A stretch of 64,000 bases of DNA from Eledone cirrhosa (Eukaryota): assembly GCA_964016885.1 (NCBI GenBank), contig OZ024741.1:388616001-388680000 (forward strand), given 5' to 3'. The notes under the pieces were generated by a model. The model saw only the letters and a list, made by a program, of their open reading frames with translations, was not told where the DNA came from and did not search any database. Shown one piece after another: positions 1 through 64,000 of this stretch. How positions within the stretch are numbered: the first letter of the stretch is position 1; every line of letters starts with the position of its first letter. The translations under genes and the position numbers were made by a program.

Positions 1-316
1 TCTATATGATAACTTAGTAACTTAGTCTAAGTGAACATTTATCAGACTTAACATTGTCTTTTAGGTAGAATCTGTATCTTTTACACACCTGATTCTATTT
101 TAACAAGAAATACTTGAAATTGGAAGACACTATCTCTATCTTGTTCATCTAGAAAGAAGTTAGATTTTTAACATGATAAGAATAGCTCGCAGGAAAAATT
201 TGGAAGAAATAGATGTTCTTTTTACACTCCCCAAACACTATAACTTCTGTCAAGTCCTTTTTGATTAGATTGGCAGTTTATTCACCAACCGTTCTAATTG
301 ATAATATTTTCAGCTG

Positions 317-506
317 ACAACAACAACAATATCACTATCACCACCACCACCAACAACAACAATAACTATAACAGAAACAACAACAACAATAATGCCATCA
401 CCCAAAAAAATATACCAATAACAACACCGACAGCAACATCACCAACAACAACAGATAGACAGATAGATAAAATAAAACAAAAAATAAATAAATAAAATAA
501 AATAAA
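317..506. repeat. (AAC/ACC/AAT)-rich low-complexity tract with short AGAT/AAAT repeats
   Basis: Runs such as acaacaacaacaac, accaccaccacc and aaataaataaataaaataaaataaa are read directly. Confidence 0.8.
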
Positions 507-1399
507 CAGCTGCACCTCTAAATATTCTGAGAGGCTTATCTTGGTGATCAATATTGTGATGAAGGTGACTTTGATGTAGAATAAGAGAATCTCAATTATT
601 CCATTCAACATCTTGACATTTAAGTGGACTTTTGAAGTGAGAGAGAAGGTGAAGTCAGAGAGAAGGGGGGAAGGTGGAGAGGAGGGGGAGAGAAAACAGA
701 AGCTGTGAAGCAATCATTCAATTTGTCAATGTAGCTGTTGACAGTGCCGACCAGCTGGAATCCCAAGATCATTGAGATTTTCTGCTTGATTCATCCATTC
801 AAATGTTCCGTTGATAATCAGTTAAGTTCAGAAGACAGGAAAATCTTATCATCTCATAAAGAAATCATTTTTCCATCCAAGAAGTGGCAATGTTTTCATA
901 ATTCTTCATTAGCTTCTTTGGAATTTTGTAGTTCATCAATTTTGTGTCTTAGCTGATCATCTGCTTGTCCAAGTTGGCAAGGTTCATCAACAGTCTCTAA
1001 AGGGTCAAAATGATCACTAATTACTGAGAAACTACCATTCATACTGGAGGTACCATCTATTACCAGTTCCTTATTGCACTGATTCCTCCATTTTCACAAG
1101 TAAGTTTGTATGTGTGTGAGTGGTTTCAATGGTGGAGTGGCTTGTGTTCTGTTGACCTAAGGGGCTATATTGGCAGGAACCAAGATCTTGGTAAGTTCAA
1201 CCAAGCCAGGCAGGCCAAAAGGTAGGAACCAAATGAGATCTTAAACACTTTAGGACTAAACCTAAATGCCAATCCAGGAGTAGGTATATAACTGTTGTAA
1301 TGATTATATCTGTTCTGATCAGTGGCAAAATGTCACAGTATAATGTACAACAGTATGAGTTATTAGTTCCTTCAATTGAAACATTGGAGTAGCTAGGAG

Positions 1400-1470
1400 G
1401 CATGTAGCTTAGTGGTTAAATAATTAGATTCACAATAATGAGGTTGTGAATTCAATTTCCAGACTGGGTG
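1400..1470 (+). mobile_element. Degenerate tRNA-derived SINE head
   Basis: Box A-like tagcttagtggtt and box B-like gtgaattcaatttcc at Pol III promoter spacing; no body recognisable. Confidence 0.4.
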
Positions 1471-2234
1471 ATGTAATATTTCACATTTCTTTTTCTGTCA
1501 GGAGCTGTGATCAGTAGATTGTATCAGCAATGGGAAGACCAATGGAAACCTTATTTCCTTGGTCTGATTTGATGAGTTCTACCCCATTTGATAAACAAAT
1601 AAGGTCTGCGAGCTTGTCAATTGATCGATTGAGTAGTTATGAGGACCTGCATGTCACTAACATTGACCATCATTACTCTGAGGGAGCAATCAAAAGTTCA
1701 CTCGATCTGATAGATGGATAGTGTATGACATGGGTAGTTAACAATGTATTGCATTCACAAAAACAGCTGCAGGAAAGACATTGAGCCTTTCTTACAAACA
1801 GGAAAGAAAAAGAAGTAAAATCTTTTTTATAATATTTTCTAAACACATTGTCCATTGTTTTTTGTGATTTTCTGGGTCAGAGTGCATCAACAGTAGCCAC
1901 AGATCACGGAAGAATTTAGGATCAATTTTATTCTTTAAATATATAAACATTAATTCATCAATTATTTTTTCCTGTAGATAGCATCGTTCTAAGTTCAAAT
2001 CCCTCCAGGTTCCATCCATTTAACCCTTCAACTGGTAAAACTATTTTTGTTTCAATTAACTACAGTCCTTCTCTATAAAATATCGCTTTCATACTCAGAG
2101 ACAAAATCAATAACTGACCATTGTCAGAACGCAATGTCTTGAAAATCACTAAAATATTATAAAATGTCGCTTTAACTTCTTTAAATGAAAGAGTGTTTAT
2201 ATTTCTATTAGGCAGCTTGGTGTGTAATAAATAA

Positions 2235-4224
2235 CAATTGTCAACAAAATTTTGCTTTTTTTCAGCTGACCAAAGTTTGAGATTTGTTCTTCAGTAATTT
2301 GGGGCTGCTGAGTTTAAAAATGACAACACTTTTTTCTATCACATCAATTTTTTTATCTATGAGCCCCACCCATAGCTACAAGGTAATCATTTATGTTGAT
2401 ATTTTATTTTATCTATGTATTTAGACATCTTTTTATCTATCTAGATACACCTGGATATATATAAATATATTATATCTAATAATTATTTTCCCTCTTTTCA
2501 GATAACACAGTTATTCAGTAGCATGGCTTCATTACAAAGAAAATGTTTGCATTCCCCTGACTCTTTTTACTATATATGCAGTAGTTTTACTGTACCAAGT
2601 CAAAGAATGAACATTATGAATTTGTGAAAAGACCATACTTGGCTTACTATAAGCTTAAACTTAGTGATCAGGATAAATTGTGGGCTCTGGACAATGTATG
2701 TAAACCATGTGTCGAAAATCTACGTCAATGGACAAAGGGCACAAGAAAACAACTAGCTTTTGGCATTCCTATGGTATGGTGGGAGCCAAAGAACCATGCA
2801 GAAGATTGCTACTTTTGTACACAAAGACTTCTGGTTATATCAAGAAAACTTGGCAGAATGTAAGTTACCCAAATCTGGATTCAGCAATTTGTCCCAAGCT
2901 TCACTCAGATGAAGTATCAGTACCTGTTTACATAGAATTACCTTCATTGGAAGATGAAAGGGATTTTTTTGTTTCAGATAAAAATCATGAACATAGCAGA
3001 CTTTGTAGATACAGCAACCAAGGAACGTGAAAACTTCAACCAGACAGAACTGAATGATTTAGTTAGAGACTTAGACTTATCAAAAGAGTTATCAGAACTG
3101 TTAGCTTCTAAACTTAAAGAGAAGAATATGTTGCAGAAAGAAACAAATGTAACTTTTTATCGGAACAGGGAAAAAGATCTCTTGGCATTCTTTAAAATTG
3201 AAAAGATTTTGTCTACTGTTGTGATGTGGTTGGATTGTTAAAAGCAATGGGTGCTCTACAGTATGATCCTCATGAATGGAGACTCTTTATAGATAGTTCA
3301 AAGAAGAGTCTAAAATATGTATTATTCCATAATGAAAATATAAAAGCTGTATTAGATTTACTCAGGTATGATGAACACAAATGGGACATATGTGTAGATC
3401 TGAAAATGGTCAACTTTTTACTTGGCCAACAAGGAGGGTGTACAACATATCTGTGTTTCCTGTGTTTATGAGATAGCTGACTGAAAGACAAACACTGGGA
3501 ATAGAAGCATTGGTCAGTTAGAAAACGTCTGACTGTTGGGGAGAAGGATATCATACACCAACCACTTGTTGGGCGAGAGAAATCATCTTCCCAGTCCTTT
3601 ATATTAAACTAGGACTGATGAAGCAGTTTGTCAAATCTCCTAATGTGGACAGTTACTGTTTCATATTCATATGTTCATTTCCTGGCCTAAATGTTATAAT
3701 AAAATAAAAGCTGGGTTTTTTTTATGGGACACAAATCAGAAAGTTAATGAAATGCCAAAACTTCTCGAGCTCAATGACTGACATAGAAAAAAGAGCATGT
3801 GATTCATTTGTGTCTGTTGTGAAAAAGGGGTAGCAAAAAGGCTGCAAACTACAAGGATTTGGTGGAGACATTGCCTGATAGCTTTCATCTTTTAGGCTGC
3901 AGTATGAGCATAAAGATTCATTTCCTCAAGAGCCATCTCAATGAAGTCCCTGCTAATCTTAGAGACATGAGTGATGAGCATGGTGAGCGCTTCCATCAAG
4001 ATATCAAGGTTATGGAGGAGAGATATCAAGGTAGATGGAACACACAGATGATGACAGACTACTGTTGGAGTATTCAAAGAGACAGTGTAGACATGAAACA
4101 CTCCAAGAACTCTCGTAAGTGAAAATGTGTTAGCAAAAAACGGATACCATATTTGAAATAAGCACCTCGAAATTAGCTAAAAGTAACAACAAAACCTAAG
4201 TCAGCAAAAGTATATTGACCAGTG
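2235..4224 (+). mobile_element. Decayed Chapaev3-like (CMC superfamily) DNA transposon
   Basis: Imperfect TIRs: left caattgtcaacaaaattttgct vs reverse complement of right end cactggtcaatatacttttgct (17/22). TAA flanks both ends (2232-2234, 4225-4227) as a 3-bp TSD. A transposase pseudogene lies inside. Confidence 0.75.
2523..4122 (+). pseudogene. Chapaev3-type DDE transposase, frameshifted and with stops
   Basis: Fragments across frames: N-terminal Zn-finger region (KCLHSPDSFYYIC...DQDKLWA...CKPC...GIPMVWWEPKNHAEDCYFC), FNQTELNDLVRDLDLSKE, WRLFIDSSKKSLK, CVDLKMVNFLLGQQGG..CFLCL (C2C motif), MSIKIHFLKSH (H4H motif), SDEHGERFHQDIKVMEERYQGRW...DYCW. Confidence 0.8.
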
Positions 4225-4649
4225 TAATATATTTCCCACCAAACCAAAAATAAAATAAAATATACAGAATCATCAATTTTGTTTAACACATTTACTGTTT
4301 CATTTTACTTTGTGAGTATGTCAGAAAAACGGTTTCCAGTTTCAAACCACTTGAAGCTTCTATAAGTATATTGCACTGTTTAATACTTTCAAGGCAGACA
4401 TTTTCTAACAAAACAGGCTCTATTAGTCATAACTGTTTTCTGACATTTTATTAAATTATGCAACTTTCATTGTTACTTCTTTAGTTTTACATTTGAGAAC
4501 TGCTAAAATCCATTATGTATCTCAACTTGGTGACATGGTGTAACTAAAACCTATTACATGTTCTATTTTTTATCATGCTTATGTGGTGCTATTAAAGCTA
4601 ACACTTCTCATCCCTTTCAGTTAACAGAGACTTAAATATACATGGCTAT

Positions 4650-7600
4650 ATGATGGTGGAGTGGTGGCATGGGGATGTGGAGGTTGAGGCAGGGTTGTGT
4701 GGTAGTTGGAGGTATGGTTGTGTGGGGTTGAGGTATGGGTGTGTTGAGAGGCGGAGGTGTGGCTGTGTGGTAGATGGAGGTGTAGGTGTGTGGTAGTTGG
4801 AGGTGTAGGTGTGGTTGTGTGGTAGGTGGAGGTGTAGGTGTGTGGTAGGTGGAGGTGTAGGTGTGGCTGTGTGGTAGGTGGAGGTGTAGGTGTAGGTGTG
4901 TGGTGGTGGAAGTGTTGTTGTGTGGTAGGTGGAAGTGTTGTTGTGTGGTGGTGGAAGTGTTGTGTGGTAGGTAGAAGTGTTGTTGTTTGGTGGTGGAAGT
5001 GTTGTGTGGTGGTGGAAGTGTTGTTGTGTGGTAGGTGGAAGTGTTGTTGTGTGGTAGGTGGAAGTGTTGTTGTGTGGTGGTGGAAGTGTTGTGTGGTAGG
5101 TGAGAGTGTTGTTGTGTGGTGGTGGAAGTGGTGTGTGGTAGGTGGAAGTGTTGTTGTGTGCTGGTGGAAGTGGTGTGTGGTAGGTGGAAGTGTTGTGTGG
5201 TAGGTGGAAGTGGTGTTGTGTGGTGGTGGAGGTGTTGTTGTGTGGTGGTGGAAGTGGTGTGAGGTAGGTGGAAGTGTTGTTGTGTGGTGGTGGAAGTGGT
5301 GTGTCGTGGTGGAAGTGTTGTGTGGTAGGTGGAAGTGTTGTTGTGTGGTGGTGGAAGTGTTGTGTGGTAGGTGGAAGTGTTGTTGTGTGGTGGTGGAAGT
5401 GTTGTGTGGTAGGTGGAAGTGTTGTTGTGTGGTAGGTGGAAGTGTTGTGTTGTAGGTGGTAGGTGGAAGTGTTGTTGTGTGGTAGGTGGCAGTGTTGTTG
5501 TGTGGTAGGTGGAAGTGTTGTTGTGTGGTGGTGGAAGTGTTGTGTGGTAGGTGGAAGTGTTGTTGTGTGGTGGTGGAAGTGTTGTGTGGTAGGTGGAAGT
5601 GTTGTTGTGTGGTGGTGGAAGTGTTGTGTGGTAGGTGGAAGTGTTGTTGTGTGGTAGGTGGAAGTGGTGTGTGGTAGGTGGAAGTGTTGTTGTGTGGTGG
5701 TGGAAGTGGTGTGTGGTAGGTGGAAGTGTTGTGTGGTAGGTGGAAGTGGTGTTGTGTGGTGGTGGAGGTGTTCTGTGGTGGTGGAAGTGGTGTGAGGTAG
5801 GTGGATGTGTTGTTGTGTGGTGGTGGAAGTGTTGTTGTGTGGTGGTGGAAGTGTTGTTGTGTGGTGGTGGAAGTGTTGTTGTGTGGTGGTGGAAGTGTTG
5901 CTGTGTGGTAGGTGGAAGTGTTGTTGTGTGGTGGTGGAAGTGGTGTGTCGTGGTGGAAGTGTTGTGTGATAGGTGGAAGTGTTGTGTGGTAGGTGGAAGT
6001 GTTGTTGTGTGGTGGTGGAAGTGTTGTGTGGTAGGTGGAAGTGGTGTTGTGTGGTGGTGGACGTGTTGTGTGGTAGGTGGAAGTGTTGTTGTGTGGTGGT
6101 GGAAGTGTTGTTGTGTGGTAGGTGGAAGTGTTGTTGTGTGGTGGTGGAAGTGGTGTGTCGTGGTGGAAGTGTTGTGTGGTAGGTGGAAGTGTTGTGTGGT
6201 AGGTGGAAGTGTTGTGTGGTAGGTGGAAGTGTTGTTGTGTGGTGGTGGAAGTGTTGTGTGGTAGGTGGAAGTGTTGTTGTGTGGTGGTGGAAGTGTTGTG
6301 TGGTAGGTGGAAGTGTTGTTGTGTGGTGGTGGAAGTGTTGTGAGGTAGGTGGAAGTGTTGTGTGGTAGGTGGTAGGTGGAAGTGTTGTTGTGTGGTGGTG
6401 GAAGTGTTGTGTGGTAGGTGAGAGTGTTGTTGTGTGGTGGTGGAAGTGGTGTGTGGTAGGTGGAAGTGTTGTTGTGTGGTGGTGGAAGTGGTGTGTGGTA
6501 GGTGGAAGTGTTGTGTGGTAGGTGGAAGTGGTGTTGTGTGGTGGTGGAGGTGTTGTTGTGTGGTGGTGGAAGTGGTGTGAGGTAGGTGGAAGTGTTGTTG
6601 TGTGGTGGTGGAAGTGGTGTGTCGTGGTGGAAGTGTTGTGTGGTAGGTGGAAGTGTTGTGTGGTAGGTGGAAGTGTTGTTGTGTGGTGGTGGAAGTGTTG
6701 TGTGGTAGGTGGAAGTGTTGTTGTGTGGTGGTGGAAGTGTTGTGTGGTAGGTGGAAGTGTTGTTGTGTGGTAGGTGGAAGTGTTGTGTTGTAGGTGGTAG
6801 GTGGAAGTGTTGTTGTGTGGTAGGTGGCAGTGTTGTTGTGTGGTAGGTGGAAGTGTTGTTGTGTGGTGGTGGAAGTGTTGTGTGGTAGGTGGAAGTGTTG
6901 TTGTGTGGTGGTGGAAGTGTTGTGTGGTAGGTGGAAGTGTTGTTGTGTGGTGGTGGAAGTGTTGTGTGGTAGGTGGAAGTGTTGTTGTGTGGTAGGTGGA
7001 AGTGGTGTGTGGTAGGTGGAAGTGTTGTTGTGTGGTGGTGGAAGTGGTGTGTGGTAGGTGGAAGTGTTGTGTGGTAGGTGGAAGTGGTGTTGTGTGGTGG
7101 TGGAGGTGTTCTGTGGTGGTGGAAGTGGTGTGAGGTAGGTGGATGTGTTGTTGTGTGGTGGTGGAAGTGTTGTTGTGTGGTGGTGGAAGTGTTGATGTGT
7201 GGTGGTGGAAGTGTTGTTGTGTGGTGGTGGAAGTGTTGCTGTGTGGTAGGTGGAAGTGTTGTTGTGTGGTGGTGGAAGTGGTGTGTCGTGGTGGAAGTGT
7301 TGTGTGATAGGTGGAAGTGTTGTTGTGTGGTGGTGGAAGTGTTGTGTGGTAGGTGGAAGTGGTGTTGTGTGGTGGTGGACGTGTTGTGTGGTAGGTGGAA
7401 GTGTTGTTGTGTGGTGGTGGACGTGTTGTTGTGTGGTAGGTGGAAGTGGTGTTGTGTGGTGGTGGAGGTGTTGTTGTGTGGTGGTGGAAGTGTTGTTGTG
7501 TAGTGGTGGAAGTGTTGTTGTGTGGTAGGCGGAAGTGTTGTGTGGTAGGTGGAAGTGTTGTTGTGTGGTAGGTGGAAGTGTTGTGTGGTAGGTGGAAGTG

Positions 7601-10600
7601 TTGTTGTGTGGTAGGTGCAAGTGTTGTGTGGTAGGTGGAAGTGTTGTTGTGTGGTAGGTGGAAGTGTTGTGTGGTAGGTGGAAGTGTTGTTGTGTGGTGG
7701 TGGAAGTGTTGTGTGGTTGTGGATGTGGTGTGTGGTAGGTGGAAGTGTTGTTGTGTGCTGGTGGAAGTGGTGTGTGGTAGGTGCAAGTGTTGTTGTGTGG
7801 TGGTGGAAGTGTTGTTGTGTGGTGGTGGAAGTGGTGTGAGGTAGGTGGATGTGTTGTTGTGTGGTGGTGGAAGTGTTGTTGTGTGGTGGTGGAAGTGTTG
7901 TTGTGTAGTGGTGGAAGTGTTGTTGTGTGGTGGTGGAAGAGTTGTTGTGTGGTGGTGGAAGTGGTGTGTGGTAGGTGGAAGTGTTGTTGTGTGGTGGTGG
8001 AAGTGGTGTGTGGTAGGTGGAAGTGTTGTTGTGTGGTGGTGGAAGTGCTGTTGTGTGGTTGTGGAAGTGTTGTTGTGTGGTGGTGGAAGTGTTGTTGTGT
8101 GGTAGGTGAAAGTGTTGTTGTGTGGTGGTGGAAGTGTTGTTGTGTGGTAGGTGGTGGCATAGTTGTGTGGTAGGTGGAAGTGTTGTTGTGTGGTGGTGGA
8201 AGTGGTGTGTGGTAGGTGGAAGTGTTGTTGTGTGGTGATGGAAGTGTTGTTGTGTGCTGGTGAAAGTGTTGTTTTGTGGTGGTGGAAGTGTTGTTGTGTG
8301 GTAGGTGGAACTGTTGTGTGGTAGGTGGAAGTGTTGTGTGGTAAGTGGAAGTGTTGTTGTGCGGTGGTGGAAGTGTTGTGTGGTAGGTGGAAGTGTTGTT
8401 GTGTGGTGATGGAAGTGTTGTTGTGTGCTGGTGGAAGTGGTGTGTGGTAGGTGGAAGTGTTGTTGTGTGGTGGTGGTGGAAGTGTTGTGTAGTAGGTGGA
8501 AGTGTTGTTGTGTGGTGGTGGAAGTGTTTTTGTGTGGTGGTGGAAGTGGTGTGTGGTAGGTGGAAGTGGTGTTGTGTGGTGGTGGAAGTGGTGTGTGGTA
8601 GGTGGAAGTGGTGTTGTGTGGTGGTGGAAGTGCTGTTGTGTTGTTGTGGAAGTGTTGTTGTGTGGTGGTGGAAGTGTTGTTGTGTGGTAGGTGAAAGTGT
8701 TGTTGTGTGGTGGTGGAAGTGTTGTTGTGTGGTAGGTGGTGGCGTAGTTGTGTGGTAGGTGGAAGTGTTGTTGTGTGGTGGTGGAAGTGGTGTTGTGTGC
8801 TGGTGAAAGTGTTGTTTTGTGGTGGTGGAAGTGTTGTTGTGTGGTAGGTGGAAGTGTTGTGTGGTAGGTGGAAGTGTTGTGTGGTAGGTGGAAGTGTTGT
8901 TGTGCGGTGGTGGAAGTGTTGTGTGGTAGGTGGAAGTGTTGTTGTGTGGTGATGGAAGTGTTGTTGTGTGCTGGTTGAAGTGGTGTGTGGTAGGTGGAAG
9001 TGTTGTTGTGTGGTGGTGGGGGAAGTGTTATTGTGTGGTGGTGGAAGTGGTGTGTGGTGGTGGAAGTGTTGTGTGGTGGTGGAAGTGTTGTTGTGTGGCG
9101 ATGGAAGTAGTGTGAGGTAGGTGGATGGGTTGTTGTGTGGTAGGTGGAAGTGTTGTTGTGTGGTGGTGGAATTGTTGTTGTGTGGTGGTGGAAGTGTTGT
9201 TGTGTAGTGGTGGAAGTGTTGTTGTATGGTAGGTGATGGCGTAGTTGTGTGGTAGGTGGAAGTGTTGTTCTGTGGTGGTGGAAGTGGTGTGTGGTAGGTG
9301 GAAGTGTTGTTGTGTGGTGGTAGAAGTGTTGTTGTGTGGTGGTGGAAGTGTTGTTGTGTGGTGGTGGAAGTGTTGTGTGGTAGGTGGAAGTGTTGTTGTG
9401 TGGTGGTGGAAGTGTTGTTGTGTGGTGGTGGAAGTGGTGTGTGGTAGGTGGAAGTGTTGTTGTGTGGTGGTGGAAGTGTTGTTGTGTGGTGGTGGAAGTG
9501 TTGTGTGGTAGGTGGAAGTGTTGTTGTGTGGTGGTGGGAGTGTTGTTGTGTGGTGCTGGAAGTGGTGTGTGGTAGGTGGAAGTGTTGTTGTGTGGTGGTG
9601 GAAGTGTTGTTGTGTGTTGGTGGAAGTGTTGTGTGGTAGGTGGTAGGTGGAAGTGTTGTTGTGTGGTATGGGGAAGTGTTGTGTGGTAGGTGGAAGTGTT
9701 GTTGTGTGGTTGGTGGAAGTGTTGTGTGGTAGGTGGAAGTGGTGTTGTGTGGTGGTGGAAGTGTTGTGTGGTAGGTGGAAGTGGTGTTGTGTGGTGGTGG
9801 AAGTGTTGCTGTGTGGTGATGGAAGTGGTGTGAGGTAGGTGGATGTGTTGTTGTGTGGTGGTGGAAGTGTTGTTGTGTGGTGGTGGGAGTGGTGTGTGGT
9901 AGGTGGAAGTGTTGTTGTGTGGTAGGTGGAAGTGTTGTTGTGTGGTGGTGGAAGTGTTTTGTGTGGTAGGTGGAAGTGTTGTTGTGTGGTGGTGGAAGTG
10001 GTGTGTTGTGATGGAAGTGTTGTGTGGTAGGTGGAAGTGGTGTTGTGTGGTGGTGGGAGTGTTGTTGTGTGGTGGTGGAAGTGGTGTGAGGTAGGTGGAT
10101 GTGTTGTTGTGTGGTGGTGGAAGTGTTGTTGTGTGGTGGTGGAAGTGTTGTTGTGTAGTGGTGGAAGTGTTGTTGTGTGGTGGTGGAAATGTTGTGTGGT
10201 AGGTAGAAGTGTTGTGTGGGAGTGTTGTTGAGTGGTGGTGGAAGTGTTGTGTGGTAGGTGGAAGTGGTGTTGTGTGGTGGTGGAAGTGTTGTGTGGTAGG
10301 TGGAAGTGGTGTTGTGTGGTGGTGGAAGTGTTGCTGTGTGGTGATGGAAGTGGTGTGAGGTAGGTGGATGTGTTGTTGTGTGGTGGTGGAAGTGTTGTTG
10401 TGTGGTGGTGGGAGTGGTGTGTGGTAGGTGGAAGTGTTGTTGTGTGGTGGTGGAAGTGTTGTTGTGTGGTGGTGGAAGTGGTGTGTGGTAGGTGGAAGTG
10501 TTGTTGTGTAGTGGTGGAAGTGGTGTGTGATGGTGGAAGTGTTGTGTGGCAGGGGGAAGTGTTGTTGTGTTGTGGTGGAAGTGTTGTTGTGTGGTGGTGG

Positions 10601-13600
10601 AAGTGTTGTTGTGTGTTGGTGGAAGTGTTGTGTGGTAGGTGGAAGTGTTGTTGTGTGGTATGGGGAAGTGTTGTGTGGTAGGTGGAAGTGCTGTTGTGTG
10701 GTAGGGGGAAGTGTTGTGTGGTAGGTGGAAGTGTTGTTGTGTGGTTGGTGGAAGTGTTGTGTGGTAGGTGGAAGTGTTGTTGTGTTGTGGTGGAAGTATT
10801 GTTGTGTGGTGGTGGAAGTGGTGTGTGGTGGTGGAAGTGTTGTGTGGTAGGTGGAAGTGGTGTTGCGTGGTGGTGGAAGTGTTGTTGTGTGGCGATGGAA
10901 GTAGTGCGAGGTAGGTGGATGGGTTGTTGTGTGGTAGGTGGAAGTGTTGTTGTGTGCTGGTGGAAGTGGTGTGTGCTAGGTGGAAGTGTTGTTTGTGGTG
11001 GTGGAAGTGTTTTTGTGTGGTGGTGGAAGTGGTGTGTGGTAGGTGGTAGTGTTGTTGTGTGGTGGTGGAAGTGGTGTGTGGTGGTGGAAGTGTTGTGTGG
11101 TAGGTGGAAGTGGTGTTGTGTGGTGGTGGAAGTGTTGTTGTGTGGCGATGGAAGTAGTGTGAGGTAGGTGGATGGGTTTTTGTGTGGTAGGTGGAAGTGT
11201 TGTTGTGTGGTGGTGGAATTGTTGTTGTGTGGTGGTGGAAGTGTTGTTGTGTGGTAGGTGATGGCGTAGTTGTGTGGTGGTGGAAGTGTTGTTGTGTGGT
11301 GGTGGAAGTGTTGTTGTGTGGTGGTGGAAGTGTTGTGTGGTAGGTGGAACTTTTGTTGTGTGGTGGTGGAAGTGTTGTTGTGTGGTGGTAGAAGTGGTGT
11401 GTGGTAGGTGGAGGTGTTGTTGTGTGGTGGTGGAAGTGTTGTTGTGTGGTGGTGGAAGTGTTGTGTGGTAGGTGGAAGTGTTGTTGTGTGGTGGTGGGAG
11501 TGTTGTTGTGTGGTGCTGGAAGTGGTGTGTGGTAGGTGGAAGTGTTGTTGTGTGGTGGTGGAAGTGTTGTTGTGTGTTGGTGGAAGTGTTGTGTGGTAGG
11601 TGGAAGTGTTGTTGTGCGGTGGTGGAAGTGTTGTGTGGTAGGTGGAAGTGTTGTTGTGTGGTGATGGAAGTGTTGTTGTGTGATGGTTGAAGTGGTGTGT
11701 GGTAGGTGGAAGTGTTGTTGTGTGGTGGTGGAAGTGTTGTTGTGTAGTGGTGGAAGTGTTGTTGTGTGGTGGTGGAAATGTTGTGTGGTAGGTAGAAGTG
11801 TTGTGTGGGAGGTGGAAGTGTTGTTGAGTGGTGGTGGAAGTGGTGTGTGGTAGGTGGAAGTGTTGTTGTGTGGTGGTGGAAGTGTTGTTGTGTGGTGGTG
11901 GAAGTGGTGTGTGGTAGGTGGAAGTGTTGTTGTGTAGTGGTGGAAGTGGTGTGTGATGGTGGAAGTGTTGTGTGGCAGGGGGAAGTGTTGTTGTGTTGTG
12001 GTGGAAGTGTTGTTGTGTGGTGGTGGAAGTGTTGTGTGGTAGGTGGAAGTGTTGTTGTGTGGTATGGGGAAGTGTTGTGTGGTAGGTGGAAGTGCTGTTG
12101 TGTGGTATGGGGAAGTGTTGTGTGGTAGGTGGAAGTGTTGTTGTGTGGTTGGTGGAAGTGTTGTGTGGTAGGTGGAAGTGTTGTGTGGTAGGTAGAAGTG
12201 TTGTGTGGAAGGTGGAAGTGTTGTTGAGTGGTGGTGGAAGTGTGTGTGGTAGGTGGATGTGTTGTTGTGTGGTGGTGGAAGTGTTGTGTGGTAGGTGGAA
12301 GTGTTGTGTGGAAGGTGGAAGTGTTGTTGAGTGGTGGTGGAGGTGTTGTTGTGTGGTGATGGAAGTGTTGTTGTGTAGTGGTGGAAGTGTTGTTGTGTGG
12401 TAGGCGGAAGTGTTGTGTGGTAGGTGGAAGTGTTGTTGTGTGGTGGTGGAAGTGTTGTGTGGTAGGTGGAAGTGTTGTTGTGTGGTAGGTGCAACTGTTG
12501 TGTGGTAGGTGGAAGTGTTGTTGTGTGGTAGGTGGAAGTGTTGTGTGGTAGGTGGAAGTGTTGTTGTGTGGTGGTGGAAGTGTTGTGTGGTAGGTGGAAG
12601 TGTTGTTGTGTGGTGGTGGAAGTGTTGTTGTGTGCTTGTGGATGTGGTGTGTGGTAGGTGGAAGTGTTGTTGTGTGCTGGTGGAAGTGGTGTGTGGTAGG
12701 TGCAAGTGTTGTTGTGTGGTGGTGGAAGTGTTGCTGTGTGGTAGGGGGAAGTATTGTGTGATAGGTGGAAGTGTTGTGTGGTAGGTGGAAGTGGTGTTGT
12801 GTGGTGGTGGAAATGTTGTTGTGTGGTGGTGGAAGTGGTGTGAGGTAGGTGGATGTGTTGTTGTGTGGTGGTGGAAGTGTTGTTGTGTGGTGGTGGAAGT
12901 GTTGTTGTGTAGTGGTGGAAGTGTTGTTGTGTGGTGGTGGAAGAGTTGTTGTGTGGTGGTGGAAGTGGTGTGTGGTAGGTGGAAGTGTTGTTGTGTGGTG
13001 GTGGAAGTGGTGTGTGGTAGGTGGAAGTGTTGTTGTGTGGTGGTGGAAGTGCTGTTGTGTGGTTGTGGAAGTGTTGTTGTGTGGTGGTGGAAGTGTTGTT
13101 GTGTGGTAGGTGAAAGTGTTGTTGTGTGGTGGTGGAAGTGTTGTTGTGTGGTAGGTGGTGGCATAGTTGTGTGGTAGGTGGAAGTGTTGTTGTGTGGTGG
13201 TGGAAGTGGTGTGTGGTAGGTGGAAGTGTTGTTGTGTGGTGATGGAAGTGTTGTTGTGTGCTGGTGAAAGTGTTGTTTTGTGGTGGTGGAAGTGTTGTTG
13301 TGTGGTAGGTGGAACTGTTGTGTGGTAGGTGGAAGTGTTGTGTGGTAGGTGGAAGTGTTGTTGTGCGGTGGTGGAAGTGTTGTGTGGTAGGTGGAAGTGT
13401 TGTTGTGTGGTGATGGAAGTGTTGTTGTGTGCTGGTGGAAGTGGTGTGTGGTAGGTGGAAGTGTTGTTGTGTGGTGGTGGTGGAAGTGTTGTGTGGTAGG
13501 TGGAAGTGTTGTTGTGTGGTGGTGGAAGTGTTTTTGTGTGGTGGTGGAAGTGGTGTGTGGTAGGTGGAAGTGGTGTTGTGTGATGGTGGAAGTGGTGTGT

Positions 13601-16600
13601 GGTAGGTGGAAGTGTTGTTGTGTGGTGGTGGAAGTGCTGTTGTGTTGTTGTGGAAGTGTTGTTGTGTGGTGGTGGAAGTGTTGTTGTGTGGTAGGTGAAA
13701 GTGTTGTTGTGTGGTGGTGGAAGTGTTGTTGTGTGGTAGGTGGTGGCGTAGTTGTGTGGTAGGTGGAAGTGTTGTTGTGTGGTGGTGGAAGTGGTGTGTG
13801 GTAGGTGGAAGTGTTGTGTGGTAGGTGGAAGTGTTGTTGTGCGGTGGTGGAAGTGTTGTGTGGTAGGTGGAAGTGTTGTTGTGTGGTGATGGAAGTGTTG
13901 TTGTGTGCTGGTTGAAGTGGTGTGTGGTAGGTGGAAGTGTTGTTGTGTGGTGGTGGTGGAAGTGTTGTGTGGTAGGTGGAAGTGTTGTTGTGTGGTGGTG
14001 GAAGTGTTTTTGTGTGGTGGTGGAAGTGGTGTGTGGTAGGTGGAAGTGTTGTTGTGTGGTGGTGGAAGTGGTGTGTGGTGGTGGAAGTGTTGTGTTGTGG
14101 TGGAAGTGTTGTTGTGTGGCGATGGAAGTAGTGTGAGGTAGGTGGATGGGTTGTTGTGTGGTAGGTGGAATTGTTGTTGTGTGGTGGTGGAATTGTTGTT
14201 GTGTGGTGGTGGAAGTGTTTTTGTGTAGTGGTGGAAGTGTTGTTGTATGGTAGGTGATGGCGTAGTTGTGTGGTAGGTGGAAGTGTTGTTCTGTGGTGGT
14301 GGAAGTGGTGTGTGGTAGGTGGAAGTGTTGTTGTGTGGTGGTAGAAGTGTTGTTGTGTGGTGGTGGAAGTGTTGTTGTGTGGTGGTGGAAGTGTTGTGTG
14401 GTAGGTGGAAGTGTTGTTGTGTGGTGGTGGAAGTGGTGTGTGGTAGGTGGAAGTGTTGTTGTGTGGTGGTGGAAGTGTTGTTGTGTGGTGGTGGAAGTGT
14501 TGTGTGGTAGGTGGAAGTGTTGTTGTGTGGTGGTGGGAGTGTTGTTGTGTGGTGCTGGAAGTGGTGTGTGGTAGGTGGAAGTGTTGTTGTGTGGTGGTGG
14601 AAGTGTTGTTGTGTGTTGGTGGAAGTGTTGTGTGGTAGGTGGTAGGTGGAAGTGTTGTTGTGTGGTATGGGGAAGTGTTGTGTGGTAGGTGGAAGTGTTG
14701 TTGTGTGGTTGGTGGAAGTGTTGTGTGGTAGGTGGAAGTGGTGTTGTGTGGTGGTGGAAGTGTTGTGTGGTAGGTGGAAGTGGTGTTGTGTGGTGGTGGA
14801 AGTGTTGCTGTGTGGTGATGGAAGTGGTGTGAGGTAGGTGGATGTGTTGTTGTGTGGTGGTGGAAGTGTTGTTGTGTGGTGGTGGGAGTGGTGTGTGGTA
14901 GGTGGAAGTGTTGTTGTGTGGTAGGTGGAAGTGTTGTTGTGTGGTGGTGGAAGTGTTTTGTGTGGTAGGTGGAAGTGTTGTTGTGTGGTGGTGGAAGTGG
15001 TGTGTTGTGATGGAAGTGTTGTGTGGTAGGTGGAAGTGGTGTTGTGTGGTGGTGGGAGTGTTGTTGTGTGGTGGTGGAAGTGGTGTGAGGTAGGTGGATG
15101 TGTTGTTGTGTGGTGGTGGAAGTGTTGTTGTGTGGTGGTGGAAGTGTTGTTGTGTAGTGGTGGAAGTGTTGTTGTGTGGTGGTGGAAATGTTGTGTGGTA
15201 GGTAGAAGTGTTGTGGGGGAGTGTTGTTGAGTGGTGGTGGAAGTGGTGTGTGGTAGGTGGAAGTGTTGTTGTGTGGTGGTGGAAGTGTTGTTGTGTGGTG
15301 GTGGAAGTGGTGTGTGGTAGGTGGAAGTGTTGTTGTGTAGTGGTGGAAGTGGTGTGTGATGGTGGAAGTGTTGTGTGGCAGGGGGAAGTGTTGTTGTGTT
15401 GTGGTGGAAGTGTTGTTGTGTGGTGGTGGAAGTGTTGTTGTGTGTTGGTGGAAGTGTTGTGTGGTAGGTGGAAGTGTTGTTGTGTGGTATGGGGAAGTGT
15501 TGTGTGGTAGGTGGAAGTGCTGTTGTGTGGTAGGGGGAAGTGTTGTGTGGTAGGTGGAAGTGTTGTTGTGTGGTTGGTGGAAGTGTTGTGTGGTAGGTGG
15601 AAGTGTTGTTGTGTTGTGGTGGAAGTATTGTTGTGTGGTGGTGGAAGTGGTGTGTTTGTGGTGGAAGTGTTGTGTGGTAGGTGGAAGTGGTGTTGCGTGG
15701 TGGTGGAAGTGTTGTTGTGTGGCGATGGAAGTAGTGCGAGGTAGGTGGATGGGTTGTTGTGTGGTAGGTGGAAGTGTTGTTGTGTGGTGGTGGAAGTGTT
15801 GTGTGGTAGGTGGAAGTGTTGTTGTGTGGTGGTGGAAGTGTTGTGTGGTAGGTGGAAGTGTTGTTGTGTGGTAGGGGAAGTGTTGTGTGGTAGGCGGAAG
15901 TGTTGTTGAGTGGTTGTGGAAGTGTTGTTGTGTGGTGGTGAAAGTGTAGTTGTGTGGTGGTGGAAGCGTTGTTGTGTGGTAGGTGGTGGCGTAGTTGTGT
16001 GGTAGGTGGAAGTGTTGTTGTGTGGTGGTGGAAGTGGTGTGTGGTAGGTGGAAGTGTTGTTGTGTGGTGATGGAAGTGTTGTTGTGTGCTGGTGAAAGTG
16101 TTGTTTTGTGGTGGTGGAAGTGTTGTTGTGTGGTAGGTGGAAGTGTTGTGTGGTAGGTGGAAGTATTGTTGTGTGCTGGTGGAAGTGGTGTGTGCTAGGT
16201 GGAAGTGTTGTTTGTGGTGGTGGAAGTGTTTTTGTGTGGTGGTGGAAGTGGTGTGTGGTAGGTGGTAGTGTTGTTGTGTGGTGGTGGAAGTGGTGTGTGG
16301 TGGTGGAAGTGTTGTGTGGTAGGTGGAAGTGGTGTTGTGTGGTGGTGGAAGTGTTGTTGTGTGGCGATGGAAGTAGTGTGAGGTAGGTGGATGGGTTTTT
16401 GTGTGGTGGTGGGAGTGTTGTTGTGTGGTGCTGGAAGTGGTGTGTGGTAGGTGGAAGTGTTGTTGTGTGGTGGTGGAAGTGTTGTTGTGTGTTGGTGGAA
16501 GTGTTGTGTGGTAGGTGGAAGTGTTGTTGTGTGGTATGGGGAAGTGTTGTGTGGTAGGTGGAAGTGTTGTTGTGTGGTAGGGGGAAGTGTTGTGTGGTAG

Positions 16601-19600
16601 GTGGAAGTGTTGTTGTGTGGTTGGTGGAAGTGTTGTGTGGTAGGTGGAAGTGTTGTTGTGTGGTGGTGGAAGTGTTGTGTGGTAGGTGGAAGTGTTGTTG
16701 TGTGGTGGTGGAAGTGTTGTTGTGTGGTAGGTGAAAGTGTTGTTGTGTGGTGGTGGAAGTGTTGTTGTGTGGTAGGTGGTGGCGTAGTTGTGTGGTAGGT
16801 GGAAGTGCTGTTGTGTGGTGGTGGAAGTGGTGTGTGGTAGGTGGAAGTGTTGTTGTGTGGTGATGGAAGTGTTGTTGTGTGCTGGTGAAAGTGTTGTTTT
16901 GTGGTGGTGGAAGTGTTGTTGTGTGGTAGGTGGAAGTGTTGTGTGGTAGGTGGAAGTGTTGTTGTGCGGTGGTGGAAGTGTTGTGTGGTAGGTGGAAGTG
17001 TTGTTGTGTGGTGATGGAAGTGTTGTTGTGTGCTGGTTGAAGTGGTGTGTGGTAGGTGGAAGTGTTGTTGTGTGGTGGTGGTGGAAGTGTTGTGTGGTAG
17101 GTGGAAGTGTTGTTGTGTGGTGGTGGAAGTGTTTTTGTGTGGTGGTGGAAGTGGTGTGTGGTAGGTGGAAGTGTTGTTGTGTGGTGGTGGAAGTGGTGTG
17201 TGGTGGTGGAAGTGTTGTGTGGTAGGTGGAAGTGGTGGTGTGTGGTGGTGGAAGTGTTGTTGTGTGGCGATGGAAGAAGTGTGAGGTAGGTGGATGGGTT
17301 CTTGTGTGGTAGGTGGAAGTGTTGTTGTGTGGTGGTGGAAGTGTTGTTGTGTTGTGGTGGAAGTGTTGTTGTGTAGTGGTGGAAGTGTTGTTGTGTGGTA
17401 GGTGATGGCGTAGTTGAGTGGTAGGTGGAAGTGTTGTTCTGTGGTGGTGGAAGTGGTGTGTGGTAGGTGGAAGTGTTGTTGTGTGGTGGTAGAAGTGTTG
17501 TTGTGTGGTGGTGGAAGTGTTGTTGTGTGGTGGTGGAAGTGTTTTTGTGTGGTGGTGGAAGTGGTGTGTGGTAGGTGGAAGTGTTGTTGTGTGGTGGTGG
17601 AAGTGGTGTGTGGTGGTGGAAGTGTTGTGTGGTAGGTGGAAGTGGTGCTGTGTGGTGGTGGAAGTGTTGTTGTGTGGCGATGGAAGTAGTGTGAGGTAGG
17701 TGGATGGGTTGTTGTGTGGTAGGTGGAAGTGTTGTTGTGTGGTGGTGGAATTGTTGTTGTGTTGTGGTGGAAGTGTTGTTGTGTAGTGGTGGAAGTGTTG
17801 TTGTGTGGTAGGTGATGGCGTAGTTGAGTGGTAGGTGGAAGTGTTGTTCTGTGGTGGTGGAAGTGGTGTGTGGTAGGTGGAAGTGTTGTTGTGTGGTGAT
17901 AAAAGTGTTGTTGTGCGGTGGTGGAAGTGTTGTTGTGTGGTGGTGGAAGTGTTGTGTGGTAGGTGGAAGTGTTGTTGTGTGGTGGTGGAAGTGTTGTTGT
18001 GTGGTGGTGGAAGTGGTGTGTGGTAGGTGGAAGTGTTGTTGTGTGGTGGTCGAAGTGTTGTTGTGTGGTGGTGGAAGTGTTGTGTGGTAGGTGGAAGTGT
18101 TGTTGTGTGGTGGTGGGAGTGTTGTTGTGTGGTGCTGGAAGTGGTGTGTGGTAGGTGGAAGTGTTGTTGTGTGGTGGTGGAAGTGTTGTTGTGTGTTGGT
18201 GGAAGTGTTGTGTGGTAGGTGGTAGGTGGAAGTGTTGTTCTGTGGTATGGGGAAGTGTTGTGTGGTAGGTGGAAGTGTTGTTGTGTGGTTGGTGGAAGTG
18301 TTGTGTGGTAGGTGGAAGTGTTGTGTGGTAGGTGGAAGTGGTGTTGTGTGGTGGTGGAAGTGTTGCTGTGTGGTGATGGAAGTGGTGTGAGGTAGGTGGA
18401 TGTGTTGTTGTGCGGTGGTGGAAGTGTTGTTGTGTGGTGGTGGAAGTGTTGTGTGGTAGGTGGAAGTGTTGTTGTGTGGTGGTGGAAGTGTTGTTGTGTG
18501 GTGGTGGAAGTGGTGTGTGGTAGGTGGAAGTGTTGTTGTGTGGTGGTGGAAGTGTTGTTGTGTGGTGGTGGAAGTGTTGTGTGGTAGGTGGAAGTGTTGT
18601 TGTGTGGTGGTGGGAGTGTTGTTGTGTGGTGCTGGAAGTGGTGTGTGGTAGGTGGAAGTGTTGTTGTGTGGTGGTGGAAGTGTTGTTGTGTGTTGGTGGA
18701 AGTGTTGTGTGGTAGGTGGTAGGTGGAAGTGTTGTTCTGTGGTATGGGGAAGTGTTGTGTGGTAGGTGGAAGTGTTGTTGTGTGGTTGGTGGAAGTGTTG
18801 TGTGGTGGTGGAAGTGTTGTGTGGTAGGTGGAAGTGGTGTTGTGTGGTGGTGGAAGTGTTGCTGTGTGGTGATGGAAGTGGTGTGAGGTAGGTGGATGTG
18901 TTGTTGTGTGGTGGTGGAAGTGTTGTTGTGTGGTGGTGGGAGTGGTGTGTGGTAGGTGGAAGTGTTGTTGTGTGGTGGGTGGAAGTGTTGTTGTGTGGTG
19001 GTGGAAGTGTTTTGTGTGGTGGTGGAAGTGATGTGTGGTAGGTGGAAGTGTTGTTGTGTGGTGGTGGAAGTGGTGTGTTGTGATGGAAGTGTTGTGTGGT
19101 AGGTGGAAGTGGTGTTGTGTGGTGGTGGGAGTATTGTTGTGTGGTGGTGGAAGTGGTGTGAGGTAGGTGGATGTGTTGTTGTGTGGTGGTGGAAGTGTTG
19201 TTGTGTGGTGGTGGAAGTGTTGTTGTGTAGTGGTGGAAGTGTTGTTGTGTGGTGGTGGAAGTGTTGTGTGGTAGGTAGAAGTGTTGTGTGGGAGGTGGAA
19301 GTGTTGTTGAGTGGTGGTGGAAGTGGTGTGTGGTAGGTGGAAGTGTTGTTCTGTGGTGGTGGAAGTGTTGTTGTGTGGTGGTGGAAGTGGTGTGTGGTAG
19401 GTGGAAGTGTTGTTGTGTAGTGGTGGAAGTGGTGTGTGATGGTGGAAGTGTTGTGTGGCAGGGTGAAGTGTTGTTGTGTTGTGGTGGAAGTGTTGTTGTG
19501 TGGTGGTGGAAGTGTTGTTGTGTGTTGGTGGAAGTGTTGTGTGGTAGGTTGAAGTGTTGTTGTGTGGTATGGGGAAGTGTTGTGTGGTAGGTGGAAGTGC

Positions 19601-22600
19601 TGTTGTGTGGTAGGGGGAAGTGTTGTGTGGTAGGTGGAAGTGTTGTTGTGTGGTTGGTGGAAGTGTTGTGTGGTAGGTGGAAGTGTTGTTGAGTTGTGGT
19701 GGAAGTATTGTTGTGTGGTGGTGGAAGTGGTGTGTGGCGGTGGAAGTGTTGTGTGGTAGGTGGAAGTGGTGTTGCGTGGTGGTGGAAGTGTTGTTGTGTG
19801 GCGATGGAAGTAGTGTGAGGTAGGTGGATGGGTTGTTGTGTGGTAGGTGGAAGTGTTGTTGTGTGGTGGTGGAAGTGTTGTGTGGTAGGTGGAAGTGTTG
19901 TTGTGTGGTGGTGGAAGTGTTGTGTGGTAGGTGGAAGTGTTGTTGTGTGGTAGGGGAAGTGTTGTGTGGTAGGCGGAAGTGTTGTTGAGTGGTTGTGGAA
20001 GTGTTGTTGTGTGGTGGTGGAAGTGTTGTTGTGTGGTGGTGAAAGTGTAGTTGTGTGGTGGTGGAAGTGTTGTTGTGTGGTAGGTGGTGGCGTAGTTGTG
20101 TGGTAGGTGGAAGTGTTGTTGTGTGGTGGTGGAAGTGGTGTGTGGTAGGTGGAAGTGTTGTTGTGTGGTGATGGAAGTGTTGTTGTGTGCTGGTGAAAGT
20201 GTTGTTTTGTGGTGGTGGAAGTGTTGTTGTGTGGTAGGTGGAAGTGTTGTGTGGTAGGTGGAAGTGTTGTTGTGTGCTGGTGGAAGTGGTGTGTGCTAGG
20301 TGGAAGTGTTGTTGTGTGGTGGTGGAAGTGTTTTTGTGTGGTGGTGGAAGTGGTGTGTGGTAGGTGGTAGTGTTGTTGTGTGGTGGTGGAAGTGGTGTGT
20401 GGTGGTGGAAGTGTTGTGTGGTAGGTGGAAGTGCTGTTGTGTGGTGGTGGAATTGTTGTTGTGTGGTGGTGGAAGTGTTGTTGTGTAGTGGTGGAAGTGT
20501 TGTTGTGTGGTAGGTGATGGCGTAGTTGTGTGGTGGTGGAAGTGTTGTTGTGTGGTGGTGGAAGTGTTGTTGTGTGGTGGTGGAAGTGTTGTGTGGTAGG
20601 TGGAACTGTTGTTGTGTGGTGGTGGAAGTGTTGTTGTGTGGTGGTAGAAGTGGTGTGTGGTAGGTGGAAGTGTTGTTGTGTGGTGGTGGAAGTGTTGTTG
20701 TGTGGTGGTGGAAGTGTTGTGTGGTAGGTGGAAGTGTTGTTGTGTGGTGGTGGGAGTGTTGGTGTGTGGTGCTGGAAGTGGTGTGTGGTAGGTGGAAGTG
20801 TTGTTGTGTGGTGGTGGAAGTGTTGTTGTGTGTTGGTGGAAGTGTTGTGTGGTAGGTGGAAGTGTTGTGTGGTAGGTGGAAGTGTTGTTGTGTGGTGGTG
20901 GAAGTGTTGTGTGGTAGGTGGAAGTGTTGTTGTGTGGTAGGGGAAGTGTTGTGTGGTAGGTGGAAGTGTTGTGTGGTAGGTGGAAGTGTTGTTATGTGGT
21001 GGTGGAAGTGGTGTGTGGTAGGTGGATGTGTTGTTGTGTGGTGGTGGAAGTGTCGTGTGGTAGGTGGAAGTGTTGTGTGGAAGGTGGAAGTGTTGTTGAG
21101 TGGTGGTGGAAGTGGTGTGTGGTAGGTGGAAGTGTTGTTGTGTGGTGGTGTATGTATTGTTGTGTGGTGGTGGAAGTGGTTTGTGGTAGGTGGGAGTGTT
21201 GTTGTGTGGTGGTGGAAGTGGTGTGTGGTAGGTGGAAGTGTTGTTGTGTGGTGGTGGGAGTGTTGTGTGGTAGGTGGAAGTGTTGTTGTGTGGTGGTGGA
21301 AGTGTTTTTGTGTGGTGGTGGAAGTGGTGTGTGGTAGGTGGAAGTGTTGTTGTGTGGTGGTGGAAGTGGTGTGTGGTGGTGGAAGTGTTGTGTGGTAGGT
21401 GGAAGTGGTGTTGTGTGGTGGTGGAAGTGTTGTTGTGTGGCGATGGAAGTAGTGTGAGGTAGGTGGATGGGTTGTTGTGTGGTAGGTGGAAGTGTTGTTG
21501 TGTGGTGGTGGAATTGTTGTTGTGTGGTGGTGGAAGTGTTGTTGTGTAGTGGTGGAAGTGTTGTTGTGTGGTAGGTGATGGCGTAGTTGTGTGGTAGGTG
21601 GAAGTGTTGTTGTGTGGTGGTGGAAATGGTGTGTGGTAGGTGGAAGTGTTGTTGTGTGGTGGTGGAAGTGTTGTGTGGTAGGTGGAAGTGTTGTTGTGTG
21701 GTGGTGGATGTGTTGTGTGGTAGGTGGAAGTGTTGTTGTGTGGTGGTTTAAGTATTGTTGTGTGGTGGTGGAAGTGGTTTGTGGTAGGTGGAAGTGTTGT
21801 TGTGTGGTGGTGGAAGTGGTGTGTGGTGGTGGAAGTGTTGTGTGGCAGGTGGAAGTGTTGTGGTGGAAGTATTGTTGTGTGATGGTGGAAGTGGTGTGTG
21901 GTAGGTGGAAGTGTTGTTGTGTGGTGGTGGAAGTGTTGTTGTGTGGTGGTGGAAGTGTCGTTGTGTGGTGGTGGAAGTGGTGTGTGGTAGGTGGAAGTGT
22001 TGTTGTGTAGTGGTGGAAGTGGTGTGTGGTGGTGGAAGTGTTGTGTGGCAGGGGGAAGTGTTGTTGTGTTGTGATGGAAGTGTTGTTGTGTGGTGGTGGA
22101 AGTGGTGTGTGGTAAGTGGAAGTGTTGTTGTGTGGTGGTGGAAGTGGTGTGTGGTAGGTGGAAGTGTTGTTGCGTGGTGGTGGAAGTGGTGTGTGGTAGG
22201 TGGAAGTGTTGTTGTGTGGTGGTGGAAATGCTGTTGTGTGGTTGTGGAAGTGTTGTTGTGTGGTGGTGGAAGTGTTGTTGTGTGGTAGGTGAAAGTGTTG
22301 TTGTGTGGTGGTGGAAGTGTTGTTGTGTGGTAGGAGGTGGCGTAGTTGTGTGGTAGGTGGAAGTGTTGTTGTGTGGTGGTGGAAGTGGTGTGTGGTGGTG
22401 GAAGTGTTGTGTGGCAGGTGGAAGTGTTGTTGTGTTGTGGTGGAAGTATTGTTGTGTGGTGGTGGAAGTGGTGTGTGGTAGGTGGAAGTGTTGTTGTGTG
22501 GTGGTGGAAGTGGTGTGTGGTAGGTGGAATTGTTCTTGTGTGGTGGTGGAAGTGTTGTGTGGTAGGCGGAAGTGTTGTTGAGTGGTTGTGGAAGTGTTGT

Positions 22601-22921
22601 TGTGTGGTGGTGGAAGTGTTGTTGTGTGGTGGTGAAAGTGTTGTTGTGTGGTGGTGGAAGTGTTGTTGTGTGGTGGTGAAAGTGTTGTTGTGTGGTGGTG
22701 GAAGTGTTGTTGTGTGGTAGGTGGTGGCGTAGTTGTGTGGTAGGTGGAAGTGTTGTTGTGTGGTGGTGGAAGTGGTGTGTGGTAGGTGGAAGTGTTGTTG
22801 TGTGGTGATGGAAGTGTTGTTGTGTGGTGATGGAAGTGTTGTTGTGTGGTGGTGGAAGTGTTGTTGTGTGGTGGTGGAAGTGTTGTTGTGTGGTAGGTGG
22901 TGGCGTAGTTGTGTGGTGGTA
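4650..22921. repeat. Giant G/T-rich minisatellite, 19-23 bp variant units (GTGGT[A]GGTGGAAGTG[T/G]TGT[TGT]), roughly 850 units
   Basis: Continuous tandem units such as gtggtaggtggaagtgttgt, gtggtaggtggaagtgttgttgt and gtggtggtggaagtgttgttgt. Plus strand nearly C-free. Left edge (4650-4900) degenerate. Unit count estimated as length/21. Confidence 0.97.
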
Positions 22922-23294
22922 GAAGCATAATGACGACAGCAATGACAATGACAATGCTGATGATGGTGATGATCATGATAAATTAAAAAGAAATACAGAA
23001 ACGGTGCAATGTTGCCCCATAAAAGCACAAAATCTTTATAAATGAACTGAATTGACCAAATTCAGTTTTAGCTCTTTTATGTCATTTTTGTCCCAAATAA
23101 CCTTTTGAGAGATGGAAATATACAAGCTCATTCCATTTATTGTATAAATTCGTGACTTGGATCTATAGGGGAAGTTAATTTTATGAAGCAAGCTAGAACA
23201 TATTATAATATAATCAACATAATGTTGTTTTTTTAATGAGAAGTGGTTGCGTAATTATCTTGATTAACATCATTATTGTTATAATTATTAGGGT

Positions 23295-23517
23295 GTGCCA
23301 CAGTAATAGATTAACAGAATTGTTAGAGTGTCAGACAAATGTTTTACTGTTCTGGCTCTTTATATTCTGTGTTCAAATTCCACTGATGTCAATTTGCCTT
23401 TTATTCTTCCAGGGTCAATGAAATAAGATACCAATGAAGTACTAGGGTCGATAAATTAAAGTACCAGTAATGCACTGGGTAATTGCTGGCCTTGTGCCAA
23501 AAGTAGAAACAATTATT
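23295..23517 (+). mobile_element. tRNA-derived SINE (octopus-type)
   Basis: Box A-like aacagaattgttag, box B-like gtgttcaaattcc, body ggtcgataaattaaagtaccag, 3' end ccttgtgccaaaagtagaaacaattatt. Related copies at 23580 and 24820. Confidence 0.7.
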
Positions 23518-23579
23518 TGTGTATGTCTTACAGGAAGGCTAGAATATCTAAATAAAAGCCCAAAAATATTTAGTTACAT

Positions 23580-23642
23580 AGCTCAAGGTTCTGAGTTCAA
23601 ATTTGACTTTGGTCAATTTTGCTTTTCACCTTCCAGGTACTA
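23580..23642 (+). mobile_element. SINE fragment, same family as 23295
   Basis: ttctgagttcaaatttgactttggtcaattttgcttttcacc resembles the box B/body of the adjacent copy. Confidence 0.5.
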
Positions 23643-23711
23643 ACTCATCCAACATAATATAGTCACCCCCCAAAAATATATTCCCCTGAAATTGAAAACT
23701 TTATCATTATT

Positions 23712-23955
23712 ACCACACCATCATGGCCACAATCATCACCATTACCACTACCACCATTACCTCCACCATTATTACCACACCATTACTAACACCATCACTA
23801 CCAACACTACTACTACCACAACTACCAAGACAACTACCTCTACCATTATCATCACCACTACCACAACCATCACCACTACCATCACCATTATTACTATCTT
23901 TATTATCAATATCATAATTATTCATCAGTCTCACTATTGACGTTGTTGTTGTTGT
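23712..23955. repeat. (ACC/ACT/ATC)-rich low-complexity trinucleotide tract
   Basis: caccattaccactaccaccattac... read directly. Confidence 0.75.
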
Positions 23956-24299
23956 AGTCTCATGCATTACTCTACATATTTTAATTTACCTGTAAAACAG
24001 CCACAGTTACCCCTCTCCATCCACACTTCAAAGCTGTAAATCACATATTTCAAATATTCATAAAGACATCCAAACTTCCATATTTCCATAACCAAACAAT
24101 CTATACTAACAGAATCATCAAACCTCAAATCACAGAAAACAACAAAATAAAACTGGATATGAAAGTAGTAAAATTTATTAAAATTGATTTTTTTGGTAGC
24201 ATTGGTAAAATTACATCCATTTTTCAGTATTAGCATAAATTAGACTGCTAACATTCAAAACTGCATTGACTATTGCAAAATTAGGACATTTTATTTATA

Positions 24300-24480
24300 T
24301 AGGCATGGCTGTGTAGTTAAGGAGTTGGCTTCATAACCACATGGTTTTGTGTTAAATTCCACTGCATGGCATCCTGGGCAAGTGACTTCTATTATAGTCT
24401 CGGATTGATCAATGGCGTGTGAGTGAAATTTGATAGTTACAAAACTGCAGAAGCCCATTGTATATGTGTGTGCCTGCGTC
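24300..24480 (+). mobile_element. tRNA-derived CORE-type SINE (second family)
   Basis: Box A-like tggctgtgtagttaag, box B-like tgttaaattcc, CORE-like ctgggcaagtgactt, ending in a (TG)n tail. Confidence 0.65.
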
Positions 24481-24819
24481 CATGTTTGCATCCTATAACT
24501 TAGTGGTTCAATAAAAAGTGATTGATAAAATAAATTCCAAATCCAATCCAGGGCCTTCTCACTCCTGTTGGAGGAACTCCTCCCTGGTTGACCTCCATTG
24601 CTTTCTGTTTGGTTTTGGTCAAGTCAGAGGTGTAGCCGTACTCACCATACTTGGCCAATTGTGTGTTGGTGAGGCTATTTAACCCATAGTTGGGGTGGAT
24701 GGCCATTGACTCTGAGGAGTTCATCCATCCTTTTAACAGCTCTTGTTTTTTGTGCTGCTGGGGTTCCACTTACCCTCCTCACCGAATTAAGGTTAGTTGT
24801 CAACCACTTGACCAAATAT

Positions 24820-25000
24820 AATTGTTTCTACTTTTGATCAAACTGAGGCTATAATAGAAGTCTACTGGTACTTTATTTTACCGACCCCTTAAGGTTGAAA
24901 GCCAAAGCTAACCTTGGCGAGATTTGAACTCAGAACGTAAAGGGCCATAACTCTATGCTGCAAAGCATGGTGTCTGACATTCTACTGATACTGCCTGGCA
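24820..25000 (-). mobile_element. tRNA-derived SINE, same family as 23295, reverse orientation
   Basis: aattgtttctacttttg is the reverse complement of the 23295 3' end; ctggtactttatttt and gatttgaactcagaacgt are reverse-complement body and box B. Confidence 0.65.
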
Positions 25001-25129
25001 AGTATGAGAAACATAAAAAAATAATAATATTCATCATCAATTAATATTATATTTGCATCTTACCTGTTACTGCTTTGTAGTAATGTTACTTGATAGAGTG
25101 CATAGCTCAAAGATCAGAGAGTCACTCCA

Positions 25130-25390
25130 GGCAGAGCCACTAATTCTCCAAATTGAGAGATCACAGCTCCAATAGTATGGCATATGGTTAGAATGTCTCA
25201 GGATAAAATCACAGGACAGACTTCACGGGCAAAACCAACCAGCAGGAGAGCCAGGGGTAGACTCCATGCAAGATGGTTGGATAACATCCATGAGCTTGGC
25301 TGGTCTCACTTGGGGATCCAGCTGGATCAGTTGAAGAAGGTTGCTTCTGACAGGACCCACTGAAAAGAGTGTTTGAAGACTCTGCTCCCT
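25130..25390 (+). mobile_element. RTE-clade LINE 3' fragment
   Basis: Translates YGHMVRM...KPTSRRARGRLHARWLDNIHELGWSHLGI (RTE C-terminal GH..R and RxRGR..RW motifs). A second copy lies at ~40052-40210. Confidence 0.65.
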
Positions 25391-25974
25391 TGTCCTTTCA
25401 GCACAACATCTCTCCTCTCATTGTGCTCCTTCATTATCTTCTCTGTGAGTTTCAGCGATTTAAGATCAACTCTGCCCAGGTCTTTCTTGGTCTACCTTTA
25501 CTGTGGCTTCCTTCTATGGCATTTCTTCACCTAACAATCATCATCCATGCACATCACATGTCTACACCAATGTGGTCTTCTTTCTTGGACACTACTTCAT
25601 CCGCTTTCAGAATACATCCAGATGTTCAGACACCATTTTGTTAGGATACATTTGGGATTTGAGGGAAATGCATAAACTTTTAAATCAATTGGAAATTTTA
25701 GGGATATGTAAATAAATGCCAGTAATGCCTGAGATTCTGCGACCAGTGAAACACTAGAGTTATATTACATCCTGAAAACATCTTCAATCACAATTCAGGA
25801 TGTGTAACTCTCTGTAGACTTCATATTTATATCAAAACTATTTACTTACTCACTCTGTCTATTTTCCTCAGATCCAACAGTTGGATTTCTTTCTTGACAC
25901 TAGCTATTTTATAGAGTGTACAGGGTACATTTTATTATGGCACTGGCACTAAAGCAGTTGCTACATCCTCAGCA

Positions 25975-26445
25975 GTTGGCAGGCAACAAACATGTAACAG
26001 GCAGGCAACAAACAGGCAACAGGCAGGCAACAGGCAGGCAACAAACAGACAACAGACTGGCAAAAAGCAGGCAACTGACAGGCAACAGACAGGCAACAGA
26101 CAGGCAAAAAGCAGGCAACAGACAGGCAACAGGCAAGCAACAAGCAGGCAACAGACAGGCAACAGGCAAGTAACAAGCAGACAACAGGCAGGCAACAGGC
26201 AGGCAACAGACTGGCAAAAAGCAGGCAACTGACAGGCAACAGACTGGCAAAAAGCAGGCAACAGACAGGCAACAGGCAAGCAACAAGCAGACAACAGGCA
26301 GGCAACAGGCAGGCAACAGACTGGCAAAAAGAAGGCAACAGACAGGAAACAGGCAAGCAACAAGCAGACAACAGGCAGACAACAGACAGACAACAAGCAG
26401 GCAACAAACAGACAACAGGCAAGCAACAGGTAAGCAACAGACAGG
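25975..26445. repeat. T-poor minisatellite built from 4-mers (ACAG/GCAG/GCAA), with internal ~135 bp duplication
   Basis: caggcaacagacaggcaacaggcaagcaacaagcag repeated; ctggcaaaaagcaggcaactgacagg recurs near 26057 and 26211. Confidence 0.85.
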
Positions 26446-26814
26446 TGACAAGAATTTAATTATTGGAGCATTACACTCACAACATTTAACATCTACTGGC
26501 CATAGATAATTTAGTATCAAATGGTATTGAGCTAAACAGCCAGTCTATGTACAATCGAAACAAGGAGATGGAGATGAATATATTAGTCTAGACTGAATCA
26601 CAAAAATGTATGTTGAATTCTTGAAACTTAAACATTACAGAAACTTATTGTATATTCTAGTGGTACAATAAAAAATACAAAAAGAAACAACAAAAATCTG
26701 TGGATGTGAAAATTCATATTTTTTTTAAAGCTTAATGGAAAAACTTTATAAATTAGCTATAGTCATGTTTATAACACTTGAAAAAGGAGCTGTATTCCAT
26801 TTATACTTACAGAT

Positions 26815-26828
26815 GTATATGTATGTGA

Positions 26829-26894
<66 letters not shown>

Positions 26895-27107
26895 ATATGT
26901 ATATGTATGTATGTAGTATGTACTATATATATGTATGTGAGCATATATATACATATATATATATATATTTATATATATATATATATGTGTGTGTATATGT
27001 ATATGTATGTATGTAGTATGTACTATATATATGTATGTGTGTGTATTTGTGTATATATATATATATATGATACATACCATACATACATGCATACATACAT
27101 GTATATA
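26815..27107. repeat. (TA)n / (TATG)n microsatellite cluster
   Basis: Long perfect (TA)n at ~26831-26888 plus duplicated gtatgtagtatgtactatatatatgtatgtg. Confidence 0.9.
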
Positions 27108-27269
27108 GGCGTAAATGGAAATTCAATTGCTTTTTCATGTGTGTTGTATTGAAAACATGACTATAACTGATTTTCAAAGATTTTCCATTAACCTTTCATG
27201 TCCACAGACCTTTCATTTTTATTGTGCCACTAAAAACTATGCAATAATTTTCTCATATACATATATATA

Positions 27270-28423
27270 TCATCATCATCATCATCACCATCACCATTTA
27301 GTGTCAATTTTTCCTCCCTAGCATGGGTTAGACGAGTTGTCCTGTGGTGAGATAGGCAAGATCAGATGATCATGTCTTGCTTATACAGAACTGATTTTGG
27401 CTTGATTTCTACAGCTGGATGCCCTTCCTAACACCAACCTCATTTACAGTGAGTACTGGGTGCTTTTTGTCATGACACCTACACAACCACTTTACAGTGT
27501 GGGCTGGGTGCTTTTAGTTGTCACAATCATGACCACTTTACTGTGTGTGCTGGGGTCTTTGTGGGGAGAGATGTGTGGGAATTGGGGAAGTGGGCATAGG
27601 AGCATGTGTGAAGGGCAGTCGCCATCACAACCACTTTACAGTGTGGGCTGGGGATGTTGGTGGGGGAGATGTGTGGGGATTGGGGAGGTGGGTATAGGGG
27701 TTTGTGTGTGGTGTGCAAAATGTTAGGAGGTGGTAGGTGAATGAAATGGGGATAGAGGTGAAGGTGATGAAAACATGATATATGCTTCACCAGCGATTTC
27801 AGTCCTGTTTCATCGTCTTTGAGAGGTGCAATTTGCAAGGACAGCTTTTATCATCTCATCCCAGGTCTTCCTGGGTCTTCCTATTCCATAACTTCCATCA
27901 GCTTTGAGTGCTCTGCCCCTTTTTATACAGCTGTCATCCTTCATACACATCACATGTCCATACCAACGCAATCTTCTCTCCTGCACACTGCATCTGATTC
28001 CTCTTATGCTTAGTTTATGCTTTGCTGTTCATATATATTGCTATTACACATCCTTCAAAGCTTGGAAACTTCATTTCTTCCCAATCTTCACAGGCCCTCT
28101 GCACACAGTGCCCAGGCCTCATTACCATACAACATTGCTGTTCGTATAGACACATCATAAATTCTGCCCTTCAATTTGAGGGAAAAGCTTTTTGTAGCTA
28201 ACAGTGGTAGTAGCTCCTTAAACTTCTCCCATCCCGTTCTCACTCTAGCTACTGTACTTTCGGAACACCCACCCCCACTGCTAAGTTGGTCACTCGAGTA
28301 ACAGTAACTGTCTACTGCTTCTACTGAACTTTCCCAGAATTTGATAGGGCTTGTTTCCTGTGGGCATGTGCAAGGCCATTTTCCCAAGGAGATCATGGTT
28401 CTGTTTTCTCTTCTACTTACTAG
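27270..28423 (-). mobile_element. RTE/RTEX-type LINE, 3' part of decayed copy 1 with (GAT)n tail
   Basis: ORF 28088-28396 (SSGGGCSESTVARVRTGWEKFKELLPLL...LKGRIYD...MLYGNEAW) matches the plus copy at 34215-35621; (CAT)n at 27271 is the reverse-complement tail. Interrupted by the Gypsy element. Confidence 0.85.
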
Positions 28424-28795
28424 TATAATGAAGAATGTAAGTCGTTATAGTTGTTAGTAAGGTTAGATCAGAAGGCATTAAATAGACAAACTCCATTATA
28501 AGTATTACTTCATTTATTCTTGCTTCACACTGTGAAAGTCATTTTGCCTGTATTTCCATGTGTGAGATACAACAGGATATGGCGTGTCGAAGAATCGACG
28601 TCTTGACGATAGCAGATTTTTCTGGAGACTGGTCTTCTGTCTTAACTTCCATTCTCTGGTCTAAGTAGTCCAGTTACTTGTATCGCTACGCCGAAGCTTT
28701 TGATTGGCTCACACTTCAACCAATTTACTTCCGTAACATTTTCTTCCGCCGAAGGAAAATACATTTAATTACAAAGGATATATATTACTGCTACA
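28424..28795 (-). repeat. 3' LTR
   Basis: Direct repeat of 32896-33269 (about 10 substitutions and 2 indels by eye, ~97%). Element-strand ends TGTAGC...CATTATA. Confidence 0.95.
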
Positions 28796-28810
28796 TCACC
28801 CCCTGCTTAG
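28796..28810 (-). other. Polypurine tract
   Basis: Element strand ctaagcagggggtga immediately precedes the TG of the 3' LTR. Confidence 0.7.
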
Positions 28811-29035
28811 GCTTAAAGCCGACAGAGAAAAAAAGGGTAGCAGTTGCAAGAAAGGAAAAAAAAAATAACAGTAAATATATGATAAACAATGTCAATTCAG
28901 AGCAATGTCTGCGTTTTGCTTCAGAGAAAAAGAGGAACTTAAAAACTGAGCAGCAGAAATAGTCCAAAGTTCACATTAATTAATGCATTTAATATAAATA
29001 CAAGTACTCAAAAAGCTTGCTCTATATAGCATAGT

Positions 29036-32000
29036 TCATATATATAGAGTCTTGCAAAGCTTCTTGGGCCAATGTACTCGGCGACCACTACGTGTGGTGG
29101 TGACATATGTAGGTGTAGGTGGAGAAGGTGTGTGCAATGTTGCATGTGTAGCGTGTGTTGGCTGATGCAGAGTATATGTAGGGGGAATATGGGGCTCTTG
29201 TGTGAGAGTGTCTGTAAAGGCCCGTTTCACCCTATCGATGGATACAGTCTCTTTTTTACCACCAATGTCCAGAGTGAACAGTTTATCTGTGCGTGCAAGC
29301 ACACGATAAGGACCGGTATAAGGTGACGTGAGAGGAGCTCTCACGGCATCCTTCCGTAGAAAGACGTGGGTCCACAAAGCAATGTCTTTTGGGACCAAAG
29401 ACTTTATTGTCTGTTGCCGAGGGTTCATAGGCGGAAGACTGTTAAAATAACATCGCAGTCTGTCCACATACAGAGCTGGATCTGTTTCAGCTAAATCCGT
29501 TGGGGTCAACATCTGACCCGGCAAAGATATGGGGAGTATCCTAGATCCTCCTTGATAGCTGCACGACAGCCAAGAAGGACAATTGGTACATACTCGCTCC
29601 ATTGCTGTTGATCCGGATAAGCGCGCAATGCGGCTTTCAATTGGCGGTGGAAGCGCTCTATCATTCCGTTGGAAGCTGGATGATAGCTAGTCGTTCGGAT
29701 GCGCTTAATTCCCAGGATCCTTGAAAGTTCTCGGAAGAGATGAGACTCAAACTGTCCACCACGGTCCGTGGTGACAGTGGTTGGAACTCCGTAACGCGAT
29801 ATCCAACCCGATACTAGGGCTCGCGCTATAGATTCTGCCGAAATGTCACTGAAAGGAATGGCTTCAGGCCAACGTGTGAAGCGATCAATACAGGTCAGGA
29901 GATAGGTAAATCCTTGGTCCAACGAGATCTATATGGACATGACTGAACCGAGCGTCTGGAGTGCTGAAAGTTCCGAGGGGTGCACGGATGTGTTTGTGCA
30001 CCTTTGACTTCTGGCAGGACAAGTAGGAACGTGTCCAGGCAGTGATGTCATGCCTCATATTCGGCCAGAAGAATCTAGTCAAAATGAGCTTCACTGTGGT
30101 CGATATTCCGGGGTGTGCTAGACCATACAAGGTCTCAAAAACTGCACGACGATGAGTCGCTGGAACTAGAGGACGAGGTGAATCCGTAGAGGTGTCACAA
30201 ATAATCTGTGTGTCCGAAGTGGGCACAGGTTGATATGAAAATTTGCCAGTTGCAAATTCAGGAGACGAAAGATCCAAGGTGTCCAGGGGTGGCTGTTCTG
30301 TGGCCATCCGTTGAAGGTCAATATCCGAAGGTGATGACAGGGAATTGATTGGGAGGCGAGACAGTGTATCTGCTGCCGCATTCTGCTCACTGGAGATGTG
30401 TCGGATATTGCTGGTAAATTGCGAAACGAAGTCCAAATGACGAGTTTCGCGAGGTGAATATTTATCCGGCTTAGCACGCAGTGCGAACGTAAGCGGACGA
30501 TGATCAGTGTAGATCGCATATTGACGACCCTCCAGTGAATGCCGAAAGTGTTTCACTGCGAGGTACATAGCCAGGAGTTCACAGCCGAACGTGCTATATT
30601 GTGTTTCTGCAGGTTTCAGTTGTCTCAAGAAGTACGCAAGAGGTTGTAATTGTTGTTGGTGATGCTGTTGCAAAACTGCACCTACAGCTGTGCCCGATGC
30701 ATCAACGACCAGTGAAAACTGGGCACCAGACACAGGATGTGCAAGTAACGATGTCTCCACAAGTTTCTGCTTCACTTCGTTGAAGGCTTTTAGCTGACTC
30801 GTATCCAGTGTGATGGATTCATTTTTCCTTTTCCTGTTACGTAACAGGTCAGACAGAGGAGACAGGAGAGCCGCACAGTGTGGGATAAAACGTCTGTAGT
30901 AGTTCAGCAGACCAAGGAAATGTCGTAGCTGTCAAAGTGAAGTGGGTGGTTGAAGGTCTTGCAGAGCTTTCACTTTGTCAGGTAGTGGTAAGATTCCCTC
31001 AGGGCTGATGATATGGCCCAAGAAGACAAGTGAAGACGCACCGAAAACACATTTCGCTGGGTTGATTCGCACCTGATACTGCTGAAACCGCTCAGACAGT
31101 AGACGGAGGTGAGTGACATGTTCCTCGGGTGAGGTACTTGCCACGAGAATGTCATCAATGTAGTTATACACGAAGTCCAAATCGTGCACAGCGTCATCCA
31201 TGAAACATTGGAAAGTACTGGCTGCGTTTCGCAAACCGAAAGGCATAGTCAGAAATTCAAATGCTCCGAAAGGAGTTGTTACAGCAGTTTTAGGTATATC
31301 TGCGGGTTCATTGGAATCTGGTGGTAAGCCTTGACCAAATCCAATTTGGAGAATGTCTTACATCCATGAGGCGAAGACGCGAAATCTTGTATGTGTGGGA
31401 TCGGGTACCGTCATTGCATTTAACTGGTGAAAGTCCCCAGTGGGACGCCAATCACCGGAACGCTTCGGAACCAAATGCAAAGGAGCGGCCCACAGACTTG
31501 AGGATGGGCGTATGATCCCCAGCTGTAGCATGTGGTTAAATTCAGCCTTCGCTGCTTTCAATTTCTCTGCAGAGAGGCGGCGAGGGCGAGAAAATACAGG
31601 AGCGCCAGAAGTTTCGATATAATGTTTTGTGGAGGGAGTAGGCTTGCTCACCACAAAATTCAAATTTGTCAATTCCGGGAAGGAATTTAGAAGCGACTGG
31701 AAAGGGTCCTCGGAAGCGGCGATGACGAATACTGGGCTGATAGATAAGACAGTAGATCTCAAACCCGGAACGGAGAGTTCTGTATTAGCATCCAACAACC
31801 GGTGTCTGCGCATATCCACTAAGAGGTTATAGTGGTGCAGGAAATCCGAGCCTAGAATAGGGTAAGGCAAATCAGCAACCGTGAAAATCCACGTGAAGTC
31901 TCTTCGCAATTCCAGGTTCAAAGAACGAGAAATTTGACCATACGTGGAGATAGGAGAATGATTTACGGCTTGCAGAGAAATAGATGTAACTGGCGGCTTC

Positions 32001-32155
32001 TCTTTGAGAAGTTTTAGCGGCCATATGCTGCAAGCAGCGCCTGTATCCACCAGACATCGTGCTTGAGAAAACGTGTCAGTTATGAAGAATGTTCGATTAT
32101 TTGGGAGCGTCAGAGGAGACTGTGCCGTGCTCAGGTCTCCTGAAATCCGTTTCCC
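29036..32155 (-). pseudogene. pol: Gypsy pol (protease, RT, RNase H, integrase), frameshifted
   Basis: LVDTGA protease; MPFGLRNAASTFQ...YIDD RT; VDAS...ELLA...YTDHRPL RNase H; AHPG..WPNM..C..C integrase Zn region; IDRFTRW...TTDRGGQF...NGMIERFHR integrase core; PYTGPY (GPY/F). Confidence 0.92.
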
Positions 32156-32560
32156 TGGTTGGAAAACGAACAGGGCTGGTTACAAGAGCATGCCGCCACG
32201 CCAAAACGGCTGTGGTAGTAGCACAGTCCTGGCTTGCTTGTGTGGCGGCGGCATGGCGAGGGCGAACGGCTCTGGAAGTGACGTCTGGACGATTGAGCCC
32301 TGGAGGTACTCAATTTTCTCACCTCTTTGGTGAGTTGCTCTATGGCTTGAAGTATTGCCACAGATGCAAGTGAGTGATCGGTGTGGACGGCAGCTGCTGG
32401 AGAGAACGAAGAGACTGCAGCCGGTGGCTGAGGTGCAACGTAGGAGGCAGGGTTTCCAGTGAATCTTCTAATTTTGTCGGTCAAAGCCGCTAGCTGGTCG
32501 ACTGTGGTAGTCTCCATCACAGGCGCTAACATCGCCTGAACATCGAGCGGCAGAAAGGAA
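32131..32560 (-). pseudogene. gag: Gypsy gag, C-terminal part only
   Basis: LPLDVQAMLAP...LAALTDKI...RSRSPS...CYYHSRFGVAACSCNQPC (CHCC motif). Upstream is AT-rich non-coding sequence, so the N-terminal part is missing. Confidence 0.8.
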
Positions 32561-32875
32561 AATGTTAAGAAATGTCAGAGAGGAAAATGTTAAGAATAAA
32601 AAAAAAATTTTCTTATATTTTTCAAAAAGGTGTTGCCTTTAAATCAAATTGGCTGGCAAACAAATGCTGAAGACGTATAATGGCCATTCGTAACGATAAT
32701 TTTTTTTTTTTTTGTTAATAATGTCGATACAAAATGTGTTTGTGCATGCAGGCAAATGATAAATATAATGATAACGAAATAATTGTTCTAAACAACAAAA
32801 CGTTCAGTTTTTTTTTTTCTTTGTGACAGCGTTCTTTCTTTCTTTCATATTTGTTGTACCAAAATGCTTGTTTGA

Positions 32876-32893
32876 ATCTCGTCGGCGTCACCA
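32876..32893 (-). other. Primer-binding site, tRNA-Trp
   Basis: TGGTGACGCCGACGAGAT, 2 nt downstream of the 5' LTR; 16/18 to the canonical Trp PBS TGGTGACCCCGACGTGAT. Confidence 0.85.
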
Positions 32894-32895
32894 TT

Positions 32896-33269
32896 TATAA
32901 TGAAGAATGTAAGTCGTTATAGTTGTTAATAAGGTTAGATCAGAAGGCATTAAATAGACAAACTCCATTATAAGTATGTACTTCATTTATTCTTGCTTCA
33001 CACTGTGAAACTCATTTTGCCTGTATTTCCATGTGTGAGATACGACAGGATATGGCGTGTCGAAGAATCGATGTCTTGACGATAGCAGATTTTTCTGGAG
33101 ACTGGTTTTCTGTCTTAACTTCCGTTCTCTAGTCTAAGTAGTCCAGTTACTTGTATCGCTACGCCGAAGGTTTTGATTGGCTCACACTTCAGCCAATTTA
33201 CTTCCGTAACATTTTTCTTCTGCCGAAGGAAAATACATTTAATTACAAAGGATATATATTACTGCTACA
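32896..33269 (-). repeat. 5' LTR
   Basis: Direct repeat of 28424-28795, adjacent to the PBS. Confidence 0.95.
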
Positions 33270-33432
33270 CTAGGACCTTAGTCTTTATCGAGTTGACTTT
33301 AAATCTTTTGTTTCGAGGCCATGCTTCCAAATTTGGAATTTCTTCTCTAATTCTGCCATAGATTCAGCTATAAGTGTAAGATCATCCACATACAGGTGTT
33401 TTCATGGGCAGCCACTCCTCTGTTATAGCCTG
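33270..33432 (-). mobile_element. RTE/RTEX-type LINE, 5' part of copy 1 (continues 27270-28423)
   Basis: Reverse complement caggctataacagaggag...gtggatgatcttacacttatagctgaatctatggcagaattagagaagaaattcc aligns to 34222-34400 and joins the left part across the CTAG TSD. Confidence 0.85.
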
Positions 33433-33669
33433 TATATATATATATATATATTATATATATATACTAATAATAAAACGGTGATGTGTTAGATCTTCATTAT
33501 ATTTATTGAGGTGTGATGCGAGTTTCACCATCGATCAGCTCAAGGCTCAATCTGTATGGATCTGGCCTGACTCTGGAATCAAAAGTTCATTGGACTTCTG
33601 TTATGGTTTATATATATAGGCACCCTGTAAGTGACTTTGATTGACAGAAACTCTTTGCTGAAGAAAGTT

Positions 33670-33800
33670 TGTATATATATATGTATATATATATGTATAT
33701 ATATGTATATATATATATATATGTATATATATATGTATATATATATATATAAGTTTGTATATGTATATATATATGTATATATAGGTATTTGTATATGTAT
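33670..33800. repeat. (TA)n/(TATG) microsatellite
   Basis: Read directly. Confidence 0.85.
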
Positions 33801-34180
33801 AAGGCAGAATTCTAGGAGAAGGAAAACTCTGATATAACACCTGCAACCCTGATTGTATCCAATGATGTTGACTTGTTCTTCTTTTTGGTAAATATCATCT
33901 TGGTTAAGAGAGTGGGACTGGCTTTGTGCAGTGCCTTTGCTCACTATAAAAGCGTCACGGCACAGGCATTGCTTTATATCTGGAGATCTCTCTGCACTTG
34001 TCATCACATGGTACCATGGGCCCAGCACTATGTGTCAATAATTGTCACAAGTGTAATGTTTGTACCAGAGTATTCAAGTCGCTGGCTGGACTAAAAAGTC
34101 ACACTCGTTCAGCGCATCAGTAGGGGTTCTCCTACATGGATATAAAGTAGTGGCCGTACTCGAAAACGAGTTGGCAGCCA

Positions 34181-34183
<3 letters not shown>
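33801..34183 (+). mobile_element. Short non-autonomous RTE-derived element, 5'-truncated copy
   Basis: Close match to 37517-37890; flanked by (TA)n on both sides. Confidence 0.7.
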
Positions 34184-34214
<31 letters not shown>

Positions 34215-34216
<2 letters not shown>

Positions 34217-35582
34217 CCCTTCAGGCTATAACAGAGGAGTTCAAGACCGGCTGCCCATGGGAACTCCTATATGCAGATGATCTAACGCTCATAGCTTCAT
34301 AGCTGAATCAATGGCTGAACTAGAGAAGAAATTCCAAACATGGAAGCATGGCCTAGAATCAAAAGGCCTTAAAGTTAACTTGTTTAAGACTAAAGTTCTA
34401 GTTTGTAGGAAGGAAAATAGGGCACCGGTCCCATCTGGGAAATGGCCATGCTCAGTGTGTAGGAAAGGAGTAGGCAGAAACTCCATTTTATGTCCCAAAT
34501 GCAAAGTATGGGTGCATAAAAATGTAGCGGGATCACAGGTAAGCTAACTAAGAATGTAGATTTTATATGTGACCGGTGCTCTGGTGCAATAAGTAGCAGC
34601 AAGTGCCCACAGAATACTAGCTCATTCCATTGCACAGATGGTTCTATAGAAATAGTGGACAGTTTCCGTTACCTGGGTGACAAAATAGCAGTGGGGGAGG
34701 GTGCTCTGAAAGTAGTACAGTAGCTAGAGTCAGAACGGGATGGAAAAAGTTCAGAGAGCTTATACCACTATTGGCCGCTAAAGAGTTCTCTCTAAAAATG
34801 AAAGGCAGGCTGTATGATGCCTGCATATGAACAGCAATGTTACATGGCAGTGAGACCTGGGCATTGTGTGCAGAGGATATACGCAGACTGGAGAGGAACG
34901 AAGCTTGCATGCTCCGCTGGATGTGTAATAGTAATATACGTGAACAGCAAAGCATAAACGAACTAAGGGAGAAATTAGGAATAAGAGGGATCAGATGTTG
35001 TTTACTCGAGAGAAGACTACGTTGGTACGGTCACGTGATGCGCATGAAAGACAACAGCTGTATAAAAAGTTCAGGGCGATAAAAATAGACGGTAGCCACG
35101 GAGTAGGCAGACCCAGAAAAACCTAGGACGACTTGATTAATTCCGACCTCACACACTTACACCTCTCCAAGGCAATGTCACTGGACCAAGATCTTTGGCG
35201 CTACACAGTAATACAGAAGACCCGCCTTGCCTAAGTACAAAGTGAAACCTACAGTCAGTAGGCACCTCTAACAAAAATACACCTTGTCCCACTACCCCCA
35301 CCCCCTTCAATGTGAAGTTATGTTGGTACAACATCCAGTCCGAAACAAATGAGGTTGTGTAGGTGTCACGACAAAAAAACACACAGTCCACTCTGTAATG
35401 TGGTCGTGTAGGTAACACGGTAAAAACTTCCCAGTCCACACTGTAAACGTGGTGGTGTTAGGAAGGGCATCCAGCCGTAGAAAACCCACCAGACAGTCCT
35501 ATACGAGCAGGACAACTAATCTTGCCTCAAGAGGGAAAACTCCCGTCCAAACCCATGCAAGCGTGGAAGATGGACATTAAAC

Positions 35583-35621
<39 letters not shown>
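34215..35621 (+). mobile_element. RTE/RTEX-type LINE copy 2, 5'-truncated, (GAT)n tail
   Basis: LQAITEEFKTGCPWELLYADDL (RT), GLKVNLFKTK, FRYLG, MLHGSETW, RLRWYGHVMR, GRPRKT; (GAT)n tail 35583-35621; several frameshifts. Confidence 0.9.
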
Positions 35622-35629
35622 ATAATGAA

Positions 35630-36090
35630 AATTATTGCGTACAGTGTTCAGGTACACTCCAACTCATCAAAGGTGCATGTATAGGACATAGAATAATGTA
35701 CAAATGTCAGGAAGGTGAACAGTATATGAGTCATGATATACACATGTGCATGTATATGGAGGGTGGCTATCAGGTGTAGTGTTGGCGAATTTCAGGAAGC
35801 ATGGAAGTTTTGAAGGTTGCAGTGTCCCGACAGCTAACAACTGATTCAGGTAGTTTGTTCCATACTTCAGCAACTCTGAGTATGAAAAAAAGTTTCTGAA
35901 AGTTATGGAAGCTGGACAGTTTTTTTTATTTTATAAGCATGTCTATGAGCGTTAGACATATGGAACTCAAAAAGGTGCCCAGGGTTGTTGTTGAAAAGAT
36001 GATTAATAATCTTGTGGTGTCTACCAAGTTAGTTGCCAGATGTTAGAGCTTTAATGTATCCATGCCCAGGAAAGCAAAGCATTCAGGGTA
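35630..36090 (-). mobile_element. CR1-type LINE 3' fragment
   Basis: Minus strand near 35810-35900 gives NFF..RVAEVWNKLPESVV...FK, the CR1 C-terminal motif. Confidence 0.65.
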
Positions 36091-36424
36091 TGGTAGGTAC
36101 CAGATAAAGGGTAATCACCCAGAAACATGAGTCTGTTTATATGTCAACAGAAGAGCAAGAACGACGAGGTCATTCTACTTACATGGCTTAAAGAGGTTGT
36201 TTGCATAATTGCAAATGAATCGAATATTATTATTAATATTCGAAAAACTCAGATTTACATTTCTTGTATTCAGCCATGTAGAGTGATAAAACTATTTGTT
36301 TTATGTATATATATATATGTAGAAGCCATTTCTATATTAAATTTGTTGTTAACACTCTATTAATGTATTGAGTACCTTACTGTGGTTACTTCCGACTGAA
36401 TCCGGGACTCACACACAGACGCAC

Positions 36425-36465
<41 letters not shown>
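36425..36465. repeat. (TA)n(GA)n microsatellite
   Basis: Read directly. Confidence 0.9.
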
Positions 36466-36604
36466 ACAAAGTCATAAAGGACATATATATATTTAAACAT
36501 AGTCACAGATACATATATGAATGTAAGCTACCTTCAATGGTGTAGCTCGATGAATGAATAAATTAAATAAATAATTATTAATCAGAACTATATTAAAATT
36601 ACAA

Positions 36605-36865
36605 GTTCGAAGAACAGGCAGATAAAATTTATCCAATTTTTTCTTCTTAGTCCATAGAAATTAACTAGATAAATAATCATTTAAACAGAGCTCAGTTAAA
36701 ATGTATCTTTGAAGAAATAATAGATAAATGTCATCGATATTCCTTTATGAAGAACAGTCACATAAAATTTACCTAATTTTTCCTCTTAGTCCATAAAAAT
36801 TAACTAAATAAATAATCAATTAAACAGAGCTAAGTTTAAAATGAAGAAAAAATAGATAAATGTTA
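36605..36865. repeat. Two diverged tandem copies of an ~140 bp AT-rich unit
   Basis: gaagaacag..ataaaattta..aattttt..tcttagtccata.aaattaacta.ataaataatca.ttaaacagagct occurs at ~36609 and ~36749. Confidence 0.75.
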
Positions 36866-37290
36866 CCAAAATTTCTCTATTCCCGACTGTTGAGAGTTTT
36901 GCTTGCACTTTGTGGAAATGTCTAATCGTTGCATTATCCATGATGCTCTGAGCTTATCAAGAGACTCCCTCAGTTAGGACTGAAATTTCCAAAGTGATCG
37001 CTGTTAGTAATGAATTCAAAAGGGGTGAAAAATCATCACGTGGCTAGTGGTCAAAGTAGAAGAGTTGTGAAGGATAGACTGGTGGCCAGTAAGTTCATTG
37101 CTAGAAGAAGCAGTTAGTTACTGACTAAAGTTTACTCAACTGTTTTATCGTGTGCAGAGATGTAAGTATGTATGTATGCATGTATGTATGTATGTCTACA
37201 TGTATATTTGCATGTATGTATGTTTGTATGTATTTATATATCTATGTGTGTAAGTATGCACATATGTATGGATGTATGTATGTATATTAT

Positions 37291-37890
37291 GTCAGGTCAC
37301 CAGTTGGTGCTACTGGTAACATGTATCCCAGTACAACCTGTCTCATGGTCGGGTCGTTGGCGACTAAACTGGCAACCCCACCAAGGTTTCTTGGTGAGGA
37401 GGGTGACTTTGGACATCCTGCAGGACTAAAAACAAAACCTGTCAAAGGGCAAAGGAGCTCTTAAGAGTCAATGGCCATCCAAAATCACCGGGAGAGATGA
37501 CCCCTTAGCCTTTGTCAAGGCAGAATTCTAGGAGAAGGAAAACTCTGATATAACACCTGCAACTCTGATGGTATCCAATGATGTTGACTTGTTCTTCTTT
37601 TTGGTAAATATCATCTTGGTCAAGAGAGTGGGACTGGCTTTGTGCACTGCCTTTGCTCACTATAAAAGCTTCATGGCACAGGCATTGCTTTATATCTGGA
37701 GATCTCTCTGCACTTGTCGTCACATGGGACCAGCACTATGTGTCAATGATTATCACAAGTGTAGTGTTTGTACCAGAGTTTTCAAGTCGCTGGCTGGACT
37801 AAAAGTCACACACATTCAGCGCATCGGTAGGGGTTCTCCTACATGGATATAAAGTAGTGGCCGTACTCGAAAACGAGTTGGCAGCCACCA
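37291..37890 (+). mobile_element. Short non-autonomous bipartite RTE-derived element, longer copy
   Basis: RTE-like 5'UTR motif ctaggagaaggaaaactctga joined to an RTE 3'-end Zn-finger remnant (CSVCTRVFKSLAGLK); no RT; embedded in (ATGT)n. Confidence 0.65.
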
Positions 37891-38869
37891 TGTATGTACA
37901 TACTGTGCTAATTAGAAAGGGTGTCAGCCATAGTAGTTATTGTGGAAGGAAAGACTTGGCTATCTATGCTAGTATGTGAATGTGAAGAGGCTGAGTCACA
38001 AATTATAAGTACCTATGAGTTATCAAGGAGTAATAATTGCTTTTGTTAAAATGTTTGGACAAAGCCATTTTGATAAATATCTACAGTAATTAATAGTTCA
38101 AAATCACATGTTTAAGTAATTGTAGAAATTACATACAGAATACAAATAGCTTAACCCTTTAACATTTAAACCGGCCATATCCAGCCATAATTCTCTCACC
38201 TCTTTCTGTAACCAGCTGCTCATACTGATGTTAAGGTATTGTGCTCAAAATATATAATATCAAAATCTCATAGATTTCATATTATGTTAGATAATTATGT
38301 GAAAAAAAGTGTTTACTGTGAAAATACAATAGTATATATAAGTTGTAGTGCATGAAACCACATAAGCAAGACATCATTGAAAAATATAAAACAGCTAAAT
38401 GACAGCATCACATTAAAAATTGAGATTGTTATTTTAATATTGCAAATTTTTACAACAATCCACTAGTAAAGATACTATTGATTTCACAAGCAGGCTGTTT
38501 TGTCAATTGAATCAACTGGAGACTAGTCATTGGAAATGATGAAGGTCCAACAACATACATCGTCATCGTTGCTGCGACCACAGATGAACATTCCTGACAA
38601 AGTCTCTCCACAATTCACAATATTCCATTGCTCCTGGTTACTACTCCTTACTGAAGTTTGTATTGTCAACACATATACTCACAGAAAAGTATATTTTGTT
38701 CGGGTAAAACTTGTTGGGGTCAGACACTGTATAGTATTTCTGATGATTCAAAAGGTAAAACTGAAGTTAAATAGCATTCATGAATTTATTTAGTGTTATC
38801 CTCCATTTACTTAACTATTAATCTACTTTTAATATTAAGTACTTTTAAACCGTTGATGCCTTTATTATT

Positions 38870-39082
38870 TACACACACAAACATGTACACACATACATAC
38901 ACATATACACATACAGACAGGTGCAAACACAGACACACATATACACAGACAGACAGGTGCACTCACAGACACATACACACACATTCACTGACAAACACAT
39001 ACATACACTAACAGACAGAGACACACACACACACACATACATACACTAACAGACAGAGACACACACACACACACACACAAAC
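38870..39082. repeat. (AC)n-rich microsatellite tract
   Basis: Read directly. Confidence 0.85.
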
Positions 39083-39169
39083 ATTTTTGTGTAATTAGGG
39101 AATTTATTAGACAGTCCATCTCTAAGAGTATTTTATCTGATTTTCTTAACTATTATAGTGATCGACAGT

Positions 39170-39254
39170 TATTACAGTCATTTTCTGCATTTGGGACACT
39201 CACATTTTCATAATATATATACACAGTGTTCCAAAGGCAGAAAATGACTGTAAT
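39170..39254. repeat. Small inverted repeat (~30 bp arms)
   Basis: tattacagtcattttctgcatttgggacact ... agtgttccaaaggcagaaaatgactgtaata, 2 mismatches. Confidence 0.8.
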
Positions 39255-39488
39255 ATATATATAACAAAGAAGGTGTGGTAAGATACCAGGTGGACCATAA
39301 CGCACCAGAGTACTCAATACTTAGGGTGGTAGAGTGGGAAGTTCGGATCTAGCAGTCGAAACGGCCGGAGCTCAGCCGTCGGGGTCCTGACTCTGTTCCT
39401 ATTATCCACTCTACTACCCTAAGTATCGAGTAATCTGGTGCGTTATGGTTCACATGGTTTCTTACCAATTATTTTTGTTATATATATA
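39255..39488. mobile_element. MITE-like foldback element in (TA)n
   Basis: 61-bp inverted arms (ggtaagatacc...ggtagagtgg / ccactctac...ttcttacc, 6 mismatches) plus outer ataacaaa/tttgttat; (TA)n on both sides. Confidence 0.65.
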
Positions 39489-40051
39489 CACACACACACA
39501 CATTTGACCAGAGTATGAATTCAGAGTATAATGTTTGAATGTTAAAGATATTCTTGGTATACATTTTACTTTCACAAAAGTAAGGGTTATTGAATAGTTA
39601 CTTAATATTATGAATATTGTCTTTTGAATACTTAAAACATGGCAGATTTTTCTTGACTGATGATTTCGTAGGAAATAGCAAAAAATACTACTTTCTATAA
39701 CACTATTTTCTGTAACACAATAAACATAATTGTTTTGTATTTCTTAAAGAACAGCCCCAAAGGCACCAGTTTTAAGTCAATGAAGCAATGCATGAACTAG
39801 TTTCTATTGATTGATAAAAGAATTTTAGAAACGTTAAATATTTAGCAATAATTTCACTCTAAATGTACAGTAATCAAGTCTTTAGGGAGGCTGGAAAATA
39901 TGAAAGAAAAAATGAGTCTTTGTTTAATAAAAACAATTTTGTAAAAATATTGACTATCAAGAGAAAAATGTATTTTAGTGTAACTGTTTTCATGTGAATG
40001 TGAAACATACATTTGTAATCTATGATTTCAAACATCATAATAATCAGCATC

Positions 40052-40210
40052 AGCAAGATGATTGGATAACATCAACGAGCTTGGCTAGTATTGCTTGGGG
40101 ATCCAGCCAGATCAATTGAAGATTGCTGCTTCTGACAAGACCTGCTGGAAAGGAGTGTTTGATAACTCTGCCTCCATGACCCTCTCAGGAATAAGTGGGC
40201 AAAGAAGACA
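40052..40210 (+). mobile_element. RTE-clade LINE 3' fragment (same family as 25130)
   Basis: ttggataacatc..gagcttggct...cttggggatccagc..gatca.ttgaaga..g.tgcttctgaca.gacc is shared with 25277-25360. Confidence 0.65.
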
Positions 40211-40295
40211 GAGCAGATTCATTAGGGTGTCAAATAAAAAAATGCCTCAGTAATTGTTCCAGCTCACTATATTCTAAATTCAAATACTAAGAATA

Positions 40296-40334
<39 letters not shown>
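40296..40334 (+). repeat. (TAA)n junction tract 1
   Basis: Perfect (AAT)n abutting the 3' end of Tx1 copy A. Confidence 0.95.
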
Positions 40335-40335
<1 letters not shown>

Positions 40336-40574
40336 TTTTCTTTATTAACCACAAGGGTTTACATAAAGTAGACATTAAGGACAGTACAGGACAATACAGG
40401 ACGGTACAAATGGGCATTTCTGCGTGTAAAAAAAACAGAGGATGAAATAAAATAACAAAGAAAAATTCCCCAATAGGGGGGAGACTTCCGAGGGACATTT
40501 GTGGAGAAAGCCCATTAAAAGACCACAGTGACCCTGACCACCAGGGCAAGTGCCCTCCCCCAGTTTTCCACCCT

Positions 40575-43500
40575 TAATTTACAGACACATACTCAGAGTA
40601 GGCCCATTCACTCGGGCCATACTTGCTTCTCTCACCCATCTTTCAACAAAATGCTGGGAAGAGAGCACTTCCCTCTCTACCCTGATTTTCCTTTTCAAAT
40701 GAAATTTGAAAAAGTTAATCAAGTTAATCATCACCGAAGAGGTAAGTGCTCGTCTTCAGCCCTTTCAAACGTGTCCACCATACTATCTCTTTCTCCATGG
40801 CCACCAGACAGATAAAAACTTCCTGCCCTTCCCGGCTAAAGGAAGAGTGCAGGGCAATCCTCACAATGGACTCAGCTGATAGCTGGATCCGTCCTACACG
40901 TGACAGCAGGTGTTCGACATAAACCCACAAGTCAGCAATGCTCGGACACTGGACGAGTCTGTGCAGGACGGTTTCGTCGCCATGCGCGCATCTCGGGCAT
41001 GCCCGGCTGACGGCACCTCCATGCCTGTAGAGTTTATCCCGAACTGGCAAAGCTCCCCGGTAGCACTGCCAGGCCAGGGATTTCTGGAAGTTGTCCATAG
41101 GCCCCGGCCCGAAAGTCCTTCCGAAGAGATTGGCTAGTTGATTTTCGTCGACGCCTAGAGTTTCTCCAAGTACGTCGTCGCTCTTCCCCTCCACTAATCC
41201 CCTATAGAACGCCAAGGTGGAGTTTCCACCGATCACATTGCCCGATTGGTCGAGGGCTGTGAGCGCCTGAAGACATTCCAGTCTCCAAGCGCTCCCTCTC
41301 GGTCTTCGCTTGACCCAGGACTGCAGCTCCGTCAAGGAGACGAGCTGGGGAAAAACGTGTCTAGCAAACGGCGACCACACCTGATCACCGTCGAGGAAGA
41401 GGTGGAGATGTCGTATCCTGAGCGTGTGTCTGCGCATCATCAGCCACGGCATGCCCAGCCCTCCACGTAGCGGGTGTTGACAGCAGATGGACCGCCTGAC
41501 CATCGGAGCGCGTCCCTTCCACAAGAAGCGAAAGAGCAAACACTCCAGCGCAGTCAGGCGGGGCTTAGGACAAGGTACGACGGTCAGGCGGTAGTAGATG
41601 ACGGACGCGATGTACGCATTCGCCACCTCCGCTCGACCTTTCAGGGATAGCTTCCTCTCCGCCCATTTCTGGGTGAGAGAAGCCACCCTGCTCGTCACCT
41701 CGTCCCAGTTTTTTGTCCGACTGTAGGTCTGGACCGAACCAGACCTCTAGCAATTTAACCGGTCCGTCCGTCCAGCGCCCGGCGACGCTGTTGGACGGCA
41801 TGGACCTGCCTCTCCAGGTGCCGAGCTGCAGGCCCACTGACTTTTCCAGGTTGATCATTTCTCCTGTCACCGCTTCGTATTCTCTTAGTGTAGTGCCGAT
41901 CGCCTCAATGTGTTTGGCGTTCGACACCACTATGGTGACATCGTCGGCATATGCTGACACGGATCTTCCGCATCCTAGCTCGAGCGGGACCCCTCTCAAC
42001 GTCTCCAGTTTGTGCAGTAATGGCTCGAGAGTCAATACGTACAATAGGGACGAGAGGGGACATCCTTGGCGGACCGAGCGCATGATGTTGAACGGTTCCG
42101 AAAGGTGACCGTTCACTCTCACTACAGAGCAGATGTCGCTGTGCATGGCAGCGATCCAGCCTCTGAAGACGGGCCCAAAGCCAGCCGCCCTCAGGACTGC
42201 CGCTAGGTAACGATGGTCGACCCTATCGAAGGCTTTCGACTGATCTAAATTGATCAAAGACCCACCCGTGCCAGGTTCCCTAGCTACCCTCTCTACGATG
42301 TATCGAATGAGGTGGAGGTTGTCGTGGATGGATCTGTCGGGAATGGCGCATGTCTGTGCCTCTCCCACCAGACCACCAACGACAAGCGCCAACCTCTTTG
42401 CTAGCACCTTGGCCAAAATCTTGAACTCTGTGTTTAGCAGAGTTATGGGCCTAAAATTATCTATGTTATCCCCCTTGTTCGGATCCTTTCTCAGCAGCGC
42501 CACCGCTCCTCGGCTCACAGAGCTCGGAATTCTCCCGTTCTGTTGCCAGTTGCAGTAGACGTCCGCCAAGAGGCCTCCGAACAAGTCTGGCATTTGTACG
42601 TAAAGTTCATAGGGCAGACCATCCAAACCAGGCGATTTACCCCTTGTGCAACTAGTCATTGCATCCCGTACTTCAGCGGTTGTTATCGGCTTTTCGCAAC
42701 ACTCCGCCTCAGTGGCCGAAAGCCGCGGCAGTCCGTCGAGGTAGACACTAAAGTCCATCCCTCGATCCGGCCCGCCACTGCCCCCGAACATTTGAGCGAA
42801 GTGTCGCTGAAAAGCTTCACACATTTGCCCGGGATCGAGTAGCATGCGCCCGTCGTGGTCCACCAAAGACCGGATCGTGGCTTTATTGCCACGACGCGCC
42901 TCCGCTACTCGGGCCCATTGAACGGCTTTCGTCCCCTCGTGTCTGAGAGCACGCACCCTTGCTCTGACAACGCAGCCTTCGTGCTTTGCATTGAAGAATT
43001 GGTCAAGGGCCAATTTCGCCGCAAGTACGTCGGTCGCGATGTCTTTGCTAAGCGCCTCGTCTAATTTTCTAACTAATTCTCCCTCTGCTCTATTTTTCTC
43101 TATTGCTAAAGCCTTACTAAACCTAATGGACTCTATTCTAATTGCTCTTTTCAGAGCAAACCACCACTTGTTGTTGACGATGGCCCCCGTCAACGCCCGC
43201 GTAACTAGTTCGCTAATCAGGTCTCTGTAGGCCTTGCGCGCTGGTAAGGACGCGTTTAGCTTCCAGTAGCCGGGTCCTCGTCTATGAAGCCTATCTAAGT
43301 CAAGCACACAGATCACGAATTTGTGGTCCGTGTAGCTGACTATCTTGAATTGTGGACAGCCTATGCTAGACTTATCTATTTCCCTACAAAATACTCTATC
43401 TAGATATGATCTGGATGACCCTATGCGATTTGTCCAAGTCCACATTGGTACATTCGGGAAATCCATTCGGTACCTGTCAGACAGTTCAAAACGCCTGAGC

Positions 43501-44003
43501 AGGTTGGTGAGACTCTTGCACCCTCCTTCCCTATCCACTAATCCCACACAATCCCAGCGTGCATCTAAGATCCCGTTCCAGTCGCCCACTAACATTAAAG
43601 AGCGGGACGTTCCAAGAAAGGTCTCCAGACGCCGGAAGAAATCAGGCCGCCCTGCTCCTGTCGGGGCATAGACGGCCACTAACCTGAAAGCTTGCCCGTC
43701 TCCGCTGGTCACGTCCAGCACCACCAATTTACCTTCTGGGTCCAGGAATAAGGTCCGTATGGCAAGATCCAAACCTCTCCGAAAAAGCACAGCAACTCCT
43801 CCCCCCGATCCCGGACGGCTGGGAGATGCGTACACATCGTAGCCGCCGAAGATCGGTGCGAAGGCCCGTGCTTCGGAGATTCTAGTCTCGCTGATGGCCA
43901 CTACATCTATGTTTAGTGACCTGAGGTCGTTGAGCAGGTGGCCGCGCTTCCATGACGACCACAAGCCACGCGCATTTATGCTGCCTATTCTGAGTGAGGT
44001 CAT
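40575..44003 (-). pseudogene. Tx1 ORF2 (AP endonuclease + reverse transcriptase + C-terminal Zn finger), copy A, two frameshifts
   Basis: SINARGL, ISET, VYAP, GDWN, YLDRV, TDH (EN); KSPGLDG, RPITLLN, DQSKAFDRV, VRQGCPLS, YADD (RT); CPRC..ETVLH..VQC. Shifts near 41710 (T6 vs T5 in copy C) and ~40725. Confidence 0.93.
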
Positions 44004-44037
44004 GTTGAAAAGGAGTGGAAAAGATGGGAAAGACCAC

Positions 44038-46037
44038 TTACCTTACTTCTCGTAGGGGAAGGACGGTTTTTCTATCCTTTTCACTGCTTGTGGCCTCCTC
44101 AGGAAGGATGTCCTTATAAATCCTCCTGGCGAGTGCTTGTCGGAAGTCTCCGATGTCTTTGGGGAATTTTTGTTTTAGTGTCATGTACGTTTTCTGTGTG
44201 ATGCGAGTGATTTGTATGTGTGGAGGTGGTGTGAATTTTTGGGTTGTTGTGTAGTCTTTTTCTGTGATGCTGGTGTTGTGTTGGATGTAGTGTAATAATT
44301 GCTTGTTGTTCAAATTTAATGCTGTGTAGTGTGTATCGTTTTGGTTGTTTTGTTTTGTTTGCGTTTGTTGTGGGTTTGTTTCTGTTTCGCATTTTGGTGA
44401 CTTTTGTGGTGTAGGTGATGGTGGTGTTGGGGTTAATGATGGTGATAGTGTTGGTGTTTGGGTTGATGGCGTTGGTGATGCTGGTGTGGATGGTGGCATA
44501 TCTGTCCTAACTTTTTTGTTTGTTAATTTATTTGTTTCCCTCTGTATTTTGTTTTGGAGGGGGAAGGAAGGGAATTTCTTCTTTTTTGGTTTCTTTTTTT
44601 TTTCCTGATACCGTTTCCCACTCCTCGTCGTCACAATCTGTCTCCAGTTGTGATAGGCCGGGGAGTGGAAAATCCTCCACAGGCGTTAGTTTTGGTTGTG
44701 GCGTGGTGGATGGTGTAGGCGCTGGTGCTAGTTCTGAAGCGTTGGGTGGTGGTGGTGTTGGTTTTGCTGGTGGTGGTGGTGTTGGTTTTGCTGGTGGTGG
44801 TGGTGTTGGTTTTGCTACTGTTGCTGGGGTTGTTGCTGTTATAGTTGCTTCTGTTGTTGCTGCTTCAGTTGTTGCTGCCATCTCTGCTACTGGTGGTGTT
44901 GATGGTTGTGTCACTGGGGTGGGTAGGAGAGGTGGCCTTAACCTTTTAGCCTGAGGGCAGAAAGCCCTTAGGTGGGTTCCTTCACCACAAACGGCACACC
45001 TAGGCCTTCTGCCCTCGACAATTACGGTGAGGTGGCTGCCGTCAGTGAGGTCTATTACCTCTGGGATCTCTTCAATGCTTTTTTGGTCCGCTTGGATCAG
45101 GAGCTCCATCCCAGATCCGGACCAGTTCTCCTGCTTTTCTTTTGCTATTGCTATTATCTTTGTGTTGGCTTCGATGCCGGCGAGGACGGCCGCTATTAGC
45201 CAGGGAATTTCGATGGCCGGTGGAACGTGGGTCACCCTGATCTTTACGAGTCTCTGGCCACAATAGCTTGGGACGAGTGTGAAGTCGTCACTTCTTAATG
45301 GGGCCATGGAGTGTTCTCTAGCCTCCTCTGGTGTTTCAAAGAACACGTCCACTGTTCCATACTTCTGCCCACGTCTGATGTGGGTATTTCTTGCCCACAC
45401 ATGTCCCAAAGCTTTTTGGATTTGGGACTCGGATGCCCGTTCCACTCGGCGCGATTTTACATTTATTGTTCGATACGACACGGTGCATAGGCGCCGATGC
45501 TCCATTTTATTAGGTGGGGGGGGGGCTGACCCTGTACCCATCTTTCTTTACCATTTGTTTGGCATTTTCTAAATCCTCCTGAGTTACCGTAAATGCTTCG
45601 AACTGTTTTGCTACGATGGCGAAACTGAGGGTGGTTTTTTTAATGTCATTGTTGTTGTTGTTGCTATCGTTATTTTTGTTATTATTAATTTTAGTTTCAG
45701 TTGTGGTGGTGGTGACGTCAGTGAAAGTCGGTTTGGGAGAGTCCATTTTGATTGAAAATATTTCGACATCACGAGTTGATTTATTTTTTCCTTTTGTTTC
45801 TGTTGTCGCGGTGGTGGTGGTTGTCGAGGGGATGGTGGTGGTGGCGGATTTAACACCTGCAGTCATTGATAATGGCGGGAAATGAATGTCTGCCTGAGAC
45901 AAATTTAAAATATTGTTACTGCTTATATTTTTTTTAGTGTTGGCAAACGTAGTAACATTTACAATGGTGGTGTCGGTGTGAGGTGTTAATTTGTGAGGAA
46001 GGCTTTCAGCTGCTTGGTGCAGAGGTGAATTAGCCAT
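44038..46037 (-). pseudogene. Tx1 ORF1 (Gag-like, CX2CX4HX4C), copy A, split at homopolymers
   Basis: ORFs 45510-46037, 44528-45541 and 44038-44634 join at a G-run (~45516-45525) and a T-run (~44594-44603); VEGRRPRCAVCGEGTHLRAFC. Copy D reads through the first break in frame. Confidence 0.88.
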
Positions 46038-46246
46038 TTTTTTTTCAAAGAAATTTTTGGATAATCATAAAAGTTTTATTTTGGGCACAAGGCCCCAATC
46101 TTTTTGGGTGTCCTTTTCGGAAAACAATGTATGTGCGCTTATATATAGTTAACAATAAAAATTTTCCATAAATGGCAATTTTTAACAAACAGAAATAACA
46201 AACCTTTGCGGAGCTCACGATGATACGATTTACTACGTAGGTCGCC

Positions 46247-46284
<38 letters not shown>
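46247..46284 (+). repeat. (TAA)n junction tract 2
   Basis: Between the 5' end of Tx1 A and the 5' end of Dong-like 1. Confidence 0.95.
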
Positions 46285-46286
<2 letters not shown>

Positions 46287-49200
46287 CAAGTCTAAACACC
46301 TAAAGATGCATGTGTGTGTATGTGTGTTCTTTCTTGAACATGGCGGACCTTGTTGTCTCTTGAGGTGACACTCGTTCTAGAAGTGGTAACACGTATAAGG
46401 ATAAAACGCGACAAAATAAAGTAAATGTCTAATGATAAAATCTCACACCGGATCGGCCGTCACCCGGGTAAAAAAGGGCCGCGTCCCTCAGAGAGGAACC
46501 AGACGGGGGGTCGAAAAATCAGCTAATGGTTCAAACCTTCCCATCACTTCGGAGCTGGAGACCTCCCATAACCGGAATACTCCTACTGTTGGCTCTCCAT
46601 GCTCACCACCAAGAAATCCAAAGAAAAAGAGCGAAAAATGGTCAAGGGAAGATAATAAAGAAGTCCTTGAGGCTTTCTACACTGCCATGTACTACCCATC
46701 AAATACATCGAATACAGAACAGACATATATCAACTGTAAAAAGAAACACCCCGAAAACAGAGGCTATATTGACAGTAGCAAACTAGCCAATATACGAAGC
46801 AATATTGTAAAAAAAAAGTTACTAACTGATACAGAAATTGATCAGATCAAGCTATTAGCACAAAGTCAGCGAAGGGAAATGAAACATGTGTCAGTGAAAA
46901 CGAGGTAAATTGTAACACTTCGAATCCCAGGGTTGGGGCGGAATCACTGACAACAGAACAAATTAAAGAAAGGATCGAAAAAGTGGAGGGAATACATGCT
47001 CAAGATGAAACTCCAAATGAAAACAATGAGATCGTAAATGATAAAGAAATGAATGAGAATGAGCTTGCCAACTTGAAGGATGAAATTATGATCGAATGGA
47101 TGAAAATGAAAGAATCTGACATGGGGGAACGAGACACCCTCCCTAAGATCCAGAACTCCAAACAGAACCAAAAGATAATACACAAGACTAACATAATTAT
47201 CAAAAACATTATCATCACAAACAAACTAAACATTACTGATTTAAATCATCTCTATTATGCATCGGCTAAAGTCACCACTCACTTATGTGGAGTGAAGATG
47301 AAAAAACAAAGGAATTCCCACAGGAAATCTACTTGGCAAGAGAACATCAATCGCCAAATAAACCTTCTGCGATCTGACATAGAAATTTTAAAAAACTATA
47401 AAGTAGGTGAACATGTTAAACAAACTAAACTTAGAAAATTGAAAAGAAAGTACAGTATAAAACCAACAAGTGACATAGGCATGCTGATAGAAATAATCAA
47501 GCAAAAAGTGTCGGCCAAAGCTGCTCGTATAAGGCGCTTTGAAAAACGATCTAGATTCTATAAGGACAATAATATGTTCAAAACCAACCAAAGAAACTTC
47601 TACAGAAAAATTGGTAAGTCAACAATAACTGCTAAATCAATACCACCCAAGGAGGAAGTGCAAGAATTCTGGGAAAAGATCTGGGCCGAAGAAAAAGTTC
47701 ATAATATACATGCCCCATGGATAGACAGACAAATGAAAGATACAGCTCACCTTGAGGAACAAACATGGGAAAATATAACAGTTGAACAGTTGCGTTTGGC
47801 TCTAAGAAAAACCAGCAAATGGAAATCCCCAGGAAAAGACAAAATACAAAATTTTTGGATAAATGCCTTCACAGAGTCTCATGAGCTGTTAGCCCAACTT
47901 TACAATGAAATAGTTAAGGAGCCAGAAAAGATACCATCATGGCTAATTAACGGCATTACATTCCTGCTTCCGAAGAATGATGAGACAAACAATCCCAAAA
48001 ATTACAGACCGATAATTTGCTTGACCACAATGTATAAAATTTTAACATCAGTCCTAACTGAGTATACATATGACCACCTGATAACAAATGACCTATTTCC
48101 CATTGAGCAGAAAGGGTGTAAACGAGGCTCATATGGCTGTAAGGATCAGCTTTTGGTTAACAAAATGACACTGGAAGATTGTCATAATAGACACAAAAAT
48201 CTATCAATTGCTTGGATAGATTATAAAAAAAGCATTCGATAGTTTGCCACACAGTTGGATTGAAAAATGTTTAGAGATTTTCAAAATATCCCCCGTTGTC
48301 AGGAGGTTTTTGTCATTCAGTATGAAGACATGGAAAACGACACTTCTTTTGAATAGTGAAAAAAAATCACTGGAAGCTGGAGAAGTTAATATTAATTGTG
48401 GAATTTTTCAGGGTGACTCTTTATCACCACTTTTATTCTGCATCGCGCTTATACCATTAAGTAAAATGCTCAATGAAACAAAACATGGATATAAAGTCTA
48501 TGACAAAACCATTAATCACTTGTTCTACATGGATGACCTGAAACTATTTGCAAAAAACGATGAACAATTGCAAGGGCTATTATCCACTGTGGAGCAGTTC
48601 AGTGATGACATTAAAATGGAGTTTGGACTGGATAAATGCGCCAAAGCAACGTTCACCAGAGGAAAGCTGCTGAAAAGTTCAGACATTAATCTTGATCGAG
48701 GGAATGTGATAAGAGAACTTGATCAAGAGGAAACTTACAAATATCTAGGTGTTTGTGAAGGAGACGGAATCAAGCACTCGACAATGAGGGAAGGATAAGG
48801 AAGGAATGTTACGGCAGAGTAAGAGCAATCTTAAGAACAGAATTGAATGCAAGGAATAGGATCGATGCCATAAACACGCTTGCCATACCAGTAGTAACCT
48901 ACAGTTACAATGTCATCAACTGGTCAAGCACAGAGATCCGTAGGCTCGATAAAAAATTAGAAAATTCTTAACCATGCACAGAATGCATCACCCTAAGGCT
49001 GATACAGATAGAATATATCTCCCTAGGAAAGAAGGAGGACGTGGGTTAATCCAGTTAGACATTGCGTTGAAAACTGCAACAATTGGATTATCTACATATC
49101 TAAGGGAATCACATGATTGGATGATCAAACTCGTTTTGAAACACGAAAGCATCAAAAGATCATACTCCATTACAAAAGATGCACAAAGATACAGTAATGG

Positions 49201-50215
49201 ACTACACATTTCAGAAGTCCCATTTACTGCTGAAATGGAAAACACAGAAAAAGCAAAGCAGGTAAAAGTAACTGCAAAGAAAGAACTGCTACAGAAACTG
49301 GCTAAGAAATGGCAAGAAAAGCCTCTGTATGGAAAATACCCAGAACGAGCTAACAATCCTGATGTTGACAAAACTTTAACCCATCAGTGGTTGGCATCCT
49401 CTGGACTGAAATCAGAGACTGAAGGACTGATTATATCAGCACACGATCAGTGTCTGCCAACAAAAAAATTACCAAGCCAACATAATAAAAAATGGATGCA
49501 GCCCATTATGCCGTGTATGTAAAAAAAACAACCAGAGACCATTGACCATATAATTTCAATGTGCAGTCCTATAGCTCCAACCGAATACCTAAACAGGCAT
49601 GACAGAGCTGCACAATACATACATTGGATAATGTGTAAGCATTTTGACCTGCCCCATCAAAAGAATTGGTGGGAGCATCAGCCACCTCCCATACTTGAAA
49701 AAGATCACATCTCAATCTTGTGGAACTTTAGCATCCAAACAGACCGAAAAATAGATGCAAATAGACCTGATATAATATTGAAGGACTTTAAAAAGAGGGT
49801 ATGCCTGCTAATTGATATGTCCGTTCCAATAGACAAGAATGTATCTATAAAAACATTTGAAAAATTGAGCAAGTATAAGGACCTGGAGATAGAAATTGGA
49901 AAAATGTGGAAATTGAGAACTAAAACAATACCAGTGGTTGTAGGCGCTCTAGGAATGATACCTAAGGGGTCTAATGATTACTTATCGCAAATCCCAGGAA
50001 ATGGAGTATAGGAGAAATACAAAAGATAGTACTAATGGGAACTGCCCATATACTAAGGAAGATTCTGTCAATATAAGTACATCACAAGTCTAAACACTAA
50101 AGATACATGTGTGAGTGTGTATGTTCTTTCTTGAACATGGCGGACCTTGTTGTCTCTTGAGGTCACTGGTTGTGACTTGGTGATAACTCGTATGAACATA
50201 AAGCAAGATAAATGC
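46285..50215 (+). mobile_element. R4/Dong-clade RLE non-LTR retrotransposon (Dong-like 1), apparently full length
   Basis: Single long ORF (broken) with RT, CCHC and restriction-like endonuclease; (TAA)n at both ends. Confidence 0.9.
46432..50076 (+). pseudogene. RT-RLE polyprotein of Dong-like 1, multiple frameshifts
   Basis: WKSPGKDKIQNFWI, NYRPIICL, EQKGC, WIDYKKAFD, GIFQGDSLSPLLF, YMDDLK, YKYLG, GGRGL, CRVC..PETIDHIISMC, RHD, ANRPDIIL..LIDMSVP..KLSKYKDL (PD-(D/E)xK type). Confidence 0.9.
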
Positions 50216-50234
50216 ATAATAATAATAATAATAA
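50216..50234 (+). repeat. (TAA)n junction tract 3
   Basis: Tail of Dong-like 1 and 5' flank of Dong-like 2. Confidence 0.9.
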
Positions 50235-50925
50235 ACACCATATTTACAAGGAGGAGGCTAGCCCACTGTGTAGGATCTGTGGAGAGAGAGAGGAGACTGT
50301 GGCTCACATTGTATCCGAGTGTAAACACCTAGCCCAGACTCACTATAAAGGCTGGAGACATGATGTGATGGGCAGGGTGATCCACTGGCACCTATGCAAA
50401 GTAAACAATTTACCACATTCTGAGAAGTGGTATGAGCATATGCCAGAGGCGGTGATAGAAAACGATCAGGTGAAGGTGCTGTAGGATTTTAGGATTCAGA
50501 CGGATAAGAAACTGGAACACAATAGGCCTGACCTGGTGGTTTTGGACAAGGAAAAAAGATCGTGCCTGATTGTGGATGTAGCCTGCCCATTTGATACGAG
50601 AGTCCAAGAAAAGGAGAGGGAGAAAATTACCCGATACCAGGATTTAAAGTGGGAGGTAAAAAGGAATTGGAACTGCCATGAAGTCAAAGTCGTCCCTATT
50701 GTCATAGATGCACTAGGTACTATCTCAAAGAGTTTCCAAGGATGGTTAAAGAAAGTTAGTCCAGCCCCGCTTTTTGGAACATTTCAAAAGGCATGCTTGC
50801 TGGGAACAGCAAGAACACTCTGATACGTCCTGAATATCTGAGGCTGCAGGTAGTGGCTTGATATTCATTTCAACAAACTTTCCAGTTAACTAACATCAAT
50901 GACAATAACTAACTAACTCAAAAAC
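50235..50925 (+). mobile_element. Second R4/Dong-clade family (Dong-like 2), 5'-truncated
   Basis: CRICGEREETVAHIVSEC, RHD, HNRPDLVV..LIVDVACPFD..KITRYQDL; internal stop; clearly diverged from Dong-like 1; (TAA)n tail. Confidence 0.88.
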
Positions 50926-50952
50926 AATAATAATAATAATAATAATAATAAT
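50926..50952 (+). repeat. (TAA)n junction tract 4
   Basis: Shared tail-to-tail by Dong-like 2 (+) and Tx1 B (-). Confidence 0.95.
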
Positions 50953-53900
50953 GGTTTCTTTATTGGCCACAAGGGCTGACACGAAGAAAAACATTAGAGA
51001 CAGCACAGAACAGTACAGAACAGTACAGGACGATACAAAGTGGGTTTTGGTCGTGTAAACAGGTTATAACAAAATCGGCTAGAAATCCCCAAAAATTCCC
51101 CAACAAGGAGGAAACCTCCGAGGATCACTCGTGGTGAAAACAACACAAAAGACCACGGCCACCCTGACCACCAGGGCAAGCGCTCTCTCTCAATTTTCCC
51201 ACGCCTCAGTCAACAGGTGTATACTCAGAGTGGGCCCATTCACTCGGACCAGACTGGCCACTTTCACCCACCTTTCAACAAACTTACTAGAAGACAGCAC
51301 TTGCCTCCCTACCCTGATTTTCCTCTTCAAGTGAAACTTGAAAAAGTTAATCAGGGATTGGCCGGAGAGGAAAGTGTCCGTCTTCAACCCTTTCAACCTT
51401 GTCCACCTCACAATCTCTTTCGCCATGGCCACCAGGCAGATGAAAACAGCCTGCCCTTCCTCCTCTTTAAAAGGGGATGGTGGGGCTATCGGCACAATGG
51501 ACTCAGTCGATAACCGAATCCGTCCTACACGCAACAGTAGCTGTTCGACATAGCTCCAGAAGTCAGCAATCCTCGGGCACTGAAAGAATGCCTGCAGGAC
51601 GGTTTCGTCGCCCTGCGCGCATCTCGGACAGGCTTGGCTGACAGCACCTCCGTGCCTTTAGAGCTTATCCTGAACCAGCAACGCTCCCCGGTAGCACTGC
51701 CAGGTCAGGGATTTCTGGAAGTTGTCCATAGGCCCCGGTCTGAAAATTCTCTTGAAGAGAGCGAACAACTGATCATCTTTGACGCCCAGGGTCTCCCCGA
51801 GAACGCTCTTTCCCTCCACTAGCCCTCTATAGAACGCCGATGTGGATGTTCCACCGATACTAGTGCCCAGCCGGAAGAGGGCGGTGAGCGCTTGGAGACA
51901 TTCCAGCTTCCGAGTGCTCTCCCTCGGCTTTTTCCTGATCCAGGACTGCAGCTCCATCAAGGAGACGAGCTGGGGAAAAACGTGTCTGGCAAACGGCGAC
52001 CACACCTGTTCACCATCAAGGAAGCACCAGAGATGTTGCAGCCACAGCGCATGTTTGCGCATCATCAGCCACGACATGCCTAGTCCTCCACACAACGGGT
52101 GTTGACAGTAAATGGATCGTCTGACCATGGGAGCACGTCCCTTCCACAAAAAGCGGAAGAGGAGGCGCTCCATTTTGGTCAGAGTTGGGTGGGGGCAAGG
52201 TACGATGGTCAGGAGGTAGCAGATGACAGATGCTATGTACGCATTCGCCACCTCCGCCTGACCTTTCAGAGACAGCCTCCTCTCAGCCCATTTCTGGGTG
52301 AGAGAGGCCACCCTGCTCATCACCTCGCTCCAGTTTTTCTCCATCTGGAGGTCCGGACCGAACCAGATCCCGAGCAATTTAATTGGCCCTTCTGTCCAGC
52401 GCCTCTCGACGCTGTCGGACGGCAAGGACTTGCCTCTCCAGGTGCCGAGTTGCAAGCCCACCGACTTTTCCTTGTTTATCTTTGCTCCTGTCACCGCTTC
52501 GTATTTCTTGAGGGCGGTGCCGAGCATCAGGATGTGTTTGTTACTCGACACCACCCCGATGACGTTGTCGGCGTAAGCTGACACGGATCTCCCGCATCCC
52601 AGTTTGCGTGGGACCCCCCTCATCATCTCCAATTTGTGTAGTAAAGGCTTGAGGGCCAGTACGTACAAGAGGGACGAGAGGCGGCAACCCTGGCGGACCG
52701 AGCGCATGATGCTGAAAGGCTGCGACAGGTGACCATTCACCCTCACAATCAAGCAGATGTTGCTGTGCATCGCAGCGACCCAGCCCCTAAAAGCGGGCCC
52801 GAAGCCGGCCGCCTCGAGGACCGCAGCCAGGTACCAATGGTCGACCCTATCAAATGCTTTAGATTGATCCAAGTTGATCAGGGCCCACCCGTGCCAGGTT
52901 CCTTAACCATCCTCTCTATTATGTATCCCATGAGATGTAGGTTGTCGTGGGTGGATCTGTCCGGAATGCCGCATGTTTGCACCTCTCCCACCAGATCACC
53001 GACGACAAGCGTCAATCTCTTTGCTAACACCTTGGCCAAAATCTTAAACTCTGCGTTTAGTAGAGTTATAGGCCTGAAGGTGTCTATAACGTCCCCCTTG
53101 TTCCAGTCTTTTCTCAGCAGCGCCACCGCTCCCCGGCTCACAAAACTGGGAATGCTCCTGTTCTGCTGCCAGATGCTGTAGACATCTGCCAAGAGGTCGC
53201 CGAACAAGTCTGGCATATACGCATAAAGCTCGTAGGGCAGACCATCCAAACCTGGCGATTTACCCTTCGTGCAGTCAGACATCGCGCCCCGTATTTCACC
53301 TGCTGTTATCGGCTTTTGGCAGCACTGCGCTGCGGTCATCGAGAGTTGCGGCAGTCCGTCGAGGTATGCACCGAAGTCCATACTCCGATCAGGCCCGCCG
53401 CCGCTCCCGAACAATTGAGCAAAGTGCTGTTGAAAAGCCGCACACATCTGCTCGGGTTCGAGCAACATGCGCCCATTTTGATCAGGCAAAGACCGAATTG
53501 TGGACTTGTTTCCACATCGCGCCTCCACCACCCAGGCCCATTGAATGGCTTTCGTCCCCTCGTGTCTTAGAGCACGCGTTCTAGCTCTGACAATGCAGCC
53601 TTCATGCTTTGCGTTGAAGAATTGGTAGAGTACCAATCTCGCCGCAAGCATGTCGGTTGCGATGCCTGTCCTAAACGCCTCTTCTAGCTTTCTAACTAAT
53701 TCTCCCTCTACTCTATTTTCCTCTATCACTACTCCTTTGCTAAACCTTATCGATTCTACTCTAATAGCCCTTTTCGGGGTAAACCACCACCTGTTGTTGA
53801 CGATCGCACCCATCAACGCATGCTTAAATAATTTGCTAATATGGTCTCTGTAAGCTTTGCGGTCGCCAGGAAAGACGCGTTCAGCTTCCAGTAGCCGGGC

Positions 53901-56347
53901 TCTTGCCAATGAAGTCTATCTAAGTCAACTTCACAGATCACAAATTTGTGGTCCATGTTGTCGACTACTCTAAATTGTGGACAACCTACACTATCCTTAT
54001 CTGTTTCCCTACAGAATACCCTATCTAAATACGATCTGGATGACCCGATGCGGTTTGCCCATGTTCACATGTCAACATTGGCACATTCGGATAATCCAGT
54101 CTATACCTGTCAGACAGTTCAAAACATTTGAGCAGGTTGTTGAGGCTTTTACACCCTCCTGCCCTGTCTACTAGCCCCACATAATCCCAGCGTGCATCTA
54201 AGATACCGTTCCAGTCGCCCACTAACACTAAAGAGCGGGACGTTCCAAGAAAGGTCTCTAGACGTCTGAAGAAATCTAGCCGTCCTGCCCCTGTTGGGGC
54301 GTAGACGGTTACTAGCCTGAAAGCATTGCCTTCGCTACCTGTCACGTCCAGCACCACCGACTTACCTTGATCGCGTGGTGAAGGGACAGTAGAAACATCC
54401 CTTTGGCTGGTCATGGGTGTTTCCAAGAGGATGTCGGTGTATATCCTCTTGGTAATCGACCCTCTGAAGTCTCCAACGGCGTTGGGGAATTTTTGCTTTA
54501 AAAGTTTGTAATGTTCTATTGAGATTTCAATGATGCTTATGTTTGTCGGGAGAGTTCTTGGTGTTGGTGGGGTGTAGTAGTTTTTCTGTGTTTGCGATGT
54601 TGGTGTTTTTGGTGATGCTGGTGGTGGTGTGGTTGTTGTTGGTGGTCATGCTTGTGGTGGTGATAGTGATGGTGGTGATGTTGCTGCAAGTCTCCTTGCA
54701 GCCTTTACCCCTCTTTGTCTGCCTTCGCTTTTGGAGGATGAAGCTAAGGGTTATTTTGGTTTTTGGTTTTTTGTGGCAGACCGTTTGCCACTTCCCTCCC
54801 GCCTCACACTCCATGTCGGACCCCGCGGCGTCCGGGACGGACATGAGCTCCACTGCTGTTGGTGGTGGTAGTGGAGCCCGCTCCGGCGATTTTACCGCCG
54901 GCGTAGCTACTGCGACTGTTGGTGTTGCCGCCACTGCTGCCGCTGCTTTAGTTGTCCGTGGCCATGATATGGGTGCCACGGACGTTGCCATCCTACTCAC
55001 CATGGAAGGGTCTTCTGCCTCTGTTGCCTGCCCTGCTCTTGGTAGCAGCGGATCAGGTATCGGAAGGAGGGGGACTCTCTTCTTGGATGTCGTCTGCGGA
55101 CAGAAGGCCCTAAGGTGACTCTTCTGCCCACATAGATAGCACTTTGGGCGCCTTCCTTCGACGCTTATAGGGAGATGGAGCCCTTCTTCGAGGTCTATGA
55201 GGTCTGGGATGGCCTTGATGCACTCCTGGTCAATCTGTATTAGCATTTGCATGCCTATTCCTGACTAGTTCTCTCTTCCCGTTCTCTGTATTTGTAGTAT
55301 GGTGGTCTTCTCCTCAATTCCAGCCAGTGCAGACGCGGCCAGCCAAGGTATGGGCACATCGGGCTGGACCTGGGTCACTTTGACCCTCACAATTTTCTGC
55401 CCACAGTAGGAGGGTACCAAGACTATCTCCTCACTCTTTAGGGTTTCCAAAGAGTGAGACTTCGCCTCTTGGTGGGGTGGCGAAAAGTACGTCTACTGTG
55501 CCGTACTTTTTGCCTCGGGTGATGTGGGTTTTGCACACCAAAACGCAACCCAAGGTCTTTAAGATTTGATCCTCCATGGCTCTCTCCACCCGATGCAACA
55601 TTTTGCTTACAGTGCGGTAAGTCACCGTGCGCAGATGCTAGTCTTTGAAGAAATCGGATGGAGGTTTCAGGGAAACTCTGTTGTCGTTTCTCGACACCAT
55701 GGCTCTTGCAACTGCCATCTCCTCCTCTGTGACTAGCACTGTTTCTATATTTCGGGCCACACCTGCGAAAGAAGTAGCCCCTTTTTCAGCGGCACCATTA
55801 TTGCTGCCGCTACTGGTTTTGTTGTTGGTGTTGTTGCTGTTATCACTGTTGTAGTTGGTTGTGTTTTTGGTGCCACAGTTGTTGTTGTTTTTGGTGCAAT
55901 TTGTATTGTTGCTGGTGGTGTTGTCGTTGTTTATTTTCTTGTTAGTGGTGTTAATATTGTTGTTGCATTTGTTGTCATTTTTTTCTGTTGTCTGTATTTT
56001 CGTTGTCGCTGTTATTGTTGTAGTTGGTGTGGTAATTTTTTCGAAATTAGTGTTCTCAGTGTTGTCTTTGTTCACGTTGTGTTTGGTGGTGTTTGTTGAA
56101 ACAATGTTTGTAACCCTCCTCTCAACTTTTACGCCATTGTCAGACGACAGCAGACATAATTCTTTTTTTTAAAGTAAAATGTTCAAATATTTGGGCCAAA
56201 AGGCCTAAATATTTTACTTTCCCCTTCACAGGGCAAAGTCTAAGGGCTTATATCCCTTACACAACAAGAAATATTTAACAACAAATAATTTTAACAGGCA
56301 AATAAAGCGACCTACTAGGAGCGGGCAAAAAGCGTCCAAACAGACCG
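50953..56347 (-). mobile_element. Tx1/L1-group element, copy B (distinct, more decayed subfamily)
   Basis: ORF1 remnants (VEGRRPKCYLCGQKSHLRAFC) at ~54380-56157; ORF2 remnants 51190-54366 with stops, YADN, and the EN N-terminus deleted; different 5'UTR; 3' end cccttgtggccAATAAAgaaacc(ATT)n. Confidence 0.92.

Positions 56348-56397
<50 letters not shown>
56348..56397 (+). repeat. (TAA)n junction tract 5
   Basis: Between the 5' end of B and the 3' end of C. Confidence 0.95.
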
Positions 56398-56399
<2 letters not shown>

Positions 56400-56646
56400 T
56401 TTCTTTATTAACCACAAGGGTTTACATAAAGTAGACATTAAGGACAGTGCAGGACAATGCAGGACGGTACAAATGGGCATTTCTGCGTGTAAAAAACAAA
56501 AACAGAGGATGTAACAAAAAATAACAATGAAAAATTTCCCAATAGGGGGGAGACTTCGGAGGGACATTTGTGGAGAAAGCCCAGTAAAAAGCCACAATGA
56601 CCCTGACCACCAAGGCAAGTGCCCTTCCCAGTTTTCCACCTTTAAT

Positions 56647-59600
56647 TTACAGATATATACTCAGAGTAGGCCCATTCACTCGGGCCATTCTTTCTTCTCT
56701 CACCCATCTTTCAACAAAATGCTGGGAAGAGAGTACTTCCCTCTCTACTCTGATTTTCCTTTTCAAATGAAATTTGAAAAAGTCAATCAGAGCATCACCG
56801 AAGAGGTAAGTGCTCGTCTTCAGCCCTTTCAAACGTGTCCACCATACTATCTCTTTCGCCATGGCCACCAGACAGATAAAAACTGCCTGCCCTTCCCGGC
56901 TAAAGGAGGAGGGAGGGGCAATCCTCACGATGGACTCAGATGATAGCCGGATCCGTCCTAAACGCGACAGCAGGTGTTCGACATAAACCCACAAGTCAGC
57001 AATTTTCGGACACTGGACGAGTGCGTGCAGGACGGTTTCGTCGCCCTGCGCGCATCTCGGACATGCCCGGCTGACGGCACCTCCATGCCTGTAGAGTTTA
57101 TCCCGAACTGGCAAGGCTCCTCGGTAGCACTGCCAGGCCAGAGATTTCTGGAAGTTGTCCATAGGCCCCGGCCCGAAAGTCCTTCCGAAGAGATTGGCTA
57201 GTTGATTTTCGTCGACGCCTAGAGTTTCCCCAAGTACGTCGTCGCTCTTCCCCTCCACTAATCCTCTATAGAACGTCGAAGTGGAGTTTCCACCGATCAC
57301 ATTGCCCGATTGGTCGAGGGCTGTGAGCGCCTTAAGACATTCCAGTCTGCAGGCGCTCCCTCTCGGTCTTCGCTTGACCCAGGACTGCAGCTCCGTCAAG
57401 GAAACGAGCTGGGGAAATACGCGTCTAGCAAACGGCGACCACACCTGATCACCGTCGAGGAAGAGGTGGAGATGTCGTAGCCTGAGCGCGTGCCTGCGCA
57501 TCATCAGCCACGGCATGCCCAGCCCTCCACGTAGCGGGTGTTGACAACAGATGGACCGCCTGACCATCGGAGCGCGTCCCTTCCACAAAAAGCGAAAGAG
57601 CAAACGCTCCAGCGCAGTCAGGCGGGGCTTAGGACAAGGTACGACGGTCAGGCGGTAGTAGATGACGGACGCGATGTACGCGTTAGCCACCTCCGCTCGA
57701 CCTTTCAGGGATAGCTTCCTCTCGGCCCATTTCTGGGTGAGAGAAGCCACCCTGCTCGTCACCTCGTCCCAGTTTTTGTCCGTCTGGAGGTCTGGACCGA
57801 ACCAGACCCCTAGCAATTTAACCGGTCCGTCCTTCCAGCGCCCGACGACGCTGTTGGACGGCATGGACCTGCCTCTCCAGGTGCCGAGCTGCAGGCCCAC
57901 TGACTTTTCCTGGTTGATCATTGCTCCTGTCACCGCTTCGTATTCTCTTAGTGTAGTGCCGATCGCCTCGATGTGTTTGGCGTTCGACACCACTACGGTG
58001 ACATCGTCGGCATATGCTGACACGGATCTTCCGCATCCTAGTTCGCGCGGGACCCCCCTCAACGTCTCCAGTTTGTGCAGTAATGACTCGAGAGTCAATA
58101 CGTACAATAGGGACGAGAGGGGACATCCTTGGCGGACCGAGCGCATGATGTTGAACGGTTCCGAAAGGTGACCGTTCACTCTCACTACAGAGCAGATGTC
58201 GCTGTGCATGGCAGCGATCCAGCCTCTGAAGACGGGCCCAAAGCCAGCCGCCCTCAGGACTGCCGCTAGGTAACGATGGTCGACCCTATCGAAGGCTTTC
58301 GACTGATCTAAATTGATCAAAGACCCACCCGTGCCAGGTTCCCTAGCTACCCTCTCTACGATGTATCGAATGAGGTGGAGGTTGTCGTGGATGGATCTGT
58401 CGGGAATGGCGCATGTCTGTGCCTCTCCCACCAGACCACCAACGACAAGCGCCAACCTCTTTGCTAGCACCTTGGCCAAAATCTTGAACTCTGTGTTTAG
58501 CAGAGTTATGGGCCTAAAATTATCTATGTTATCTCCCTTGTTCGGATCCTTTCTCAGCAGCGCCACCGCTCCTCGGCTCACAGAGCTCGGAATTCTCCCG
58601 TTCTGTTGCCAGTTGCAGTAGACGTCCGCCAAGAGGCCTCCGAACAAGTCTGGCATTTGTACGTAAAGTTCAGAGGGCAGACCATCCAAACCAGGCGATT
58701 TACCCCTTGTGCAACTAGTCATTGCATCCCGTACTTCAGCGGTTGTTATCGGCTTTTCGCAACACTCCGCCTCAGTGGCCGAAAGCCGCGGCAGTCCGTC
58801 GAGGTAGACACTAAAGTCCATCCCTCGATCCGGCCCGCCACTGCCCCCGAACATTTGAGCGAAGTGTCGCTGAAAAGCTTCACACATTTGCCCGGGATCG
58901 AGTAGCATGCGCCCGTCGTGGTCCACCAAAGACCGGATCGTGGCTTTGTTGCCACGACGCGCCTCCGCCACTCGGGCCCATTGAACGGCTTTCGTCCCCT
59001 CGTGTCTGAGAGCACGCACCCTAGCTCTGACAACGCAGCCTTCGTGCTTTGCATTGAAGAATTGGTCAAGGGCCAATTTCGCCGCAATTACGTCGGTCGC
59101 GATGCCTTTGCTAAGCGCCTTATCTAATTTTCTAACTAATTCTCCCTCTGCTCTATTTTTCTCTATTGCTAAAGTCTTACTAAACCTAATGGACTCTATT
59201 CTAATTGCTCTTTTCAGAGCAAACCACCACTTGTTGTTGACGATGGCTCCCGTCAACGCCCGCTTAACTAGTTCGCTAATCCGGTCTCTGTAGGCCTTGC
59301 GCGCTGGTAAGGACGCGTTTAGCTTCCAGTAGCCGGGTCCTCGTCTATGAAGCCTATCTAAGTCAAGCACACAGATCACGAATTTGTGGTCCGTGTAGCT
59401 GACTATCTTGAATTGTGGACAGCCTATGCTAGACCTATCTATTTCCCTACAAAATACTCTATCTAGATATGATCTGGATGACCCTATGCGATTTGTCCAA
59501 GTCCACATTGGTACATTCGGGAAATCCATTCGGTACCTGTCAGACAGTTCAAAACGTCTGAGCAGGTTGGTGAGACTCTTGCACCCTCCTTCCCTATCCA

Positions 59601-59898
59601 CTAATCTCACACAATCCCAGCGTGCATCTAAGATCCCGTTCCAGTCGCCCACTAACACTAAAGAGCGGGACGTTCCAAGAAAGGTCTCCAGACGCCGGAA
59701 GAAATCAGGCCGCCCTGCTCCTGTCGGGGCATAGACGGCCACTAACCTGAAAGCTTGCCCGTCTCCGCTGGTCACGTCCAGCACCACCAACTTACCTTCT
59801 GGGTCCAGGAAGATGGCCCGTATGGCAAGATCTAAACCTCTCCGAAAAAGCACAGCAACTCCTCCCCCCGATCCCGGACGGCTGGGAGATGCGTACAC
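56647..59898 (-). CDS. Tx1 ORF2, copy C: uninterrupted 1083-aa frame lacking the first ~50 aa of the endonuclease
   Basis: Open frame with GDWN, TDH, RT YADD and C-terminal CPRC..H..C; natural start and SINARGL/ISET motifs deleted, so probably non-functional. Confidence 0.85.
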   Translation of the reverse strand: MYASPSRPGSGGGVAVLFRRGLDLAIRAIFLDPEGKLVVLDVTSGDGQAFRLVAVYAPTGAGRPDFFRRLETFLGTSRSLVLVGDWNGILDARWDCVRLVDREGGCKSLTNLLRRFELSDRYRMDFPNVPMWTWTNRIGSSRSYLDRVFCREIDRSSIGCPQFKIVSYTDHKFVICVLDLDRLHRRGPGYWKLNASLPARKAYRDRISELVKRALTGAIVNNKWWFALKRAIRIESIRFSKTLAIEKNRAEGELVRKLDKALSKGIATDVIAAKLALDQFFNAKHEGCVVRARVRALRHEGTKAVQWARVAEARRGNKATIRSLVDHDGRMLLDPGQMCEAFQRHFAQMFGGSGGPDRGMDFSVYLDGLPRLSATEAECCEKPITTAEVRDAMTSCTRGKSPGLDGLPSELYVQMPDLFGGLLADVYCNWQQNGRIPSSVSRGAVALLRKDPNKGDNIDNFRPITLLNTEFKILAKVLAKRLALVVGGLVGEAQTCAIPDRSIHDNLHLIRYIVERVAREPGTGGSLINLDQSKAFDRVDHRYLAAVLRAAGFGPVFRGWIAAMHSDICSVVRVNGHLSEPFNIMRSVRQGCPLSSLLYVLTLESLLHKLETLRGVPRELGCGRSVSAYADDVTVVVSNAKHIEAIGTTLREYEAVTGAMINQEKSVGLQLGTWRGRSMPSNSVVGRWKDGPVKLLGVWFGPDLQTDKNWDEVTSRVASLTQKWAERKLSLKGRAEVANAYIASVIYYRLTVVPCPKPRLTALERLLFRFLWKGRAPMVRRSICCQHPLRGGLGMPWLMMRRHALRLRHLHLFLDGDQVWSPFARRVFPQLVSLTELQSWVKRRPRGSACRLECLKALTALDQSGNVIGGNSTSTFYRGLVEGKSDDVLGETLGVDENQLANLFGRTFGPGPMDNFQKSLAWQCYRGALPVRDKLYRHGGAVSRACPRCAQGDETVLHALVQCPKIADLWVYVEHLLSRLGRIRLSSESIVRIAPPSSFSREGQAVFICLVAMAKEIVWWTRLKGLKTSTYLFGDALIDFFKFHLKRKIRVEREVLSSQHFVERWVREERMARVNGPTLSIYL

Positions 59899-59919
59899 AT
59901 CGTAGCTGCCGAAGATCGG

Positions 59920-61500
59920 GTTGATGGTGTTGGTGATGTTGGTGTGGATGGTGGCATATCTGTCCTAACTTTTTTGTTTCTTAATTTATTTGTTTCCCTC
60001 TGTATTTTGTTTTTGGAGGGGGAAGGAAGAGAATTTTTTCTTTTTTGGTTTCTTTTTTTTTTTCCGGATATTGTTTCCCACTCCTCGTCGTCACAATCTG
60101 TCTCCAGTTGTGATAGGCCAGGGAGTGGAAAATCCTCCACAGGCGTTAGTTTTGGTTGTAGCGTGGTGGATGCTGTAGGCGCTAGTGCTAGTTCTGAAGT
60201 GTTGGGTGGTGGTGGTGTTGGTTTGCTGGTGGTGGTGGTGGTGTTGGTTTTGCTACTGTTGCTGGAGTTGTTGCTGTTATAGTTGCTTCTGTTGTTGCTG
60301 CTACAGTTGTTGATGCCATCTCTGCTACTGGTGGTGTTGATGGTTGTGTCACTGGGGTGGGTAGGAGAGGTGGCCTCAACCTTTTAGCCTGAGGGCAGAA
60401 AGCCCTTAGGTGGGTTCCTTCACCACAAACGACACACCTAGGTCTTCTGCCCTCCACAATTACCGTGAGGTGGCTGCCGTCAGTGAGGTCTATTACCTCT
60501 GGGATCTCCTCAATGCTTTTTTGGTCCGCTTGGATCAGGAGCTCCATCCCAGATCCGGACCAGTTCTCCTGCTTTTCTTTTGCTATTGCTATTATTTTTG
60601 TGTTGGGTTCGATGCCGGCGAGGACGGCCGCTATTAGCCAGGGAATTTCGATGGCCGGTGGAACGTGGGTCACCCTGATCTTTACGAGTCTCTGGCCACA
60701 ATAGCTTGGGACGAGTGTGAAGTCGTCACTTCTTAATGGGGTCATGGAATGTTCTCTAGCCTCCTCTGGTGTTTCAAAGAACACGTCCACGGTTCCATAC
60801 TTTTGACCACGTCTGATGTGGGTATTTCTTGCCCACACATGTCCCAAAGCTTTTTGGATTTGGGACTCGGATGCCCGTTCCACTCGGCGCGATTTTACAT
60901 TTATTGTTCGATACGACACGGTGCATAGGCGCCGATGCTCCATTTTATTAGGTGTGGGGGGGGGGGGCTGACCCTTTACCCATCTTTCTTTACCATTTGT
61001 TTGGCATTTTCTAAATCCTCCTGAGTTACCGTAAATGCTTCGAACTGTTTTGCTACTCTGGCGAAACTGAGGGTGGTTTTTATAATGTCATTGTTGTTGT
61101 TGTTGCTATCGTTATTTTTGTTAATATTAATTTTAGTTTCAGTTGTGGTGGTGGTGACGTCAGTCGTCTTTGGTGGGGAAGAGTCCATTTTGCTTGATTT
61201 CATTTCGACATCACGAGTTAATTTATTTTTTTCTTCTTTTGTTTCTGTTGTCGCGGTGGTGGTGGGGGTGGTGGTTGTCACGGTGGTGGTGGTGGTGGTG
61301 GTGGTGGAGGTTTTAACACCTGCAGTCATTGGTAATGGCGGGAAATGAATGTCTGCCTGAGACAAATTTAAAATATTGCTACTGCTTATATTTTTTGTCG
61401 TGTTGGCAAACATAGTAACATTTACAATGGTGGTGTCGGTGTGAGGTGTTAATTTGTGAGGAAGGCTTTCAGCTGCTTGGTGCAGAGGTGAATTAGCCAT
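59920..61500 (-). pseudogene. Tx1 ORF1, copy C
   Basis: ORFs 60976-61500, 60188-60943 and 59832-60140 closely match copy A ORF1; CVVCGEGTHLRAFC. Confidence 0.88.
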
Positions 61501-61709
61501 TTTTTTTCAAAGAAATCTTTTGATAATAATAAAGGTTTAAATTTTGGGCACAAGGTCACACTCTTTTTGGGTGTCCTTTTCGGAAAACAATGTATGTGCG
61601 CTTATATATGGTTAACAATAAAAATTTTCCATAAATGACAATTTTTAACAAACGGAAATAACAAACCTTTGCGGAGCTCATGATGATACGATTTACTACG
61701 TAGGTCGCC

Positions 61710-61765
<56 letters not shown>

Positions 61766-61771
61766 TAATAA
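61710..61771 (+). repeat. (TAA)n junction tract 6
   Basis: Between the 5' end of C and the Dong-like 1 fragment; one GAT variant. Confidence 0.95.
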
Positions 61772-62254
61772 TGTCTGCCAACAAAAAATTACCAAGCCAA
61801 CATAATAAAAAATGGATGCAGCCCATTATGCCGTGTATGCAAAAAACAACCAGAGACCATTGACCATATAATTTCAATGTGCAGTCCTATAGCTCCAACC
61901 GAATACCTAAACAGGCATGACAGAGCTGCACAATACATACATTGGATAATGTGTAAGCATTTTGACCTGCCCCATCAAAAGAATTGGTGGGAGCATCAAC
62001 CACCTCCCATACTTGAAAAAGATCACATCTCAATCTTGTGGAACTTTAGCATCCAAACAGACCGAAAAATAGATGCAAATAGACCTGATATAATATTGAA
62101 GGACTTTAAAAAGAGGGTATGCCTGCTAATTGATATGTCTGTTCCAATAGACAAGAATGTATCTATAAAAACATTTGAAAAATTGAGCAAGTATAAGGAC
62201 CTGGAGATAGAAATTGGAAAAATGTGGAAATTGAGAACTAAAACAATACCAGTG
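61772..62254 (+). mobile_element. Dong-like 1 fragment (CCHC-RLE region), truncated at both ends
   Basis: Nearly identical to 49451-49935; open frame CLPTKNYQ...CRVCKKQPETIDHIISMC...KTIPV. Confidence 0.92.
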
Positions 62255-64000
62255 TTGGGGTTAATGATGGTGATGGTGTTGGTGTTTGGGTTGATGGGGT
62301 TGGTGATGCTGGTGTGGATGGTGGTATATCTGTCCTAACTTTTTTGTTTCTTAATTTATTTGTTTCCCTCTGTATTTTGTTTTTGGAGGGGGAAGGAAGA
62401 GAATTTTTTCTTTTTTGGTTTCTTTTTTTTTTCCTGATACAGTTTCCCACTCCTCGTCGTCACAATCTGTCACCAGTTGTGATAGGTCGGGGAGTGGAAA
62501 ATCCTCCACAGGCGTTGGTTTTGGTTGTGGCGTGGTTGTTGGTGGAGGCGCTGGTGCTAGTTCTGGCGCGGTGGGTGGTGGTGGTGTTGGTTTTGCTACT
62601 GTTGTTGGGGTTGCTGCTGCTACAGTTGTTGTTGCCATTTCTGCTGCTGGTGGTGTTGATGGTTGAGTCACTGGGGTGGGTAAGAGAGGTGGCCTCAACT
62701 TTTTAGCCTGAGGGCAAAAAGCCTTTAGGTGGGTTCCTTCACCACAATCGACACACCTAGGCCTTCTACCCTCGACGATTACGGTGAGGTGGCTGCCGTC
62801 AGTGAGGTCTATTACCTCTGGGATTTCCTCAATGCTTTTTTGGTCTGCTTGAATCAGGAGCTCCATCCCAGATCCGGACCAGTTCTCCTGCTTTTCTTTT
62901 GATATTTCAATTATTTTGGTGTTGGCTTCGATGCCGGCGAAGACGGCAGCCATTAGCCAGGGAATTTCGATGGCCGGTGGACGTCAGTCACCCTGATCTT
63001 CACGAGTCTCTGGTCACAATAGCTTGGGACGAGTGTGAAGTCGTCGCTTCTTAATGGGGTCATGGAGTGCTCTCTGGCCTCCTGTGGTGTTCCAAAGAAC
63101 ATGTCCACGGTTCCATATTTCTGCCCACGTCTGATGTGGGTTTTTTTCGCCCACACATGTCCCAAAGCTTTTGGGATTTGGGACTCGGATGCCCGTTCCA
63201 CTCGGCGCGATTTTGTGTCAATCGTCCGATAAGACACGGTGCATAGGCGCCGATGCTCCATTTTATTAGGTGGGGGAGGGGTGCTGACCCTGTACCCATC
63301 TTTCTTTACCATTCTCTTGGCTTCATTTAATTCCTTCTGAGTTACCTCGATTGTTTCGCATTTCTTGGCTGCTTTGGCAAACGACACATTTGCGGTGGTG
63401 TTGATGTTTTTGTTTTTATTCTCATTGTTGTTGTTGCTGTTGTTGTTATTGTTATTTTTGTTATTGTTATTTTTAGTTTCAGTTGTGGTGGTGGTGGTGT
63501 CAGTGGTGTTCGGTGTGGAAGAGTCGATTCTGGGTGAATCCATTTCGATGTCACGAGATAATAATTTATTTTTTTCTTTTGTTTCTGTTGCCGCTGTGGT
63601 GGTGGTGGGGGTGGCGGCTTTAACACCTGCAGTTTTTAGTAATAGCGGGAAATGAATGCCTGCATGAGACAAATTTAAATTATTGCTACTGCTTATATTT
63701 TTAGTGTTGGCAAATGTAGTAATATTTACAATGGTGGTGCTGGTGTGAGGTGTTAGTTTGTGAGGAAGGCTGTCAGCTTGGTGTAGCTGTGAGTCGTCCA
63801 TGATTTTTTCAAAGAAAGTTTTTGTTTGATAATTATAAAAGTTTAAATTTTGGACTCAAGGCCCCAATCTTTTTGAGTGTCCTTTTCCGAAAACAATATA
63901 TGTGAACTTATATACACTTAACAACAAAAATTTTCCATAAATGGCAATTTGAAACAACTGAAAACAACAAACCTTTGCGGAGCTCACGATAATACGATTT
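62252..64000 (-). mobile_element. Tx1/L1-group element, copy D: 5'UTR + ORF1 only, runs off the window
   Basis: ORF1 62953-63801 plus 62351-62953 (CVDCGEGTHLKAFC); 5'UTR matches A/C up to about 15 bp from their 5' terminus; ORF2 lost at the junction with the Dong fragment. Confidence 0.92.

Follow-up and report, generated by a model that had tools for sequence, protein, structure and literature searches.

The window analysed here, 64,000 nucleotides of the Eledone cirrhosa genome (contig OZ024741.1, positions 388,616,001 to 388,680,000), contains part of an array in which Tx1-like LINEs of the APE type (Tx) and Dong-type LINEs of the RLE type are stacked in TAA repeats, and we consider it highly probable (roughly 85%) that this array was built by repeated, independent, target-specific insertions. 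The arrangement is a genome-wide architecture of which this locus is one of many arrays: two unrelated kinds of LINE lie facing opposite ways in TAA repeats at thousands of places, with a target preference for (TTA)n in the Tx1-like families and for (TAA)n in Dong. The observations that carry this reading are the polarity at both ends of the elements, the phase of their junctions, their clustering, and the independence of most neighbouring copies.

Six TAA tracts of at least five units lie in the window, and all of them read TAA on the plus strand (Table 1); the first 40 kb hold no such tract, and no TTA tract of at least five units was found on the plus strand of the window. The order and strands of the elements given in an earlier note on this DNA are borne out, with no unique DNA in between, as is its polarity of four APE-type Tx copies antisense to TAA and three RLE-type copies sense. 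The ~24-kb array of that note is real, but its true extent is ~46 kb, with 13 TAA tracts and 12 intervals, and it runs past the window end to window-relative position 86,302 (G000:C2:388,702,302). Tx D has its 5' end at window-relative 64,015, and beyond the window, up to 86,302, lie a Dong2 piece, a 61-bp Tx tail, Dong2, Tx A', Tx E, a Dong2 with an intact ORF, and (TAA)22(GAA)n. Tracts do not mark all the junctions, as one is missing where the Dong1 fragment is fused to Tx D (62,252-62,254). The perfect repeats of the array total ~480 bp, and the longest TAA tract among those listed measures 114 bp. Frameshifts or deletions affect the Tx and Dong1 copies found in the window, and intact relatives occur at other loci.

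Table 1. Features of the array and related elements in the window (strand given relative to the plus strand)
Feature	Position	Strand	Remarks
SINE copy, 3' part	23445..23512	+	outside array; tail common to Tx
(TAA)n tract 1	40296..40334	+	left array edge; run of at least five units 40298-40333
Tx A	40335..46246	-	full-length Tx1-like LINE, frameshifted; 5' UTR, ORF1 (CCHC knuckle), ORF2 APE-RT-zf
Predicted 3'-terminal stem-loop of Tx A, CUUGU loop	40343..40363	-	just before AATAAA
Second CUUGU hairpin motif, in Tx A 5' UTR	46073..46102	-	picked by eye; unexplained
(TAA)n tract 2	46247..46284	+	head to head, between two 5' ends; run 46249-46284
Dong1	46285..50216	+	decayed RLE-type LINE
(TAA)n tract 3	50217..50234	+	Dong tail to head of truncated Dong; run 50217-50234
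Dong2	50235..50925	+	5'-truncated copy, second RLE family
(TAA)n tract 4	50926..50952	+	tail to tail; run 50928-50951
Tx B	50953..56347	-	Tx1-like LINE, second family
(TAA)n tract 5	56348..56397	+	Tx head to Tx tail; run 56349-56396
Tx C	56398..61709	-	Tx A family, deleted copy
(TAA)n tract 6	61710..61763	+	head to head; run 61712-61762
Dong1 fragment	61772..62254	+	98.8% to Dong1; 3' end lost; joins Tx D without tract
Tx D	62252..64000 (window end)	-	5' part of Tx A-related copy, 84%

The minus-strand elements carry Exo_endo_phos, RVT_1 and zf-RVT domains and are two-ORF LINEs whose ORF2 joins an APE endonuclease, an RT and a C-terminal zinc motif. ORF2 is nearer to L1 (L1 ORF2p, E 9e-50) than to R2 (E 1e-19), and the endonuclease has the APE catalytic motifs in its sequence and matches L1 EN structures. 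ORF1 contains one C-x2-C-x4-H-x4-C motif that can be read directly, and its neighbours in the Atlas are of two kinds, CCHC proteins (0.93) and RNA-binding proteins of the ZCCHC3 type (0.90); a Pfam search of ORF1 returned nothing above the cut-off and BLAST against P0041 no match. ORF1 proteins of the Tx1 clade have RNA-binding domains and a ZCCHC3-like CCHC knuckle. In a quick RT tree of 64 rows, which contained no named Tx1, Kibi, Koshi or Keno reference sequences, Tx C grouped with unnamed relatives at a clade support of 99; fish proteins lay close by (SH-aLRT 88), and plant L1 was placed separately. Over ORF2, Tx B is 80% and Tx C 97% identical to Tx A; compared with B-like copies at other loci, Tx B is missing ~300 bp at 54,368, and Tx C shows a deletion of ~600 bp at 59,918. 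The genome also holds Tx E copies that are intact and young; their identity is 98.7-99.2% inside a single array and reaches 99.4% against copies at other loci. None of 80 metagenome loci related to Tx ORF2, mostly at 24-33% identity, showed a TAA or TTA tract of at least four units, and these relatives are too distant to inform, and an Rfam search of Tx and Dong 5' ends gave simple-repeat noise alone, with no ribozyme or tRNA.

The plus-strand elements are of the type with an RT, a CCHC motif and a restriction-like endonuclease, all three of which are encoded by a single ORF of 1,140 aa in a Dong-type element at another locus (L135), whose intact copy is 91% identical in DNA to the Dong2 of the window. 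The RT and endonuclease stretch aligns best to R2 proteins, and the RLE motif PD..D..K aligns to R2; none of the 120 homologues listed has a family name. Dong2 shares about 40% amino-acid identity with Dong1. The first 120 bp of Dong1 are an 85%-identical piece of the Dong1 3' UTR from another copy, replacing the ~1.1-kb 5' UTR of the family. Like Dong (R4 clade), these elements combine a TAA target with a single ORF containing RT, CCHC and RLE, and they look like new members of Dong/R4 in which nothing essential is different. Dong, DongAg and DongBg of the R4 clade target TAA microsatellites (PMC3812793), and Dong-R4 families are reported to have been recently active in Octopus vulgaris (PMC13282606).

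Genome-wide, ATTATT lies directly upstream of 2,209 of the 2,308 exact 5' ends of the Tx A type (96%), and of 99 of the 100 Tx E 5' ends listed first from a total of 2,497; copies lacking the repeat at the 5' junction, whose predominance the earlier note had named as telling against its reading, are therefore a small minority. Each of the 30 Tx A-type 5' ends that were fetched is embedded in (TTA)n, and their flanks differ from one another; 30 of 30 Tx A 3' tails continue into ATTATT or a one-base variant. At Dong1 ends, a TAA-type hexamer was found upstream in ~77 of the 100 listed first of 604 and a TTA-type hexamer in none (counted by eye). The same polarity is seen at 5'-truncated junctions, with 11 TTA, 0 TAA and 3 with neither for Tx, 5 TAA, 0 TTA and 2 with neither for Dong1, and 13 TAA, 0 TTA and 1 with neither for Dong2 (counts from which fusions to other element sequence are left out, namely 18 Tx, 4 Dong1 and 1 Dong2). 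In full-length Tx copies the junction phase is fixed, ATTATT being followed by G at the 5' end and C by ATTATT at the 3' end. Orientation is not random, as the note had allowed it might be, but fixed genome-wide, and the same polarity is kept in other arrays; the exceptions are two opposite-strand Tx pairs, both mid-element fusions, and two motif ends that adjoin a run of TTA where TAA and TTA change over. The 5'-end pattern of Tx B was set aside as targeting evidence: 10 of 12 matches run upstream into shared, non-TTA sequence, which, judged by eye, is similar to Dong coding sequence read in antisense, and the remaining two follow TTA, so that Tx B targeting rests on a few copies.

These 5' junction counts refute the view that the TAA/TTA runs are mere 3' tails in a passive pile-up without targeting, to which we give almost no weight even though some LINEs, such as the I element, do end in TAA repeats (PMC3747384). 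Some tracts do lie head to head, and in length they equal the rest, with a median of 45 bp (n = 7) vs 36 bp (n = 19) for tail-to-tail tracts, and tract 2 lies between two 5' ends and is therefore the 3' tail of neither neighbour. RT tail slippage was also rejected as the main source of repeat, as head-to-head tracts are not shorter.

If both kinds of LINE insert by target-primed reverse transcription, their first nicks would fall on opposite strands, that of the Tx endonuclease on the (TAA)n strand and that of the Dong endonuclease on the (TTA)n strand. Provided that its RNA ends carry no repeat, the phases of the junctions would have Tx cut at TpA steps, AAT/AAT and then ATT/ATT. A less likely alternative, which we hold as doubtful, is a loose Tx endonuclease that cuts T/purine steps in ATTA, with the strict (TTA)n targeting and the 5' phase arising from repeat bases co-transcribed at the RNA ends that pair with the nicked target. 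It would agree with the hairpin loop of the Tx A endonuclease, which aligns gap-free to the L1 loop, with the ATTA sites accepted by the SINE described below (if moved by the same enzyme), with a 5' phase that is single in full-length copies and variable in truncated ones, and with the RNA-target annealing proposed for SART1 (PMC7265360). However, TTA is also present upstream of 11 of 14 5'-truncated copies, in which the 5' end of the RNA is absent, and swapping the endonuclease domains of SART1 and TRAS1 changes the target (PMC7265360). Under target-specific insertion, each event would leave repeat on both sides and so renew the target, and further repeat would come from slippage and from duplication of the target; long TAA tracts would thus lie mostly beside earlier insertions, where later insertions would stack, and deletions between copies would prune the stacks. 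One ancestral tract, as the earlier note proposed, may have been the origin of this array.

The clustering that the earlier note had proposed to check is present, as gaps of <20 kb separate Tx copies in 14 of 99 cases vs 2.3 expected. In a systematic 400-kb sample, of which the two LINE classes cover 4.5% and 5.8%, these LINEs are flanked by 15 of 19 tracts of at least 18 bp and by 590 of 926 tract bases. Neighbouring copies resemble each other no more closely than copies far apart do, and we therefore conclude that arrays mostly grew by independent insertions. The view that the arrays arose chiefly from a small number of insertions, multiplied by tandem duplication or unequal crossing-over, is largely refuted and very improbable: at least five families are mixed in the arrays, truncation points differ, and same-family neighbours in this array are 3-9% different, although many junctions are fused or deleted and one 810-bp Dong fragment is duplicated without difference in another array, so that duplication also occurs. 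Simple unequal crossover was rejected as the source of this 810-bp duplication, the middle copy matching neither neighbour throughout. An age gradient along arrays was likewise rejected, with opposed directions in two arrays. LINE neighbours are found at 25 of 29 Tx 5' ends vs 13 of 29 3' ends (p 0.002), an excess that the simple model does not explain.

Concatenation of repeats by the assembler through the microsatellite would also preserve polarity, and among sequencing reads and contigs, in which repeats were skipped, none was shown to bridge a tract and no empty site was found; the flank at 39510-40120 is covered by one low-depth contig (run X1). We nevertheless regard such an artefact as extremely unlikely, since single tracts (12-66 bp) are below the length of one read, the assembly has 416-Mb sequences, each copy has private indels and truncations, and the end-to-tract rule would stand even if the order were wrong. 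Both LINE classes occur in sequencing runs under three organism labels; RNA runs are absent from those listed, which says nothing for or against expression.

A SINE of ~190 bp, with >136,000 exact tails in the genome, shares with Tx a 3' hairpin and polarity and has a similar, though looser, ATTA(TT) target, a link missing from the earlier note. A CUUGU 3' stem-loop motif (predicted structure) ends Tx A, Tx B, Tx C and the SINE. Over a short stretch of about 30 nt, the SINE tail can be aligned with the 3' ends of three Tx elements (p of about 0.01 at most), and it shows no alignment to the Dong tails, in a comparison set that comprised Dong1, Dong2 and one other TTA-tailed repeat besides Tx; it matches the Tx 5' UTR motif as well as the Tx 3' end. 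The hairpin alignment is ungapped, and 4 of 7 pairs are changed on both sides among nine related sequences, from which the structure itself was also taken. Target duplications of 8-20 bp, mostly starting ATTATT, were found in 13 of 22 SINE copies vs 3.2 in shuffled pairs (maximum 8). The SINE target is looser than the LINE target: 19 of 33 SINE 5' flanks have no repeat hexamer, and SINEs inserted inside two Tx A copies both used an ATTAAA site, not the ATTATT 21 bases away. The SINE has a visible GTTCRA motif that resembles a B box, and an Rfam search of a SINE-bearing locus (L103) gave no tRNA match. From these sequence features, the Tx ORF2 protein probably recognises the 3' CUUGU stem-loop and would then mobilise the SINE in trans.

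The TRAS and SART elements of Bombyx mori are two LINE families that share one short repeat, (TTAGG)n, in opposite orientations and form arrays, and the nick made by the TRAS1 endonuclease falls between T and A (PMC7265360, PMC10088271). The system described here resembles them in its two families, one repeat and opposite orientation, but TRAS and SART are both APE elements of the R1 clade at telomeres, whereas here an APE element (L1 group) is combined with an RLE element in a dispersed (TAA)n microsatellite. The composite system of which the earlier note knew no description is therefore less novel than supposed, because TRAS and SART already offer an example of one repeat occupied by two families in opposite directions (PMC7265360). 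Microsatellite-targeting Tx1 families include Kibi in (TC)n, Koshi in (TTC)n and crocodilian Tx1 in (TTCC)n/(TTTC)n (PMC4494074). Tx resembles Kibi and Koshi as an APE LINE in a microsatellite, the Koshi unit being one base from TTA (PMC4494074), and differs from them in a (TTA)n target held in common with an RLE element. Neither 'TTA' nor 'TAA' occurs in the main text of PMC4494074, the figures and supplements listing targets excepted, and a search of the literature, with Repbase outside its scope, found no (TTA)n-targeting Tx1-like family. In crocodilians, SINEU was assigned to the Tx1-Mar machinery by a shared target, for which its preference is weaker than that of the LINE (PMC4494074); that target is a Mariner element, while the link here also rests on the shared 3' stem-loop and, unlike the SINEU case, concerns a SINE of >136,000 copies.

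Taken together, a TTA-targeting Tx1-like lineage may have converged on the Dong target from the other strand and may also drive this SINE, among the most abundant in the genome; the SINE would seed ATT runs that Tx and Dong lengthen and renew, and the three would form a self-sustaining target system whose polarised arrays make up roughly one tenth of the genome, a picture to which we give roughly even credence. The intact, 99%-identical Tx E copies suggest that this system is still running. These results add (TTA)n to the targets of Tx1-like LINEs, present a probable case of APE and RLE enzymes that have arrived at a single dispersed microsatellite, each from its own strand, and offer a simple reason why LINEs cluster in this genome, together with a testable partner for the SINE. 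With the intact young copies of Tx E, the choice of target and strand and the recognition of the tail could be assayed directly, and tracts, whether empty or filled, would serve well as population markers.

At the locus (G000:C2:388,616,001-388,680,000 in a 3.0-Gb genome), the six (TAA)n tracts listed in an earlier note agree in position with our annotation and all read TAA on the plus strand. Four minus-strand APE-RT LINE copies (Tx) and three plus-strand RLE-type copies (Dong) occupy the intervals, and no unique DNA separates them. That description holds inside the window but falls short on extent: in the adjoining 40 kb the array runs on in a single polarity, giving 13 tracts and 12 intervals over ~46 kb, from a Tx tail at its start to a Dong tail at its end, beyond which lie (TAA)22, a run of GAA and sequence outside the array. 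Deletion rather than insertion accounts for some junctions, namely that of the Dong1 fragment with Tx D and the internal gaps of Tx C and Tx B. Tx C and Tx D are broken at points no more than ~40 bp apart within one GT-rich stretch of ORF1, and Tx A copies often have internal deletions (18 fused junctions among truncated Tx 5′ junctions). Tx A and Tx C are 97% identical over ORF2; identity is 84% for Tx D over its 5′ part and 80% for Tx B, and Dong1 and Dong2 are ~40% identical at the protein level.

Features of the window, the array and related loci (L-numbers are fetched genomic stretches)
Feature	Position	Strand	Details
G/T-rich minisatellite, 18 kb	window 4878-22925		period ~22, ~840 copies, GC skew 0.97; minus strand holds long open frames
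Minisatellite, ~470 bp	window 25978-26445		period 11/22/33 bp
Decayed LTR-retrotransposon pol region	window 29036-32179	-	RNase H, integrase zinc finger
CUUGU-like hairpin, Tx 5′ UTR	window 46073-46102	-	stems varied; equivalents in Tx D, Tx E, Tx B
Tx C breakpoint	window 59,918	-	
Tx D breakpoint	window 62,252	-	
Module swapping	window-relative 79,601-81,859 (L032)		also L048 and L106
Array end	window-relative 86,302		
GAA run beside TAA tract	window-relative 86,303-86,341		
Dong1 fragment duplication, 810 bp	G000:C1:55,441,800-55,449,600 (L268)		flanks a Tx E copy on both sides
Repeat family with short TTA tail	L103:9814, L105:5097, L132:8688, L134:1943		beside (TA)n runs; tail unlike SINE

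Tx ORF2 carries APE catalytic motifs, RT and zf-RVT, with L1 ORF2p as its closest solved relative, while ORF1 has a single CCHC knuckle, no Pfam match above cut-off and a resemblance to ZCCHC3-type RNA-binding proteins in Atlas (score 0.90, a lead). We label the family Tx1-like, as the RT tree contained no named Tx1 reference. The ORF of a Dong2 copy in L135 is intact (1,140 aa) and encodes RT, CCHC and an endonuclease stretch of PD..D..K type, which aligns to R2. Tx E is a further family with its own 5′ UTR and ORF1 and an ORF2 95-97% identical to that of Tx A; because both frames are open in 5 of the 11 copies examined at three other loci, and many of these are ~99% identical to one another, it is a young family. 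Module swapping is seen in both groups, Dong1 and Dong2 having in common a 5′ start and ~300 bp at 75%, and Tx A and Tx E a common ORF2 behind different 5′ UTRs and ORF1s.

The TAA repeat is a target, and more than a tail. The genome has 2,308 exact Tx A-type 5′ ends, and ATTATT stands directly before 2,209 of them, in line with the earlier claim that each insertion left repeat on both sides. All 30 fetched Tx A 5′ ends, the window's own included, lie in (TTA)n context with differing flanks, and 30/30 fetched 3′ ends continue into ATTATT or a one-base variant; for Tx E, ATTATT precedes 99 of the first 100 listed among 2,497 5′ ends. Full-length Dong1 5′ ends number 604; by-eye counts over the first 100 in the list gave a TAA-type hexamer within 12 bases upstream in ~77, a GAA run upstream in ~12 and a TTA hexamer within those 12 bases in none, with variable junction phase. 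GAA runs, also found beside several TAA tracts, may mark a second target or have arisen by slippage on the GAAGAAG start. Truncated copies agree with the full-length rule: with junctions fused to other element sequence excluded (18 Tx, 4 Dong1, 1 Dong2), 5′ junctions were TTA 11, TAA 0 and neither 3 for Tx, TAA 5 and neither 2 for Dong1, and TAA 13 and neither 1 for Dong2, at loci chosen around elements, which biases tract frequency upward and leaves polarity unbiased. The fixed orientation noted in the window extends to full-length and truncated copies alike. Two opposite-strand Tx pairs on C1 are in fact mid-element fusions with each half in its own polarity.

Under target-primed reverse transcription, the TAA strand serves as primer for an element whose sense ends read TTA, and the TTA strand for one whose sense ends read TAA. 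Since Tx sense ends read TTA and Dong sense ends TAA, we infer first nicks on opposite strands, Tx nicking the TAA strand and Dong the TTA strand. The L1 endonuclease nicks between T and A. Provided that the RNA ends carry no repeat, the junctions would place both Tx cuts at TpA steps, and the TRAS1 endonuclease is described as cutting between T and A (PMC7265360). Targeting might instead be determined by co-transcribed repeat RNA that pairs with the target, a serious alternative. Target duplication in whole ATT units would leave no visible trace. Perfect tracts in the array total ~480 bp against 114 bp for the longest tract among those listed, so repeat must have been added; tail synthesis was rejected as its main source because the median is 45 bp for head-to-head tracts (n=7) and 36 bp for tail-to-tail tracts (n=19), so that the former are no shorter. 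In 25/29 Tx A copies the far side of the 5′ tract is occupied by a LINE, against 13/29 for the 3′ tract (p 0.002), and among the 16 copies scored at both ends discordant pairs run 9 to 0 toward a LINE at the 5′ tract, an asymmetry that falls outside this explanation.

In a systematic sample of 40 evenly spaced 10-kb stretches, Tx made up 4.5% and occurred in 9 stretches, Dong made up 5.8% and occurred in 7, and mixed arrays were present in several. Eight further stretches, of which five had been chosen because they contained Tx A pairs lying close together and three because of closely spaced Tx E copies, held arrays of ~18-32 kb with the identical polarity rule. Clustering, which the earlier note suggested testing, was found on C1, where 14 of 99 gaps between Tx A 5′ ends were <20 kb against 2.3 expected; it is largely explained by target distribution, because 15 of the 19 tracts ≥18 bp in the systematic sample, and 64% of tract bases, already adjoin these LINEs. 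Identity between young neighbouring Tx E copies (98.7-99.2%) does not exceed that between copies at separate loci (up to 99.4%), favouring independent insertion. Duplication also contributes to arrays, as shown by one exact 810-bp duplication of a Dong1 fragment. Between the duplicated fragments lies a Tx E copy separated from its neighbours by 33 and 57 substitutions. Recent recombination may have produced the duplication, or else a giant target duplication in which the two nicks fell in different tracts. Target-specific insertion is well supported as real and genome-wide.

A ~190-bp SINE whose tail has 136,327 or more exact matches (tail plus ATTATT has 89,720, on a different denominator) is often found in these tracts in Tx polarity, including 7/29 Tx A 3′ neighbours. 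Its 5′ flanks in the systematic sample showed an excess of TTA-type hexamers in 14/33 and of TAA-type in 0/33, where random 20-mers would give ~3% and ~2%, and 13 of 22 full-length copies had 8-20-bp duplications, mostly with ATTATT at the start (shuffled-pair mean 3.2). SINEs lie inside two Tx A copies and were therefore mobile after those insertions. In a post-hoc comparison with shuffles, an alignment to the last 30 bases of the SINE was obtained for three Tx 3′ ends (p 0.01, 0.0005 and 0.0005), and for neither Dong tails nor one other TTA-tailed repeat. The alignment is ungapped around a CUUGU-loop stem with the pairs AACC/GGTT, GGCC/GGCC and TGGC/GCCA, and in the nine related rows from which the structure was derived 89% of cells pair and 4/7 pairs changed on both sides. 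Among the Tx and Dong tails compared, we lean towards the SINE being a partner of the Tx machinery; counting against this, both SINEs inside Tx A took ATTAAA over nearby ATTATT, and the CUUGU motif is present in the Tx 5′ UTR too. The Dong1 5′ UTR carries a fixed 50-bp piece of the SINE's tail (e.g. L040, L048), in the sense orientation of Dong.

In the portions of the sources available, Dong elements are assigned a TAA target (PMC3812793), and Tx1 families are assigned (TC)n, (TTC)n, (TTCC)n/(TTTC)n, RNA genes and transposons, with Tx1-Mar proposed as the mover of SINEU (PMC4494074). Dong-R4, L1-Tx1 and abundant SINEs appear in surveys of cephalopod repeats, in the sections available (PMC13282606, PMC8967140); the word 'target' does not occur in the available main text of PMC13282606, and the available parts of PMC3747384, PMC4824008, PMC4758252 and PMC4640811 contain no TTA-targeting Tx1 or Tx1 partner for an octopus SINE. 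We found no description of such an APE/RLE/SINE system in TAA repeats in the papers searched, and an earlier record may exist, for instance in Repbase. TRAS and SART are described, in the available portions, as inserting into (TTAGG)n in opposite directions (PMC7265360, PMC10088271). The overall design here is the same, but the endonucleases are unrelated, the microsatellite is dispersed and a SINE is a probable passenger.
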